Shown here: positions 1 through 64,000 of the stretch, piece by piece
Layout of the letters: the number at the start of each line of letters is the position of its first letter
Numbering within the stretch: the stretch's first letter is position 1
Origin: Chrysemys picta bellii
Lineage: Eukaryota
NCBI RefSeq assembly: GCF_011386835.1
Contig: NC_088798.1
Location: 108,934,001 to 108,998,000, forward strand
Direction: 5' to 3'
DNA length: 64,000 bases
The notes under the pieces: model-generated
What the model was told of the DNA's origin: nothing
The model's input: only the letters and a program-made list of their open reading frames with translations
Database searches by the model: none
Position numbers and translations under genes: made by a program

Positions 1-537
1 TTACATGAGGGCCCTGCTGGTGTCCCATGGTGCTGGGTGTGCTATGTCCCTGCCTCCCAGAGCTCACTGTCACTATCTAACCTGCCCCTCAGCTCTGACG
101 AACTGATTTCCCAATTCCCCTCTTGCTGCCAGCAGGAGCTAAGAAAGGGCAACCACACTGCCGGTCTCCCTGGTCCCCGAGACTCTTCCCAACCCGCATC
201 ACAAGGAGTGTGAGTGAAGGGGCATCCGCGCAGGCAGCTGATGCTCAAATATAAAACTCCTCATGCTCTTGTGATACCGTCCCCTCCCCCTTCTGTCTCT
301 GAGTTGCTTCCGGTGCCTCCCCGAGGCCCATCACAGACGGTGTCCTGTCCAGTAAAGGAGGGAAGCCATCACTCGTCAATCACATGGCGTCTCAGCCCCA
401 GGGATTGACTCTCTCCTCAACCCTGCTCCCAATTTACTCCTGAGTCCTAGCATGTTTCTAACCCAGAGATCATGGGCTCCTTGATGTTACAAACCAGGGG
501 GCGGGAACAATTAATTAACAGTGAGAGTTGGACTCAC

Positions 538-1192
538 CTTACCATCCTGACCAGTAGCATCTGGAACAAAAACACAGACACAAATGACACAATGAAGGGA
601 AATGCTGGTGGGAAGGTCACTTAAGAACATTCATCTCTGTAGGACAATGCATGCAGCTTCCTCACTGGCAAATGTCACCATGGGAAGGTTCCCTACACTA
701 ACCCCAGCTGTACCGTAATGTAACTCCATGACCCTCACCGGCAGGTCTACAGCAGTGTGTGTGAGATGAGAATCAGCCCCCCGGTGAGAATGGAGATTTA
801 CAATCAGGCTAGAAAACCACAAAGGAATGTCTGAGGGAAGCATGGAGACAAATGCGCCCACAGTCAGACCCGTAAATACTATCATCATTGCCCAGGATTA
901 ACGGCAGGCGCGATTGTTTGGCGTTCCCAGAGTGGGGTTTGGGGAAAGCCCATAATGGCCCCTCAGTAACATCTTTCCAAAGGAAATGGCTGTTTCTGCC
1001 ATGAGCCACTTCCCCGCTTATGACACCCAAACGTCCACGTCTGGAGCTCGGCTGGTCTTTAACAGTCGAGCCCCGGCTGAAGGTTAGAGGGTCAGACACA
1101 GCGCTCTGTACAGGCTGCAGCAAAAGTTACTCACCCTGAAAGCTGAAGAAGAGCCCCAGAGCGAGGAACACAACGACAGCTGCTGTCTTCAT
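538..1192 (-). CDS. Kazal-type protease inhibitor gene A1 (SPINK6-like), partial: exons 1-2 only
   Basis: Exon 1 at 1135-1192 ([27 protein letters not shown], donor GTGAGT, phase 1). Exon 2 at 538-560 (TTCCAG acceptor, DATGQDGK, phase 0). Both are homologous to complete genes A2 and A5. The Kazal exon should lie left of the window. Confidence 0.85.
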
Positions 1193-1280
1193 GGTGGACG
1201 TGGTTCGTGGGTCTGAGGGAGTCTGTTAGTGCGGAGTTCTGCAGATGCTCTCCCAATGCAGCCCAAGGGAGGAGACCTCA

Positions 1281-1288
1281 TATATATA
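1281..1288 (-). promoter_or_regulatory. TATA box of A1
   Basis: TATATATA about 90 nt upstream of the ATG, conserved in A2 and A5. Confidence 0.75.
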
Positions 1289-2139
1289 GACAAGAGGTTG
1301 GGCTCTCCAACTGGATTATGAAATCCCTGTCGAAATGGTCACTGATTCTACAAACCAGTACAATGAATGGTCATTCCCTATTCCTGTTCATGATGGCTCA
1401 TTGATCATCTAAGTCAGATGTACATTTTGCTCCCTGATTAGTTGGCTAAAACTTTTCCAGCTGGAAGGTCAGGTGTGCCGAACAACAAATAACAAATACT
1501 CTTGTTCATGCATGACCATCCTTCTTGTCAGATGAGCCCAGGTGTTGGCATGAAGAATGTTCCCCATCCCTAATGCAAATAAACCTCACAATACAGGACG
1601 CTCATAAGTGGCAACTACGAAAACACTTTGGGGATTGCAATAAATATTCGTGAGGAAAGTTACATTGTTCTCACACGCATGGCTAATTCTACCGAAATGG
1701 TAAATCTTAGTACACCATTGTAGAGAGGAGAGATCATGTACATTTGGTCTATGTGTCTGTGCACTGTTGCTTGCTCAGAACAGCTGCTATGCATCACTCA
1801 CGCTAGACTATGCTATCATGCCCCAGTAACCCAGCACATTCTAGGGTCTGCGTGTCCTGTTCCTAACACACCGGCGGCTGCTTTAGTGTTCAAGCACCTG
1901 CCAGCCTGTTTGTAACAGGTCTTGGGACACTCAGGCTCAGGCAGGAGGGAGCAGATGTTTGGCAGATAAAGGTGTCTGCGCAGATGTGACAGACGTAGAC
2001 TTTCTACTTAGTACCTCACAACATGCTGACTAAAAACATTATAGATTATCATTATACAGTTAGCATGATACAATATCACTAGAGCACATGTTAAATGGAT
2101 TATTAACTGCCTATTTCATAGGCCTCAACAAGTAGTTGT

Positions 2140-2580
2140 TAAGAGGAAATAATCAGTGAATGAGGGTGGTTCTAGTGAGGTTCTGCATGGATCAGTGCTA
2201 GGCATGGCAGTCTTCGACTTTTTTCATCACTGCTCTGGAAGTGAAAAATAAAGAACTGCTGATACAATTTGTGGATGACACAAAGGTTGGAGGAGTGGCA
2301 TCTAGTGATGAGGGCAGGGCCGTCAAACAGAACCATCTGGATTGCTCTGTAAGATGTTCTGTAACATACAAAATAGGTCTTAATACAGCCAATGAAAAGT
2401 TATCCATTTGGGTCTACAGGCTGCAGGCTGGCCCTATAGAATAGGGGACAGTCTCCTGGAAAGCAGAGACTGTGAAACGGAGCTAGGGTTCATAGTGGGC
2501 AAGCAACTGAACATGAGCTGCCGGTGTAGCGAAAATGGCTAATGCGATCCTTTGACTGTAGAAGCAAGGCAGTGTAGGAG
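2140..2580 (+). mobile_element. Old CR1 LINE ORF2 fragment
   Basis: Translation LIQFVDDTKVGGVA is a degenerate form of the CR1 RT motif FADDTKLGG. Boundaries are approximate. Confidence 0.65.
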
Positions 2581-3348
2581 TCAGGAGGTGATTTTACCGC
2601 TGTACATGACAGAGCGAACAGGGAAGTTTGAGAGGGGGAGAAGGAGATCCCCCTGCTGAACAAAGAAAGTGCGAGGACTAACTTCAGGGTGAGTGAGTTT
2701 GTTTGGCTGTTTGTGTTTTTCTTTCTCTTTCAGGATCGTTAAGTTACAGGGTCAGTTGGGTCAATTGGGATTGTGTGTTTGGGGACTGTTTGAGCCTTTG
2801 TTCCTTCGATCATCCTTGATCAGCCTCAATCAACCTTGTGATCACCCTCCCCCTGTGTGATTAACGCGGGGGTAGGGCTGACCTAGGAGAGAGGGCCTTA
2901 AAAGCCAGAGGCTAAGTGACCAAGGGGAGCTAGCGAACAGGGGACCGGAAACAGGGGAGTTTGTGGGCGGGAGACGTAATATAATTGTTATGGTTAGGAA
3001 GGGCCACATCGCCACTGCCAATGCTGCTCCTGTCTCCTCCACCTGTGCCTGTATCCAGACAGAGAACCTAACCATGGATGCCTCTACCCAGATCCTGGTG
3101 TGGATTTGCAGAGACTCTGGCCTGCATTTCTCACTCACAGAAAGCCGGGCTGGGGGGGGACCATCCAGCGTGAGTGGTGCTTGCTGGTGGAATCTCTCAG
3201 GAAGCAGGTGGGAGAGCTACAGGAGGAACATCCGTGCCCATGAGGAATTCCTCAAGAGTATTCATATGGAGACATCCAAGGCTGAAGAGGCTATCAAGCT
3301 ACAGAGGACTGCTGTCACACCACCGGGGGAGGAGGATGTGGCTCTGCC

Positions 3349-3575
3349 CAGGGCCAGCTTTAGGACCTGTGGGGCTCGATTCGAATACCCGGCGGCGGTT
3401 TGGGTCTTTGGCGGCACTTGGCGGCGGGGGGTCCTCTCCGCATCTTCCGCGGCACTCAAGGACCCCCCCGCCGCTGAAATGCCGCCGGAGCGGACCGCCG
3501 CCGGGTGAGCCTAAGGCGCGGGGCCCTCTTACCCGCAGGGCCCGATTCTGGGGAATCGGCCTAAAGCCGGCCCTG
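3349..3575. mobile_element. GC-rich MITE nested in CR1 ORF1
   Basis: 16-bp terminal inverted repeats CAGGGCCAGCTTTAGG and CCTAAAGCCGGCCCTG; flanks CTCTGCC and CTCTGTC are near-duplicated. Confidence 0.75.
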
Positions 3576-4640
3576 CTCTGTCGCACGGAAGACACTGGCT
3601 GCTGGTTACTTCTGGCAGCAGGCAGTGCTCCATCCCTACTTCCAACCCACCCACTGTGGTGATGGAAAGCCATTTTGCTGCCCTGGCAACGAGCGATGAG
3701 GAATCGCCCCCACAGGTGGAGGAGGAGAAGCCATGTACCCCCAAGGCTGGGAGGATCACAGCCACTACTTCCAGGAGGAAACATAGGGTAGGGGTGATTG
3801 GTTACTGTCTTCTGAGGGGGACAGAGGCACCCATCTGTTGCCCTGACATGGCATCCCAGGAGGTATGCTGCTTGCCAGGGGCCGTATCCGAGATGTTACG
3901 GGGGGTTTGTCAAGGATCATCCGGCCCTCTGACTACTACTCCATGCTACTCATCCATGTGGGTACTAATGATACTGCGAGGTATGACCCTCAGCAGATCA
4001 GAAGTGACTGCAGAGCTCTGGGAGTGAGGGTGAGGGTGAGGGAGTTGGGAGTGCAGGTGTTGTTCTCTTCGATCCTTCCCGTCAAGGCAGAGACAGATGA
4101 ATCCTGGAGGTGAATGCCTGGCTGCGAGGATGGTGTCACCAGGAGGGCTTTGGCTTCCTTGACCACAGGATGCTGTTCCAGGAAGAAGGACTGCTAAGCA
4201 GAGATTGGGTCCACCTATCGAGGAAGGGGAAGAGCAGATTTGGATTCAGACTGGCTAACCTAGTGAGAAGGGCTTTAAACTAGGTTTGAAGGGGGCAGGT
4301 GACCAAAGCCCACAGGTAAGTCAAAAACATGGAGACCCAGGAGAAGGGTCGGAATTTGGGTGGGGAACATGGGCTGTTATAGCAGGGATAAAGGAGAGAC
4401 AAGACAGAACTGGGGGTGGTGGAATCAAATCAGTATCTTAGATGTCTGTACACTAATGCGAGAAGTATGGGGAATAAGCAAGAACTCGAAATGCTAGTAA
4501 ATAAACACAACTATGACATAGTTGGCATCACAGGGACTTGGTGGGATAATACTCATGGCTGGAATATTGGTATAGAAGGGTACAGCTTGCTCAGGAAGGA
4601 CAGACAGGGAAAAAAGGGAGGAGGTAATAATATAATATAA

Positions 4641-4827
4641 TATATGGAGATATACCTATCTCATAGAACTGGAACGGACCTTGAAAAATCATCAAGTCCA
4701 GCCCCCTGCCTTCACTAGCAGGACCAAGTACTGATTTTGCCCCAGATCCCTAAGTGTCTCCCTCAAGGATTGAACTCACAACCCTGGGTTTAGCAGGCCA
4801 ATGCTCAAACCACTGAGCTATCCCTCC
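4641..4827 (-). mobile_element. tRNA-derived SINE (tortoise PolIII/SINE type) nested in CR1 ORF2
   Basis: GGGATAGCTCAGTGG A box, GTTCAATCC B box and a CR1-like 3' end; nearly the same as the copy at 63.4 kb. Confidence 0.85.
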
Positions 4828-7578
4828 TCCTTATATATTAAAAATGTTGACTTATATATTAAAAATGTATACACTTGGACTGAGGTTGAGCTGGAAATCG
4901 GAGACAGACTTGTTGAAAGTCTCTGGGTAAGGATAAAAGGGGTAAAAAACCAAGGGAGATGTCATGGTAGGGATCTACTACAGACCACTGAACCAGGAAG
5001 CAGAAGTGGATGAGGCTTTTTTTAAACAACTAACAAAATCATCCAAAGCACAGGACTTGCTGGTGATGGGGGACTTCAACCACTCAGACATCTGTTGGGA
5101 AAATAACACAGCAGGGCACAGATTATCCAGCAAGTTCTTGGAATGTATTGGAGACAATTTTTTATTTCAGAAGGTGGAGAAAGCTACTAGGGGAGAGACT
5201 GTTCTAGATTTGATTTTGACAAATAGGGAGGAACTGGTTGAGAATTTGAAAGTGGAAGGTAGGTTGGGTGAACGTGATCATGAAATGGTAGAGTTCATGA
5301 TTCTAAGGAATGGTAGGAGGGAGAACAGCATAATAAAGACAATAGATTTCAAGAACGCAGACTTTAGCAAACTCAGGGAGTTGGTAGGTAAGATCCCACG
5401 GGAAGCAAGTCTAAGGGGAAAAACAATTGAAAACAGTTGGCAATTTTTCAAAGAGATACTATTAAGGGCACAAGAGCAAACTATCCTACTGCGTAGGAAA
5501 GATAGGAAGTATGGCAAGAGACCACCCTGGCTTAAACAGGAGATGTTCAATGATCTAAAAATCAAAAAAGAATCCTACAAAAAGTGGAAACTAGGTCAAA
5601 TTACAAAGGATGAATGTAAACAAATAGATGTAGGGACAAAATTAGAAAGGCCAAGGCACAAAACGGGATCAAACTAGCTAGAGACATAAAGGATAACAAG
5701 AAAACATTCTACAAATACAATAGAAATAAGAGGAAGCCCAAGGACAGGGTAGGCCCTTTACTCAATGGGACGGGGGAGGGAAATAATAACAGAAAATATG
5801 GAAATGGCAGAGGTGATTAATGACTTCTTTGTTTTGGTTTTCACCAAGAAGGTTGGTGGTGATTGGACGTCTAACATAGTGAATCCAGTGAAAATGAGGT
5901 AGGATCGGAGGCTAAAATAGGAAAAGAACAAGTTAAAAATTACTTAGATGAGTTAGATGCTTTCAAGTCACCAGGACCTGATGAAATGCATCCTAGAATA
6001 TTCAAGGAGCTGACTGAGGAGATATCTGATTCTCTTTGAAAAGTCATGGAAGACAGGAGAGATTCCAGAGGACTGGAAAAGGGCAAATCTAGTGCCAATC
6101 TATAAAAAGGGAAATAAGGACAACCCAGGGAATTACAGACCAGTCAGCTTAACTTCTGTATCCGGAAAGATAATGGAGCAAATAATTAAGCAATCAATTT
6201 GCAAACATCTAGAAGATAATAAGGTGATAAGTAACAGTCAGGATGGATTTGTCAAGAACAAATCATGCCAAACCAACCTGATAGCTTTCTTTGACAGGGT
6301 AACAAGCCTTGTGGAGGGGGGGAAGTGGTAGGCATGGTATATCTTGACTTTAGTAGAGCTTTTGATACTGTCTCACATGACCTTCTCATTAACAAATTAG
6401 GGAAATGCAACCTAGATGGAGCTACTATAAAGTGGGTGCAAAATTGGTTGGAAAACCATTCTCAGAGAGTGGTTATCAGTGGTTCGCAGTCATGCTGGAA
6501 GGGCATATCGAGTGGGGTCCCGCAAGAATCGGTTCTGGGTCTGGTTCTGCTCAATATCTTCATCAATGATTTAGATAATGGTATAGAGAGTACACTTATA
6601 AAGTTTGTGGATGATACCAACCTGGGAGGGGTTGCAAGTGCTTTGGAGGATAGGATTAAAATTCAAAATGATCTGGAAAAATTGGAGAAATGGTCTGAAG
6701 TAAATAGGATGAAATTCAATAAGGACAAATGCAAAGTACTCCACTTAGGAAGGAACAATCAGTTGCGCACATACAAAATGGGCAATGACTGCCTAGGAAG
6801 GAGTACTGCGGAAAGGGATCTGGGGGTCATAGTGTATCACAAGCTAAATATGAGTCAACAGTGTAACACTGTTGCAAAAAAACCCGAACATCATTCTGGT
6901 CTGTATTAGCAGACAGAGTTTTTCCGAGAAGTAGTTTTTCCGCTCTACTCTGCGCTGATTAGGCCTCAGCTGGAGTATTGTGTCCAGTTCTGGGTGTCAC
7001 GTTTCAGGAAAGATGTGGAGAAACTGGAGAAAGTCCAGAAAAAAACAACAAAAATGATTGTGGGTCTAGAAAACATGACCTATGAGGGAAGCTTGAAAAA
7101 ACTGGGTTCGTTTAGTCTGACTGAGAAGGGACGTGATAATAGTTTTCAAGTACATAAAAGGTTGTTACAAGGAGAAGGGAGAAAAATTGTTCTTCTTAAC
7201 CTCTGAGGATAGGACAAGAAGCAATGGGCTTAAACTGCAGCAAGGGCGGTTTAGGTTGGACATTAGGAAAAACTTACTAACTGTCAAGGTACTTAAGCAC
7301 TGGAATAAATTGCCTAGAGAGGTTGTGAAATCTCCATCATTGGAGATTTTTAAGAGCAGGTTAGACAAACACCTGTCAGGAATGGTCTAGATAATACCTC
7401 GTCCTGCCATGAGTGCAGGGGACTGGACTAGATGACCTCTTGAGGTCCCTGCCAGTCCTACAATTCTATAATTCCTGGGACCAATACTGGAAGATTGACT
7501 CCAATTGTGGTGTCCACATTTGGAAAAAGATGTTTAAAAATTGGAGGAGGTGCAGAAAAGAGCCACAAAAATGAGTTA

Positions 7579-7895
7579 AGAACATAAGAACAGCCATATG
7601 GGTCAGACCAAAGGTTCACCTAGCCCAGTATCCTGTCTTCTGACAGTGGCCAATGCCAGGTGCTCCAGAGGGAATGAACAGAACAGGGAATCATCAAGTG
7701 ATCCATCCCCTGTCGCCCATTCCTAGCTGCTGGCAAACAGAGGCTAGAGACTCCATCCCTGCCCATCCTGGCTAATAGCCATTGATGGACCTATCCTCCA
7801 TGAACTTACCTAGTTCTTTTTTGAACCCTGTTATAGTCTTGGCCTTCACAACATCCCCTGGCAAGGAGTTCAACAGGTTGACTGTACGTTGTGTG
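7579..7895 (-). mobile_element. CR1 3' end fragment
   Basis: AACATAAGAA tail and a 3' UTR homologous to 35147-35460. Confidence 0.7.
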
Positions 7896-7899
7896 ACTC

Positions 7900-8310
7900 G
7901 AGCACTGGAGGAAATGCCTGAGCAGTGAGAGACTTAAAGAGGTCGTTCTGTTTAGCTTATCGAAAAGAATGCAGAGAGGTGACTTGATTGCTGTGTGTAA
8001 CTACCCTGAAGGGGAGAGAATACTGGGTATTAAAGGGCTTGTTATGCGATCAGAGAAAGGCAGAACACGAATCAGTGGCTGAAACCAAAGCCATACAAAT
8101 TCCAATTAGAAATTAGATGGACATTTTTAGCGATGAATGTGACAAACCATTGGAACAAATTCCAAGAAAAAAAATGGTGGATTCTCCATCTCTGGAGATC
8201 CAGTCTGGGTGACTTTCCGGAAGATGGGGTAACTGGTGAAATGTAATGCCTGCGTTCTACAGCACGTCAGACTAGATGATGTAATAGCCTTACGCTCTAT
8301 GAATCTATGG
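7900..8310 (+). mobile_element. Old CR1 3' fragment
   Basis: Degenerate homology to the CR1 ORF2 C-terminus and 3' UTR. Boundaries are approximate. Confidence 0.55.
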
Positions 8311-8468
8311 CTCTGTGATGTGGGGCTTGTCACATTTCTGGGGTTAACTGCATCCCTGCATCTCTGCTCCCTCTGGGGTCTACTCAAGGGCACCCCCTTT
8401 AGCTCTCCGACCCACAGCCATCACCCTTTCATGCACCTTTTACTCATGGTCTTTGCTCATGATCTCAT

Positions 8469-9457
8469 CATAGAATCATAGAATATCAGAGTTGGAAGGG
8501 ACCTCAAGAGGTCATCTAGTCCAACCCCCTGCTCAAAGCAGGACCAATTCCCAGCTAAATCATCCCAGCCAGGGCTTTGTCAAGCCGGGCCTTAAAAACC
8601 TCCAAGGAAGGAGACTCCACCACCTCCCTAGGTAACGCATTCCAGTGTTTCACCACCCTCTTAGTGAAATAGTTTTTCCTGATATCCAACCTGGACTTCC
8701 CCCACCGCAACTTGAGACCATTGCTCCTTGTTCTGTCATCTGCCACCACTGAGAACAGCCGAGCTCCATCCTCTTTGGAACCCCCCTTCCGGTAGTTGAA
8801 GGCTGCTATCAAATCCCCCCTCATTCTTCTCTTCTGGAGACTAAACAATCCCAGTTCTCTCAGCCTCTCCTCATAAGTCATTTGCTCCAGACCCCTAATC
8901 ATTTTTGTTGCCCTCCGCTGGACTCTTTCCAATTTTTCCACATCCTTCTTGTAGTGTGGGGCCCAAAACTGGACACAGTATTCCAGATGAGGCCTCACCA
9001 ATGTCGAATAAAGGGGAACGATCACGTTCCTCGATCTGCTGGCAATGCCCCTACTTATACAGCCCAAAATGCCGTTAGCCTTCTTGGCAACAAGAGCACA
9101 CTGTTGACTCATATCCAGCTTCTCGTCCACTGTGACCCCTAGGTCCTTTTCAGCAGAACTGCTACCTAGCCATTCGGTCCCTAGTCTGTAGCAGTGCATG
9201 GGATTCTTCCGTCCTAAGTGCAGGACTCTGCACTTGTCCTTGTTGAACCTCATCAGGTTTTTTTCTGCCCAATCCTCTAATTTGTCTAGGTCCCTCTGTA
9301 TCCGATCCCTACCCTCTAGTGTATCTACCACGCCTCCTAGTTTAGTGTCATCTGCAAACTTGCTGAGAGTGCAGTCCACACCATCCTCCAGATCATTAAT
9401 AAAGATATTAAACAAAACCGGCCCCAGGACCGACCCTTGGGGCACTCCACTTGAAAC
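8469..9457 (-). mobile_element. Young 5'-truncated CR1 with an 8-bp target-site duplication
   Basis: Open RT C-terminal frame within ORF 8555-9487, ATTCTATG tail, GATCTCAT at 8461-8468 and 9459-9466. Nearly identical to the 3' end of the 12.8-17.1 kb element. Confidence 0.95.
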
Positions 9458-9749
9458 AGATCTCATGATCTGGTCCATGGAGAACACTCAGGTCTGGAAG
9501 TGAGTCAGATACAGGGAACGTGTCTGGGGTTTGCGTAGGGATTTCTCTAGGAGGACAAGGCATGGCAGGAAGTGATATAATAACTTCCAGAAGTGGAGCC
9601 ATTTAGTGCCTGTGACTGGTTATTGCACTTTGCGTTTTCATTAACTCTGGTCTGTAAGCTGCGGGGAGCCTGTCTGAGACACGGGAGAGCAGAGTCCCTC
9701 TTTGGAAAGGGGAAAAAAACACAGAGGTAATGAATTCTGTTGAGTTTGC

Positions 9750-9755
9750 TTTATT
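9750..9755 (-). terminator. PolyA signal of A2
   Basis: AATAAA on the minus strand followed by a conserved T-rich downstream element (CCTCTGTGTTTTTTTCCCC). Confidence 0.75.
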
Positions 9756-9888
9756 GGACATGCAGGGGGATAGTCAGCCCTGGAAATGGAGGATGAGACA
9801 AGAACGTGGTTCCATGCAGGGATCTGCTGGTGGGAACTAGAAGCAAATGGCGATCGGCTCCATATCAGCGCTCGGCACCCCCGAGGAT

Positions 9889-12432
9889 TCAGCATTCTCC
9901 AAGTCGCGCAAAGCAAAGACTTCCAAGGTTTTCACTAGGGGGAAAGTCAGAGACACAGAATTCAGGGCTGCAACCCTTACGGGCAATGAGGGTAACCTTC
10001 TGTCAAGGCCCCATTATGTCACATTAACCAGAGCTTATTCGCTGACAGGAAAAATTGGACTGAGGAAGTTGACCCAGCATCTAGGAGGTAAAACAAATGG
10101 GCACAGGCAGGGGCTTGAATCACACCACAGTTATGTTTTGGTTTTTATGAATGGGCTATTTATTGCTGTAGAATCCTAGAATCACAGGACTGGAAGGGAC
10201 CTCGAGAGGTCATCTAGTCCGGTCCCCTGCCCTCATGATCTAGACTAGTGGTGAGCAACATGCGGCCCATCAGGGTAATCTGATTGCAGGCCGCGAGACA
10301 TTGTGCTGATGTTGACCGTCTGTAGGCACAGCCCCCCATAGCTCCCAGTTGGTGTGGTTCGCCGATCCCGGCCAATGCGGGAAGTGGCGGGCTGCAGGGA
10401 TGTGCTGTCTGCCGCTTCCCGCAGCTCCCATTGGCCAGGATTGGCAAACAGCAGCCACTGGGAGCTGTGGGGGGCAGGGACAATGCCTTGCCCACTACTG
10501 ATTTAGACCATCCCTGACAGGTGTTTGTCTAACCTGCTCTTAAAAATCCCCAATGATGGAGATCCCACAACCTCCCTGGGCAATTTATTTGAGTGCTTAA
10601 TTACTGCCCTTGCTGCAATTTAAGCCCATCGCTTCTTGTCCTATCCTCAGAGGTTAATTAAAACAACTTTTCTCCCTCATGCTTGTAACAACCTTTTATG
10701 TACCTGAAAACTGTTATCATGACCCCTCTCAGTTGTCTCTTTTCCAGACTAAACAAACCCAATTTTTTCCATTTTCCCTCAGAGATCTTGTTTTCTAGAC
10801 CTTTAATCATTTTTGTTGCTCTTCTCCAGTTTCTCCAGTTTTTCCCTGAAAAGTGGCATCCAGAACTGGACACAATAATCCAGTTGAGGCCGTAGCAGCG
10901 CAGAGTAGAGCAGAAGAATGACTTCTCGTGTTTTGCTTACAACAGTCCTGCTAACACATCCCAGAATGATGTCCGCTTTTTTTGCAACAGCGTTACACTG
11001 CTGACTCATATTTAGCTTGTGATCCACTCTGACCCCAGATCCCTTTCCGCAGTGCTCCTTCCTAGGCAGTCATTGCCCATTGTGTATGTGTGCAACTGAT
11101 TGTGCCTTCCTAAGTGGAGGACTTTGCATTTGTCCTTATTGAATTTCATCCTATTTACTTACAAGACTGCGCCACAAAAGGCACATTTGTTGCCGTATGT
11201 CTTGCCATCAGTGCCACAGACGGGGCGGTAGTCCAAGGTGCAGGCAGTTGGAGGACTCTTGTACTCACTGCAGAACCCCTACAAGTGAAATTCGTATCAG
11301 TGTTATTGTCTGTATTGCAGTAGAACCCTGACATTCCCATGGTGCTGGGCGTGCTGTGAACACAGAGGAAGGGACAGTCACCCCCCTCCCACCCTCAGGC
11401 TCACACTATCTTATCCTGTCCCTTGTCTCTTTCGACTGTGGTTCTGAAGCACTCACTTCCCAATTCCCCTTTCACTGCCTGGAGGAGCTGAGCCCGTCTC
11501 CCTGGTCCACGAGACTCTTCCGAACCCGCATCACAAGGTGTCTGAGCAAAGGGGTGTCTGTGCAGGCAGCAGATCCTCAAATATGAAAAATTTCATGCTC
11601 TTGTCATACCGTCCCCTGCCCCTTCTGTCTCTGAGTTGCTTTTTGTGACTCCCCCAGGCCCATCACAGACGGTGTCCTGTCCAATAGCGTATGGAGTCCA
11701 TCACTCGGACCACATGGCGTCTCAGCCCCAGGGATTCGCTCTCCCCTCACTAGGGCCTGGGGGAAGAGTCTGCTCCCACATTGACTCATGAGTTCCAGCG
11801 TGTTTCTAACCCAGAGCTCCTGGCCGCCATGATGCTACATACCAGGGATCGGGGCAAGTGACAATTGATTCACAGTGAGACTTAGACTCACCTGACCACC
11901 ATCGCCGACAGCATCTGGAAGAAAACACAGACACAAACAATACAACTAAGGGAAATGTCAGAGGGAAATCAGTTAACAACATTCATCTTTGCCTAGGACA
12001 ATGCATGCTGCTTCCTAACCAGCAACTGGGTCATGGAAAGGTTTCCTGCTCCCTCATCGAATTGTTGTGACAAATAGAAACATTGAGTGTAATGCACCGA
12101 CAGTCTGACCTGAAATACCATCACCAGGACCCACAATTAACGGCAGGCGCGATTGTTTGGAGTTCCCAGAGTGGAGTTTGGTTAAAAGCCCATAATGGCC
12201 CCTCAGTAACATCTTTCCAAAGGAAATGGCTGTTTCTGCCATGAGCCACTTCCCCGCTTATGACACCCAAACGCCCACAGCTGGAGCTCGGCTGGTCTTT
12301 AACAGTCGAGCCCCGGCTGAAGGTTAGAGGGTCAGACACAGCGCTCTGTACAGGCTGCAGCAAAAGTTACTCACCCTGAAAGCTGGAGAAGAGCCCCAGA
12401 GCGAGGAACACAACGACAGCTGCTGTCTTCAT
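9889..12432 (-). CDS. Kazal-type serine protease inhibitor A2 (SPINK6-like), 80 aa, P1=Leu
   Basis: Exons 12375-12432, 11892-11914, 11163-11278 and 9889-9934, all GT-AG, phases 1/0/2 as in SPINK genes. Protein [80 protein letters not shown]. Kazal motif, TATA box and AATAAA are present. Confidence 0.93.
10170..11155 (-). mobile_element. 5'-truncated CR1 in A2 intron 3, with a nested MITE-like segment at about 10247-10497
   Basis: [15 protein letters not shown] translation and CR1 3' end at 10170-10245; absent from the homologous introns of other paralogs. Confidence 0.85.
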
Positions 12433-12520
12433 GGTGGACGTGGGTCGTGGGTCTGCTGGAGTCTGTTAGTGCTGAGTTCTGCAGATGCTCTCCCAATGCA
12501 GCCCAAGGGAGGAGACCTCA

Positions 12521-12528
12521 TATATATA
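12521..12528 (-). promoter_or_regulatory. TATA box of A2
   Basis: TATATATA at the same spacing as in A1 and A5. Confidence 0.75.
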
Positions 12529-12927
12529 GACAAGAGGTTGGGCTCTCCAACTGGATTATGAAATCCCTGTCGAAATGGTCACTGAGGCTACAAACCAGTA
12601 CAGTGAATCGTCATTCCCTCGTAAGTCATAAGTTGGACAAGAATGCGTCTGTATCAAATGCCCTTTGGGGACTGCAATAAATATTAGTGGGGAAGGTTAA
12701 ACTGCCCTGACATAACGGGTGAGTTCAAAGTCAGCCTTTGTAAATCGTGTCGCACCTGCAGAGGAAGGCAGGTTATTTACATTCAATCAGGTGTGTCCGG
12801 GGTTCTGTTGGTTGCTGAGAACTGCCACCTTGTCATAGAATCATAGAATCATAGAATATCAGAGTTGGAAGGGACCTCAAGAGGTCATCTAGTCCAACCC
12901 CCTGCTCAAAGCAGGACCAATTCCCAG

Positions 12928-15777
12928 CTAAATCATCCCAGCCAGGGCTTTGTCAAGCCAGGCCTTAAAAACCTCCAAGGAAGGAGACTCCACCACCTCC
13001 CTAGGTAACGCATTCCAGTGTTTCACCACCCTCCTAGTGAAATAGTTTTTCCTGATATCCAACCTGGACCTCCCCCACTGCAACTTGAGACCATTGCTCC
13101 TTGTTCTGTCATCTGCCACCACTGAGAACAGCCAAGCTCCATCCTCTTTGGAACCCCCCTTCAGGTAGTTGAAGGCTGCTATCAAATCCCCCCTCATTCT
13201 TCTCTTCTGGAGACTAAACAATCCCAGTTCCCTCAGCCTCTCCTCATAAGTCATGTGCTCCAGACCCCTAATCATTTTTGTTGCCCTCCGCTGGACTCTT
13301 TCCAATTTTTCCACATCCTTCTTGTAGTGTGGGGCTCAAAACTGGACACAGTATTCCAGATGAGGCCTCACCAATGTCGAATAAAGGGGAACGATCACGT
13401 CCCTCGATCTGCTGGCAATGCCCCTACTTATACAGCCCAAAATGCCGTTAGCCTTCTTGGCAACAAGAGCACACTGTTGACTCATATCCAGCTTCTCGTC
13501 CACTGTGACCCCTAGGTCCTTTTCTGCAGAACTGCTACCTAGCCATTCGGTCCCTAGTCTGTAGCAGTGCATGGGATTCTTCCGTCCTAAGTGCAGGACT
13601 CTGCACTTGTCCTTGTTGAACCTCATCAGGTTTTTTTCTGCCCAATCTTCTAATTTGTCTAGGTCCCTCTGTATCCGATCCCTACCCTCTAGTGTATCTA
13701 CCACGCCTCCTAGTTTAGTGTCATCTGCAAACTTGCTGAGAGTGCAGTCCACACCATCCTCCAGATCATTAATAAAGATATTAAACAAAACCGGCCCCAG
13801 GACCGACCCTTGGGGCACTCCACTTGAAACCGGCTGCCAACTAGACATGGAGCCATTGATCACTACCCGTTGAGCCCGACGATCTAGCCAGCTTTCTATC
13901 CACCTTACAGTCCATTCATCCAGCCCATACTTCTTTAACTTGGCGGCAAGAATACTGTGGGAGACCGTATCAAAAGCTTTGCTAAAGTCAAGGAATAACA
14001 CATCCACTGCTTTCCCCTCATCCACAGAGCCAGTTATCTCATCATAGAAGGCAATTAGGTTAGTCAGGCACGACTTCCCCTTCGTGAATCCATGCTGACT
14101 GTTCCTGATCACTTTCCTCTCCTCTAAATGTTTCATAATTGATTCCTTGAGGACCTGCTCCATGATTTTTCCAGGGACTGAGGTGAGGCTGACTGGCCTG
14201 TAGTTCCCCGGATCCTCCTTCTTCCCTTTTTTAAAGATGGGCACTACATTAGCCTTTTTCCAGTCATCTGGAACCTCCCCCGATCGCCATGAGTTTTCAA
14301 AAATAATGGCTAATGGCTCTGCAATCGCATCTGCCAACTCCTTTAGCACCCTCGGATGCAGCGCATCCGGCCCCATGGACTTGTGTACGTCCAGTTTTTC
14401 TAAATAGTCTCGAACCACTTCTTTCTCCACAGAGGGCTGGTCAGCTTCTCCCCATGCTGTACTGCCCAGTGCAGCAATCTGGGAGCTGACCTTGTGCGTG
14501 AAGACAGAGGCAAAAAAATCATTGAGTACATTAGCTTTTTCCACATCCTCGGTCACTAGGTTGCCTCCCCCATTCAGTAAGGGGCCCACACTTTCCTTGA
14601 TTTTCTTCTTGTTGCTAACATACCTGAAGAAACCCTTCTTGTTACTCTTAACATCTCTTGCTAGCTGCAACTCCAAGTGTGATTTGGCCTTCCTGATTTC
14701 ACTCCTGCACGCCTGAGCAATATTTTTATACTCCTCCCTGGTCATTTGTCCAATCTTCCACTTCTTGTAAGCTTCTTTTTTGCGTTTAAGATCAGCAAGG
14801 ATTTCATTGTTTAGCCAAGCTGGTCGCCTGCCATATTTACTATTCTTTCTACACATCGAGATGGTTTGTTCCTGCAACCTCAATAAGGATTCTTTAAAAT
14901 ACAGCCAGCTCTCCTGGACCCCTTTGCCCTTCATGTTATTCTCCCAGGGGATCCTGCCCATCTGTTCCCTGAGGGAGTCAAAGTCTGCTCTTCTGAAGTC
15001 CAGGGTCCGTATTCTGCTGCTCTCCTTTCTTCCTTGTGTCAGGATCCTGAACTCGACCATCTCATGGTCACTGCCTCCCAGGTTCCCATCCACTTTTGCT
15101 TCCCCTACTAGTTCTTCTCTGTTTGTGAGTAGCAGGTCAAGAAAAGCTTTGCCCCTAGTTGGTTCCTCCAGCACTTGCACCAGGAAATTGTCCCCTACAC
15201 TATCCAAGAATTTCCTGGATTGCCTGTGCACCGCTGTATTGCTCTCCCAGCAGATATCAGGGTGATTAAAGTCTCCCATGAGAACCAGGGCCTGCGATCT
15301 AGCAACTTCTGCTAGTTGCCAGAAGAAAGCCTCGTCCACCTCATCCCCCTGGTCTGGTGGTCTATAGCAGACTCCAACCACGACATCACCCTTGTTGCTC
15401 CCACTTCTCAACTTTATCCAGAGACTCTCAGGTTTTTCTGCAGTTTCATACCGGAGCTCTGAGCAGTCATACTCCTCTCTTACATACAACGCAACTCCCC
15501 CACCTTTTCTGCCCTGCCTGTCCTTCCTGAACAGTTTATATCCATCCATGACAGTACTCCAGTCATGTGAGTTATCCCACCAAGTCTCTGTTATTCCAAT
15601 CACATCATAGTTCCCTGACTGTGCCAGGACTTCCAGTTCTCCCTGCTTGTTTCCCAGGCTTCTTGCATTTGTGTATAGGCACTTAAGATAACTCATCGAT
15701 CGTCCCTCTTTCTCAGCATGAGACAGGAGTCCTCCCCTCTTGCGCTCTCCTGCTTGTGCTTCCTCCCACGATCCCAT
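12928..15777 (-). pseudogene. CR1 ORF2p (APE endonuclease plus RT), 949 codons with one internal TGA at 13336-13338
   Basis: ORFs 13336-15777 and 12928-13314 are in the same frame. CVQF*APHY here corresponds to CVQFWAPHY in the 8.5 kb copy. Confidence 0.93.
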
Positions 15778-15821
15778 TTCCCCACTTACCTCAGGGCTTT
15801 GGTCTCCTTCCCCCGGTGAAC

Positions 15822-16829
15822 CTAGTTTAAAGCCCTCCTCACTAGGTTAGCCAGCCTGCTGGCGAAGATGCTCTTCCCTCTCTTCGTTAGGTGGAGCCCG
15901 TCTCTGCCTAGCACTCCTTCTTCTTGGAACACCATCCCATGGTCGAAGAATCCAAAGCCTTCTCTCCGACACCACCTGCGTAGCCATTCGTTGACTTCCA
16001 CGATTCGACGGTCTCTACCCCGGCCTTTTCCTTGCACAGGGAGGATGGACGAGAACACCACTTGCGCCTCAAACTCCTTTATCCTTCTTCCCAGAGCCAC
16101 GTAGTCTGCAGTGATCCGCTCAAGGTCATTCTTGGCAGTATCATTGGTGCCCACGTGGAGAAGCAGGAAGGGGTAGCGATCCGAGGGCTTGATGAGTCTC
16201 GGCAGTCTCTCCGTCACATCGTGTATCCTAGCTCCTGGCAAGCAGCAGACCTCTCGGTTTTCCCGGTCGGGGCGGCAGATAGATGACTCAGTCCCCCTGA
16301 GGAGGGAGTCCCCGACCACCACCACCCTCCTCCTCCTCTTGGGAGTGGTGGTCGTGGAACCCTCATCCCTAGGACAGTGCATCTTTTGCCTTCCAATCGG
16401 TGGAGTCTCCTTCTGCTCCCTTCCCTCAGATGGGTCATCTAGTCCACTCTCCGCATTAGTACCTGTAGAGAGAACATGGAAACGATTGCTCACCTGTATC
16501 TCCATTGCTGGTGCATGGATGCTCCTCTTTCTCCTTCTGGAGGTCACATGCTGCCAAACCTCCTCACAATCCTTCTGTCCCTGCTGCGCCTGCTCTGAAT
16601 CTTCAGAACATTGCGGCCGTAGAAGCATCTCCTGACGTCTGTCCAGGAAATCTTCATTTTCCCTTATGCAGCTCAGAGTCGATACTCGTTTCTCCAGCCC
16701 TCGAACCTTCTCCTCCAATATGGAGACCAGCTTGCACTTTGTACAGACAAAGTCGCTTCTGTCCTGTGGAAGAAAGACAAACATGGCACAACCTGTGCAG
16801 GTTACAACAGCTGATCGCTCACCTTCCAT
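15822..16829 (-). CDS. CR1 ORF1p (CxxC zinc-finger-like, coiled coil, SGNH esterase), 335 aa
   Basis: CTGC...CTKC, GDS and HVGTND motifs in an uninterrupted frame. Confidence 0.92.
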
Positions 16830-17110
16830 ATCACCATCCTCTTAAGAGCTTCCTCAACTGTTGCAGGAACTACTCAGAGAAACCTGCAGATTAAAGCCTC
16901 AGTGCGCTCTCCCCAAGCGAGCTCCCAGGCAAACTCCCGCTGTTAGCCTCTGCTGTTCGCCGCTCAGCTGGTTCGCTGCTGACTGCCCTTATATACCAGT
17001 CAGGCCCACTCAAGGCCCACCAACACAGCCCCCCTAATGCAGCACTTAGCGTACCTCCTCTTGGACAGCTCCCAGGCAAACTCCCGCTGTTAGCCTCTGC
17101 TGTTCGCCAC

Positions 17111-18030
17111 GTCCCAGTCACATTCATCTTTGCTGTCCTGCACCAGAAACCGGCATATTCCAGGGTCCGTGCGCCGTGTCCCTCAAGCCCCTGCCAATCT
17201 CTTTGTAAAAGCAGCTTGGAAATTCGATCTGGGCCAGGAGGGAGGGGAAGCGGCCATGTGGCACCAGTGTGCAGCCAGTAGCCCCGTGTCCATATGTTAA
17301 TGGGGACAGGGCGAGCTCCCTCAGGCAGCCCCGAACTACGGCAGCGGATAGGTCTGGGGGGATCCAGAGGAGTGGGACGAGCAGAGGCTGTGCTACATGG
17401 GGCAGGAAGGCAGCACAGATCCCATGCGGAGGGACCCCTGCACCCCTTGTGCACCAGGGAGATGATGGCTGGGGTCAGGGTACAGGTCTCTGCCGCGGAG
17501 ATCGGGAGGGATGTGGGGTCGCTGTGGGCTATGGCACAGTGGGGCTGTACATGGCCCCAGTGCTGCTGGGGGGAAGTGGTGGGATGTTCCCTTCTCCGCT
17601 CCCAAACGCAGGAGCAGCTGGGCACTGGGTAACTGTCTGGGGGCGCCGGGCTCTGCTTCTGGGCTGGGGATTCCTCCTCCCCTCTGCCCCAGGCAAAGCC
17701 CTTGAACTCTGGCTTCGCTCTTGGCTCCAGGACTTGCACCACTGAAAATACGGGGATGAGCCTGTTGACTTGTCACCGGCCCTGTGTCAGCCCAGGTCAG
17801 CGCCTGGCCGGGTCAAAGCCCCATAGTCCCTCCAGCACAGGGCCTGTGGTCGGGGGAGAAGGGTCGCCTACAGCCCCTTTCATCTCTGTACAGCAAGACT
17901 GGGAGTTGCTGAATGCTGCAATAATCAGCAAGAAACACCCCGGGCAAATGTAGGTGAGTGCTGCTTAGCATTATCATTATTAAGTATAGTAATATCGGGA
18001 GGAGGGGTCTCAGAGTCTGAGAGGAGATGG
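17111..18030. repeat. Segmental-duplication copy of the type A upstream flank
   Basis: Closely similar to 47826-48602 and 34228-34977 by visual alignment. Confidence 0.85.
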
Positions 18031-18425
18031 GTGCAGGACACGTACCGGGTGTTTGCATGTGCAGTTCTCTGAAAGGAAAGGAGATGGGGGGGAGGAGGAG
18101 GTACAATAATACCTGGGGCTGTTGTGCCTGGTCCTGCTATTGCACCTTCTATTCTCTGGCCTGGCCACACAAGAACTCTCTGCTAAGAGCTGATGTGACA
18201 CTGGAGAGCAGCGTCCGTTCCTTGGCCAGGGGAAATCCAGACAGGGAAAGAATTCAGCTGTGTGTATTCTACTGACCAAGCAGATGGAGCGAGACGGGTA
18301 CTAACAGGGGGCCACCCCCGAAATGGAGGATGAGCAGAGAATTTGTCTCCACGCATGGATCTGTTGGTGGAACGTGAAAGCAAAATGGATTTAGCTTCCT
18401 CCCAGCGCTCGGTCCCATGGAGAAC

Positions 18426-18999
18426 TCAGCATTCTCCGCCATGCTCAAAGCCAAGATTCCCGCCCCTCGCCCTACCAGGAAAGGCAGAGGTACAGAACTG
18501 ACTCAGCGCTAGATTCTTCGAGGGCAAAGAGGTCAAAACATCTGCTAAGGTCCCCATTACAGGGATGAATTAACGCTGCGCTCTTGGGCCTACCTGTGAG
18601 AAGTGAGAGTCAGACAGTTGCTACGTGGGCTACAGACTGGTCAGGAACATTTTGACGAAATGGCTTTCAATAAGGAAATGTATACATGACATTTCTTTTT
18701 GGAAAAAGAAATGGAAAAAGCGCTATCAACGCTGTCAAAATGATGAGTTCCGATTTTTCATTTAGAAATGACTTTCCATTTCGAAACTTCCTTTATTTCA
18801 TTACCACATATTTTAAAACAGTTTTTTTAAAAGGTCAAAATCAAAATGAAACATTTTGAAATTATAGAAAAAAACAAATTGTTCCTTGGGTCTAAATACC
18901 GGTGAGAATGGCCATGAACCCGAGTTCCTGCACAACTTTCTCTGTTTTTTGTGTTGATTGATGGGCTGTTTATTCCTGTACTGACACGACTGCTTTACA
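18426..18999 (-). pseudogene. Truncated relic of a divergent Kazal/SPINK gene (last 14 nt of exon 3 plus exon 4)
   Basis: 18986-18999 reads TGT AAA GCA GTC GT followed by GTCAGT. 18426-18471 follows a TAG acceptor. Spliced, this gives CKAVVARGGNLGFEHGGEC*. The flanking intron and 3' sequence are homologous to the array genes; upstream exons are absent. Confidence 0.75.
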
Positions 19000-19691
19000 T
19001 GTGTGGAGAAAGTAAATAAGGAAGTGTTATTTACTCCTTGTCATAACACAAACATTTTGTTAAGCAGTTTTGTTTTTATCAGGGGGTGTTTTGGGTTTAA
19101 GTTTAAAGGAGTTTAAGGAATGTAACATGTATCTATCCCCCCACACTCCCATTCCCCCTGTAAATTCCCTCGCTAAGCTCCCCTGTTAGCCGCTCCTGTT
19201 CGCTAGCTCGAGTCATTTCGGGGTGCCCCTTTGTACCAACCTCCCCGTTCTTTGTCTCTGGCGTCTCCCCGCTCCCAGACGCTCCCGAGTCACTGGGACA
19301 GGGCGCTGGCTTACAGCAAGCATCAGCATGGTCAGAGATCGGTCAGGCTCCCCCAGGGCAGCCCAGAAGTGAGGCAACTTCCAAACACGTGAAGAGCCAA
19401 ATGTGGCAGGTTGTTGGTCTGCTGCACAGGGCATCAGCGCAGCTCAGACCCCAGTCAGAGGGACTCCGCAGTCCCCTGTGTGCCATGGAGGAGACGGACG
19501 AACTGTGCAGCTCGTGGGTCTCTGGGGGGCGGGTGTGTGTGTGTATCGGAAGGATCAAGGGTTTATTGGTGTGTAGGGTGTGGCGCATGGCATGGATCCA
19601 CATTCCCACAAGTCCTTGACACCTCCCACCCTGACAAGTAGCCCTGGGCCCTATGTCTGGGTTGGGGATCCCATCCCCTCCAATCCCTTGG

Positions 19692-21243
19692 TGTGACGTT
19701 ATTGACATGAACTGTGACTGCATAGATCATTGTTGCAACCAAGGTCCTATCGTTGCACCAAATCTTGTACAAAGGAGGTCCATTAAGGTGTCTATGAAAA
19801 GGTTATGATGTGCTGGTTACAATTATGCTATCTGTATGCATGTATCATTTTTGTATTTGAAGTTATAAATATTGGCTCTTTACTTGTCTCTCAATGTGTT
19901 TGATTCTTATAGCACCAGTGAAGCATTTGGCCAGCTTATTGAGAAGGGACTCTTCAGATTAAGTGTCCAATCAAGAAACACTTAACTGACAATGAACCTT
20001 GGGAGACTCCAATCCACATGAGAAGTCTTCCTGGGAATGTTCAAATTAGCATGTGAGCAATGGCTGCTCTCCTGTAAAGAACCGAGTCATGCATGGACAT
20101 GTGACTTCCCCAAGTGACTCCAAACTCCATCTTGCTGCTGTGATTTTCCACACTAAGAACAAAAGGGTGTCCTTCCACATGGCAGAGGATATAAAAGGCC
20201 CTGGAAACCCCTCCATTCTGTCTTCAATCCGCTTCTAACCTCTGGGGTAACCTTGCTACAAACTGAAGCTCTGAACAAAGGACTGAATGACCCATCCCAG
20301 CTGTGGATGTTCCAGAGACTTGATTTGAACCTGCAGTTTATTCCATCACTGCTACAAGCCTGAACCAAGAACTTTGCCATTACTGTATGGAATTGATTCC
20401 ATTGAACCAGTTCTAGATCTCATCTATATTTCTTTCTTTTTATGAATAAACCTTTAGATTTTAGATTCTAAAGGATTGGCAACAGCGTGATTTGTGGGTA
20501 AAATCTGACTTGTATATTGACCTGGGTCTGGAGCTTGGTCCTTTAGGATCGGGAGAACCTTTTTAATTTTACTGGGGTATTGGTTTCCCTGGCCACACAA
20601 TAGCAGATGTAAAGGTAGCCATCTTACAGCAAAAAAACTTCAGGACCAGACTCCAAAGAGAAACTGCTGAGCTCCAGTTCATTTGCAAATTTGACACCAT
20701 CAGATCAGGATTAAACAAAGACCGTGAATGGCTATCCAACTACAGAAGCAGTTTCTCCTCCCTTGGTGTTCACACCTCAACTGCTAGCAGAGCACCTCAC
20801 CCTCCCTGATTGAACTAACCTCATTATCTCCATACTGATTTATACCTGCCTCTGGAGATTTCCATTACTTGCATCTGAAGAAGTGAGGTTCTTACCCACG
20901 AAAGCTTATGCTCCCAATACTTCTGTTAGTCTTAAAGGTGCCACAGGACCCTCTGTTGCTTTTTACAGATTCAGACTAACACGGCTACCCCTCTGATACT
21001 TGGTTTTCATAACCATTCGTCCCCATAACAAGTGGCCCTGGTGGTGATACTGGGAAATCTGGGGGAATTGCTTGTATGACTTCTAGTTATCCAGTGGGGC
21101 GAGACTGAAGTCCTCTCTGTTTGACTGGTTTGGTGCCTTAATAGTAAAGGAACCCCAGGTTTGGGCTGTGACTGGCATGCTCTAAGCAATTTGTCCTGAA
21201 TTGATACTCTCAGTTGTGTCCCGCCAGAGGCAGCCTCGTTACA
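19692..21243. mobile_element. Solo LTR with a nested Penelope fragment (about 20589-21000)
   Basis: Termini TGTGACG...CGTTACA; TTGGTTT is repeated on both sides of the nested piece; hammerhead-like motif at 20871-20911. Confidence 0.75.
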
Positions 21244-21597
21244 CCAGGCAAAGCTCTTTTACACGGGCTTTGCTCACGGTCTCGTGATCTGGGCCATGGA
21301 GAACACTCAGGTCTGGAAGGGAGTCAGATACAGGGAACATAATAATAAATAATAAAATAATAAGAACGTGTCTGGGGTTGTGTATTGATTTCTCTTGTAG
21401 GAAAAGCCATGGCAGGAGGTGATATAATACTTGCCAGTCTGTGGCTCCCTGAATGCCTGTGACTGGTTACTGCACTTTGTGTTCTCATTAACTCCGGTCT
21501 GTAAGCTGGGAAGAGCCTCTGTGAGACCCGGGAGAGCAGAGTCCTTCCTTGGAAAGGGGGAAAAAACCACAGAGGTAACGAATTCTGCTGAGTTTGC

Positions 21598-21603
21598 TTT
21601 ATT
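21598..21603 (-). terminator. PolyA signal of B3
   Basis: AATAAA in the conserved context with a T-rich downstream element. Confidence 0.75.
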
Positions 21604-21701
21604 GCACAAACAGGTGGGGAGCGATGCTCTTAGCGGCCTGGAACTGGCGGATGAGACGAGAACGGGACTCCGTGCAGGGATCTGTTAGTGGGAACTAAAT
21701 G

Positions 21702-24700
21702 CTAAAGGTCATCTTTTTCCTTGGCCTCATCGTGCGACTTGCATTCTCCATAATGCTCAAAGCAAAGACTTCCAAGGTATTCACTGGAGGGAAAGACAGA
21801 GACACAGAACTCAGGGCTGCAACCTTATGGACAACGAGAGCAAAACATCTGTCAAGGCCCCAGTATGTGACATTAACCAGAGCTTATTTGCTGACAGGAA
21901 AAATTACACTGAGGAAGTCGACCCAGCCTCTAGGAGGTAAAGACATAGGCGCAGGCAGGGCCTAGAATTACCTCACAATTGTATTTTAGTTTTTGTTAAT
22001 GGGTCGTTTATTCTGTTACTTACTAGACTGCTTGGCAAAAGAAGCATTTGTTGCCATATGTCTGGCCATCAGTGCCACAAACAGGTTCATACTGCTCGGT
22101 GCAGAATTCTGGAGGCTCCTTGTACTCACTGCAGAAACCCTACAAAGAACATTAGTATTGCTATTAGAGTTATTGTCTGCATTTCAGTGGTGCCCCAACG
22201 CCCCACTTGCCTCTGAACAGAGAGGGAGGGACACTCCCTGCCCCTGGGAGCTCGCAGTACCTACTCCTGTCTCTTGTCTCCACTGACGTTCTGATGAACC
22301 GACTCCCCAATTCCCCTCTCGCTGTCAGGAGGAGCCGAGCCCGTCTCCCTGGTGTAAGAGATGTTTCTGAACCCACAGCACATGGTGTGTGAGCGAAGGG
22401 GCATCTCCGTAGGCATCAGATGCTAATCTGACATTACCCAGGGTACAAGCTGGACTGATGAACAGCTGTGTGCCCTTTTACACTGCTTTGCTAGGAAAGC
22501 AACCACTCCTATTCCTGCTCACCCACAGCCTCCAGCATGTAAATTACTCTGAGCTGTACGGCATGAGTGCTTTGGCCGGCCACTCTTGAATTACACTGCA
22601 GGGAAACACCAGCAAACTTCCAGTCCCAGACTCTCCCCCAGAAATGTGCGTCTTGTAGTGCCCAGCACCCTCCTGGACAATACAAGCTCATATAAAGTCT
22701 GTCATTTTATTAATAGAAAATGAAATGCACAAATCCTGTTGTTTCAAATGGAGTTTTCCAAACCCTTCAATCCAAACACACTGCTTTAGATAAAACAATA
22801 AAACAAGTTTCTTATCTACAGAAAGATAGATTTTAAGTGATTACAAGTAATGAGGCATCAAAGTCAGAATTGGCTACAAGAAAATAAAAGCAAAACGCCA
22901 CTAATGCCTGACTTATCAAGCTAAGTGAATTCAAAGCAAAAGGTCTCTTTCACCAAATGCTTCAGCAGTCTTACTGGGTGTCCTTTCCACCAGGACCCCT
23001 CCCCCAGTCCCGTGTTACTTTCCTTGTCCTTCAGGTATTGGTGATGTTGTGGGCAGAGAGAAAGGGAGGAGTAACTTGGGGCGTTTGTTCCCCATTCTTA
23101 TATTTTCCCCTCTTCTTTGAGCATCATCTACAGCTGGGATTCATGCGACAGAAAGTTTGTGGGGATGGGAACCTCCAGCTGTTCCTTTGCCAACAAGTAA
23201 ATTTCTCGCTCACAACTTTTTTCCTGCCAAAGAATGGCCATGTAACCATGTTAGGGTCACTTTGATTATGTTGAGACCTGGCTGAGGTGTGAGTTTGTCT
23301 TTTGTCTCTGGTTTATAGCTGTTTCCCCAGACTGGGAACATGTCTTATAGAGCAGAATCTTATAACTTTACATACAATGTTGCCTCACAGATTTAACAGG
23401 ACAATAATAATGTTCAGCACATGATGAGTGTTCAAAGATACCTCACAAGGCATACTTTCTAAAAAAGGTATCATAATCTTGTAAAAGGGGTGAACATAGG
23501 GGTACAGACTGTCACACCCTGGTCTAAGAGATGCTTCTGAACCTGCATCATATAGAATGTGAGTGAAAGAGAATCTCCACAGGCAGCAGATGCTCATAAA
23601 TCAAAAACCTCATGCTCTTGTCACACCGTCCCCTCCTCTGCTCTGTCTCAGTTGCTCCCTGTGTCTCCCCCAGGCCCATCACAGACGGACCTGTACAATA
23701 GCGTAGGGAATCCATCCCCCTGACCCCATGGCTTACGTCTACTCAGCAGTGAGACACCCCTGGCTAGCTCCGCTCAGCTGACGTGGGCTCGGGCTGTGCA
23801 ATTGCTGTGTAGACATTCGGGCTTGGGCTGGAGCCTGAGGTTTGGTACCCCACGAGGGGGGAGAGTCCCCGAGCCTGAACATCTACACAGCCATTTTGAG
23901 CCCTGCAGCCCACGCCCCCCAAGCTCGAGTCAGCTGATCCGGTCCAGCTATGGACGGGCCTTGGGTCTTTGTTCCAGTGTAGACATACCCATGGGTTCTC
24001 AGCCCCAGAGATTCACTCTCCCCTGGCTAGGGCACTGGGTACAGTCTACTTCTGCTCTGAGTCATCAGTTCTAGCGTGTTTCTAACCCAGAGATTGTGGT
24101 CCCTGTGATGCTACAAACCAGAGACTGGGGAAAGTGACTATTAATGAACAGGGAGAGTTCGACTTACCGTACCAGCCTGGCCAGCAGCATCTGGAACAAA
24201 ACATACAGACAGAATGAGACTCTTTCAGATTCTCTCTCCCATTCTGGTGCTGGGGTTATCCATGTCCCTAGTTCTGACCAAGTCTCTCTCTTTACTTCTA
24301 CTATCTTGGTGGGGGGATCACCTGCAGAGCCCGAGAGGGCCAGTGTGATGGTGTCTGCACAGAGAATGACCGACACTGTCTCCTGGCAACTGATGGCCTG
24401 GGCCCCTCCCCTGCACAGGTGCCAACTGAAGGTGTTGGAGAACAAAGAGATCAGGTGGCCTCCTGGCCTGGGAAAGAGACAAAGGCAGAGGAGGTGCTGG
24501 AGAGTTTCAGTTGGGAGCTGGCTGGGGAATTGGAGGGAGCCCCAGGACTGGGGTCTAAGCTCCCTGCCCCCCAGAAGGACCTGACTGAGGGGTCCTGGGT
24601 GTACCTACAAGCCCTGCTTGGAACTGTGTTCCTGTTGGCCAATAAACCTTCCGTTTTACTGGCTGGCTGAGAGTCCTGGTGCATCGCAGGAAGTGGGGGT

Positions 24701-26968
24701 GCAGGGCCCTGATTCCCCCACACTCCGTGACAGGAGGTGTCTCCTCTACAGGACCTCACCCTCGCCTTTGGGGCAGATGGGGAGTTTCCTACTTTTCCAG
24801 GAACTTCTGAGAAGATCTCAGTGCTATTTGTTTTAACCCTTCTCCTTCTGGATGAAGGGTAACGTATCTATCCACTCAATTCAGTGAAAGGCTTCAGAAA
24901 ATATTCATGCTGTCAACAAGACTTAATCATAAAAATGCAAAGAAATGTCTTTCTTTCTTTCTTTGGAGTTTCAGGGGGAACAGTTCACCCATGTAGTGGG
25001 ATCGTGGTTGTCTTAAGCCACCTATAATAAAACAATGCCCACATGATGGTCTCAACTTTTAGCTTCTGAAACACAGGCCTCTGCCATTTGAGCTGAAGAA
25101 ATAGCTGTTAGTCGCCACCTCCATAATACCCTGATGTTCTTTCAAAACTACACCCAGCCAACAGAGGCCAAAAAATGTCCATTGACATCAGTGGTAGCAG
25201 GATTAGACCCCAAACTATCCACAACAAAAGTGGTTAATGGCTTTGCTTTAAAACGCCTTTTATGGAGTTCTGCATTTCAGAGGCATTTCATACCACAGCC
25301 ACTTTTCTGTCATTCAGTTTTCCTATGCTGCTCTGGTGCTGGCCTCTGACATTGGACTCCAGTTTGTCTTTGTTGTTTCTTGATCTCTCTGTAAGTGTGA
25401 GGGGTTTCCTGGTTCTGCTTCTTGGTCCTGCTCATTAGGGGCTCTGATGGGAAACTTGTGATCTGGGTCTTCAGGAGTTAATTTTCAAAAAGCCAACCTA
25501 GAGCAACAGGGATTGAATTGTGCCTCGCTGCCTTCGGGAGCAGCCTGCTTTGTCTCTCTCTGTGTTTTGGGCTCTTGTACAATAAGGTTCTGGATTCTGA
25601 GAAATCATGTCGTATTATATTGCAAGGATACAGAAAGAGAGTTTTACATTTTACTCTAACATCCATTTGGATGGTATGAACATAACACTGCACACTCCGC
25701 CAGGTACCCCACAACAGGCTGTCTGGTCCATTCATTGACACTGCCTGAAAAATACCAGAACACTAAAGGTTGTGTCTCAGCAGCTGTTTTGCAGGATCCA
25801 GGATCTCACGGGCAGCCAATAAAACCTCAGCAGCTTTTGACTCTCTCTCTCTCTCTCTCTCCATTATTTGAGTGTCTCTTCCGAGTTAAGCCATAGCACA
25901 GAATTACATCAGCAATTACTCAATTCTAATGAGATGTTTCATTCGGAACAGGTCTGACTGTTTGTTAATGAACCTGTATCCAATTGACTAAGATATCAGC
26001 CCCACCAGTGAAGATTATCTGTATTAAGGAGCTATGGATAATGGGATCATTCAGCATTACAAGGTAGGGATTTAACCAAAAAAAGCAAGTGTTTGGAGAG
26101 GATCTAAATCTTCCAATTTCTCCTTTGGCAATGCCATAGAGCTTGTCATGCTAATAAAGTATCGTTGACTTGAATTAATTCAGGGCATGAAGCAACTCCT
26201 AAGTAATACAAGGTAAGAAGAAATTTTTGCTGTGGGAAGCTTCTCTCAGAACTGCCGAGGGCCTTGTACATGGCTCTAAATACACTGGCATAGGCTAGTG
26301 TTGGAAACAGAGATTGGGTAGCTGGGTGCCTGGTCTGATCCCGGGTGGGAATTTTTGACTCCTGATGGTAAGGTAACTGGATAAAAAGTGTGAAAAATCC
26401 GGACGGGAATGGGGGCTAATAGGCACCTATATAAGAAAAAGCCCCGAATATTGGGATTGTCCCTATAAAATCAGTACATTTGGTCACTGATGGCCTCTTT
26501 GTGGAGTTTCATAATAAACAATGACAGGAATTAAAAGTATTTAAACAACTAGATCAAGAATTTTACTGCCAACCACCTCAACCTCAACAAAATAATCAGA
26601 AAACAATGAGAACCGTAGACGAGAAGAAATTCAAAAAGAAAGGGGATTCCATGGATGTTTGGTTTCTAGGGGTGAATCTTTAGAGCTGCCTCAGTTTCTG
26701 GCAGAGTCAGTGATATCCCAGCTCAGAGAGAACCCCGGGAACAGCCCTTCCGAGCTCTGGGATCCGTGCAGGGAGGTTAGAGCTCCTGGAATCAGCCACT
26801 GTGGGGATGTGTGAATCCCTGTATAGATCAGAGTGAGGCTGGCCCCGACCTTTCAGGGGGCAGAGGTATCAGAGCAGGGCTCAGCACAGGTTACAGCAAA
26901 AGTGACTCACCTGAGTAGAAGCAGCAAAGTGCCAGAGCGAAGAGCAGAACGGCCCCTGTTATCTTCAT
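21702..26968 (-). CDS. Kazal-type serine protease inhibitor B3, 92 aa, P1=Glu, C-terminal KDDL
   Basis: Exons 26911-26968, 24168-24190, 22024-22139 and 21702-21783. Protein [92 protein letters not shown]. Confidence 0.93.
22428..23517. mobile_element. LTR-like insertion in B3 intron 2
   Basis: About 1.1 kb, ends TGTCACA, shared with B4 (39248-40334) and absent from the type A genes and B6. Confidence 0.6.
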
Positions 26969-27045
26969 GGCGGACGTGGCTGTCTGGTCTGCACTGGGCT
27001 CTTGGTGCTCCGCTCCCTCAGTAAACCCCACAGACAGAGCCCCAC

Positions 27046-27053
27046 TATATATA
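27046..27053 (-). promoter_or_regulatory. TATA box of B3
   Basis: TATATATA about 78 nt upstream of the ATG, conserved in B4 and B6. Confidence 0.75.
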
Positions 27054-28230
27054 GGGTGTCGGAGAACCCACCTTCATTGTGACATCATCCTAAATAGTCA
27101 CTCACAACTCCGGCAACCGGAAGCAAAGCTCTTGAGGGGAATGTGAAACTGTAAACAATGTTTCCTCCTCAACAAGATTCCAGGATAAGTTGAAGGAGGT
27201 TACAAGTCACATCCTTGATTTGGTGAATAATGGCGTAGTTATGTGGGTTGAGTGCTCACCATGGGGACATGGGCACCCAAACCTGGACATGCCTGTTTGT
27301 CATGACTGCGAGTGCAGAACATATTGCTCATGCTGCACGTTAAAGGCACTGACCCAACAGAGCACCTGACATTTACCGTGTTACCAGCCTCTTTCAGCCA
27401 GACTCTGCAGTAGGTCCCAGCAGCAGGGGGCAAAGCTGACCGTAAGCGACTGCCATGCTGTCCTGATCTTGCAAGTATTCTGCCCGGAGCCGGTGCCTGG
27501 CTTAGTTTAGAGGCGCTAGAGGGCAGGTCTAACTCATTCCACTGGCCTGTGACCCCAAGAAGCCGTTTCCAATGTCGTGAGATTCCAGGATCTTGGTTCT
27601 GTCCCTTTCCCCGGCTGTGCGCCCTGCGGCAGCTGCAGTGATGGGGTGACCCAGGAGTTGATTTGACACCTGGAGATCCCCGTGCACAGGTTTAGCCCAG
27701 TGTTGACTTGGGGCCCAGCCCTGCACGGTGCTGGGCGCCCTCGCAAGGAGCTGAGAGCTATTTTGGACCAAACCAATCAGCACGGCACCGATCCCAGTCA
27801 GAGGGACGCCACAGTCCCCGGTGCCCCCTGGAGGAGATGGACGGAGTGAGCAGCTCATGGGTCTCTGGGTCGTGGGGTATTGGGAGAAACGAAGCTGGGC
27901 AGGGGATGGCGCACAATGTGGATCCACATGGCCACACATGCTCCATGAGGAAAAAGAAGGACAAGCCATGTACACCTCCCTCGCCGAAAAGGAGGCCTGG
28001 GCCCTGTGTCTGGGTTGGAGAGCTGTCACGGGGTCCCTGGTGTGCTGAGGAGACTAGCGGTTAGCGTCCACTCCCTCGTGGGGCAGTGCCAGAGGAGCCC
28101 TGGTGCGCTCACTCCACCGGGCTCCGACCCAGGGACCCAGGAATGGCAGCAGCGTATGGCCTCCAGGAGGGGCCCTCGGAGCTACCTTGCCTGGGTCATT
28201 CCTACCACTGCTTCCCTCCCTCAACATCTA

Positions 28231-29125
28231 GTCATAGAATACCAGGGTTAGAAGGGACCTCAGGAGATCATCTAGTCCAACCCCCTGCTCAAAGCAGGAC
28301 CAATCCCAACTAAATCATCCCAGCCAGGGCTTTGTCAAGCCTGACCTTAAAAACCTCTAAGGAAGGAGATTCCACCACCTCCCTAGGGAACCCATTCCAG
28401 TGCTTCACCACCCTCCTAGGGATATAGTGTTTCCTAATATCCAACCTAGACCTCCCCCACTGCAACTTGAGACCATTACTCCTTGTTCTGTCACCTGGTA
28501 CCACTGAGAACAGCCGAGCTCCATCCTCTTTGGAACTCCCCTTCAGGTAGTTGAAAGCAGCTATCAAATCCCCCCCTCATTCTTCTCTTCTACAGACTAA
28601 ATAAGCCCAGTTCCCTCAGCCTCTCCTCATAAGTCATGTGCCGCAGCTCCCTGATCATTTTCGTTGCCCTCTCCTGGATTCTCTCCAATTTGTCCACATC
28701 CTCTCTGTAATGTGGGGCCTAAAACTCAACGTAATACTCCAGATGTGGCCTCACCAGTGCTGAATAGAGGGGAATAATCACTTCCCTCAATCTGCTAGCA
28801 ATGCTTCTATTAATGCAGCCCAATATGCCGTTAGCCTTCTTGGCAACAAGGGCACATTGCTGACTCATATCCAGCTTCTTGTCCACTGTAATTCCCAAGT
28901 CCTTTTCTGCAGAACTGCTGCTTAGCCAGTCAGTCTTTAGTCTGTAGCGGTACATGGGATTCTTCCATCCTAAGTGCAGGACTCTGCACTTGTCCTCGTT
29001 GAACCTCATCAGATTTATTTTAGCCCAATCTTCCAATTTGTCTAGGTCACTCTGGACCCTATCCCTGCCCTGCAGCATATCTACCTCTCCCCTCAGCTTA
29101 GTGTCATCCGCGAACTTGCTGAGAA
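28231..29125 (-). mobile_element. 5'-truncated CR1
   Basis: RT C-terminal translations (ORFs 28719-29078 and 28310-28567) and a CR1 tail. Confidence 0.9.
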
Positions 29126-29355
29126 AAACAAGGAGTCCAGTGGCACCTTAAAGACTAACAGATTTACTTGGGCATAAGCTTTTGTGGGTAAAAAAACCCC
29201 ACTTCTTCAGATGCATGGAGTGAAAATTACAGATGCAGACATAAATATACTGACACATGAAGAGAAGGGAGTTACCTTACAAGTGGAGAACCAGTGTTAA
29301 TAGGGCCAATTAATCAGGGTGGATGTGGCCCACTCCCAATGATTGATGAGGATGT

Positions 29356-30464
29356 TGTGACGCTCTGTACCTCGGGGGAACACCCTACACCCCCATGTTT
29401 ATCTTCATAAAACGATTGTGTGGTGTCCAATGCAAAGTTTATCATGTCGGATGTCTGCGGAAGGCTCATGATGCACTGAGCATGGTTGTTATAGGGATGT
29501 TATAGTCATTGTTACAGTGATGTTATAGGTTATAATTTCATGTACATAGTTATGAGGCTGAAAAATGTGTCCTCATGGCTTAAAGCAAGCCCAGGCAGAA
29601 ACTCTCCAGGAGCAGAGAGGCAGCTCACACCTCGTCAGGGCATGGATGGGACAAACCCAGCCCAGCCCCACAGGAACAATGGACACTGGCTCATGCAGCA
29701 ACAAAAGAACCTGTTAGTCCCTGGAGGGAGTCACCCCCTTCCTTGGGGCAGTTTGGGACTGGGATGAGGTAATGCTCACCTGACGCTGAAGGTGGGGGGC
29801 AAAGCCAAGAGGAAAGAAAGGACATGATAAAAGGGGGAGATGTTTGTCCTGCTCTTCCTCTCTCTCTTCCTCCTACATCTACAGACACCACCACCAAGCG
29901 ACTGAAGCTCTGATCAAAAGGGGAGAGCCTGGCTGAAGAGCAGCCAGCTGGTGGTGAGAAGCATCTAAGTTTGTAAGGACATGGAAAGTGTTACGATCAG
30001 CTTAGAATGTGTTTTGCATTTATTTCATTTTACCAAATCTGACTTGTTCTGCTTTGACTTATAATCATGTAAATCTACCTCTATAGTTAATAAATCTGTT
30101 TGTTTGTTCTACCTGAAGCAGTGCGTTTGGTTTGCAGTGTGTCAGAGACTCCCCTTGGGAGAACAAGCCTGGTACATATCAATTTCTTTGTTAAATTGAC
30201 GAACTCATATAAGCTTGCAGCGTCGAGTGGGCATAACTAGACACTGCAAGACGGAGCTTCCCAGGGTTGTGTCTGGAACTGGAAATATTGGCTAGTGTCA
30301 TTCGCTTGCAAGTAGCTAGGAGCAGTTTATGCCAGAGGCCGTGTGTGAACAGCCCAGGAGAGGGGGTTCTCACAGCAGAGCAGGGTAAGGCTGGTTCCCA
30401 GAGTCAAGGATTGGAGTGACCGAGCAGATCCCTGGGCCGGATAACACCAGAGGGGATCGTCACA
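29356..30464. mobile_element. Solo LTR inserted in the Penelope 3' pseudo-LTR
   Basis: TGTGACG...CGTCACA inverted termini; 5-bp flanks GATGT and GAGGT; internal AATAAA. Confidence 0.85.
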
Positions 30465-30592
30465 GAGGTGTCAATACCAAGAGAGGGAAAATTGCTTTTG
30501 TAGTGAGCCAGCCACTCCCAGTCCCTATTCAAGCCCAAATTAATGGTGTTAAATTTGCAGATGAATTATAGCTCTGCCGTTTCTGTTTGAAG

Positions 30593-30813
30593 TCTGTAAA
30601 AAGCAACAAAGAGTCCTGTGGCACCTTAGAGACTAACAGACATATTGGAGTATAAGCTTTCGTGGGTGAATACCCACTTCATCAGATGCATCTGACGAAG
30701 TGGGTATTCACCCACGAAAGCTTATGCTCCAATACGTCTGTTAGTCTATAAGGTGCCACAGGACTCTGTGTCACTTTTTACAGATCCAGACTAACACGGC
30801 TACCCCTCTGATC
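30593..30813. mobile_element. Short palindromic Penelope-derived insert
   Basis: Inverted repeat 30593-30784 with arms of about 96 bp; TTTGAAGTCTGT is duplicated at 30586-30597 and 30814-30825. Confidence 0.85.
30688..30727 (+). ncRNA. Minimal type I hammerhead ribozyme motif (Penelope-associated)
   Basis: GCAT-CTGACGA-A-GTGGGT ATTC ACCCAC-GAAA-GC-TT-ATGC. The core, stem II, palindromic AGCT stem III and stem I (GCAT/ATGC) are intact. A mirror copy lies on the minus strand at 30650-30689. Confidence 0.75.
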
Positions 30814-31208
30814 TTTGAAGTCTGTTTTTGAAGTTTTTTTGTTAAAATATGGCTACTTTTAAATCTGTTATTGAAGGTCCAGGGAGATTGAAGTGGCTTT
30901 TGTATGTTACCATTCCTGATGTCTGATTTGTGTCCATTTATTCTTTTACTTAAAGACTGTCCGGTTTGGCCAATGTACATGGCAGAGGGGCATTGCTGGC
31001 ACATGATGGCATATATCACATTGGTAGAAGTGCAGGTGAATGAACCCCTGATGGTGTCGCTAGAGTAGATATGGAGACAGAGTAGGCAATGAGGTTTGCT
31101 ACAGGGATTGGTTTCTGGGTTAGTGTTTCTGTGGTTTGTAGTTGCTGGTGAATATTTGCTTCAGGTTGGGGGGCTGTCTGTAAGTGAGGACTGGCCTGCC
31201 TCCCCAGG

Positions 31209-31693
31209 TCATAGATTCATAGACTTTAAGGTCAGAAGGGACCATTATGATCATCTGGTCTGACCCCCTGCACGCTGCAGGCCATAAAACCGTCCCCGCC
31301 CCTTCCCTGGACTCTGCTGCTGAAGTCCCCAATCCTGTTATTAGTGACCTCAATCGGCAGAGACCCTCCTGCTAGAGATCCCTGCCCCATGCTGCGGAGG
31401 AAGGCGAAAAACCTCCAGAGGCTCAGCCAATCTGCCCTGGAGGAAAATTCCTTCCCGACCCCAAATATGGCGATCAGTAAGACCCCGAGCATATAGGCAA
31501 GAGTCTCCATCCTGACCCCTTTTAGCCATTATGCTATTTACCTACCATTGCTTGGTTTTCCTTGACAACTATGTTTTACCATTAAACCATTCCCTCCATA
31601 AACTTATCTAACTTAATCTTAAAGCCAGACAAATCCCTCGCCCCCACCGTTTCCCTCGGAAGGCCGTTCCAATATTTCACCCCTCTAACGGTC
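31209..31693 (-). mobile_element. CR1 3' end nested in Penelope
   Basis: TCTATGAATCTATG tail and VKYWNGLP...LDKFM translation; homologous to 59549-59895. Confidence 0.8.
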
Positions 31694-34227
31694 TGTGAGA
31701 GTGAGGGATTATTTTCCAGAATAGGTTGTAGATCGTTGATGTGCTGGAGAGGTTTTAGCTGGGGGCTGTACATGATACCCAGTGGTGTTCTGTTATTTTC
31801 CTTGTTGGGCCTGGCCTGTACTAGGTGACTTCTGGGTATCCATCTCGCTCTGTCAATCTGTTTCCTCATTTCACCAGGTGGGTATTTTAGTTTTAAGAAT
31901 GTTTGATAAAGATCTTGTAGGTGTTTGTCTCTGTCTGAGGGGTTGGAGCAAATTCGGTTGTATCTTAGGGCTTGGCTGTAGACAATGGATCGTGTGATGT
32001 GTCTTGGATGGAAGCTGGAGGCATGTAGGTACGTATAACGGTCAGTAGGTTTCCGGTATAGGGTGGTGTTTATGTGACCATCACTTATTTTCACTGGGTT
32101 GTGAAATCCAGAAAGTGGATCTCTTGTGTGGACTGGTCCAGGCTGAGGTTGATGGTGGGGTGGAAATTATTGAAGTCCAGGTGGAATTCTTCAAGGGCCT
32201 CCTTTCCGTGGGTCCATATGATGAAGATGTCATCAATGTAGCGCAAGTAGAGGAGGGGCACTAGGGGACGAGAGCTGAGGAAACGTTATTCTAAGTCAGC
32301 CATAAAAATGTTGGCATACTGTGGGGCCATGCGGGTACCCATAGCAGTGCCACTGACTTGAAGGTATAAGTTGTCCCCAAATCTGAAGTGGTTGTGGGTG
32401 AGGACAAAGTCACAAAGCTCAGCCACCAGGTGTGCTGTGGCCTCATCAGGGATACTGTTCCTGACAGCTTGTAGTCCATCCTCATGTGGAATATTGGTAT
32501 AAAGTGCTTCTACATCCATGGTGGCCAGGATGGTGTTTTCAGGAAGAACATCAATGCATTGTAGTTTCCTCAGGAAGTCGGTGGTGTCTCGAAGATAACT
32601 GGGAGTGCTGGTAGCGTAGGGTCTGAGGAGAGAGTCCAAATAGCCAGATAATCCTGCTGTAAGAGTGCCAATGCCTGAGATGATGGGGCGTCCAGGGTTT
32701 CCGGGTTTATGGCTCTCGGGTAGCAGATAGAATACCCCTGGTCGGGGCTCTGGGAGGGTGTTGGTGTAGATTTGTTCCTGAGTTTCTTGAGCAGATGGTG
32801 TAGTTTCTTTTGGTATTCCTCAGTGGGATCAGAGGATAGTGGCCTGTAGAATGTGGTCTTGGAGAGTTGCCTGGCAGCTTCCTGTTCATAATTCGACCTG
32901 TTCATTATGACTACAGCACCTCCTTTGTCAGCCCCTTTGAATATAATGTCAGAGTTGTTTCTGAGGCTGTGGATGGCATTGCGTTCTGTACGGCTGAGGT
33001 TATGGGACAAGTGATGTTGTTTGTTCACAATTTCAGCCTGTGCACGTCTGCGGAAACACTCTATGTAGAGGTCCAGTCTGTCATTTCGACCGTCAGGAGG
33101 AGTCCACGCAGAATTCTTCTTCTTGTAGGGTTGGTAGGAGGGTTCCTGTGGGTCAGTGCACTGTTCAGTGATGTGTTGAAAATATTCCTTGAGTCGGAGA
33201 CAACGAAAGTAGGCTTCCACATCACCGCAGAACTGTATCATGTGCGTGGGGGAGGTGGGGCAGAAAGAGAGTCCCCGAGATAGGACAGACTCTTCCGCCG
33301 GGCTAAGTGTGTGGTTGGCTAGATTAATAATATTGTTGGGTGAGTTAAGGGTACTACTGTTGTAGCCCCCTGTGGCATGTAGGAGTTTAGATAGTTTACT
33401 GTCCTTCTTCCTCTGTAGAGAAGTGAAGTGTGTGTTGTAAATGGCTTGTCTTGTTTTTGTAAAGTCCAGCCACGTGGAAGTTTGTGTGGAAGGCTGGTAT
33501 TGTGTGAGAGTCTCCAGTTCTGAGAGCTCAGTCTTGATCTTCTCCTGTTTGCTGTACTGACTGCTGATCAGGTGGTTTCTCAGTTTCCATTTCCATTTCA
33601 TACGGCTAAATTCAGTGCCTTGCATGGTGTCAAGTATCAGGGGGAGCCGTGTTAGTCTGGATCCACAAAAACGAGGAGTCCAGGGGCACCTTAAAGACTA
33701 ACAGATTTATTTGGGCATAAGCTTTTATGGGTAAAAAGCCAACTTCTTCAGATGCATGGAGTGAAAATTACAGATACAGGCACAAATATACTGACACATG
33801 AAGAGAAGGGAGTTACCTCACAAATGGAGAACCAGTGTTGACAAGGCCAAATCAGTCAGGGTGGATGTGGTCCACTCCCAATAATTGATGAGGAGGTGTC
33901 AATACCAAGAGAGGGAAAATTGCTTTTGTAGTGAGCCAGCCACTCCCAGTCCCTGTTCAAGCCCAAATTAATGGTGCTAAGTTTGCAAATGAATTGTAAC
34001 TCTGCAGTTTCTTGGAAGTCTGTTTTTGAATTTTGTTTGTTGAAGGATGGCTACTTTTAAATCTGTTATTGAATGTTCAGGGAGATTGAAGTGTTGTCCT
34101 GTTGGTTTTTGTATGTTACTATTCCTGATGTCTGATTTGTGTCCCTTTATTCTTATTAATTATTATTATTAGCATTTATTAACAGACTTCAAAGAGAAAC
34201 TGCAGAGCTACAATTCATTTGCAAATG

Positions 34228-34977
34228 TTGAATATGTTAATGGGCACAGGGCGAGCTCCCTCAGGCAGCCCCGAGCTACGGCAGCGGATAGGTCTGGTGG
34301 GATCCAGGGGAGCGGGACGAGCAGAGGCTGTGCTGCATGGGGCAGGAAGGCAGCACAGATCCCATGCGGAGGGACCCCTGCACCCCTTGTGCACCAGGGA
34401 GATCATGGCTGGGGTAGGGTACAGGTCTCTGCCGCGGGGATCGGGAGGGATGTGGGATCGCTGTGGGCTATGGCACAGTGGGGCTGTACATGGCCCCAGT
34501 GCTGCTGGGGGGAAGTGGTGGGATGTTCCCTTCTCCGCTCCCAAACGCAGGAGCAGCTGTGCACTGGGTAACTGTCTGGGGGCGCCGGGCTCTGCTTCTG
34601 GGCTGGGGATTCCTCCTCCCCTCTGCCCCAGGCAAAGCCCTTGAACTCTGGCTTCGCTCTTGGCTCCAGGACTTGCACCATTGAAAATATGGGTATGAAT
34701 CTGCTGACTCGTCACTGGGCCCTGTGACAGCCCAGGTCAGTGCCTGGCTGGTTCAGAGCCCCATAGTCCCTCCAGCACAGGGCCTGTGGTCGGGGGAGAA
34801 GGTCGCCTACAGCCCCTTTCATCTCTGTACAGCAATGCTGGGAGTTGCTGAATCCTGCAATAATCAACAACAAATACCCCTGGAAAATATAGGTGAGTGC
34901 TACTTAGTATTATCATTATTAAGCATAGTAATATCGGGTCGGGTGGGGGGAGTCTCAGAGTCGGAGAGGAGATGGGC
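34228..34977. repeat. Orphan copy of the type A upstream flank, with no adjacent gene
   Basis: Closely similar to 17293-18030 and 48030-48602. Confidence 0.85.
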
Positions 34978-35146
34978 ATGCAAACAATAACGGGGAAGAC
35001 GTGGTGGCCCAGGCTTCAGCAGGGCTAGCAACATGAGGACGTCTTAATGGGTGAGGAGCCATGTCCCTCTCCCTTCAGAGTTCAGATTTAAGCTCACAAT
35101 CTCCTTGCAATTCACCATGCTTAAAGTCTGACTTTAACATAAGAAC

Positions 35147-37870
35147 GGCCACACTGGGTCAGACCAAAGATCCATCTGGCCCAGTATCCTGTCTGCCGAC
35201 AGCGGCCAATACCAGGTGCCCCAGCAGGAATGAACAGAACAGGGAATCATCAAGTGATCCATCCCCTGTCGCCCATTCCCAGCTGCTGGCAAACAGAGGC
35301 TAGGGACACCATCCCTGCCCAGCCTGGCTAATAGCCATTGATGGACCTATCCTCCATGAATTTATCTAGTTCTTTTTTGAACCCTGTTATAGTCTTGGCC
35401 GTCACTACATCCTCTGGCAAGGAGTTCCACAGGTTGACTGTGTCTTGTGTGAAAAAATATTTCCTTTTGTTTGTTTTAAACCTGCTGCCTATTAATTTCA
35501 TTTGGTGACCTCTAGTTTTTGTGTTATGAGGAGTAAATAACACTTCCTTAATTACTTTCTCCATACCAATCTTGATTTTATAGACCTCTATCATATCCTC
35601 CCTTAGTTGTCTTTTTTCCAAGCTGAAAAGTCCCAGTCTTATTAATCGCTCCTCATATGGCAGATGCTCCATACCCCTAATCATTTTGTTGCCCTTTTCT
35701 GAACCTTTTCCAAGTCCAATGTATCTTTTTTGAGATCAGGCGATCACATCTGCACACAGTATTCAAGATGTGGGCATACCATGGATTCATATAGAAGCAA
35801 TATAATATATAAGCACTTTAAAAACCTGTCACTTTTTAGCGGTCTCCCATTGCATGATGTAATTAAATGAGACTTTTTCTCATTTGACTGTTTCTCATCA
35901 GATCCTACCTGTATTTTATCATCATCTTCCATCTTCTCCTCCTTACTAGGACATAGACAATCTCCATTAGCAGATCCTCCCCTAAGGGATGTCTCTGTCC
36001 GAACCACGGGCTCCTCCGCACCTGTGGGCTTTCCCCCAGCCCTTAGTTTTAAAACGGCTCTAAAACCTTTTTAATGTTAAGTGGTAGCAATCTGGCTCCA
36101 TTTGGTTTAGCATTTCAGAGAATGCTACCATGGTCCTGGACTTACCTAATAGCCTAAATTTGGCCTCCAGGACCTCTCTCCTATCCCTCCCTCTTTCACT
36201 GGTACCTACATGTACCACAACCCCTGGCTCCTCCCCAGCACTACACATAAGCCTGTCTATATGTCTCGAGAGATCCGCAACCTTCTCACCAGGCAGGCAA
36301 GTCACCATGCGGTTCTCCCGGTCATCGCAAACCCAGCTATCCATAAAAAGCAACAGAGTCCTGTGGCACCTTAAAGACTAACGGATGTATTGGCCTGCGT
36401 CTGACGCAGTGGGCATTCACCCACGAAAGCTTATGCTCCAATACATCTGTTAGTCTTTAAGGTGCCACAGGACTCTTTGTTGCTTTTTACAGATCCAGAC
36501 TAACACGGCTACCCCTGATACCAGCTATCTATGTTTCTAATGATCGAAGCTCCCATTACTAATACCTGTCTCTTCCGAATAACTGGAGTTCGCTCCCCTG
36601 GAGAGGTATCATCAGTGCGAGGGGATACATACCATGAGATCGTCTGGAAGGAGGGTCCCAACTGTGGGATTGTTTCCCTCTGCTCCAGTTGGATGTTCTC
36701 CTTCCCTGAGACTTTCATCCTCCTCAACAGCACAGAGGCTGTCAGACCAGGGGTGGGACCATTCTACTGTGTCCCGGAAAGTCTCATCTGTGTCCCTCTC
36801 TGTCTCCCTTAGCGCCTCTAGCTCAGTCACCCTGGTCTCCAAAGCCCGTACACGGTCTCTGAGGGCCAGGGGCTCCTTGCACCGAGTGCACACATACGTC
36901 ACCCGCCCACAGGGCAGGTAATCAGACATGCTGCATTGGGTGCAATAAACTGGATAGCCCCCTGTAAGAGGATCCGGACTCACCCCTGCAGCGCCTCCTG
37001 CTGGTCGTCCAGGGAATTCGCTCACCAGTCTCTGGAGCGCCCTCTGCAGGCCGGTGATCCGCCTTGTCCTCTGCACTGGCCCCCGTGTCCCTCCCAGGAC
37101 CCCGGTGCCCCTTGCCCTGGGTGCTGCCCCCTGGCAATACCCACACACGCTGGTTCTTCCCTCCCAGGGGAACCTCCACCCACTAACCCCACCTCACCTC
37201 AGGATAAGGCCACTGCCAGTCACCAACTAGCCCCCACGCTCTGGGGCAGACTGCAGTATAGGCCACTCATCATCAGCAAGGTTGGGTTTGGACCTGCTGC
37301 CTTGGCCTAGCCCTGGGCTGCCCTCTGCAACCCCCAATACCCCTTGGCCTATTACCAGGCCACAGCCTGGGGCTATCCAGGCTGGAGCTCCCCAGCTCCT
37401 CAGCCTTTCCCCAGCCCTGCTCCACTACAGGTACCCTGTCTAGCTCCCTACAGCCAGCCCCTTCTCTCCCTGAAGGCAGAGAGAGACTCGTGGGCTCCTG
37501 GCTCCCAGCCTCTTTATCCAGGCCAGCTGGGGCCTGATTGGGGCGTGGCCCTGCCGTGGCTACTTCCCCAATCAGCCCAGCTTTTAGAGCTGCAGACCTC
37601 TGCCAGGGCTGTTTTAAACCCCTCAGGCGGGAGCGGGGTAACCACCCCGCTACACCCCCACTCTGTTGCTGGACTGCTGCCTGCATTCTCCTTTTACTCC
37701 TAAAGCTTGTTCCTTTCTTGAGGTTTTGTTTGTATCAGGGGGTGTTTTGGGTTTAAGTTTAAAGGAGTTTAAGGAATGTAACGTGTATCTATCCCCCCAC
37801 ACTCCCACTCCCCCTGTAAATTCCCTCGCTAAGCTCCCCTGTTAGCCGCTCCTGTTCGCTAGCTCGAGTC
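35147..37870 (-). mobile_element. Internally deleted CR1 with a nested Penelope piece (about 36343-36520) and a solo LTR
   Basis: ORF1 start MQAAVQQQSGG|YPVYCTQC is split by the LTR; RT C-terminus at 35328-35684. The 5' UTR end is also present at 19070-19212. Confidence 0.8.
36963..37654. mobile_element. Solo LTR
   Basis: TGTAA...CTACA with CCCCC on both sides; same family as 43772-44460. Confidence 0.8.
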
Positions 37871-38411
37871 ATTTCGGGGTGCCCCTTTGTACCAACCTCC
37901 CCGTTCTTTGTCTCTGGCGTCTCCCCGCTCCCAGACGCTCCCGAGTCACTGGGACAGGGCGCTGGCTTACAGCAAGCATCAGCATGGTCAGAGATCGGTC
38001 AGGCTCCCCCAGGGCAGCCCAGAAGTGAGGCAGCTTCCAAGCACGTGAAGAGCCAAATGTGGCAGGTTGCTGGTCTGCTGCACAGGGCATCAGCGCAGCT
38101 CGGACCCCAGTCAGAGGGACTCCGCAGTCCCCTGTGTGCCATGGAGGAGACGGACAGACTGTGCAGCTCGTGGGTCTCTGGGATACGGGGGGCTGTATTA
38201 GAAGGATCAAGGGTTTGTTGGTGTGTAGGGTGTGGCGCACGGCACGGATCCACATTCCCACAAGCCCTTTACACCTCCTACCCCGACAAGTAGCCCTGGG
38301 CCTTATATACCACCCCTCCAATCCCTTTGTTTTCTCCCAGGCACGGGAGAGCAGAGTCCCTCCTTGGAAAGGGGAAAAAACCACAGAGGTAACGAATTCT
38401 GCTGAGTTTGC

Positions 38412-38417
38412 TTTATT
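38412..38417 (-). terminator. PolyA signal of B4
   Basis: AATAAA in the conserved context. Confidence 0.75.
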
Positions 38418-38520
38418 GCACAGACAGGTGGGGAGTCAGCGATGCTGTCAGGAGCCCTGCAAATGGAGGATGAGACGAGACTGTGGCTCCATGCAGGGAT
38501 CTGCTGGTGGGAACTAAATG

Positions 38521-41500
38521 CTAAAGGTCTTCTCTTTCCTTGGCCTCGTCTTGCGACTTGCATTCTCCATAATGCGCAAAGCAAAGACTTCCAAGGTATT
38601 CACTGGAGGGAAAGACAGAGACACAGAACTCAGGGCTGCAATCCTTATGGACAGTGAGAGCAAAGCATTTGTCAAGGCCCCAGTATGTGACATTAACCAG
38701 AGCTTATTGGCTGACAGGAAAAATTACACTGAGATAGTCGACCCAGCCTCTAGGAGGTAAAGACACAGACGCAGGCAGGGCCTTGAATTACCTCACAATT
38801 GTATTTTAGTTTTTGTTAATGGGCCGTTTATTCTGATACTTACTAGACTGATGAACAAAAGTCACATTTGTTGCCATATGTCTGGCCATCAGTGCCACAG
38901 ATAGGGTTGTATTCCCTGGTGCAGCCTTTCGGAGGCTCCTTGTACTCACTGCAGAAACCCTACAAAGAACATTAGTGTTGCTATTAGAGTTATTGTCTGC
39001 ATTTCAGTGGTGCCCCAACGCCCCACTTGCCTCTGAACAGAGAGGGAGGGACACTCCCTGCCCCTGGGAGCTCGCAGTACCTACTCCTGTCCCTTGTCTC
39101 CACTGACGTTCTGATGAACCGACTCCCCAATTCCCCTCTCTCTGTCAGGAGGAGCCGAGCCTGTCTCCCTGGTGTAAGAGATGTTTCTGAACCCACAGCA
39201 CATGGTGTGTGAGCGAAGGGGCATCTCCGTAGGCATCAGATGCTAATCTGACATTACCCAGGGTACAAGCTGGACTGATGAACAGCTGTGGGCCCTTTTA
39301 CACTGCTTTGCTAGGAAAGCAACCACTCCTGTTCCTGCTCACCCACAGCCTCCAGCATGTAAATTACTCTGAGCTGTACGGCATGAGTGCTTTGGCCGGC
39401 CACTCTTGAATTACACTGCAGGGAAACACCAGCAAACTTCCAGTCCCAGACTCTCTCCCAGAAATGTGTGTCTTGTAGTGCCCAGCACCCTCCTGGACAA
39501 TACAAGCTCATATAAAGTCTGTCATTTTATTAATAGAAAATGAAATGCACAAATCCTGTTGTCTCAAATGGAGTTTTCCAAACACTTCAATCCAAACACA
39601 CTGCTTTAGATAAAACAATAAAACAAGTTTCTTATCTACAGAAAGATAGATTTTAAGTGATTACAAGTAACGAGGCATCAAAGTCAGAATTGGGTACAAG
39701 AAAATAAAAGCAAAACACCACTAATGCTTGACTTATCAAGCTAAGTGAATTCAAAGCAAAAGGTCTCTTTCACCAAATGCTTCAGCAGTCTTACTGGGTG
39801 TCCTTTCCACCAGGACCCCTCCCCCAGTCCCATGTTACTTTCCTTGTCCTTCAGGTGTTGGTTTTGTCGTGGGCAGAGAGAAAGGGAGGAGTAACTTGGG
39901 GCGTTTGTTCCCCATTCTTATATTTCCCCCTCTTCTTTGAGCATCATCTCCAGCTGGGATTCATGCGACAGAAAGTTTGTGGGGATGGGAACCTCCAGCT
40001 GTTCCTTTGCCAACAAGTAACTTTCTTGCTCACAACTTTTTACCTGCCAAAGAATGGCCACATAACCACATGATGGTCCATTTGATTATGTTGAGACCGG
40101 GCTGAGGCATCAGTTTGTCTTTTGTCTCTCATTTATGGCTGTTCTCCCAGACTGGGTACATGTCTTATAGAGTAGAATCTTATAACTTTACATACAATGT
40201 TGCCTCACATACTTAACAGGACAATAATGTTCAGCACATTATGAGTTTTCAAATGATACCTCACAAGGCATTCTTTGTACAAAATTTATCATAGTCTTGT
40301 AAAAGGGATGAATATAGGGGTACATACTGTCATACCCGGTCTAAGAGATGCTTCTGAACCCGCATCGTATAGAGTGTGAGTGAAAGAGCATCTCCACAGG
40401 CAGCAGATGTTCAAATATAAAAACCCTCATGGGGGAGGGTCCCAGAGCCCGAACATCTACACAGCCATTTTTAGCCTGCAGCCCACGCCCCCCAAGCTCA
40501 AGTCAGCTGATCCGGTCCAGCCCTGGACGGGCCCTGGGTCTTTGTTCCAGTGTAGACGTACCCATGGGTTCTCAGCCCCAGAAATTCACTCTCCGCTGGC
40601 TAGGGCACTGGGTACAGTCTACTTCTGCTCTGAGTCATGTGCTTTCATAGGTTTCTAACCAGAAATCTCTAAAACCAGAGATTGGGGAAAGTGACTATTA
40701 ATGAACAGGGAGAGTTCGACTTACCTTACCAGCCTGGCCAGCAGCATCTGGAACAAAACAGAATGAGATTGTTTCAGATTCTCTCTCCCATCCTCGTGCT
40801 GGGGTTATTGATGTCCCTAGTTCTGACCAAGTCTTTCTCTTTACTTTTATACAGAGCCTTTTCAAATGTTCTGGTACGGGGTTGTGCCACTAGGGATGTC
40901 AACTCTTGTACCACCTGTATTCACTGAATTGAGATCACAAAGGAGGAACGGGCAAACATTCTTGGTGCTTTCCATAGTGATCCTATTCTAGGCAGGTGTC
41001 TCCTCTACAGGACCTCACCCTCGCCTTTGGGGGAGGTGGGGAGTTTCCTACTTTTCCAGGAACTTCTGAGAAGATCTCAGTGCTATTTGTTTTAACCCTT
41101 CTCCTTCTGGATGAAGGGTAACATTGTATCTACTCATTAAATTCAGTGAAAGGGTTCAGAAAACATTCATGTTGTCAGCAAGACAATCATAAAAATGCAA
41201 AGAAATGTCTTTTTTCTTTCTTTAGAGTTTCATGGTCGATCAGTTCAACCATATAGCGGGATCATGGCTGTGTTAAGCCACCCATAATAAAACAACATCC
41301 ACAGGTTGATCACATCTTTAGCTTTTGAAACACAGGCCCCTGCCATTTGAGCTGAAGAAATCGCTCTGTTAGCTGCCATAATACTCTGATGTTCTTTCAA
41401 AACTACACCCAGCCAACAGAGGCCAAAAAATGTCCATTGACACCAGTGGTAGCAGGATTAGACCCCAAACTATCCACAACAAAAGTGGTTAATGGCTTTG

Positions 41501-43309
41501 CTTTAAAACGCCTGTTATGGAGTACTGCATTTCAGAGGCATTTCATACCACAGCCACTTTTCTGTCATTCGGTTCACCTGTTCTCAACAGGCTGTCTGGT
41601 CCATTCATTGACACTGTCTGGTGCTGGCCTCTGACATTGGACTTCACTTCAGGTATCTTTGTTGTTCCCTGATCTCTCTGTAAGTGTGAGGGGTTTCCTG
41701 GTTTTGCTTCTTGAGCCTGCTCATTAGAGGCTCTGTTGGGAAACTTGTGATCTGGGTATTCAGGAGTTAATTTTCAAAAAGCCAACCTAGAGCACTAGGG
41801 ATTGAATTGTGCCTCGCTGCCTTCGGGAGCAGCCTGCTTTGTCTCTCTCTGTGTTTTGGGTTCTTGTACATTAAGGTTCTGGATTCTGAGAAATCATGTC
41901 GTATTATATTACAAGGATACAGAAAGAGAGTTTTACATTTTACTCTAACATCCATTTGGATGGTATGAACATAACACTGCACACTCCGCCAGGTACCCCA
42001 CAACAGGCTGTCTGGTCCATTCATTGCCTCTGTCTGAAAAATACCAGAACACTAAAGGTTGTGTCTCAGCAGCTGTTTTGCAGGATCCAGGATCTCACGG
42101 GCAGCCAATAAAACCTCAGCAGCTTTTGACTCTCTCTCTCTCTCTCCATTATTTGAGTGTCTCTTCCGAGTCAAGCCATAGCACAGAATTACATCAGCAA
42201 TTACTCAATTCTAATGCGATGTTTCATTCGGAACAGGTCTGACTGTTTGTTAATGAACTTAACAATCCAATTGACTAAGATATCAGTCCCCCAAGTGAAG
42301 ATTATCTGTATTAAGGAGCTCTGGATAACGGGATCATTCAGCATTACAAGGTAGGGATTTAACCAAAAAAAGCAAGTGTTTGGAGAGGATCTAAATCTTC
42401 TAATTTCTACTTTGGCAATGCCATAGAGCTTGTCATGCTAATAAAGTATCGTTGACTTGAATTAATTCAGGGCATGAAGCAACTCCTAAGTAATACAAGG
42501 TAAGAAGAAATTTTTGCTGTGGGAAGCTTCTCTCAGAACTGCCGAGGGCCTTGTACATCGCTCTAAATACACTGGCATAGGCTAGTGTTGGAAACAGAGA
42601 TTGGGTAGCTGGGTGCCTGGTCTGATCCCGAGTGGGAATTTTTGATTCTTGATGCTAAGGTGACTAGATAAAAAGTGTGAAAAATCCGGACGGGAATGGG
42701 GGCTAATAGGCACCTATATAAGAAAAAGCCCCGAATATTGGGATTGTCCCTATAAAATCAGTACATTTGGTCACCGTACCTGATGGCCTCTTTGTGGAGT
42801 TTCATAATAAACAATGACAGGAATTAAAATTATTTAAACAACTGGATCAAGAATTTTACTGCCAACCACCTCAACCTCAACAAAATAATCAGAAAACAAC
42901 CAGAACGGTAAATGAGAAGAAATTCAGAAAGAAAGGGGATTCCATGGATGTTTGGTTTCTAGGAGCTGTGAATCAGTTTCTGGCAGAGTCAGTGATATCC
43001 CAGCCCAGAGAGAACCCCGGGAACAGCCCTTCCGAGCTCTGGGATCGGTGCAGGGAGGTTAGAGCTCCTACAATCAGCTCAATGTCCAGGCTGTGCAGTG
43101 GCATCTCAGAAATAAACCAGCTGCTCCTGGAATCAGCCACTGTGGGGATGTGCGAACCCCTGTATAGATCAGAGTGAGGCTGGCCCCGACCTTTCAGGGG
43201 GCAGAGGTATCAGAGCAGGGCTCAGCACAGGCTACAATAAAAGTGACTCACCCGAGTAGAAGCAGCAAAGTGCCAGAGCGAAGAGCAGAATGGCCCCTGT
43301 TATCTTCAT
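38521..43309 (-). CDS. Kazal-type serine protease inhibitor B4, 92 aa, P1=Arg, C-terminal REDL
   Basis: Exons 43252-43309, 40725-40747, 38844-38959 and 38521-38602. Protein [92 protein letters not shown]. Confidence 0.93.
39248..40334. mobile_element. LTR-like insertion in B4 intron 2
   Basis: Near-identical to 22428-23517. Confidence 0.6.
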
Positions 43310-43386
43310 GGCGGACGTGGCTGTCTGGTCTGCACTGGGCTCTTGGTGCTCTGCTCCCTCAGTAAACCCCACAGACAGAGCCCCAC

Positions 43387-43394
43387 TATATATA
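43387..43394 (-). promoter_or_regulatory. TATA box of B4
   Basis: TATATATA at the conserved spacing. Confidence 0.75.
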
Positions 43395-43771
43395 GGGTGT
43401 CGGAGAACCCACCTTCATTGTGACATCATCCTAAATAGTCACTCACAACTCCGGCAACCGGAAGCAAAGCTCTCGAGGGGAATGCCAAGCTGTGAACAAT
43501 GTTTCCTCCACAAGAAGTTTCCAGGATAAGTTGGAGGAGGTTACAAGTCACACCCTTGATTTGGTGAATAATGGCGTAGTTATGTGGGCTGAGTGCTCAC
43601 CATGGTGCACATGGGCACCCAAACCTGGATATGCCTGTTTGTCATGACTGCGAGTGCAGAACATATTGCTCATGGTGCACGTTAAAGGCACTGACCCAAC
43701 CAAGCACCTGATACTTACTGTTTTACCAGCCTCTTTTGGCCAGACTCTGCAGTAGGTCCCAGCAGCAGGGG

Positions 43772-44460
43772 TGTGGTGCGGTGAGACTCACCGGCACAGC
43801 ACCTCCTGCTGGTTGTCTCGGGAATTAGCTCTTCCAGCCCAGAGTGCCCTCTGCCGGCTGATGTCTCGCCTGCCACTGGCCCCCGTGTCCCTCCTGGACC
43901 CCGGTGCCCTTTGCCAGGGGTTCTCCCACCACAGCAACCCACAATCTGGGTCTCCCCACCAAGGGAACCCCCAATGCCCTATCTCCACCTCACCTCAGTG
44001 GCTACTGCCAGTCTCCATCTAGTCCCCACTCACTGGGGAAGATGCAGTCTGTTAACCACTCCTCATCGGCCAGGGGGGTTGGATCAACTGCCTCTGCCTA
44101 TCTCTGGGCTGCCCCCTGCAGCCCTAGTGCCCTTTTGTGGGTCCTTAACTCAGCCTGCAGCCTGGGGCTTTGCTAGGCGGGAGCTCCCGAGCTCCCTCTG
44201 CCCTTCCCCAGCACTGCTCCGCCCTAGGTCCCCTCCTCAGCTCCCAGGCAGCCAGGGTCCTTCTCTCTCAAGAGGCTAGAGAGAGAGTCTGTCTCAGTCT
44301 CTAGCCCTTAGCCTCTTATAGGGCCAACTGTGGTCTGATTGGGGCGTGGCCCCAGCTGTGGCTGCTTCCCCCAATCAGCCCAGCTTTTCCCCCGCTGCAA
44401 CCCTCTCCCAGGGTTGTTTTAAGCCCTCCAGGGCAGGAGCGGGGTGACCACCCTGCTACC
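43772..44460. mobile_element. Solo LTR upstream of B4
   Basis: AGGGG target duplication at 43767-43771 and 44461-44465. The site is empty in B3 (about 27425) and B6 (about 53862). Confidence 0.88.
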
Positions 44461-45254
44461 AGGGGGCAAAGCTGACCGTAAGCGACTGCCATGCTGTCCT
44501 GATCTTGCAAGTATTCTGCCCGGAGCCGGTGCCTGGCTTAGTTTAGAGGCGCTAGAGGGCAGGTCTAACTCATTCCACCGGCCTGTGACCCCAAGAAGCC
44601 GTTTCCAATGTCGTGAGATTCCAGGATCTTGGTTCTGTCCCTTTCCTGGCTGTGCGCCCTGCGGCAGCTGCAGTGATGGGGTGACCCAGGAGTTGATTGG
44701 GACCTGGAGATCCCGGTGCACAGGGGAGATGCTGCTGTGCCCAGCGAATCCATCGTTAAGGCAGCTTTGCGATGGTGCCGCGCCATTAAACTGCCAGAAC
44801 TCAGGGAAGGCTCTGACTCGTCAGCTCCTTGTGGAGCCTGGGAGCCGCAGGGTTGGAGGGTCGGGGCTAGCTGGGCCCAGTACAGTCCTTTATCCCCTTC
44901 CATCCCAGTGTGGGGTTTGTACACCCCATCCCAGGAGCCCATCCCCACCAATCCCTTGCTGTTCTCCCAGGCAAAGAGCTTTTCCTGCAGCTTTGCTCCA
45001 CTGATAACACTCAGGTCTGGAAGTGAGTCAGAGACAGGGAACGTATCTGAGGCTTGCGTAGGGATTTCTCTAGGAGGACAGGGCACGGCAGGAGGTGACT
45101 GTCTCATTTAGTGCCTGTGACTGGTTACTGCACTTTGTGTTCTCATTAACTCAGTCTGTAAGCTGGGGAGAGCCCGTGTGAGACACGGGAGAGCAGAGCC
45201 CTTCCTTGGAAAGGGGAAAAAAACCACAGAGGTAACGAAATGTGCTGAGTTTGC

Positions 45255-45260
45255 TTTATT
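45255..45260 (-). terminator. PolyA signal of A5
   Basis: AATAAA in the conserved context. Confidence 0.75.
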
Positions 45261-45403
45261 GGACATGCAGGGGGATAGTCAGTGATGCTGTCAGGAGCCC
45301 TGGAAATGGAGGATGAGAACGTGGCTCCATGCGGGGATCTGCTGGTGGGAACTAGAAGCAAATGGGGGTCAGCTCCATATCAACGCTCGGCACCCCTGAG
45401 GAT

Positions 45404-47201
45404 TCAGCATTCTCCCAGTCGCGCAAAGCAAAGACTTCCAAGGTTTTCACTAGGGGGAAAGTCAGAGACACAGAACTCAGGACTGCAACCCTTACGGGCA
45501 ATGAGAGTAACCTTCTGTAAGGGCCCCAGTCAAATAACCAAATAACCAGAGCCCTTTTGCTGACAGGAAAAATTAGACTAAGTTTACCCAGCCTCCAGGA
45601 GGTAAAGACAGAGGGGCGCAGGCAAGGGCTTGAATTACATCATAATTCTGTTTTCATTTTTATGAATAACCTATTTATTCTGTAAAAAGTGACAGAGAGT
45701 CCTGTGGCACCTTATAGACTACAGACGTATTGGAGCATAAGCTTTCGTGGGGGAATACCCACTTCGTCATTCATGAGGTTGATGGATTTCCACTCCATAT
45801 GGCTAAATGCAGTGCCTTGCGTGGTGTCAAGTATCAGAGGGGTAGCCGTGTTAGTCTGGATCAATGTATTTATTCTGTTACTTACAAGACTTCTTTGCAA
45901 AAGAAGCATTTGTTGCTGTGTGATCTGCCATCAGTGCCACAAACAGGACTGTACTCCCGGGTGCAGGCAGATGGAGGCCTCTGGTACTCACTGCAGAAAC
46001 CCTACAATGGTGTTAATATCACTGTCAATGTTATTGCCTGTATTGCAGTAGTGCCCCGACGTTCCCCTGGTGCTGGGTGTGCTGTGAACACAGAGGAACG
46101 GACAGTCCCTGCCCTCAGAGCTCACAGTCTAATCCTGTCTCTCGTCTCCTTCGTGGTTCTGATGAACTGACTTCCCAATTCCCCTCTCGCTGCCAGGGGG
46201 AGCCGAGCCCGTCTCCCTGGTCCACAAGACTCTTCCGAACCCGCATCACAAGGTATCTGAGCAAAGGGGTGTCAATGCAGGCAGCTGATGCCCAAATATA
46301 AAGAACCTCATGTTCTTGTGATACTGTCCCCTCCCCCGTTCCATCTCTGAGCTGTTCCCAGTGCCTCCCCCAGGCCCATCACAGACCGTGTCCTGTCCAG
46401 TAGTGTATGAAGTCCGTCCCTCGGACCACATGGCGTCTCAGCCCCAGGGATTCGCTCTCCCCTCACTAGGGCCTGGGGGAGAGTCTGCTCCCACATTGAC
46501 TCATGAGTTCCAGCGTGTTTCTAACCCAGAGCTCCTGGCCGCCATGATGCTACATACCAGGGATCGGGGCAAGTGACAATTGATTGACAGTGAGACTTAG
46601 ACTCACCTGATGACCTTGGCCGACAGAGTCTGAAAGAAAACAGACACAAAGGACACAACTAAGGGAAATGTCAGAGGAAAATCAGCTAAAAACATTTAGC
46701 TCTGCCTATGACGACGGATGCAAATTGCTAACCAGCAACTGGGCCACGGGAAGGAGTCCTGCACTCTCATCCAGTTGCTGTGATAAATAGAAACATGGGG
46801 AGTAATGCACCCACAGTCTGACCTGAAAGCACAGAAGATTAGGGTTGGAAGAGACCTTTGGAGGTTATCTAGTCCAACCCCCGAATACTATCACTGGGCC
46901 TACAATTAACTGCAGGCGCGATTGTTTGGAGTTCCCAGAGTGGAGTTTGGTTAAAAGCCCATAATGGCCCCTCAGTAACATCTTTCCAAAGGAAATGGCT
47001 GTTTCTGCCATGAGCCACTTCCCCGCTTATGACACCCAAACGTCCATAACTGGTGCTCGGCTGGTCTTTAACAGTTGAGCCCCGGCTGAAGGTTAGAGGG
47101 TCAGACACAGCGCTCTGTACAGGCTGCAGCAAAAGTTACTCACCCTGAAAGCTGGGGACGAGCCCCAGAGCGAGGAACACAACGACAGCTGCTGTCTTCA
47201 T
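45404..47201 (-). CDS. Kazal-type serine protease inhibitor A5, 80 aa, P1=Arg
   Basis: Exons 47144-47201, 46607-46629, 45886-46001 and 45404-45449. Protein [80 protein letters not shown]. Confidence 0.92.
45684..45862 (-). mobile_element. Penelope fragment in A5 intron 3
   Basis: Homology to the Penelope terminus and ORF start (MEWKSINLM); TATTTATTCTGT is duplicated at 45672-45683 and 45867-45878. Confidence 0.85.
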
Positions 47202-47289
47202 GGTGGACGTGGTTCGTGGGTCTGCTGGAGTCTGTTAGTGCTGAGCTCTGCAGATGCTCTCCCAATGCAGCCCAAGGGAGGAGACCTCA

Positions 47290-47297
47290 TATATATA
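47290..47297 (-). promoter_or_regulatory. TATA box of A5
   Basis: TATATATA at the conserved spacing. Confidence 0.75.
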
Positions 47298-49772
47298 GAC
47301 AAGAGGTTGGGCTCTCCAATTGGATTATGAAATCCCTCTTGAAATGGTCACTGAGGCTACAAACCAGTACAATGAATGGTCATTCCCTATTCCTAATTTA
47401 TCATGTCTGGTTGGTCATCTAAGTCAAATGGGCATTTGGTGCCCCCTGATTGGTTGGTTGAAACTTTTGCAAAAGGAGGATCGCGTGTGCCAACTAACAA
47501 ATAACAAATACTCTTGTTACGAACGACACTCGTCATTGTCACATGATCACAGGGGTTGGCATGAAGAACAGCAGTTCCCAAACCCTAATGTAAACAATCC
47601 CACATTACTGGATGCTCGTAAGTAGGGCAAGAATGTGGCTGTATCAAATGCCCTTTGGGAACTGCAATAAATATTAATGGGGAAGGTTAAACTGCCCTGA
47701 CATACACGGGTGAATTCAACGTCAGACTTTGTAAATCGTGTCGCACCTGCAGAGGAAGGCAGGTTATTTACATTCGATCAGGTGTGTCTGGGGCTCTGTT
47801 GGTTGCTGAGAACTGCCACCTTGCATCCCAGTCACATTCATCTTTGCTGTCCTGCACCAGAAACCGGCATATTCCAGGGTCCATGCCCCCTGTCCCTCAC
47901 ACACTGCCAGCCACTTTACCATTCAAGCCCCTGCCAGTCTGTTGGTAACAGCAGCTGGGAAATTCGATCTGGGCCAGGAGGGAGGGGAAGCGGCCATGTG
48001 GCACCAGTGTGCAGCCAGTAGCCCCGTGTCCATATGTTAATGGGGACAGGGCGAGCTCCCTCAGGCAGCCCCGAACTACGGCAGCGGATAGGTCTGGTGG
48101 GATCCAGGGGAGCGGGACGAGCAGAGGCTGTGCTGCATGGGGCAGGAAGGCAGCACAGATCCCATGCGGAGGGACCCCTTCGCCCCTTGTGCACCAGGGA
48201 GATCATGGCTGGGGTCAGGGTACAGGTCTCTGCCGCGGGGATCGGGAGGGACGTGGGGTCGCTGTGGGCTATGGCACAGTGGGGCTGTACATGGCCCCAG
48301 TGCTGCTGGGGGGAAGTGGTGGGATGTTCCCTTCTCCGCTCCCAAACACAGGAGCAGCTGTGCACTGGGTAACTGTCTGGGGGCGCCGGGCTCTGCTTCT
48401 GGGCTGGGGATTCCTCCTCCCCTCTGCCCCAGGCAAAGCCCTTGAACTCTGGCTTCGCTCTTGGCTCCAGGACTTGCACCATTGAAAATACGGGGATGAG
48501 CCTGCTGACTCGTCACTGGGCCCTGTGACAGCCCAGGTCAGTGCCTGGCTGGTTCAGAGCCCCATAGTCCCTCCAGCACAGGGCCTGTGGTCGGGGGAGA
48601 AGGTGCTGTGGATAGCTCGAGGCAGGGCCAGGGCTGGAGCACAGCGTAACCAATCCCAGGCTTCAAAATTCATGATTCCGGACACCACAATCCCAGGACT
48701 GGGATAAGGATAATAAACGGGTCGGGGGGATTTTGATTTGCCTGCTGGTGCTTGATCCCTTAGTTGTCACATTTCCCAGCTTGCCTCTGAAATCACAAGG
48801 GCAGAAACTCTCGTTTTTAAAGGAAAGCCGAGACGCCCCCATGTCTCCTGGGTCCAGGAGCTGGGGCTTTCAGAGCAGCAACCATGGTGAGACTCATCGG
48901 GGGAATCACGGGGCACGGCAGGTCCGCAGGCTGGGAGCGGCTGCAAGGGTGACGCCCATATAGCAGGCAGCCGAGGGCTGGGACTGGCGGGCCTGAGGGC
49001 CAGGCTGGGGAGCAGCCTGTGGCTGACAAAGGAGAGGGCCATGGGGAGGGGACCAAAGGCCGGGACCCCGGCTGGGGGACCTGCAAGCCCATGTGTGATG
49101 GTCTCTGGGATGGAGGGGGGTATTCCTGGCACCAGGCTGAGGAACCCCCCACATCCTGCTGTGTCAGTCGGCCCTGAGGAGCTGGGCTGGGAACTGTGGA
49201 GTTTAGCAGTGGTTTGTGGTAACTTTGAAGCCGTTGTACCCAGGGTACAAGGTTGGCAGGTTGTTGGTCTGCTGCACAGGGGCATGAGGGCAGCACGGAG
49301 CCTGGCCAGAGGGACTCCGCAGTCCCCTGTGCACCATGGAGGAGACGGACGGACTGTGCAGCTCATGGGTCTCTGGGGGGGCAGGGTTGGGAGGAAAGTG
49401 GGGCGGTTATTGGGGAAGGGGGCACCCCACAGCATGGATCGACATGGCCACACCCACACCGGGGCAAGGAGAAGGACAAGCCCTTTACACCCTGACAAGT
49501 AGCCCTGTGACCTGCGTTTGGGTTGTGGATCCTATATCCTCCCATCCCTTGCTGTTCTCCCAGGCAAAGACCTTTTACTGGGGCTTTGCTCATGGTATTG
49601 AGAACACTCAGGTCTGGAAGGGAGTCAGATACAGGGAACGTGTCTGGGGTTTGTGTTCTCATTAACTCCGGTCTGTAAGCTGGGGGGAGCCCGTGTGAGA
49701 CACGGGAGAGCAGAGTCCCTCCTTGGAAAGGGGAAAAAAAACCACAGAGGTAACGAATTCTGCTGAGTTTGC

Positions 49773-49778
49773 TTTATT
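49773..49778 (-). terminator. PolyA signal of B6
   Basis: AATAAA in the conserved context. Confidence 0.75.
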
Positions 49779-49926
49779 GGACATGCAGGGGGATAGTCAG
49801 CGACGCTGTCAGGAGCCCTGGAAATGGAGGATGAGAAGAGAACGTGGCTCCATGCGGAGATCTGCTGGTGGGAACTAGAAGCAAATGGGGTTCGGCTCCA
49901 TATCAGCGCTCGGCACCCCCAAGGAT

Positions 49927-52900
49927 TCAGCATTTTCCATGTCGCGCAAAGCAAAGACTTCCAAGCTTTTCACTAGGGGGAAAGAGAGACACAGAACTCA
50001 GGGCTGCAACCTTATGGACAACGCGGGTAAAGCTTCTGTCAAGGCCCCAGTGTGTCAAATAAGCAAAGCCCTTTTGCTGACATGAAAAATTAAACTGAGG
50101 AACTTGACCCGGCCTCTAGAAGATAAAGACAGATGGGTGAAGGCCGGGGCTCGAATTACATCACAGTTGTATTTTGTTTTTTATGAATGGGCCATTTATT
50201 CTGTTACTTACTAGACTGCTTTGCAGAAGTAGCATTTGTTGCTGTATGTTTTCCCATCAGTGCCACAAACAGGGTTGTACTCCTCAGTGCAGACAGATGG
50301 AGGCTTCTTGTACTCACTGCAGAAACCCTTCAAAGAACATTAGTATTGCAGTTAGTGTTATTGTCTGCATTTCAGTAGTGCCCCGACGCCACCTCCCCCC
50401 CGCCAGGCTGGGCATTCTCTGAACACAGAGGACCCTGGGAGCTCGCAGTACCTGCTCCTGTCCCTTGTCTCCACTGACGTTCTGATGAACCGACTCCCCA
50501 ATTCCCCTCTCGCTGCCAGGAGGAGCCGAGCCCGTCTCCCTGGTGTAAGAGACGTTTCTGAACCCACAGCACATGGTGCGTGAGCGAAGGGGCATCTCCA
50601 CAGGAAACTCTTTTGTTCCAGTGTAGACGTACCCATGGGTTCTCAGCCCCAGAGATTCACTCTCCCCTGGCTAGGGCACGAGGTAGAGTCTGCTCCTGCT
50701 TTGACTCATCAGTTCTAGCGTGTTTCTAACCCAGAGATCGTGGTCTCTGTGATGCTACAAAGCAGAGACTGGGGAAAGTGACTATTAATGAACAGGGAGA
50801 GTTTGGCTTACCTTACCAGCCTGGCCAGCAGCATCTGGAACAAAACACAGACAGAAACGATACAATGAAGGGAAATGCTGGAGTCAGTTAAGAACATTCA
50901 TCCCTGTGTAGGACAATGCATGCAGCTTCCTAACCAGCACAAGAAGTATTAGCAAGAAGTGTCATGCTTACAACAGTCCTGCTAACACACCCCAGAATGA
51001 TGTTCTCTTTTTTTGCAACAGCGTTACACTGCTGACTCATATTTAGCTTGTGATCCACTATGACCCCAGATCCCTTTCCGCAGTGCTCCTTCCTCGGCAG
51101 TCATTGCCCATTTTGTATGGGTGCAACTGATTGTTCCTTCCTAAGTGGAGTACTTTGCTTTTGTCCTTATTGAATTTCATCCTATTTACTTCATTCTCCA
51201 GTTTGTCTAGATCATTTTGAATTTTCATCCTAACCTCCAAAGCACTTGCAACCCCTCCCAGCTTGGTATCGTCCACAAACTTTATAAGTGTGCTCTCTGT
51301 GCCATTATTGAAATCATTGATGAAGATATTGAGCAGAACCAGACCCAGGACCAATCCCTGTGGGACCCCACTCGATATGCGCTTCTGGCTTTATTGTGAA
51401 CCACTGATAACTACTCTCTTAGAATGATTTTCCAACCAGTTATGAACCCACATTATAGTAGCTCCATCTAGGTTGCATTTCCCTAGTTTGTTAATGAGGT
51501 CATGCGAGACAGTATCAAAAGCCTCACTAACGTCAAGATATACCACGCCTACCGCTTCCCCCCATCCACAAGGCTTGTTACCCTGTCAAAGAAAGCTATC
51601 AGGTTGGTTTGACAAGATTTGTTCTTGACAAATCCATGCTGTCTGCTACTTATCACCTTATCATCTTCTAGGTGTTGGCAAATTGATTGCTTAATTATTT
51701 CCTTCATTATCTTTCCGGATACTGATGTTAAGCTGACTGGTCTGTAATTTCCCAGTTGTCTTAAGCAACCTATATTAAAACAACATCCACCTGTTGGTCT
51801 CATCTTTAGCTTTTGAAACGCAGGCCCCTGTCACTTCAGTCTAAGGACTAGCCCTGTTAGCTGCCAGCTCTAGTAATGCCCTGATGTTCTTTCAAAGCAA
51901 CATCGAGCCAACGGAGGCCAAAAAATGTCCATTGATATCAGTGGAAGCAGGATTAGACCCAAGCTATTCACAACAAAAATGGTTAATGGCTTTGCTTTAA
52001 AACGCCTGTTATGGAGTAGTGCATTTCAGCGGTATTTAATACCACAGCCACTATTCTGCCATTCATTTGTCCTGTGCTCCTCTGGCGCTGGCCTCTGACA
52101 TTGGACTCCACTTCAGGTGTCTTTGTTGTTCCCTGATCTCTCTTTAAGTTTGAAGGGTTTCCTGGCCCTGCTCATTAGTGGCTCTATTAGGAAACATGTG
52201 ATCTGGGTCTTCAGCAGTCACACTGCAAAGAGGCAGCCTAGCGCAACATGGGTTGCCCTGTGCCTCATTGCCTTTGGGAGCAGCCTGCTTTGTCACTCTC
52301 TGTTTTTTGGGTTCTTGTACATTTGGGTTCTGGATTCTAAGATATAAAGTCATATTATATCGCAAGCTTCCAGAAAGAGAAATTTACATTTTTATCGAAC
52401 ATCTGTTTGGATGCTGTGAACATAACACTGCACACTCCGCCATGTACCCCACAAAGGCTGTCTGGTTCATTCATTGACACTGTCTGAAAAATATCAAAAA
52501 AACTAAAGGTTGTGTCTCAGCAGCTGTTTTGCAGGATCCATGACCTCACCAAAAGCCGTAAAAACCTAGGCAGCTATCTCCTATCTCTCTCCTCTATTTG
52601 CGTGTGTCCTCAAAATTAAGTCATAGCAAAGAATTGCATCAGCAATTTCTCCAGTGTAATGAGATGTTTCATTCTGAACATCTGGCTCTGTCTTTTAACG
52701 AAACTGTATCCAGTTCACTAAGATATCATCCCCCCAAGTGAAGATTATCTGTATCAAGGAGCTCTGGATAACAAGGTCATCCAGCATTACAAAGTAGGGA
52801 TTAAAAAAAACGTATTTGGAAAGGATCTAAACCCTCCTGTTTTATACTTTGGCAATGCTGTACATGTTGTCATGCTAATTAAGTATCCTTGAATTGAATT

Positions 52901-53409
52901 AATTTAGGGCATAAAGCAACTCCTAAGTAATAGAAGCTAAGAAGAAACTTTTCCTGCGGGCAGGTTTTCTCAGCTTCTCTCTCAGCCAGAACCAGAGATG
53001 AGAAGAAATTTAGAAAGAAAGGGGATTCCATGGATGTTTGGTTTCTAGGGGCTGTGAATCTTTTCAGCTGCCTCGGTTTCTGGCAGAGTCAGTGATATCC
53101 CAGCCCAGAGAGAACCCCGGGAACAGCCCTTCCGAGCTCTGGGATCGGTGCAGGGAGGTTAGAGCTCCTACAATCAGCTCAACGTCCAGGCTGTGCAGTG
53201 GCATCTCAGAAATAAACCAGCGGCTCCTGGAATCAGCCACTGTGGGGATGTGTGAACCCCTGTATAGATCAGAGTGAGGCTGGTCCCGACCTTTCAGGGG
53301 GCAGAGGTATCAGAGCCGGGCTCAGCACAGGTTACAGCAAAAGTGACTCACCTGAGTAGAAGCAGCAAAGTGCCAGAGCGAAGAGCAGAACGGCCCCTGT
53401 TATCTTCAT
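49927..53409 (-). CDS. Kazal-type serine protease inhibitor B6, 80 aa, P1=Glu
   Basis: Exons 53352-53409, 50812-50834, 50212-50327 (AAG acceptor) and 49927-49972. Protein [80 protein letters not shown]. Confidence 0.9.
50945..51760 (-). mobile_element. CR1 ORF2 fragment in B6 intron 1
   Basis: [10 protein letters not shown] and FVDDTKLGG translations. Confidence 0.85.
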
Positions 53410-53486
53410 GGCGGACGTGGCTGTCTGGTCTGCACTGGGCTCTTGGTGCTCTGCTCCCTCAGTAAACCCCACAGACAGAGCCCCAC

Positions 53487-53494
53487 TATATATA
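53487..53494 (-). promoter_or_regulatory. TATA box of B6
   Basis: TATATATA at the conserved spacing. Confidence 0.75.
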
Positions 53495-54864
53495 GGGTGT
53501 TGGAGAACCCACCTTCATTGTGACATCATCCTAAATAGTCACAACTCCGGCAACCGGAAACAAAGCTCTCAAGGGGAATGCCAAGTTGTGAACAATGTTT
53601 CCTCCACAAGAAGTTTCCAGGATAAGTTGAAGGAGGTTACAAGTCACACCCTTGATTTAGTGAATAATGGCATAGTTATGTGGGCTGAGTGCTCACCATG
53701 GGGACATGGGCACCCAAACCTGGATATGCCTGTTTGTCATGACTACGAGTGCAGAACATATTGCTCATGCTGCACGTTAAAGGCACTGACCCAACCGAGC
53801 ACCTGACATTTACCGTGTTACCAGCCTCTTTCAGCCAGACTCTGCAGTAGGTCACAGCAGCAGGGGGCAAAGCTGACTGTAAGCGACTGCCATGCTGTCC
53901 TGATCTTGCAAGTATTCTGCCCGGAGCCGGTGCCTGGCTTAGTTTAGAGGCGCTAGAGGGCTGGTCTAACTCATTCCACCGGCCTGTGACCCCAAGAAGC
54001 CGTTTCCAATGTCGTGAGATTCCAGGATCTTGGTTCTGTCCCTTTCCTCGGCTGTGCGCCCTGCGGCAGCTGCAGTGATGGGGTGACCCAGGAGTTGATT
54101 GGGCACCTGGAGATCCCCGTGCACAGGGGAGATGCTGCTGTGCCCAGCGAATCCATCGTTAAGGCAGCTTTGCGATGGTGCCGCGCCATTAAACTGCCAG
54201 AACTCAGGGAAGGCTCTGACTCTGTGCCCAGCTCCCTGCTCAGCCAGACGTGAGAAAATCGCATCAGCATCTTCTCTCGAGCCAGCCGGCTTTCGGGAGC
54301 TGCTCTTGCCTTTGGGTCTGCACCAGCGGCTCAGCCCTGTGCTCCAGGGTGCTGGGCCACTTTGTGGGAGAGGTGTAGACGTAGGGCCCAGCCCTGCATG
54401 GCGCTGGGCACCCTCGTGAGGAGCTGAGAGCTATTTAGGACCAAACCAATCCTACTAATATGAATGACTATCTCCCTGGACTGATCCTGCTCACCTTCAC
54501 CATGGCAGCATGAACGCTACATTAAAGGTTGGGACTTACCAGCTGGGGCTATCTAAGTCCCCCAGTGCAAGTGGAAGGACATAACCAGAGATTTTTTTTC
54601 AGCAGTTTCCAGTCTAATGTTCTATCTTTCCGTGTTGATGCCCCTTGAGTCCTCAGTCTCCAGCAACCCAGTGGATAGCAATTCTTTGGAGAGGAAAGTG
54701 TCTTTTGCATGTAATTTCTCTTCTCCATATGCTATAGTTTGACTGCACAACTTCCTTTCTTCAGAGTTGGGAGGAGCGATATTTTGGGTGTCAAAGTTTG
54801 TGTTCACACCGTCCTAGAGGTGGTATGGGAACTGTAGAGAGATCTTAACTTCACTCCCTTCCAG

Positions 54865-57526
54865 GAATTGAAGCAGGGCTTCCTAGGAGATGCTGAGGTA
54901 CCGGCAGTGTGTCTGTGCACATGGCACAACTACCAGTACCTCTTGGGGCATTCTTGGAGAATGGGGAGGGAATTCCTGCTTGTCGCCCATTAGAAGCTCA
55001 AGACCCAATGGACTCCAATACCATGGTGATGGGCAGGATGCAAATGCCTAGGCTTGATAGACAGATGGACAGACAGAGAGACAATTCTTCCAGGAAAAAA
55101 ATCAAGATGGTGTCCAGAAGAGAAGGCGAAAGAGGAAGAGTTCATCATGGTGAGTAACTGGTGGCTCTTAGACACCCCATCTAACCTGCAGTTTTGCATT
55201 GGAGACGGCAGATGATGGTCTCTTGGTGACATGGGAATAGTTGGGAGAGCTCCTCTACAAATGGTGTCTCCATCGGTACAGCAAGTTGAAGGACGTTCTT
55301 GTGAGCTGCTCTTCTTGTTTATTTCCAGCTAAGAGGAGCAAGAGAGGGCAGCTGGTGGTTAAGTACAAGCGTAGTAGATGCTTCTCCTACTCAAGTTTCG
55401 TGCCTTCACTGAGACCAAATTAGTACTTGGCATAAAGCCATTGTAGCCACTGTCATGTCAAAATGTGCATGGCATCAAGATGGAGCTGTGTGCCATCTCA
55501 GCTTCTGGCCATGAAATGGAGCGTTACATGCTTGACGGTATTGGGCAGCTCCTCAAAACGTGCAGGCCCTCTGGATTTCAGCCTCTGTTTTGATGTGTAT
55601 GGCAAACCCATTAAAATATGCCCTGCCTTGACTCCCTCGGGGTACATTTTGACAGACACAGGAAGCCTATCCAAATATGTCCTGCCCTGGTTTTCACTCT
55701 CAGCGCCAACAGGACAGAGTCAGATGCATTTACTGAGCCAGAGACCTTCAGCTTCAATCGCCTTTGCTGAGGACATTTGGAAATTAGGAGAGAACACGGA
55801 AGAGATTTGTGCTGTTTCAGTGAATCCATAAAAGCAGAGCTGGGTGCCGTTAAGGCTGGTCGAGACATCAACATGCCTCACTCACACTTTTAAAATAAGG
55901 AAATGGAAGGTGAGGGCAAGCAGCACCACACACACACACCCCTATTCCTCTACCCAGCGACACAGGCCTCATTGCTAGCACCAACACCATGGGCCCCAGA
56001 GAATGCAGCGCACCCAACCATCCCTTCTTCACAGCCCTGCCCTGCTCAAAGATCTTCTGGGACACAACACAAACATTCCCCGGCTAGCAAAACCCATCCC
56101 CCATGCCCCTCGCTCTGCCTTGGGTTCAGATGAACCCAAGAGAATGTTACAGGCGAGGCGTATGACAAAACACTGTTGTGTTCCTCTTCTTAGCGGCTCT
56201 AAAAGGCATTCACATGCTGCATGGAAGGAATCAGCATTAACCACTTTCTCTGCTGGCTAACAAGGACACAGAAAGACTCAAGTTCTATTGAATAAGGTTC
56301 TTCTAAAACTCTACCTGCTCTTACCCTGCGTCAGACAGCCGGCGTTCCGATAAAGTCTGGGTTCCATGGTGTGGACAAATTGTCTGGGGTCTGGATGAAA
56401 GGGGCTTCCTGGGGATTTCACCCCCATCTCCCACAGCTCCCATATCTCAGCTCATGGAACTACCCCTGCACTGGTGCCGTGTGCTTGGGTAAGTGGGAAA
56501 TGCCTGTGGAAACGGAGAGCAAAATGCAGGGGGAGGACAAGGCCTGACTGAGACCTCAATTCCCAATGTACCTGCGTGCATTCCCTGCACACGCTCGCTC
56601 CTCATGGTTAGAGCGCTTGGGTCACGCTCCGTAGCAAAATGGGCATGTTTTCCTGCAGTGCACGTTTTTGTCATGACGTCTCCTCTCCTGGCCTGTTCTG
56701 CTCTGGTGAAGTTTTTATAAACTTTGGGAAAAGTTCCCCTACCATGGGAGAGCATCTCAGCAAAGGTTTAAGAGCATTCTTGGCTCCACTAGCAGTGATA
56801 ATTCTATTTCAAAGACGACAAGCAAACCCCATCTTTTAAAAGGCACCGGATTCAATTAAATACCCTGCCAGCGTTTCCCATCAAAGGCGAGGAGAGATGT
56901 GTGACAGCGGGTAATCAAGCCAAACTCCAGGGGTGTGGTGCTTTGCTGCTCCTCATGTTGCCATCCCGCTGGCTACCACACCCACACCTCTGCCTCTGAT
57001 GATAGCGTCCTGGAGTCTCCACTGACTCATGCTCCTTCTAGCAGTGGCTTCATTTCTACTCTGCCTATATGCCAGGCAAAGGAGCAGGAACGCACTGAGG
57101 CGGAGAAAGGAGGGGTTAAAGCTCCTGGTCTCCTTCTCCTCTTTTCCCCACCTTCAGAAGGGGGAAGCCACATCCCGCTATCTCTGGCAGAGACAATGGC
57201 TGAGTGTCCTGCCATGTATCTTTGCTGATTCCCAGAACTCAGGCTGAAGTGCAATGCAGCGGGAAGTTCCTTCACCTTTCTCTAGCAGGCTCACTCACTG
57301 TCCCCATCTCATTCTCATGCTCATCCTCCAACTGATTCCTTCAACCCTCCCCGCAGAACCAGAGGAGATGGCGCTGGAAACAACCCCTTCCGTAGCTTCT
57401 GCAGAGGCTGGAAGAGTTGTGACTGTGATGAATTCCTCATTAGAACAGAATGAGCAAAGCCTGTCCCAACTAGCAGACTTCACAGAAACAACGGACACAC
57501 TTCAGGAGCCCATGCTACTTAGCTGA
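54865..57526 (+). other. Candidate spliced ORF of unknown product (exons 54865-55149 and 57357-57526)
   Basis: Strong polypyrimidine-CAG acceptors and a GTGAGT donor, compatible phase-1 junctions and a frame that continues across the splice. There is one in-frame TGA at 54894. No recognised homology. Confidence 0.3.
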
Positions 57527-58370
57527 ATGGAAATCGGGGGGCGGGGGAGAAAAGCTCCCAAGAGGTTTGGATGGGGGTAACACTGATTTGGGTTGGGGAT
57601 GTGAAATGGCCAGACAGAAAAACACATGGAAATATATGTAAACAGCTAACCTGGTATCATTTGTCATTTCTTTCTTTCAAATAACTCATTCAGTGTGTCA
57701 GCATATTACACTCCATTGGAACGATGCGCAGAGCTGAGATGGGGTGTTGTTATGCTGGAAGATGTTAATAGCAGCCATCAATCACAGAGCTGGTTAAAAC
57801 CAGTGGGTGTGCTAACCACCCTTCTTTCAGGTTCCATGGAAGGAGCAATTAAGCCCCTTGAGGCCATGAAATAATAGGAGGCCACTGCCCAAGGCACTGG
57901 GCCACATGGCAAGATCTGATCAGCGCTAAGCCATGTGGGTCAAGGGGTTTCCCTAAGACTGGTTGCAAATGCAAGGATAAGGGGATGGATTGGTTGTAGC
58001 TCTGTGCATGTGTGAGAAAGAAAACCAGAAGCCAGCAAGGGAAGCAGTATTGAGAGTTGTCCTGAGTGGGAGCAGAGGACAGAGCACCTTAGGGTACATG
58101 GCTGGATGGAGGGGCAGGCTTGGAAACTGAGCAAGGAAACTGCCTGTTGCTGTTTGCTTCTACTGAGCGAAACAGACTCTGTAGATTATAAATAAACAGG
58201 ATCGCACCAAAGAAATAGCTGACTAATATAATCAATTTCTCCACCTGAAACAACCTGGCAAGGCCCTGAATATTGGTTAACCACTTGGGCCAAGAGGGCA
58301 ACAGTACATTCTGAGACAGGAGAAATCAAGCATCTCTTGAAAGGTGAATGAGTCTGAGAAGAATCTGGAT

Positions 58371-58496
58371 CAGTGCTTTTCAATCTGTGGTCTGTGAACC
58401 CGGTTCACAGACTATGTCTAAGATTAGCAAAGGGATCCTCACCCCAATTCGAAAATTTTTAGGGGTCGGCAAATCAAAAAAGGTTGAAAACCACTG
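58371..58496. mobile_element. Short hAT-like MITE
   Basis: Terminal inverted repeats CAGTGCTTTTCAA and TTGAAAACCACTG. Confidence 0.6.
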
Positions 58497-59548
58497 CTCT
58501 AAATCAATATCGTCAGAAGGGCGGAATGGGTGTGGGTGTTCGAAAGGGAAAGAGAGAGAGAAAGTTTTGTAAACAGAGAACAAGGACCAGTGACTCACCA
58601 CAGAGCATTTAACTGAGCCCGGGAAGCCAGATGAAAATTGGGTGTTGCCTGTCTCCTTTGAAATATAATGATTCCTGTTCAGAGATGAGCTGCCCCTCAA
58701 ATCTTTGCTGGGACATTGTATGACAACAGGGAAGCATGTCCAATATTTATGAAAACGTACTCAAAGCCGAAGAGGGGATTTATCCCAGAATATAGCCCCA
58801 TTGCCTGTGGGAAGGTGCCTTTGGAATCAGGTATAACGATGTGGCAGGAGCAAATGGAATATTGCCATTAGGAGTTGGGTCAGGCAAACTCCAGAGGCTC
58901 ATGGGAATGAGATTAAGGCTTGTTGGGAATTTTTTAATTAAATTTTTTTTAATTGGAAAATGCCAATTTGTCAAAAACAAAGTTTTTCAGGGGAAAGGGT
59001 CAGTGTGGATGAATTTCCTAACTTGAAAAAAAATGTTGAAAACCAAACAGATTTTGAAATTGCTGAAACACACCAGTTAGACACGTTCTAACTGAAACCA
59101 ATGGAGGTTCATGCTCAGCTTGTGTGAACGGCCAAACCCGCTGGTCCAAAGTGAAGGATTGTGGCCAGCGGCTCTGCCCTCAACTAAGTGTAAATGTTTG
59201 AGATTGCTGCCTCTTCTGACATCAACGTCACCTCCCTTCTGAATGCCCTGCAGAATTCCTGGGCCACACAGGTCAGTTCCTCAGAGTCTGGTTTACTCCA
59301 AGTGTAACTTGCTTTTTTTACACCAGGCCTGGAACAGAGGTGGTCACAAACAGCATGCAGGCAATCCTCTATACCCAAAATCCCAGCTCACACTCATATA
59401 CCTGGTTCCTAGGAAGATTCTCGGTCCTAAGAATTGCCTCTAAATATAGAACAAATAAAGCAGAGAGCAAACTCTGTGCTGTCTGCCAGAGCTTCTCACA
59501 AAGGGTCACTTCAAAAAAAAGTGACAACATAACTGTAGTTCTTCAAAG

Positions 59549-59895
59549 ACTCATAGACTCATAGACTTTAAGGTCAGAAGGGACCAGTATGATCATCTAG
59601 TCTGACCTCCCGCATGATGCAGGCCAAAAAAGCTGACCCACCCCTTTCCCTTAACTCAGCTGTTGAAGTCCCCAAATCCTGTGATTTAAAGACTTCAAGT
59701 CGCAGAGCATCCCCCAGCTAGCGACCCCCGCCCCATGCTGCGGAGGAAGGCGAAAAACCTCCAGGGCCTCTGCCAATCTACCCTGGAGGAAAATTCCTTC
59801 CCGACCCCAAATATGGCGATCAGTAGAACCCCGAGCATGCAGGCAAGATTCTCCAGCCAGACCCTCATTGACCATTGATACTATTTACCAGCGAT
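59549..59895 (-). mobile_element. CR1 3' UTR fragment
   Basis: (CATAGACT)2 tail; homologous to 31209-31560. Confidence 0.75.
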
Positions 59896-62800
59896 GCCAC
59901 CTTGTTGACCAATTGACTAAAAGACTAAAAACTTGCTCACTCCCTAAGAAAAGAACACGCATGTCTATGTGTAGTGGCCTTTTGAAACCACCAGCCGTAT
60001 AAAGTGATACAGAGTCTTGAAAGGCTGTGTGGTCTAGAAGGAAGAACACAGACCTCCTGAGTTCAAATCTGACTCTTCCACTCATGCACTGTGTGCCCTT
60101 GGATGAGTCACTTCTTTCTGTCTCAGTTTCCCCATTTGTGTAACATGGATGCTTTGAGAGTGTGTTAGCTAGTGCTTGGGACATAGAAAAATGCTCATCA
60201 ATATCATGTGTCATGGGGCCAAATTCATCCCATGTATATGCTGGATTTACACCAGGTATAATTCAACCCATGCCTGAATCTAATACCGGCAGAGTGATGG
60301 GAAGTGAGCAAGATCTTTTCTGGTAGGTTGTCTGGTGGCAGATTAAAGTGAGGAAACTCAGAGAGGCACTCAACAAAATTCACCTTCTGTGATCTCTGCA
60401 GTTGGGGATTGGAAAACACAGCTGCTGGTGACCAGTTAGAAGAGATGGACTGGTACCAGCCCGCTGATTGATATCACAACGGGACACGTTCCCCTCTTTG
60501 TGTGTTGTGTCAGACTTAACATGCAATAGGGACACTGCCATATTCCTGCAAGCAGGGTGGAGCATGGATGTGTGTGTAGAACAGAGCTTCGTGTAACCAG
60601 AGAACCACCACACCCCACCTCCCTCAGCTTCTTTTAGGGCTGGAGATTTTCACCGTTCATCCCACCCTCTTGATGTTAATTGAGCCCTGGGGTAAGCAGG
60701 TGTCTTCAATGCTGCACTCACACCAGGAATCAGTTTGGCCCATAATGAGTATAAACCCTGCATAATTAAACGGGGGATGGTGTTAAGTGATAGGATCAAC
60801 CACTTGGGGTAACCCATTCTTACCATCACCTCCTGTCACCTGTGGGACTCTGGTGCAATCACAGACCCTGCAAGATTGTCTATTAACTCCCACTGGATGC
60901 CTGCCATGGATCTGGCCAGAGGCAGGCTTCCCCAGCTGTGCAAACTGCATTGCAATCACTCCGCAAAGCAGCCAAAAAGCTTCAGGGGCAGGGAGTCCAT
61001 CCAAACAGGGAGAATGTTCATTCAAGTTGCCGAACACTGAGCTAGGACTGGAAAGTTAGTGCTTATTCGCTTTTATTCATTTTTTTTTTTTATGTTCTCA
61101 AACTTGCTTACAGAAAAGTAAAAGTTTGAACACATCAGCAGCACATAAGGGAAAGCTGTCTGAATGATCCTGTTTTAAGTAAGCCCTCGTTATAGTGGGC
61201 AACCATTTTGGAGACCCTAATGATGAATGTCAACAAAAATCCTGGGCTAAAATGTGTTTTCCTGCTTTACCTTACTAACGCTACCTCTAGGGAAAATCCA
61301 TCCCATAATTTCTTCCTTCTACTCTAATAAACGTGGCCTGCATGATGTTCGTTTACATTTGTTGCCACACTGAGATTCATTTTGGCTTTTAAAAATTGCA
61401 CTAACAAGAGCCAAATACAGAATAATTATCAAATTCCAAAGTGTCCTAGAACAATGTTCTCTGCGTGGTGCAACCGGATATTCCAGCCTGAAAGGTATGC
61501 TCGCGGGGGGGGGGAATGCAGGGATATTTCTGGGAAGGGATCTAATTAGGAGACATGTTAACATCAGTGGTATGATAGAGCATACAGCATGTGAACTTAG
61601 GATCCCCATAAGTATGCCTTGGCTGGCTGTCTAGCTATCTGGAGGCATATAAAAGGTGAGGCATATTTTGAGAAGAGTTGGCAAATGTGGGAAGAGCCCA
61701 GTATAGTGTGTTGGAAAAATCTGGCAAGTTTAAACATTGTGTCTGGGACAAAATACCGTCAATCTGCTTACATTTGGGATTGCTGGCTTTGCTTGACATA
61801 TCAGGATCACTGCAATCGCTAGCTGGATGCTTCCTAAGACTGCGTGAAATGGCAAAGTCTATACAAATCTCAGAGCAGATGGGACTTGCCATAAAACAAG
61901 CTGCCATTCAATGTGCTAAGTGTATTGCCTCCCTCCCCCGAAATCCTTGTTCTGAATTGCCTGAACAGAAGGAATATTGTCAGAGTGAGTGTTATGGACA
62001 AGCAGCCAGCAAGTTATGAACAGCAAGTCAGAGGTCAGATTGCGTTCAGCTAAATGGCCCAAAGGTTTGGACGCTTGTCTGAATTAGGGGCTCAAACAGT
62101 GGTGTGACAGTGGAAACGGATTGCTGCCAGAGTCGCTTTCTTCTATCACTGAACAAGGCACTGTGAGTAGAGGGATTACCCTGACAGCCACTCTCTCCTT
62201 CGGCTTCCCTGGCGAGCTTCTGCCCAGAACCAGCCCTAGCCCCCTCCTGCCTGCCTGCCTTCCCACTACAGATTTAAAGAAACAGCAGCACACATATCCC
62301 TCCTTCCCACCAGCTTCTTTACCTCTTCGTAGTAAAGAGCTTCCTAATCTTGCCCTACATACAGAGGCGGTCCACTCCCTGTCCCTGGCCTAAGGAGTTG
62401 AATATACAACCCAAAGCTGCTCCGACCCCTTCTTGTGGCTGTAAATGGGAGCTGTCACAGAGCAGCCCCTCATGGCATGGGACAGTCCTGCAGACACCCT
62501 GCCTCAGTTGCTCTCAGTGTCAAAAATAATCCACTTACACGCCAAGTCTGTAAGAACAATAGTTCCCCTCTTTCAGGGGCTAGCTTATTCTGAATAACTC
62601 GCTCCCCTGTTAGATTCGGGGGTTCACAGCCCTCCTTCCTGGGCTATGCCCTAGCTGAGTTGTTCCTCCTGGGAGGGGAAGGGGACTTAGCAGCTCCTTT
62701 AATAAGCTTAGAACCTCTTTCTGGGTCACCTTCCCCCCACCTGCTCCTCAAGTGCTTAATTCTACCCAGCTGAGTGTAACAGCCCCGAGCACCTGTCTGC

Positions 62801-63374
62801 ACTGCCTGGGGGAGGGGAGCTTTGCCCTCTCTCCCTACAAGGCTTTTGGTCCCAGATCCTCAAAGGCATACAGGCCCCTAACTCCCACCAAAATTCCCAT
62901 GAGGATCTGCCCAGATTTAGGCCCCACGGTGATCCACAACCCACCACTCAGCTGCCGCCTACTCTCGCAGGTGCCTAAACTCACTCGGCACCTACGTTTC
63001 TGCTCCTGGGCACATCCTGCAGCCTCAGACCGGTGCCTGTCCCCCTATCTCCTGCCCAGCCCCCGGTGTGAGCCCCGAGCCCGGGGGAGGCCTGTCTCGC
63101 CTGTGGGGCATGGTTCAGCATGCCCAACTCCACACAAAACAGCTGGGGCGAAGGGGACCTCCCTTGTAAGCACTAGCCCAGGTGTGAGGATCTCGCCTGG
63201 GATGTGGGGGAACCATGCTGAATTGCCCTGTCTGCCAGATGAGTAGAGGGTTTTGAACAGGGGGTTCCCATCTTTGAGACGGGGCCCTTAATCTCTGGAC
63301 TATGGGTGGTCTGATGTGAGGCTGCCTCAGTCTCTCCTGTTAAAGTTGCTCCACTTTGTGTTAACTATGAATTG

Positions 63375-63545
63375 GGAGAGGGATAGCTCAGTGGTTTGAG
63401 CATTGGCCTGCTAAACCCAGGCTTGTGAGTTCAATCCTTGAGGGGGCCACTTAGGGATCTGGGGCAAAATCAGTACTTGGCCCTGCTAGTGAAGGCAGGG
63501 GGCTGGACTCAATGACCTTTCAAGGTCCCTTCCAGTTCTAGAAGA
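63375..63545 (+). mobile_element. tRNA-derived SINE (tortoise PolIII/SINE type)
   Basis: A box GATAGCTCAGTGG, B box GTTCAATCC and a CR1-like 3' end. Confidence 0.85.
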
Positions 63546-64000
63546 TGGGCCAGAAAGAGAGACTGACTCTGCAGTTAGGACCTGCTCTGGCTTGAGATGT
63601 GGGGAACCCTGGTTCAAATCCCCTTTGCTCATCAAGCAGTGGAGGGAATTGAGCCAGGGTGTGTGTCTCTCTCATTACCATTGTATCTTTAGTGGTAAGA
63701 TAAGACACCCATGGTACAGTTGGGGAACGGAGCCACAAAGTTCAAGATCACACAGGGAATATGTAGCAAAGGTGAGAATTATTAACACCTGTCCAGCCAG
63801 GTCCTAGGCGAGCTGTTCTCTCAGAGACACTGATGTAGGACTTAATCAACTGGTGCCACAGCCCTGGGTGTGGTTCCTGCTCTGTTTTTGATATACTTGT
63901 CATTTTCCTCTCTGGAAAAGGAAATGTGATGCTGTAGTACAGAAATCTCCCATAAATTGGGCCCCCTGGTGCACATTGCTAGTATTACACACTATTCTCA

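What the first reader, a model, noticed from the sequence alone, without database searches (positions are those of the whole stretch)
538..53494. Hidden tandem array of micro-exon Kazal inhibitor genes with a diversified reactive-site repertoire
Seen: five complete genes, one partial gene and one relic share the 58/23/116/46-82 nt, phase 1/0/2 architecture with intact splice sites, TATA boxes and polyA signals. P2-P2' sequences are TLDY, TEQY, TREY, TREY and TEEY. Established: P1 is the second residue after Cys2 and largely sets Kazal specificity (Leu for chymotrypsin/elastase types, Arg for trypsin types). The length (80 aa) and C-x9-C spacing resemble SPINK6. Inference: a lineage-specific expansion covering several protease classes, possibly for skin, mucosal or egg defence.
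Basis: partly seen in the sequence, partly recalled or inferred. Interest (0 to 1): 0.75.

Follow-up and report, generated by a model that had tools for sequence, protein, structure and literature searches.

The report
Annotated turtle Kazal protease-inhibitor gene array
This stretch of painted-turtle DNA holds a real tandem row of small Kazal-type protease-inhibitor genes with varied specificity residues, but it is an ordinary SPINK-type cluster that public annotation already lists as 'ovomucoid-like' in this genome and across turtles.

Summary
On the minus strand lie five complete four-exon genes (58/23/116/46 or 82 nt, phases 1/0/2), one gene cut by the window edge and one decayed relic. 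All have GT-AG introns, TATA boxes and AATAAA signals. P2-P2' reads TLDY, TEQY, TREY, TREY, TEEY. Every exon 3 passes Pfam Kazal_1. The nearest solved structure is the ovomucoid third domain (model rmsd 1.0 A), not SPINK6. One RNA-type contig joins exons 1-2-3 of the first complete gene exactly as modelled.

The array is not hidden. The genome is Chrysemys picta bellii. Three models are 100% identical to RefSeq XP_065412121-3 ('ovomucoid-like'), a fourth gene is called at its place, and the edge gene matches XP_023962558. Only one copy (45255-47297) is uncalled. Relatives are annotated in about 20 turtle species. The exon plan is that of human SPINK1.

What remains of interest:
- The subfamily looks turtle-restricted.
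- Protease-contact positions are hypervariable (P1 = L, K, E, M, R, F, I).
- Nearly all members carry a seventh cysteine.
- One group has a KDEL-like tail.

Other first-reader notes of this scan, on this same stretch, had already raised the tail, the cysteine and the exon/intron contrast. Interest is low to moderate.

The parts
538..1288 (-). g0, a partial gene. TATA at 1288; exon 1 coding part 1192-1135; exon 2 560-538. Exons 3-4 lie beyond the left edge of the window.
   Evidence: The first 27 residues are identical to RefSeq XP_023962558.2 of Chrysemys picta bellii (82 aa, P2-P2' TKDF).
9750..12528 (-). g1, a complete gene of 80 aa, P2-P2' TLDY (P1 Leu). TATA 12528; exons 12432-12375, 11914-11892, 11278-11163, 9934-9889; AATAAA 9755-9750.
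   Evidence: One search gives the model. Kazal_1, 51 bits; 100% identical to XP_065412121.1; an RNA-type contig joins exon 3, exon 2 and exon 1 with 0 mismatches; the model fits OMTKY3 at rmsd 1.0 A.
18426..18471 (-). Relic of an exon 4. It reads ..GGNLGFEHGGEC followed by a stop, and the extra Cys is lost.
18961..18996 (-). Relic of the 3' end of exon 3 and the start of intron 3. The Kazal core upstream of it is no longer recognisable.
21598..27053 (-). g2, a complete gene of 92 aa, P2-P2' TEQY (P1 Glu), with an acidic tail ending KDDL. TATA 27053; exons 26968-26911, 24190-24168, 22139-22024, 21783-21702; AATAAA 21603-21598.
   Evidence: 100% identical to XP_065412122.1.
38412..43394 (-). g3, a complete gene of 92 aa, P2-P2' TREY (P1 Arg), with a tail ending REDL. 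TATA 43394; exons 43309-43252, 40747-40725, 38959-38844, 38602-38521; AATAAA 38417-38412.
   Evidence: 100% identical to XP_065412123.1; called in GCA_011386835.2.
45255..47297 (-). g4, an intact 80-aa reading frame, P2-P2' TREY (P1 Arg). The conserved Tyr of the GxTY motif is His here. TATA 47297; exons 47201-47144, 46629-46607, 46001-45886, 45449-45404; AATAAA 45260-45255. It is the only copy not called in the public annotation.
   Evidence: It is not among the called genes. No matching RefSeq protein appeared. Its exons occur only in fused UniProt models. It sits on a long branch.
49773..53494 (-). g5, a complete gene of 80 aa, P2-P2' TEEY (P1 Glu). TATA 53494; exons 53409-53352, 50834-50812, 50327-50212 (acceptor ttgaAG), 49972-49927; AATAAA 49778-49773.
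   Evidence: an 80-aa Kazal gene is called at this place; orthologues in Trachemys (96%) and Emys (95%).

Best explanation
The window holds part of the SPINK-type gene cluster of the western painted turtle, Chrysemys picta bellii. It is a head-to-tail row of single-domain Kazal genes made by repeated tandem duplication. Each gene has its own TATA promoter, signal-peptide exon, short linker exon, a Kazal exon carrying Cys1-Cys5 and the reactive-site loop, and a last exon carrying Cys6.

The products are most likely secreted canonical ('standard mechanism') serine-protease inhibitors. The loop around Cys2-Thr-P1 sits in the protease active site like a substrate, and P1 sets the target class:
- g1 (P1 Leu, 61% identical to the turkey ovomucoid third domain) should inhibit elastase-, chymotrypsin- and subtilisin-type enzymes.
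- g0 (Lys), g3 and g4 (Arg) should inhibit trypsin-like enzymes.
- g2 and g5 (Glu) should inhibit Glu-specific, probably microbial, endopeptidases, or be weak inhibitors.

After duplication the protease-contact positions diversified while the scaffold, introns and other exons stayed similar.

Shown here: the gene structures, the Kazal membership and fold, splicing of g1, identity with annotated proteins, the turtle-wide distribution, and the concentration of variation at contact positions.

Inferred: secretion, inhibitory activity, the target classes, and selection as the cause of the variation.
For: - Gene models with intact signals.
- Pfam Kazal_1 for all five exon 3 translations.
- Nearest solved chains are ovomucoid third domains (E about 1e-13).
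- AlphaFold model of the g1 protein has pLDDT 88-96 over residues 31-80. It superposes on OMTKY3 complexes with rmsd 1.0 A over 51 columns at 61% identity.
- Spliced contig in run X1 lies on 11163-11277 and 12375-12456 with 0 mismatches. The 24 letters between match the last base of exon 3 plus the 23-nt exon 2. A joint 11277>11891 is listed.
- g1, g2 and g3 equal XP_065412121.1, XP_065412122.1 and XP_065412123.1. g0 matches XP_023962558.2. A gene is called at g5.
- Same exon phases as human SPINK1.
- 63 distinct turtle cores were compared. Mean column entropy is 1.64 bits at the 11 non-Cys consensus contact positions against 0.82 elsewhere (Mann-Whitney p = 0.012). P3', P18', P4 and P1 are among the five most variable columns.
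- Between g2 and g3, exon 3 differs at 20 of 116 nt against 16 of 900 nt in the intron upstream. All 20 differences fall in nt 29-59 (the reactive loop) and nt 95-108 (the P18' region).
Against: - No activity, secretion or tissue data exist here.
- The RNA evidence is one low-depth contig (depth 3.6) from a run whose RNA status is only a guess, and it covers g1 only.
- Pairwise dN/dS for the Kazal part is mostly below 1 (0.35-1.23). Positive selection is therefore not formally shown.
- Synonymous divergence in exon 3 is also high, so gene conversion of the flanks could explain part of the contrast.
- The seventh cysteine, and the KDEL-like tails of g2 and g3, do not fit a plain secreted six-cysteine inhibitor.
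- P1 Glu is unusual for inhibitors of vertebrate proteases.
- g4 is not called by the public annotation and sits on a long branch.
Confidence: 0.82

Rival explanations
1. The array is a hidden, previously unrecognised gene family.
For: - One copy (g4) is not called in the public annotation.
- UniProt/Ensembl-type models of this genome fuse neighbouring genes wrongly: g5 with g4, and g2 with g1.
- No paper on a turtle SPINK array turned up.
Against: - g0, g1, g2, g3 and g5 are called in GCA_011386835.2 or RefSeq as 'ovomucoid-like'.
- Dozens of orthologues and paralogues are annotated in about 20 turtle species, both Cryptodira and Pleurodira.
Confidence: 0.03
2. g4, and possibly other copies, is a young pseudogene or a non-inhibitory copy. 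The repertoire would then be smaller than five.
For: - g4 is not called.
- No RefSeq match appeared in a word search that would have found one.
- The best annotated relative is only 77.5% identical.
- It has a long end branch of 0.28.
- The conserved Tyr is replaced by His.
- A decayed relic nearby shows that copies do die in this array.
Against: - The reading frame, all six splice sites, the TATA box and the AATAAA signal are intact.
- Kazal_1 scores 48.9 bits.
- His at the same position occurs in the natural first domain of turkey ovomucoid (alignment).
- dN/dS against g1 in exon 3 is 0.48, which is not neutral.
Confidence: 0.3
3. The 92-aa copies g2 and g3 are not secreted defence inhibitors. 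They would be retrieved to the endoplasmic reticulum through their C-terminal KDDL and REDL ends and act inside the secretory pathway, or be released only under stress.
For: - Tails ending [KR][EDGN][ED]L or VEEL occur in about 27 of 67 distinct turtle proteins, from Emydura (Pleurodira) to sea turtles and softshells, so the tail is old and conserved.
- REDL is the working KDEL-receptor motif of CRELD2, and RTDL that of MANF (PMC10018036).
Against: - Neither KDDL nor REDL fits the strict [KRHQSA][DENQ]EL pattern (pattern cited from own knowledge).
- No localisation data exist.
- Such weak motifs allow secretion, as with CRELD2.
- The last four residues vary (RNEL, RGDL, KGDL, VEEL).
Confidence: 0.3
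4. The excess divergence of exon 3 over its introns reflects concerted evolution rather than positive selection for new specificities. Gene conversion or unequal crossing-over would homogenise introns, promoters and the other exons, while exon 3 keeps an older divergence.
For: - Synonymous divergence in exon 3 of g2 against g3 is also high: about 6 of 22 sites against 1.8-5% in the introns.
- Similarity is mosaic. Exon 1 with its flanks is 100% identical between g2 and g5 over 118 nt, while their intron 1 differs by 29%.
- The 5' halves group g1 with g4 and g2 with g3 and g5. The 3' ends group g1, g4 and g5.
- Sea-turtle paralogues cluster by species.
Against: - The differences are not spread over exon 3. 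They sit in two short contact segments.
- Family-wide variability peaks at contact positions.
- Conversion alone does not predict either pattern. The two processes can act together.
Confidence: 0.4

Closest known systems
RefSeq 'ovomucoid-like' proteins of Chrysemys picta bellii (XP_065412121.1, XP_065412122.1, XP_065412123.1, XP_023962558.2) and their turtle orthologues
   Same: Identical sequences for g1, g2 and g3, and the same first 27 residues for g0. Orthologues of g5, g3 and g1 are found in Trachemys and Emys at 92-99% identity.
   Different: g4 has no annotated counterpart. The names are automatic, and no function has been published for any of them as far as my searches reach.
Turkey/pheasant ovomucoid third domain (OMTKY3, OMSVP3; PDB 1cho, 1ppf, 3sgb, 2ovo)
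   Same: - Best sequence and fold match: E about 1e-13, rmsd 1.0 A, 59-61% identity.
- Both have the CSEY start, and a CTL(E/D)Y reactive site with P1 Leu in g1.
- Both show hypervariable contact residues. The classic avian result is cited from own knowledge (Laskowski and co-workers).
   Different: - Ovomucoid is one polypeptide of three Kazal domains. These are single-domain genes, each with its own signal peptide.
- The Cys1-Cys2 spacing is 9 residues rather than 7.
- There is a seventh Cys at the position aligned to Thr49 of OMTKY3 (OMTKY3 numbering from own knowledge; sequence comparison).
- Some copies carry an acidic tail.
Mammalian SPINK1/SPINK6-type genes (the single-Kazal SPINK cluster on human 5q32)
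   Same: - A four-exon plan with phases 1/0/2. SPINK1 coding exons end at c.55, c.87 and c.194.
- A precursor of about 80 aa, tandem clustering, and a similar signal peptide (signal-peptide similarity from own knowledge).
- SPINK6 shares the C-x9-C spacing, aligning without a gap.
   Different: - SPINK6 is a weaker match than the ovomucoid third domain (7e-10 against 1e-13; fold rank 34).
- A separate 'SPINK6-like' protein of Emydura falls outside the turtle family in the tree, so one-to-one orthology with SPINK6 is not shown.
KDEL-like retrieval ends of CRELD2 (REDL) and MANF (RTDL)
   Same: g3 ends in REDL, the same four residues that the KDEL receptor recognises in CRELD2.
   Different: The proteins are unrelated. 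No localisation data exist for the turtle proteins. g2 ends in KDDL, for which I found no test.

Membership tests
Kazal-type serine protease inhibitor domain (Pfam PF00050, MEROPS I1) | Profile match above the curated threshold | tested here: met
   All five exon 3 translations score 48.9-54.5 bits on Kazal_1 (cut-off 21), although exon 3 holds only two thirds of the domain.
Kazal-type serine protease inhibitor domain (Pfam PF00050, MEROPS I1) | Six cysteines spaced C1-x(n)-C2-x7-C3-x10-C4-x2-C5-x17-C6 | tested here: met
   All five models and 67 distinct relatives fit the pattern with n = 9. An additional seventh Cys lies between C5 and C6.
Kazal-type serine protease inhibitor domain (Pfam PF00050, MEROPS I1) | Kazal fold (short helix packed on a small sheet, exposed reactive loop) | tested here: met
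   The model of the g1 protein has pLDDT 88-96 over the domain. It fits OMTKY3 at rmsd 1.0 A with TM (target) 0.82-0.90. This is a prediction, not a solved structure.
Kazal-type serine protease inhibitor domain (Pfam PF00050, MEROPS I1) | Tight, substrate-like inhibition of a serine protease through the P1 residue | not testable with these tools
   Needs Ki measurements on recombinant domains.
Kazal-type serine protease inhibitor domain (Pfam PF00050, MEROPS I1) | Secretory signal peptide | tested here: inconclusive
   Exon 1 encodes a hydrophobic N-terminus of two types, [14 protein letters not shown].. and [14 protein letters not shown]... No signal-peptide predictor was available, so the cleavage site is unknown.
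SPINK1-type gene architecture | Four coding exons with intron phases 1, 0, 2, and Cys6 on the last exon | tested here: met
   The turtle genes are 58/23/116/46(82) nt. Human SPINK1 coding exon ends at c.55, c.87 and c.194 give the same phases (PMC3190254).
SPINK6 orthologue | Closest relative is SPINK6, grouping with SPINK6 in a tree | tested here: inconclusive
   - The spacing is the same and some automatic names say 'SPINK6-like'.
- However, the ovomucoid third domain scores better.
- Anolis SPINK6 and an Emydura 'SPINK6-like' protein fall outside the turtle clade in a poorly resolved tree.
- Synteny was not tested.
Ovomucoid proper | Three tandem Kazal domains in one polypeptide | tested here: not met
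   Each gene has one domain and its own promoter, signal exon, stop codon and poly(A) signal. The fused two-domain UniProt models are artefacts that join neighbouring genes.
KDEL-type ER retrieval signal | C-terminal tetrapeptide recognised by the KDEL receptor (strict pattern [KRHQSA][DENQ]EL, from own knowledge) | tested here: inconclusive
   g2 ends KDDL and g3 ends REDL. Neither fits the strict pattern, but REDL works in CRELD2. The tail is conserved across turtles.

The most novel reading that the evidence does not exclude
Turtles evolved their own SPINK subfamily. A conserved seventh, probably unpaired, cysteine and, in one orthologue group, a KDEL-like tail would change how a canonical Kazal inhibitor is deployed: disulfide-tethered or dimeric, or held in the ER and released on demand. 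Conserved P1-Glu members would be aimed at Glu-specific microbial proteases. None of this has been described.
Probability: 0.2. Interest if true: 0.5.

Novelty: already known. Interest (0 to 1): 0.25.

Why it matters
As a discovery of genes it adds little, because the array is already in the public annotation. It still has four modest uses.
- It corrects fused two-domain 'Ovomucoid' models of this locus in UniProt.
- It points to one intact but uncalled copy (g4).
- It gives a clean natural example of hypervariable protease-contact residues. Two sister genes differ ten times more in the reactive-site exon than in the intron upstream of it.
- It flags three turtle-wide features that nobody seems to have studied: a seventh cysteine, a KDEL-like tail, and conserved P1 Glu. 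All three could be tested with simple expression and inhibition assays.

Tried and rejected
- The exhaustive profile search with the five exon 3 translations was swamped by multi-Kazal proteins whose scores add up. Only P0138, a fused model of this locus, was useful.
- P0138 has no gene on record in the contig collection.
- Tandem Repeats Finder found nothing, because the units are too long and too diverged.
- Pairwise Nei-Gojobori dN/dS did not exceed 1 for the Kazal part except in g2 against g4. I therefore do not claim demonstrated positive selection.
- A first count on the five window copies alone, by eye on alignment A4, gave 7 of 12 contact columns variable against 8 of 26 others. I judged five sequences too few to test and did not run a test on them. 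The 63-sequence entropy test was used instead.
- Open reading frames in 53.4-64 kb and at 27.5-28 kb have no Pfam match. I saw no other gene upstream of g5 in the window.
- Three literature searches found no paper on turtle SPINK arrays. The one hit is a cardiac proteome preprint that lists an 'ovomucoid-like isoform X1' and cannot be tied to any of these genes.
- Joined spliced models were built only inside scripts, from window coordinates. They were used for translation, divergence counts and local comparison with fetched proteins. 

Full report
**What is in the sequence**

A six-frame motif scan found Kazal cores only on the minus strand. Self-comparison showed repeated gene-sized units. 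Pattern searches and alignments then located all the exons. One search lists five complete models:
- g1: 12432-9889
- g2: 26968-21702
- g3: 43309-38521
- g4: 47201-45404
- g5: 53409-49927

Coding exons are 58, 23, 116 and 46 nt, with an 82-nt last exon in g2 and g3, and phases are 1/0/2. Every intron is GT..AG. A TATATATA box lies 85 or 96 nt before each ATG, and AATAAA lies 98-148 nt after each stop.

A sixth gene, g0, has exon 1 at 1192-1135 and exon 2 at 560-538 and runs off the left edge. Between g1 and g2 lies a relic. It consists of an exon-4-like piece at 18471-18426 and a remnant of the exon 3 end and intron 3 start near 18996-18961.

P2-P2' reads TLDY, TEQY, TREY, TREY, TEEY in the order g1 to g5.

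**What the genes are**

All five exon 3 translations match Pfam Kazal_1 at 49-54 bits against a cut-off of 21. Against solved structures, the best single-domain matches are turkey and pheasant ovomucoid third domains at E about 1e-13. SPINK6 scores 7e-10 and SPINK1 scores 1e-6 to 1e-9.

The alignment to OMTKY3 needs a two-residue gap before Cys2.

An AlphaFold model of the database protein identical to g1 has pLDDT 88-96 over the domain. It superposes on OMTKY3 in its protease complexes at rmsd 1.0 A over 51 columns with 61% identity.

The exon plan is not special to this locus. Variant names for human SPINK1 (c.55+961, c.87+1G>A, c.194+2T>C) put its coding exon ends at 55, 87 and 194, giving the same phases 1/0/2 (PMC3190254).

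**Whose genome it is, and whether the array is already annotated**

The exhaustive profile search was dominated by multi-domain proteins. It did return a 101-aa protein that strings together exon 3 of g5 and exons 3-4 of g4. That protein is UniRef A0A8C3F3C8, named 'Ovomucoid', from Chrysemys picta bellii.

Word searches seeded with this protein, and then with an alignment of annotated relatives, found many turtle proteins of 80-95 aa named 'ovomucoid-like' or 'SPINK6-like'. Cluster listings gave the accessions.

Local comparison gave these results:
- g1 equals XP_065412121.1.
- g2 equals XP_065412122.1.
- g3 equals XP_065412123.1. All three are 100% identical over full length.
- The first 27 residues of g0 equal XP_023962558.2.
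- g5 is 96% identical to a Trachemys protein and 95% to an Emys protein.

The contig look-up places g3 at CM062325.1:108.96 Mb of assembly GCA_011386835.2. It shows an 80-aa Kazal gene called at the position of g5, and nothing called at g4. So the array is annotated except for g4.

UniProt also carries wrong models that fuse g5 with g4 and g2 with g1.

**Expression**

Run X1 (RNA by guess, organism coded) contains a 230-nt contig that lies on 11163-11277 and on 12375-12456 with no mismatch. The 24 letters between these pieces have the length of the last exon 3 base plus the 23-nt exon 2. A joint 11277>11891 with GT..AG ends on the minus strand is listed.

That is a spliced exon 1-2-3 transcript with exactly the modelled borders, plus at least 24 nt of 5' UTR. 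Depth is low (3.6) and nothing can be said about tissue. The other copies were not tested.

**Family and evolution**

In the alignment search, the listed proteins scoring above 114 bits are all turtle proteins, from both Cryptodira and Pleurodira. Birds, lizards and mammals follow at 114 bits and below.

Among 67 distinct single-domain cores, one of them from a bird:
- All have the nine-residue Cys1-Cys2 spacing.
- P1 is L (19), K (18), E (11), M (9), R (7), F (2) or I (1).
- 61 carry a seventh cysteine ten residues after Cys5.
- About 27 carry an acidic tail ending [KR][EDGN][ED]L or VEEL.

The seventh-cysteine pattern occurs in 86 of the 327 proteins fetched, all of them from turtles.

The tree has few columns and many open forks, but several groupings stand out:
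- g3 pairs with Trachemys (100/94).
- g5 pairs with Emys (100/90).
- g1 pairs with Emys (96/75).
- A clade holds all proteins with the MKTAAVVV-type signal (99/99).
- Within it, a g0-type P1-Lys clade reaches Emydura (99/99).
- Sea-turtle 92-aa paralogues cluster by lineage.

The expansion is therefore turtle-wide and old, with later local duplications or homogenisation. The window's genes have one-to-one annotated orthologues in related emydids, except g4.

**Variation at contact residues**

Over 63 distinct turtle cores, column entropy averages 1.64 bits at the consensus protease-contact positions of ovomucoid third domains (P6-P3', P14', P15', P18'; this position list is from my own knowledge of Laskowski's work). 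Elsewhere it averages 0.82 bits (p = 0.012). P3', P18', P4 and P1 are among the five most variable columns.

Between the sister genes g2 and g3:
- Exon 3 differs at 20 of 116 nt.
- The 900 nt of intron upstream differ at 16 nt (1.8%).
- Intron 3 differs at 5%.
- The 20 exon differences fall only in nt 29-59 and nt 95-108, which are the reactive loop and the P18' region.

This confirms another first-reader note for the upstream intron, where the contrast is about tenfold.

Two things temper the reading. Pairwise dN/dS stays mostly below 1, and synonymous differences in the exon are also raised. Similarity along the genes is also mosaic. For example, exon 1 with its flanks is identical between g2 and g5 while their first introns differ by 29%. 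Selection for new specificities and homogenisation of the flanks by conversion probably both contribute. I cannot separate them here.

**Mechanism**

The most likely function is canonical inhibition, with P1 setting the target class, as given under the best explanation. g1 is close to a textbook elastase, chymotrypsin and subtilisin inhibitor.

Three features depart from the textbook:
- The odd cysteine. In copies with the MKTAAVVV signal it has no possible partner within the chain.
- The KDEL-like tails of g2 and g3. REDL is the working retrieval motif of CRELD2.
- P1 Glu, which is conserved in Trachemys, Emys and Mauremys.

These are leads, not findings.

**Surroundings**

A nearly intact non-LTR retrotransposon lies between g1 and the relic, on the minus strand. 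It has an 813-aa frame with endonuclease and reverse transcriptase domains at 15777-13336, and a 335-aa frame with a GDSL-type domain at 16829-15822. Reverse-transcriptase fragments lie at 9487-8558 and 4964-6906. No other gene was seen in 53.5-64 kb.

**Verdict**

**Method note**

Joined spliced models were built only inside scripts.

Noticed in passing
window 13336-17742 (minus); fragments at 8558-9487 (minus) and 4964-6906 (plus): A nearly intact non-LTR retrotransposon lies between g1 and the relic. One 813-aa frame has endonuclease and reverse transcriptase domains. An upstream 335-aa frame has a GDSL-lipase-like domain. Truncated reverse-transcriptase pieces lie nearby. It may have destroyed the relic gene or helped the duplications.
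   Followed up: partly
window 45404-50327 and 9889-22139: UniProt models of this genome named 'Ovomucoid' (A0A8C3F3C8, A0A8C3F4K5, A0A8C3F3B0, A0A8C3F2I7) join the Kazal exons of neighbouring genes (g5 with g4, g2 with g1) into false two-domain proteins.
   Followed up: yes
window 9889-9934, 21702-21783, 38521-38602, 45404-45449, 49927-49972 (exon 4 of each gene): A seventh cysteine (LGSLCF) lies ten residues after Cys5. It is present in 61 of 67 distinct family cores, and in 86 fetched proteins that are all from turtles. In copies with the MKTAAVVV signal it has no partner in the chain.
   Followed up: partly
window 21702-21740 and 38521-38559: g2 and g3 carry acidic 12-residue tails ending KDDL and REDL. 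Similar tails occur in sea turtles, snapping turtle, softshells and the side-necked Emydura. REDL is the retrieval motif of CRELD2.
   Followed up: partly
window 26881-26998 and 53322-53439: Exon 1 with 30-nt flanks is 100% identical between g2 and g5, while their first introns differ by about 29%. This suggests a local conversion tract or strong constraint on the signal-peptide exon.
   Followed up: no
window 22080-22090 (g2 exon 3, P3' codon): The UniProt fused model A0A8C3F2I7 reads TEQYD where the window and RefSeq read TEQYE. This is a difference between assemblies or alleles at a protease-contact residue.
   Followed up: no
window 10142-11211 (intron 3 of g1): An interspersed repeat is covered at very high summed depth by short contigs of all four runs at 95-99% identity. 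This accounts for most of the words those runs share with the stretch.
   Followed up: no
window 12478-12619: A 213-nt contig of run X2 lies across the g1 TATA box and upstream region with 3 mismatches, including C>T at 12551. It may come from a paralogous promoter (g0 or g4), from DNA in the run, or from an upstream start.
   Followed up: no
not placed in the window: A painted-turtle cardiac proteome preprint (10.1101/2021.02.03.429598) lists 'ovomucoid-like isoform X1' as raised in cold-acclimated hatchlings. Which gene that is cannot be told from the text.
   Followed up: no

Follow-up and report, generated by a model that had tools for sequence, protein, structure and literature searches.

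The Kazal domain is the textbook example of a rigid six-cysteine scaffold, the evolution of which is thought to take place in the reactive-site loop. Among described Kazal proteins, those most relevant here are the third domain of ovomucoid (OMTKY3, OMSVP3; PDB 1PPF, 1CHO, 2OVO), which follows two other Kazal domains in the same polypeptide, and the mammalian SPINK6 (PDB 2N52), SPINK9 and SPINK12, precursors of about 80 residues in which a signal peptide precedes a single Kazal domain. OMTKY3 has six cysteines, with threonine at position 49 and an N-glycosylation sequon at positions 45-47. Inhibitors of the submandibular 'bikazin' type carry two reactive sites per molecule, on domains joined by peptide bonds in one gene product. 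In an unrelated family of secretory proteins, the unpaired cysteine of the IgM tailpiece is used, together with ERp44, for covalent assembly or retention. Conkazal-M1 and the schistosomins combine the Kazal fold with eight cysteines and a fourth intrachain disulfide (PMC13101452). In the literature on extra, free or unpaired Kazal cysteines, turtle Kazal proteins, Thr49 of OMTKY3 and disulfide-linked Kazal dimers, a description of cysteine at position 49 was not found.

A tandem cluster of single-domain Kazal genes

The window (the whole stretch of Chrysemys picta bellii DNA analyzed, 64,000 nt, without any N) contains, in tandem on the minus strand, six Kazal genes with four exons and a single domain each, of which A to E are complete and F is truncated by the window start, as well as one relic last exon for which no exon 3 partner was found (Table 1). 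In genes A to E, all splice sites are GT-AG, the intron phases are 1, 0 and 2, and the last of the canonical cysteines is set apart from the other five on the last exon. This is the architecture of SPINK1-type genes; the SPINK1 introns, at c.55/56, c.87/88 and c.194/195, have the same phases. Each last exon is short, is preceded by a canonical AG acceptor and is paired with a 116-nt exon 3 upstream; it reads E-[NYK]-L-G-S-L-C-F-x-x-x-G-[EK]-C, after which A, D and E have a stop and B and C continue with a tail of 11 residues. The P1 residues of these putative inhibitors (Leu, Glu or Arg, Table 1) are assigned by position. The exon 2 peptide of gene F matches the Chrysemys protein P0168, which carries the same extra cysteine. 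The span that had been singled out earlier, 9889 to 49972, is bounded by the gene A stop and the first base of the gene E last exon.

Table 1. Exons of the Kazal gene cluster in the window
Gene	Feature	Positions	Strand	Remarks
A	last exon, coding part and stop	9889-9934	-	seventh-Cys codon TGC 9913-9915
A	exon 3	11163-11278	-	Kazal core, Cys 1-5, P1 Leu
A	exon 2	11892-11914	-	23 nt, no Cys
A	exon 1, coding part	12375-12432	-	signal peptide without Cys
B	last exon	21702-21783	-	seventh-Cys codon 21762-21764; tail end KDDL
B	exon 3	22024-22139	-	Kazal core, P1 Glu
B	exon 2	24168-24190	-	
B	exon 1, coding part	26911-26968	-	Cys-Cys inside signal peptide
C	last exon	38521-38602	-	seventh-Cys codon 38581-38583; tail end REDL
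C	exon 3	38844-38959	-	Kazal core, P1 Arg
C	exon 2	40725-40747	-	
C	exon 1, coding part	43252-43309	-	
D	last exon	45404-45449	-	seventh-Cys codon 45428-45430
D	exon 3	45886-46001	-	Kazal core, P1 Arg; Ser-His where the others have Thr-Tyr
D	exon 2	46607-46629	-	
D	exon 1, coding part	47144-47201	-	
E	last exon	49927-49972	-	seventh-Cys codon 49951-49953
E	exon 3	50212-50327	-	Kazal core, P1 Glu
E	exon 2	50812-50834	-	
E	exon 1, coding part	53352-53409	-	
F	exons 1 and 2	538-1192	-	exon 1, 1135-1192; exon 2, 538-560; exons 3 and 4 past window start
Relic	last exon	about 18426-18472	-	GGC (Gly) 18450-18452 replaces TGC

A search of the exon 3 translations of genes A to E against Pfam identifies Kazal_1 (PF00050) with 48.9-54.5 bits (cut-off 21) and E values of 1e-13 to 1e-14, despite the location of the last cysteine on a separate exon. 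Together, exons 3 and 4 give the classical spacing C1-x9-C2-x7-C3-x10-C4-x2-C5-x17-C6 in all five genes; the C1-C2 gap is two residues longer than in OMTKY3 and the other spacings are identical. The gene A exon 3 peptide aligns with the ovomucoid third domain (E about 1e-13), and the turtle domains retain Asn33 and the C-T-x frame of the reactive site, but have L-G-S at positions 45-47, where OMTKY3 bears its sequon. In contrast to the three tandem domains of ovomucoid, each turtle gene combines a single pair of Kazal exons with a signal exon of its own. Searches used the window exons one by one, with orthologues from the databases as substitutes for the full-length proteins. For the Emys orthologue of gene A (P0190), the AlphaFold model predicts a Kazal fold, with two strands (47-49 and 74-77), a helix (58-67) and pLDDT above 90 in the domain; its best matches in the PDB are complexes of OMTKY3 (rmsd 1.0 A and 57% identity over 51 residues). 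The window genes thus belong to the classical single-domain family of Kazal serine protease inhibitors, which is expanded in turtles. The precursor layout of mammalian SPINK6, SPINK9 and SPINK12 is shared as well, which does not establish orthology to one particular SPINK.

RNA support, seen for gene E only, comes from contigs of three runs in two studies, which confirm the splicing of exons 2, 3 and 4 (joints 49972/50212 and 50327/50812), show no differences in the coding exons and extend to about 49761-49767, into the 3' UTR. These junctions rule out an annotation or reading-frame artefact. The turtle proteins are already present in the databases as predictions, under the names "ovomucoid-like", which is assigned automatically, or "SPINK6", and one Chelydra member is named 'Kazal type 6' by NCBI. 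A profile search started with the five exon 3 peptides against a library of representatives at 50% identity retrieves almost exclusively multi-Kazal proteins among the best 150; the only useful match among these is P0138, a Chrysemys picta bellii gene model assembled from the window's own exons. According to a preprint, an 'ovomucoid-like isoform X1' protein, the gene for which is not specified, is increased in the heart of cold-acclimated hatchling painted turtles.

The seventh cysteine

In genes A to E, a TGC codon seven residues ahead of the last cysteine lies within a 19-nt block, CTTGGAAGTCTTTGCTTTG, which occurs exactly five times in the window, always on the minus strand (at 9909, 21758, 38577, 45424 and 49947; chance expectation 0.01). 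When the five last-exon regions are aligned (566 columns), 58% of the columns prove invariant, and this block is the longest invariant run; the second longest, of 16 nt, is the AATAAA block. Given that the C5-x17-C6 spacing equals that of OMTKY3, the extra cysteine is placed at Thr49.

The complete genes encode seven (A and D) or nine (B, C and E) cysteines; the nine include two within the signal peptide's hydrophobic core. Whichever signal peptide cleavage site is used, the total is therefore odd, so that one cysteine has no intrachain partner, and the canonical six, with their spacing preserved and an OMTKY3-like model, leave the seventh as the one without a partner in its own chain. Exon 3 carries five cysteines and neither exon 2 nor the tails carry any, so a fourth intrachain disulfide was rejected for the window genes. 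Like conkazal-M1 and the schistosomins, these proteins exceed six cysteines but, unlike them, they have an odd number. The formula of exactly three disulfides with no spare cysteine does not apply to genes A to E, which leaves their membership in the Kazal family unaffected. The first-pass annotation, which read an unpaired seventh cysteine aligned with Thr49 of OMTKY3 in every intact last exon of otherwise classical Kazal domains, and glycine in the relic, is borne out on each of these points.

Distribution and age of the seventh cysteine

Among 52 turtle domain instances, 39, from 15 genera, have cysteine at the same position (-7 relative to the last cysteine); most of the others are misfused models or true ovomucoid domains. 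Cryptodira and Pleurodira both have the L-G-S-L-C-F motif, which is spread over at least three paralogue lineages. Outside turtles, a genuine cysteine at -7 is found in 0 of 65 domains, none of the homologue lists including a crocodilian or tuatara sequence; the single case counted, P0156, is a parsing artefact. At least 13 kinds of residue occupy this position in the non-turtle domains, including Arg, Gly, Ser, Asp, Asn, Thr, Lys and His, and none of the SPINK6, SPINK9 and SPINK12 relatives compared has a cysteine there. The concern that this cysteine might be commonplace in SPINK6-like proteins thus does not hold for these 65 non-turtle domains. A search started with the C-terminal 40 residues of P0190 yields 16 candidates, 15 from turtles and one from a moth, and no non-turtle carrier of the motif was found among them. 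Positions 45-50 are at least 97% conserved across 31 unique turtle segments, whereas 46 non-turtle segments show 9-12 kinds of residue at positions 45, 46, 47 and 49 and 3-6 hydrophobic ones at 48 and 50. One correction to the first-pass annotation is that the cysteine is no peculiarity of this locus: predicted proteins of at least 15 turtle genera have it, and L-G-S-L-C-F is conserved as a whole, not just the cysteine.

Several members depart from this pattern. Two trionychian proteins have Asn (P0161) or Arg (P0162) in place of the extra cysteine, which therefore is dispensable in some copies. Pelodiscus P0208, a member of the A-type clade, has Phe at -7 and has gained a cysteine at -3, so that an odd cysteine is kept on the same strand. 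An eighth cysteine is present in the tails of some Pelodiscus copies (Q-P-C or E-P-C) and in one Emydura exon 3 (D-C), and could pair with the seventh within the chain.

In a family tree of 60 domains and 51 columns, most forks of which are not resolved, only the A-type clade (90/96) and the F-type clade (98/92, starred) are supported, and each unites the pleurodire Emydura with cryptodires; the tail-bearing type is present in Emydura, too. Monophyly of the seven-cysteine group is neither shown nor rejected by this tree. That both suborders and no fewer than three paralogue lineages have the cysteine indicates that it is older than the divergence of living turtles. Comparison of the block across 10 last exons of Emydura, Pelodiscus, Carettochelys and Chelonia reveals five synonymous changes (GGC, GGG, CTC twice and TTC) and one non-synonymous change (Ser to Asn), with the cysteine codon TGC in all 10, as in the five window copies. 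Judging from these sequences, long-term purifying selection has kept the seventh cysteine while the reactive-site residues changed freely, and its target is the protein, not the DNA.

Possible roles of the seventh cysteine

The thiol on the C-terminal strand is most likely exposed to solvent and directed away from the reactive loop, since the site is variable and mostly polar in other animals, lies between core positions 48 and 50, and is not a known enzyme-contact position. Cys49 would then form an intermolecular disulfide, in a homodimer, in a heterodimer of co-expressed paralogues or with another secreted protein, leaving the reactive loops free, and the conserved flanking residues would make up a contact surface. 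Covalent dimerisation or tethering appears to be the best explanation of the seventh cysteine, even if we would give it slightly less than an even chance. A Cys49-Cys49 dimer would have two reactive sites per molecule, as in the bikazin type, but joined by a hypothetical post-translational disulfide instead of a peptide bond. The more specific proposal that co-expressed paralogues with P1 Leu, Arg and Glu form covalent heterodimers through Cys49, so that a handful of genes would provide a combinatorial set of double-headed inhibitors, seems improbable; it would turn the L-G-S-L-C-F surface into a dimer interface that was established before living turtles diverged.

Free surface thiols of small secreted proteins are often just capped by cysteine or glutathione, and exposed thiols are a signal for ERp44-type retention. 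Cys49, which resembles the IgM tailpiece cysteine in being a conserved unpaired residue of a secretory protein, might remain unpaired or capped and serve as a redox or quality-control handle by which the protein is retained in, or retrieved to, the early secretory pathway, chiefly in B and C, or play a sacrificial or regulatory role outside the cell. The odd cysteine count is compatible with such a role, as are the C-terminal ends of B and C and the similar tails REDL, RDDL, KDDL, RNEL and KEDL across turtles. However, the cysteine shows equal conservation in the lineages without a tail (A, D, E and F), and the B and C tails do not match the PROSITE pattern [KRHQSA]-[DENQ]-E-L, having Asp at -2 where Glu is called for, although KDEL variants with DL ends work in some proteins. 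On balance, a retention or redox role is unlikely.

It is also conceivable, if doubtful, that the cysteine is a structural element of a turtle-specific C-terminal strand, partly buried, inert and without intermolecular chemistry, and is maintained by the packing of the whole block. Conservation of the entire hexapeptide, not of the cysteine alone, the core positions of the neighboring Leu48 and Phe50, and the fairly hydrophobic character of cysteine fit such packing, but the position is varied and surface-like in the 46-65 non-turtle domains, the backbone of the model superposes on OMTKY3 at 1.0 A with no repacking evident, and the loss at -7 combined with the gain at -3 in P0208 suggests that cysteine as such is wanted. 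Finally, it is very unlikely that the invariance resides in the DNA, with the cysteine a passenger of gene conversion among tandem copies or of a short-exon splicing signal: the five window copies agree at each of the six third-codon positions of the block, invariant runs also occur at the end of the preceding intron, and gene E has the appearance of a mosaic between the two subfamilies, but the cross-species data, in which 15 genera and no fewer than three old paralogue lineages retain the amino acid block and synonymous changes outnumber the one amino acid change, largely refute this reading, and the relic lost the cysteine once constraint ended.

Implications

A whole vertebrate order appears to have kept a cysteine without a partner, together with a conserved patch, on the side of the domain opposite to the reactive loop. 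If Cys49 does form intermolecular disulfides, it would represent a new route to multi-headed or tethered inhibitors from single-domain genes and would provide a simple handle on their physiological partners. Should the thiol prove to be just capped or buried, Cys49 would still be a clean lineage marker of the turtle SPINK expansion.

The turtle Kazal gene array

An exact search of the window with the 19-nt block that encodes the L-G-S-L-C-F region (hereafter the 19-mer) finds exactly five copies, all on the minus strand, where 0.01 would be expected by chance. A six-frame scan pairs each 19-mer with a Kazal-core exon on this strand, located between a few hundred and 1,300 bases upstream; all five exon translations match Pfam Kazal_1 with scores of 49-55 bits (cut-off 21), and their closest solved structures are ovomucoid third domains (E ~1e-13). 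The signal-peptide exons and the 23-nt second exons, located by motif search and paralogue similarity, complete an array of six single-domain Kazal genes arranged head-to-tail (F, A, B, C, D, E with ascending coordinates), with gene F represented in the window by exons 1 and 2 alone. The genes consist of four exons separated by GT-AG introns in phases 1, 0 and 2, which is the layout of SPINK1. The signal peptides are of two types, one in A, D and F and the other in B, C and E, and the P1 residue, defined as the second residue past the second Cys, is Leu in A, Glu in B and E, and Arg in C and D.

Features of the array and its surroundings (window positions)
Feature	Position	Strand	Remarks
Reverse-transcriptase or endonuclease fragment	4964-5677
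Reverse-transcriptase or endonuclease fragment	8555-9487
LINE	13336-17742	minus	long open frames; separates gene A from the relic last exon
Relic last exon (seventh)	~18426-18472		adjoins the LINE; GGC where intact copies have TGC
Gene B acidic tail	21702-21740	minus	11 residues, ends KDDL
Gene B exon 3	22024-22139	minus
Gene C acidic tail	38521-38559	minus	11 residues, ends REDL
Gene C exon 3	38844-38959	minus
Repeat in gene D intron 3	45696-45862
Gene D exon 3	45886-46001	minus	Ser-His
Gene E	49674-53441	minus
AATAAA block of gene E	near 49760-49775	minus	16 nt
Gene E RNA contig junction	49972 to 50212	minus
Gene E RNA contig junction	50327 to 50812	minus

Several members of the array have individual peculiarities. 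Exons 1 and 2 of gene E are identical or nearly so to those of B and C, and its tail-less last-exon region shows 89% identity to A and D vs 78-82% to B and C, which suggests that gene E is a mosaic that might have been produced by unequal crossing-over or gene conversion inside the array. The tails of B and C align with the 3' UTR of A, D and E. In gene D, the Thr-Tyr pair present in all paralogues and in nearly all Kazal domains (Tyr31 of the turkey ovomucoid third domain, OMTKY3) is replaced by Ser-His; the frame is intact, but this gene may be losing function. A search for exon 3 of the relic copy did not find it. The adjoining LINE has a CR1-type organisation, with an 813-aa frame containing endonuclease and reverse-transcriptase domains and, upstream of it, a 335-aa frame containing a GDSL esterase-like domain.

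Transcription was addressed by a look-up of RNA contigs for genes D and E. Contigs from three probable RNA runs of two studies skip two segments of gene E that end in CT..AC on the plus strand, i.e., GT..AG on the minus strand, and the junctions coincide exactly with the modelled edges of exons 4, 3 and 2; one contig of ~442-445 nt covers the whole message and shows no difference within the coding sequence of exons 3 and 4. An AATAAA block common to the five genes, ~186 nt downstream of each 19-mer, is likely the polyadenylation signal and coincides with the 3' end of the gene E contigs. The exons of gene D have no coverage in the RNA contigs of the region examined. The short repeat in its intron 3 reaches a summed contig depth of up to ~37,000 and is joined to many dissimilar flanking sequences in each of the four RNA-type runs; it probably represents an interspersed repeat, abundant and expressed, that does not belong to the gene D message.

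A seventh cysteine without a partner

Exon 3 encodes Cys 1-5, exon 2 encodes none, and the last exon encodes the sixth Cys together with an extra one seven residues earlier (position -7). This composition holds for each of the genes A-E, as the first-pass annotation had proposed in assigning seven Cys to all five mature peptides; its observation that the relic gene has Gly at this site is likewise confirmed. The whole precursors contain seven Cys in A and D and nine in B, C and E, whose signal peptides each have two adjacent Cys in the hydrophobic core. Any signal peptidase cut leaves an odd number of Cys, except an improbable one that splits this adjacent pair, and therefore at least one Cys is unable to pair intrachain. 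The C5-x17-C6 spacing is the same as in OMTKY3, which places the extra Cys at Thr49, in agreement with the earlier alignment.

A search against representative sequences was dominated by multi-Kazal proteins. Among the matches was P0138, a UniRef 'Ovomucoid' model from Chrysemys picta bellii that misfuses exons of window genes E and D; together with P0151, P0152 and P0153 from the same species, it belongs to a set of false two-domain 'ovomucoids' assembled from exons of neighbouring genes (E+D, B+A). The window can therefore be assigned to the painted turtle or a near-identical genome; gene B differs from model P0153 by one residue. Two further searches yielded ~130 relatives, and their C-terminal halves were scanned for Cys at -7, as the first-pass annotation had suggested for reptile SPINKs. 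Cys is present at this position in 39 of the 52 turtle instances, from 15 genera, and genuinely in none of the 65 non-turtle domains (birds, squamates, mammals, frogs and fish), the single count, P0156, being a parsing artefact. The carriers include both Cryptodira (Chrysemys, Trachemys, Terrapene, Emys, Mauremys, Pangshura, Chelonoidis, Gopherus, Chelonia, Eretmochelys, Chelydra, Pelodiscus and Carettochelys) and Pleurodira (Pelusios and Emydura), and in all of them the Cys stands in L-G-S-L-C-F or a closely similar sequence. Fused-model artefacts and true ovomucoid domains account for most turtle instances without this Cys; it is genuinely missing in P0161 (Asn), P0162 (Arg) and P0208. The last exon of Dermochelys P0199 is read in the +1 frame (L-E-V-F-A-L), which points to either a frameshift in the gene or an incorrect model. 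In the 65 non-turtle domains, position -7 accommodates at least 13 kinds of residues, most frequently Arg, Gly and Ser, and a search limited to the C-terminal 40 residues returned turtles, one moth protein and nothing else. The seventh Cys is real, conserved, partnerless and turtle-specific among the sampled animals; as crocodilian and tuatara sequences are absent from all lists, the only bound on its origin is that it precedes the ancestor shared by extant turtles.

Public databases already include these proteins as automatically generated predictions (named 'ovomucoid-like' or 'serine peptidase inhibitor, Kazal type 6'), and their sequences are therefore not new. The literature covered, from which subscription journals were mostly absent so that an older biochemical report is possible, describes neither the extra Cys nor disulfide-linked Kazal dimers.

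Structural setting

A structural model was built from an alignment of 52 relatives for P0190 of Emys, which is orthologous to gene A and shares 36 of 38 exon 3 residues with it. The domain is predicted with pLDDT above 90 and superimposes on OMTKY3 complexes with an rmsd of 1.0 A over 51 residues (57% identity); Cys 73 is located at the entry of the last strand (74-77). Judging from the substitution pattern, Cys49 is probably exposed, given that residues 48 and 50 are conserved core neighbours, that position 49 is elsewhere variable and polar, and that it lies outside the consensus enzyme contacts of OMTKY3 (P6-P3', P14', P15' and P18'). A thiol that stays free or capped and serves in redox chemistry or ER retention is an improbable explanation of this residue, and an inert structural role appears unlikely as well.

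Age of the cysteine and selection on the peptide

In an alignment of the five last-exon regions (566 columns), 58% of the columns are invariant, and the longest invariant run is the 19-mer, in line with the earlier claim that the Cys codon belongs to an invariant block; the second-longest, 16 nt, contains AATAAA. By simple arithmetic, a run of 19 anywhere in 566 columns at this rate is expected well below once per hundred trials. Conservation is also high at the end of the preceding intron, and the window genome alone would be compatible with a DNA-level cause of the invariance, but this is very improbable because the last exons of other turtles change synonymously while the peptide is kept. 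Specifically, ten last exons recovered from genomic DNA of Emydura, Pelodiscus, Carettochelys and Chelonia show five synonymous changes in the block (GGA to GGC, GGA to GGG, CTT to CTC twice, and TTT to TTC) against a single amino-acid change, Ser to Asn, which indicates selection on the peptide rather than on DNA alone. The Cys codon is TGC in all ten and in the five window copies. Across 31 unique turtle segments, conservation is 97% or more at positions 45-50 (OMTKY3 numbering). Among 46 non-turtle segments, 9-12 residues are admitted at each of positions 45, 46, 47 and 49, with hydrophobic restriction at 48 and 50 only. For the reactive-site exon, the comparison of the sister genes B and C (94.6% identity in intron 3, 82.8% in exon 3) points to accelerated change, so that this exon appears to evolve fast.

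The domain tree (51 columns) is poorly resolved. Two orthology groups are supported, A-type (90/96) and F-type (98/92), both of which unite the pleurodire Emydura with cryptodires, and the tail-bearing type is found in Emydura as well (P0200). Hence at least three Cys-bearing paralogues predate the split of the two turtle suborders, which occurred well over 100 million years ago. Many turtles, Emydura among them, have tails comparable to those of B and C (REDL, RDDL, KDDL, RNEL, KEDL, VEEL), so that the tail is also old.

Variants and a possible role

Several turtle proteins vary in the number of Cys. In Pelodiscus P0208, nested among the A-type sequences, position -7 is Phe and Tyr at -3 is replaced by Cys, as seen in genomic DNA (L006:13700), so that the number of Cys is still odd and the new one is on the same strand. 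Two of the three tail-bearing genes of Pelodiscus have an eighth Cys three residues past the last canonical one (L004:591, L004:12892), and in one gene of Emydura the eighth Cys falls in the hairpin, with D-C replacing D-G (L001:4013). These variants, few in number and falling short of proof, suggest a seventh Cys that can be reached and can gain a partner. The favoured explanation, with somewhat less than an even chance of being correct, is that the seventh Cys makes an intermolecular disulfide, which would join like or unlike paralogues into dimers or tether the inhibitor to another protein.

What the first reader, a model, noticed from the sequence alone, without database searches (positions are those of the whole stretch)
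21702..38602. Two paralogs gained an acidic tail ending KDDL or REDL: possible ER-retrieved Kazal inhibitors
Seen: B3 ends [15 protein letters not shown] (21702-21783) and B4 ends [15 protein letters not shown] (38521-38602). A2, A5, B6 and the relic all stop right after the last Cys, so the tail is derived. Its first 21 nt align without gaps to the stop codon and 3' UTR of type A at only about half of the positions, while the UTR further on is strongly conserved. The B3/B4 changes in the last four residues are conservative (K/R, D/E). Established: REDL is the processed C-terminus of Pseudomonas exotoxin A that binds the KDEL receptor, and ERp57 ends in QEDL. Inference: a normally secreted inhibitor family recruited 3' UTR sequence to make ER/Golgi-retained versions, for example to block premature zymogen activation. 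Neither ending matches the strict xxEL consensus.
Basis: partly seen in the sequence, partly recalled or inferred. Interest (0 to 1): 0.82.

Follow-up and report, generated by a model that had tools for sequence, protein, structure and literature searches.

The report
Turtle Kazal inhibitors with KDEL-like tails
Two painted-turtle genes for small secreted-type protease inhibitors carry a 12-residue tail ending KDDL or REDL, and because every major turtle lineage keeps this [K/R]-x-[D/E]-L ending, it probably holds the inhibitors back in the endoplasmic reticulum, which has not been described for this inhibitor family.

Summary
On the minus strand, B3 (stop at 21702-21704) and B4 (stop at 38521-38523) read 12 codons past the last Kazal cysteine and end KDDL and REDL. 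A2, A5, B6 and the copy left of the window stop at TGA right after that Cys.

My gene models equal the RefSeq 'ovomucoid-like' proteins of Chrysemys picta bellii. Spliced contigs from four studies join exon 3 to this last exon of B3 and run through the tail to the poly(A) signal.

The tail does not drift freely:
- 38 of 43 tail-bearing turtle proteins (18 of 21 distinct tails) end [K/R/V]-x-[D/E]-L.
- These cover both turtle suborders (Cryptodira and Pleurodira).
- Endings seen are REDL, KEDL, REEL, RNEL, RDDL, KDDL, K/RGDL and KVEEL.
- The tail is nevertheless the fastest-diverging stretch of the last exon.
- No non-turtle Kazal protein sampled had such an end.

REDL, KEDL and RNEL are experimentally validated human ER-retrieval signals. 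KDDL is weak in reporter assays.

Best reading (about 0.6): an old, turtle-specific subfamily of Kazal inhibitors retrieved by the KDEL receptor, probably leakily. ER localisation itself is untested, and the complex prediction gave no verdict. Earlier scan notes cover this same window only.

The parts
26911..26968 (-). B3 exon 1, coding part: ATG plus signal peptide [19 protein letters not shown], then the first base of a split codon. Donor GTGAGT.
   Evidence: scan. The spliced model equals RefSeq-derived P0026. Not covered by the RNA contigs laid.
24168..24190 (-). B3 exon 2, a 23-nt micro-exon encoding (D)AAGQAGT.
   Evidence: The exon 2-exon 3 joint 22138|24167 was seen in contigs of runs X2 and X3.
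22024..22139 (-). B3 exon 3: Kazal core [38 protein letters not shown]. The reactive-site P1 residue is Glu.
   Evidence: Aligns to ovomucoid third domain.
21741..21783 (-). B3 exon 4, Kazal C-terminal part: (Y)[14 protein letters not shown]. It holds the seventh Cys and the last Kazal Cys.
   Evidence: The joint 21783|22024 (GT..AG on the minus strand) was seen in all four runs laid.
21705..21740 (-). B3 tail [12 protein letters not shown]: 12 codons ending in the KDEL-like tetrapeptide KDDL.
   Evidence: The X1 contig is identical to the window across it.
21702..21704 (-). B3 stop codon TAG, 6 nt before the conserved UTR block TAGTTCCCAC.
21586..21701 (-). B3 3' UTR with AATAAA at 21603-21598. 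RNA contigs end at 21586-21621.
43252..43309 (-). B4 exon 1, coding part: signal peptide [19 protein letters not shown].
   Evidence: The model equals P0019.
40725..40747 (-). B4 exon 2, micro-exon encoding (D)AAGQAGK.
38844..38959 (-). B4 exon 3: Kazal core. The reactive-site P1 residue is Arg.
38560..38602 (-). B4 exon 4, Kazal C-terminal part: (Y)[14 protein letters not shown].
38524..38559 (-). B4 tail [12 protein letters not shown], ending REDL.
38521..38523 (-). B4 stop codon TAG. AATAAA follows at 38417-38412.
49927..49972 (-). B6 last coding exon, a tail-less comparator: ...[11 protein letters not shown] followed directly by TGA.
9889..9934 (-). A2 last coding exon, a tail-less comparator: ...[11 protein letters not shown] followed directly by TGA.
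45404..45449 (-). A5 last coding exon, a tail-less comparator: ...[11 protein letters not shown] followed directly by TGA.

Best explanation
B3 and B4 belong to an old, turtle-specific subfamily of single-domain, ovomucoid-like (SPINK6/12-like) Kazal serine-protease inhibitors.

Proposed mechanism:
1. A signal peptide takes the protein into the ER (shown by sequence).
2. The Kazal domain folds there.
3. The last exon was extended into former 3' UTR, adding a 12-residue charged tail that ends [K/R]-x-[D/E]-L.
4. The tail offers its free C-terminal carboxylate and acidic side chains to KDEL receptors in the ERGIC and cis-Golgi (inferred).
5. The receptors return the inhibitor to the ER in COPI vesicles.

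Most copies have Asp rather than Glu at position -2. B3's KDDL is a weak signal in reporter assays. Retention is therefore probably partial or saturable, as for CRELD2 (REDL) and MANF (RTDL), so some protein may still be secreted, for example under ER stress.

The purpose is speculative. One option is to keep an inhibitor of trypsin-like (B4, P1 Arg) or Glu-specific (B3, P1 Glu) proteases in the early secretory pathway, against premature protease activity. Another is to hold it as a releasable store.
For: 1. The tail ORFs are in the DNA as reported.

2. Gene models and transcripts.
- The spliced models equal P0026 and P0019, RefSeq 'ovomucoid-like' proteins of Chrysemys picta bellii.
- Contigs from 4 runs, 4 studies and 2 organisms carry the exon 3-exon 4 joint 21783|22024. 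They continue through the tail to just past AATAAA, with no intron cover.

3. Conservation of the ending.
- 43 tail-bearing turtle proteins give 21 distinct tails, and 18 of these end [DE]L.
- Position -1 is L in 18 of 18.
- Position -2 is D in 12 and E in 6.
- Position -3 is E, D, G or N.
- Position -4 is R in 11, K in 4 and V in 3.
- The genera are Chrysemys, Trachemys, Mauremys, Chelonoidis, Gopherus, Chelydra, Caretta, Lepidochelys, Eretmochelys, Chelonia, Dermochelys, Carettochelys, Pelodiscus and the pleurodire Emydura.

4. DNA-level pattern.
- The stop is TAG at the same place in all 14 tail genes seen as DNA, the -2 codon is always GAn and Leu is CTT or CTG.
- Between deep lineages the tail is the most diverged stretch. 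Its first part is 42-71% identical, against 83-91% for the adjacent coding part and 84-86% for the UTR.
- A simple simulation gives 0.14-0.32 per lineage for keeping [DE]-L-stop at UTR-like divergence. At tail-like divergence it gives 0.006-0.055.

5. Match to the known signal.
- The pattern fits the receptor's specificity: a selective -4 residue plus a tri-carboxylate with Glu or Asp at -2 and -3 (PMC8248988).
- REDL (GPX7, lost to the Golgi when the motif is deleted), KEDL and RNEL are validated on human proteins. AKDDL gives partial ER localisation (PMC2140024).
- CRELD2 REDL gives retention with stress-induced secretion (PMC10018036).

6. The receptor is present and intact.
- The genome has three KDEL-receptor genes.
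- Turtle KDELR1 keeps R5, R47, Y48, E117, W120, R159, Y162, W166 and R169.

7. The ending is specific to this subfamily.
- Among 149 top Kazal representatives, and among about 100 single or double-domain hits from birds, squamates and mammals, only turtle proteins end this way. One unidentified metagenomic protein ends HSEL.
- A natural plain stop-loss (Pelodiscus P0323, GEC-RFLGAQR) shows what an unselected read-through of this UTR looks like.
Against: - No localisation or binding data exist.
- Neither KDDL nor REDL fits the strict PROSITE pattern [KRHQSA]-[DENQ]-E-L. Glu is strongly preferred at -2, and KDDL was only weakly effective in the reporter.
- The K/RGDL and KVEEL endings are untested.
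- Raykhel et al. also found that QEDL and NEDL placed a reporter mainly in the Golgi or in a mixed ER-Golgi pattern.
- Turtles evolve slowly and paralogs may exchange sequence, so the many identical endings are not independent. The conservative, UTR-rate estimate of chance retention over three deep lineages is only about 0.03.
- The hypervariable reactive site (P1 = E, R, L, M) is what is expected of extracellular arms-race inhibitors, not of ER housekeeping proteins.
- A few models lack the motif (P0010, P0011/46/331, P0022).
- Expression of B4 itself was not verified by laid reads. Fewer RNA-like runs hold it.
- Exon 1 was not covered by RNA contigs.
- The complex prediction gave no verdict.
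Confidence: 0.6

Rival explanations
1. The tail is functional and under selection but does not act through KDEL receptors. A short acidic C-terminal extension could modulate inhibitor-protease contacts, solubility, or calcium or mineral binding. It could instead be a docking or sorting motif for another partner. Some copies read RGD or KGD (Chelydra RGDL, Mauremys and Chelonoidis KGDL), which resemble integrin-binding motifs.
For: - Length and stop position are conserved, and Lys at -6 is conserved as well. This shows constraint beyond the last four residues.
- Asp, not the preferred Glu, dominates at -2.
- RGDL and KGDL variants occur.
- The hypervariable P1 fits an extracellular role.
Against: - The residues that are kept are exactly those the KDEL receptor reads: a free C-terminal Leu, an acid at -2 and a base at -4. 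The position it tolerates, -3, is the one that varies.
- RGD or KGD occurs in only a minority of copies.
- No other known motif class requires [K/R]-x-[D/E]-L at the very C-terminus of a lumenal protein.
Confidence: 0.2
2. The tail is a neutral by-product. A stop-loss read-through into the 3' UTR persists because turtles evolve slowly and the paralogs homogenise each other. On this view the KDEL-like ending is coincidence.
For: - Between B3 and B4 the tail shows 3 replacements and 1 silent change in 39 nt, which alone gives no sign of purifying selection.
- Stop-loss at this site does occur (P0323).
- A Chelonoidis copy appears to have lost the TAG and reads on (P0011).
- At UTR-like rates, chance retention per lineage is 0.14-0.32.
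Against: - The tail persists with the same length and stop in both turtle suborders and in softshells.
- Its upstream residues are largely replaced, yet the ending stays in the motif class.
- Changes in the last three codons are synonymous or D/E only.
- The creation of the tail needed several coordinated changes.
- Two discrete 3' states with no intermediates coexist in interleaved arrays.
Confidence: 0.1
3. The motif acts outside the producing cell. A secreted inhibitor would use its KDEL-like end to bind KDEL receptors on other cells, either at the surface or after uptake. It would then travel retrogradely, as MANF and some bacterial toxins do.
For: - REDL is the functional end of processed Pseudomonas exotoxin A, and RTDL-bearing MANF interacts with KDEL receptors.
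- A weak motif would allow secretion.
Against: No evidence for secretion, uptake or a target cell was found. This reading is less parsimonious than simple retrieval in the producing cell.
Confidence: 0.05

Closest known systems
Ovomucoid third domain (OMTKY3, OMSVP3) and single-domain SPINK inhibitors (SPINK6/9/12, SPINK1)
   Same: - Pfam Kazal_1 and Kazal_2 hits.
- The six-Cys pattern and the C-T-P1-E-Y reactive loop.
- The intron inside the domain after ...AV, the short second exon and a signal peptide ending ...DAAG.
- The best solved match is ovomucoid, at E 4e-30 to 1e-15.
   Different: - All of these end at or within a few residues of the last Cys and are secreted.
- The turtle B3/B4 type adds 12 residues ending [K/R]-x-[D/E]-L.
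- The whole turtle family, with or without tail, also has a seventh Cys where ovomucoid has Thr.
Soluble ER proteins with xEDL or xxDL retrieval signals: GPX7 (REDL), GPX8-like (KEDL), CRELD2 (REDL/HEDL), MESD (REDL), ERp57 (QEDL), MANF (RTDL), calreticulin-3 (RNEL)
   Same: The C-terminal tetrapeptides are identical or near-identical. B4 and many orthologs end REDL, Emydura KEDL and Carettochelys RNEL. All have an N-terminal signal peptide and an acidic run before the motif.
   Different: Those are oxidoreductases, chaperones or growth-factor-like proteins with shown ER residence. Here the carrier is a canonical protease-inhibitor domain with a hypervariable reactive site, and localisation is untested.
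HSP47 / SERPINH1 (ends RDEL), recalled from memory and not tested here
   Same: It is a member of a secreted protease-inhibitor superfamily that became an ER resident through a KDEL-type C-terminus.
   Different: HSP47 is a serpin that lost inhibitory function and works as a collagen chaperone. The turtle proteins keep an apparently intact Kazal reactive loop.
Pseudomonas exotoxin A C-terminus (REDLK, processed to REDL)
   Same: It has the same tetrapeptide as B4, known to engage KDEL receptors.
   Different: It is a bacterial toxin that uses the receptor for retrograde entry. It has no homology and a different biological direction.

Membership tests
Kazal-type serine protease inhibitor (Pfam PF00050/PF07648; PROSITE Kazal pattern) | Significant match to the Kazal profile HMMs | tested here: met
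   PF07648 and PF00050 are precomputed for P0001-P0012 and for all cluster members identical to the B3 and B4 models. phmmer to ovomucoid chains gives E 4e-30 to 1e-15.
Kazal-type serine protease inhibitor (Pfam PF00050/PF07648; PROSITE Kazal pattern) | Cysteine spacing C-x(5-10)-C-x(6)-Y-x(3)-C-x(2,3)-C plus a final Cys, six Cys for three disulfides | tested here: met
   A regex scan finds it in B3, B4, B6 and A2. The final Cys is in exon 4. A seventh Cys is additional.
Kazal-type serine protease inhibitor (Pfam PF00050/PF07648; PROSITE Kazal pattern) | Inhibitory activity against a serine protease | not testable with these tools
   The reactive loop C-T-P1-E/Q-Y is intact by alignment to OMTKY3. 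Activity is unmeasured.
KDEL-type ER retrieval signal (PROSITE ER_TARGET [KRHQSA]-[DENQ]-E-L at the C-terminus) | N-terminal signal peptide, so that the protein is lumenal | tested here: met
   [20 protein letters not shown] sits at the start of exon 1 and is identical in annotated turtle orthologs. It resembles the ovomucoid leader ...DAAFG (from memory). No dedicated signal-peptide predictor was available.
KDEL-type ER retrieval signal (PROSITE ER_TARGET [KRHQSA]-[DENQ]-E-L at the C-terminus) | Motif at the extreme C-terminus with a free carboxylate | tested here: met
   TAG follows the Leu codon directly in B3, B4 and all 14 tail genes seen as DNA. RNA contigs carry this exon.
KDEL-type ER retrieval signal (PROSITE ER_TARGET [KRHQSA]-[DENQ]-E-L at the C-terminus) | Strict PROSITE tetrapeptide with Glu at -2 | tested here: not met
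   B3 KDDL and B4 REDL have Asp at -2. The orthologs REEL (Chelonia) and RNEL (Carettochelys) do meet it.
KDEL-type ER retrieval signal (PROSITE ER_TARGET [KRHQSA]-[DENQ]-E-L at the C-terminus) | Tetrapeptide among the experimentally validated extended set (Raykhel et al. 2007) | tested here: inconclusive
   REDL is validated: GPX7 is in the ER and moves to the Golgi when the motif is deleted, and REDL binds ERD21 and ERD23 but not ERD22. KEDL and RNEL are also validated. AKDDL gives only partial ER localisation, in more than 20% of cells. KGDL, RGDL, RDDL and VEEL are not reported there.
KDEL-type ER retrieval signal (PROSITE ER_TARGET [KRHQSA]-[DENQ]-E-L at the C-terminus) | Binding to a KDEL receptor and steady-state ER localisation | not testable with these tools
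   The complex prediction of turtle KDELR1 (residues 1-201) with B4 (residues 28-92) scored 0.23, below the 0.34 mark. That is no verdict either way.

The most novel reading that the evidence does not exclude
Turtles have maintained, since before the Cryptodira-Pleurodira split, a dedicated clade of ER-resident or conditionally released Kazal protease inhibitors. The clade arose by turning 3' UTR into a KDEL-like tail. It would be the first Kazal inhibitors working inside the early secretory pathway. Their diversifying reactive sites imply a variable set of protease targets met in the ER or Golgi, or a stress-gated secretion mechanism for inhibitors.
Probability: 0.45. Interest if true: 0.72.

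Novelty: new variant of a known kind. Interest (0 to 1): 0.62.

Why it matters
Kazal inhibitors are the textbook secreted protease inhibitors, for example ovomucoid and SPINK1. KDEL-type retrieval is the textbook way to keep soluble proteins in the ER. I found no report combining the two.

If the tails work, several things follow:
- Turtles offer a natural experiment in re-targeting a secreted inhibitor to the early secretory pathway by exonising UTR.
- Tail-bearing and tail-less paralogs sit side by side in the same tandem array, which is ideal for comparison.
- The natural variants (REDL, KEDL, REEL, RNEL, RDDL, KDDL, K/RGDL, KVEEL) form a series for probing how positions -2, -3 and -4 tune KDEL-receptor retention against release.
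- The finding bears on how cells guard against premature protease activity, the role SPINK1 plays in the pancreas.

The claim can be tested directly with a simple secretion and localisation assay.

Tried and rejected
- Complex prediction. Turtle KDELR1 (P0050, residues 1-201) with B4 (P0019, residues 28-92) scored 0.23, under the 0.34 mark, and the controls were not run. This is no evidence either way.
- Structure prediction. The job for B3 with alignment A2 (ticket) had not returned after more than ten collection attempts (through). Disorder or exposure of the tail and of the seventh Cys is therefore not modelled.
- Whole-library HMM search. The top 150 hits were swamped by multi-Kazal proteins, so it only showed that KDEL-like ends are rare among them.
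- Gene tree with the tail columns removed. With 80 columns the B-type genes are unresolved. It shows only that A-type is a separate clade and that the tail label needs at least 3 changes. It cannot order gain and loss.
- RNA for B4. Only three small RNA-like runs hold part of its last exon, and the single read-laying run had already gone to B3. B4 expression therefore rests on the RefSeq model alone.
- RNA cover of exon 1. No contig covered B3 exon 1.
- Literature. Searches for turtle ovomucoid-like or Kazal proteins, and for Kazal with KDEL, gave nothing specific.
- Mis-annotation or a different last exon. I considered and rejected this for B3, because of the spliced contigs in four studies.

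Full report
**What is in the window**

The window is vertebrate DNA. It holds turtle-type SINEs and a LINE with endonuclease and reverse-transcriptase domains. It lies at about 108.9 Mb on a chromosome-scale contig of a 2.37-Gb genome.

On the minus strand it carries a tandem array of four-exon genes for single-domain Kazal inhibitors:
- Exon 1 encodes the signal peptide. The B type reads [19 protein letters not shown] and the A type [14 protein letters not shown]....
- Exon 2 is a 23-nt micro-exon.
- Exon 3 encodes the Kazal core.
- Exon 4 encodes ...LGSLCFxxxGxC.

The exon layout and the ...DAAG end of the leader resemble chicken ovomucoid (from memory). The closest solved structures are ovomucoid third domains, and their alignment stops exactly at the last Cys, residue 80.

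**Checking the observation**

B3 and B4 continue past that Cys:
- B3 reads [12 protein letters not shown] then TAG (tail 21740-21705, stop 21704-21702).
- B4 reads [12 protein letters not shown] then TAG (tail 38559-38524, stop 38523-38521).

A2, A5, B6 and the copy just left of the window have TGC TGA. Only six last-exon copies exist in the genome, and only B3 and B4 carry the tail.

In the alignment of last exons, identity between B3 and the tail-less copies varies sharply along the exon:

| Stretch | Identity |
|---|---|
| First 21 nt of the tail against stop and UTR | 8-9 of 21 |
| Whole tail plus stop (one 9-nt gap) | 17-19 of 39 |
| Coding part just upstream | 84-87% |
| UTR downstream | 83-84% |

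**Are the genes and the stop real?**

My spliced B3 and B4 models are identical to P0026 and P0019. These are RefSeq 'ovomucoid-like' proteins of Chrysemys picta bellii, which also identifies the genome.

I laid contigs of four small runs, from four studies and two organisms, on the B3 gene:
- All four show the joint 21783|22024, a GT..AG intron on the minus strand.
- None covers the intron.
- All continue through the tail ORF to 21586-21621, just past the AATAAA at 21603-21598.
- The contig of run X1 is identical to the window.
- Runs X2 and X3 also show the exon 2-exon 3 joint.

So B3 mRNA uses this last exon and this stop.

Two gaps remain. Exon 1 was not covered.

**Do orthologous tails drift?**

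They do not, and this is the main result. Homology searches and cluster look-ups returned 43 tail-bearing proteins from 14 turtle genera. They include softshells (Pelodiscus), Carettochelys and the pleurodire Emydura.

Of 21 distinct tails, 18 end in [D/E]-L. The endings are KDDL, RDDL, REDL, KEDL, REEL, RNEL, KGDL, RGDL and KVEEL.

| Position | Residues among the 18 tails |
|---|---|
| -1 | L in 18 |
| -2 | D in 12, E in 6 |
| -3 | E, D, G or N |
| -4 | R in 11, K in 4, V in 3 (V only in softshells, which have K at -5) |

The three exceptional endings look like alternative models or decaying copies. For example, one Chelonoidis model reads on into the conserved UTR block.

DNA from seven genera adds the following:
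- The stop is always TAG, 6 nt before the conserved block TAGTTCCCAC.
- The -2 codon is always GAn.
- Leu is CTT, or CTG in Pelodiscus.
- The Chelydra array interleaves four tail genes with at least nine tail-less ones.
- Only two discrete 3' states occur, with no intermediates.

Between deep lineages the tail is the least conserved stretch. Its first part is 42-71% identical to Chrysemys B4, against 83-91% for the neighbouring coding part and 84-86% for the UTR. The sequence has turned over while the ending stayed in one class.

A simple substitution simulation gives the chance of keeping [DE]-L-stop in place per lineage:
- 0.14-0.32 at UTR-like divergence
- 0.006-0.055 at tail-like divergence

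Over three deep lineages this is roughly 0.03 down to about 1e-5. These are rough figures. The lineages are not fully independent and the UTR itself may be constrained.

Pelodiscus P0323 ends GEC-RFLGAQR. This is a plain read-through of the tail-less UTR to its second in-frame TGA. It is a natural example of an unselected extension and looks nothing like the B3/B4 tail.

**Origin of the tail**

The evidence for a derived state is as follows:
- A-type genes form a well-supported separate clade (99/99).
- A-type genes share the TGA-plus-UTR state with B6-like genes.
- All sampled non-turtle Kazal proteins end at or near the last Cys.

The tail is therefore the derived state, and it is positionally homologous to UTR. 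Its origin needed more than a stop loss:
- All three bases of the TGA differ from AAG.
- Nine nucleotides containing a second in-frame TGA are absent.
- The TAG sits where the tail-less UTR has TTG.

The event predates the split of living turtles, since both suborders have the tail. The tree is too short to order later losses.

**Does the ending fit the KDEL system?**

Raykhel et al. (PMC2140024) report the following:
- REDL (GPX7), KEDL and RNEL occur on human proteins that are ER-localised.
- GPX7 moves to the Golgi when the motif is removed.
- REDL binds ERD21 and ERD23 but not ERD22.
- Position -3 tolerates almost anything.
- Position -2 strongly prefers Glu, and AKDDL gives only partial ER localisation.

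Gerondopoulos et al. (PMC8248988) describe the signal in two parts. One is a selective -4 residue. The other is a tri-carboxylate that needs Glu or Asp at -2 and -3 together with the free C-terminus.

CRELD2 (REDL or HEDL) is retained but is released under ER stress (PMC10018036).

The turtle pattern mirrors this code. Leu is invariant, -2 is always acidic, -4 is mostly basic and -3 is free.

The genome encodes three KDEL receptors. Turtle KDELR1 keeps every signal-contacting residue named in that study.

An attempt to dock B4 on KDELR1 gave no verdict.

**Conclusion**

The most likely reading (about 0.6) is a turtle-specific, ancient subfamily of Kazal inhibitors retrieved to the ER by KDEL receptors. 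Retention strength probably differs among paralogs. REDL, REEL and KEDL are likely stronger, KDDL and RDDL weaker, and K/RGDL and KVEEL unknown. Release is possibly conditional.

| | Status |
|---|---|
| The tail and its transcription (B3) | shown |
| Its age | shown |
| Class-level conservation of the ending | shown |
| Fit to published receptor specificity | shown |
| Receptor binding | inferred |
| ER residence | inferred |
| Physiological purpose | inferred |

The reactive-site residue P1 varies (Glu in B3, Arg in B4, and Leu, Met or Glu in orthologs). This fits classic Kazal hypervariability and sits oddly with a housekeeping ER role. It keeps the rival readings alive: a selected tail with another function, or action on other cells.

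The genes themselves are already annotated. I found no description of the tail as a candidate retrieval signal on a Kazal inhibitor in the paper library. I therefore rate it a new variant of a known kind, of moderate to fairly high interest, and directly testable.

Noticed in passing
window 21753-21755 (B3) and 38572-38574 (B4), minus strand; the same position in A2, A5 and B6: Every copy, with or without tail, has a seventh cysteine in ...GSLCF..., where ovomucoid third domain has Thr (TLTLSH). The mature domain therefore has an odd number of Cys, which allows a free thiol, a dimer or thiol-mediated retention. It is conserved across all turtle A and B proteins seen, except Mauremys mutica P0029 (GSLSF).
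   Followed up: partly
window 22024-22139, 38844-38959, 50212-50327, 11163-11278, 45886-46001 (minus strand): The reactive-site P1 residue differs in nearly every paralog: B3 Glu, B4 Arg, B6 Glu, A2 Leu, A5 Arg. It also differs between orthologs (Leu, Met, Arg, Glu). In the RNA contigs of organism B, exon 3 has 9-11 differences from the window while exon 4 has 0-1.
   Followed up: partly
window 24191-24308 (minus strand), upstream of B3 exon 2: One RNA contig (run X3) joins exon 3 to exon 2 but then runs on 118 nt upstream of exon 2 instead of splicing to exon 1. Mauremys models P0004, P0027 and P0031 have a 35-residue insert ending ...LILSVCFVP at this point. That matches the translated sequence just upstream of exon 2 and suggests an alternative upstream acceptor or intron retention. 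In B3 that frame holds a TGA 13 codons upstream.
   Followed up: partly
window 13336-16829 (minus strand): An apparently intact LINE lies between A2 and B3. It has an 813-aa ORF with endonuclease and reverse-transcriptase domains, and an upstream 335-aa ORF with a GDSL esterase-like domain. Further RT and endonuclease fragments lie at 4964-5677 and 8555-9487.
   Followed up: partly
window 538-560 and 1135-1192 (minus strand); L006 (genome C8:108933541-108933600): The leftmost copy is cut by the window edge rather than obviously dead. Its exons 1 and 2 lie in the window. Its exon 3 ([37 protein letters not shown]) and exon 4 (...ANLGSLCFKQEGEC, then TGA) lie just outside and look intact.
   Followed up: partly
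L021 (Chelydra serpentina), 7397-79639: This is a large interleaved tandem array with four tail-bearing genes (RGDL and three RDDL) and at least nine tail-less genes. Two tail genes, at 46354 and 58168, have identical last exons, which suggests recent segmental duplication.
   Followed up: no
P0323 (Pelodiscus sinensis XP_014425669.1): It ends GEC-RFLGAQR. This looks like a plain loss of the first TGA with read-through of the tail-less UTR to its second in-frame TGA. It serves as a natural control for an extension without a KDEL-like end.
   Followed up: partly
P0039 (Chelydra); P0020, P0023 and P0350 (Mauremys, Chelonoidis): Some tails end RGDL or KGDL and so contain RGD or KGD, which are integrin-binding tripeptides in other proteins. 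This is probably coincidental variation at the tolerant -3 position.
   Followed up: no
P0406 (metagenomic contig, 120 aa): An unidentified non-turtle Kazal-domain protein ends ...HGKCEANKKQHSEL. It was the only other sampled Kazal protein with an acidic-Leu C-terminus. Its origin is unknown.
   Followed up: no
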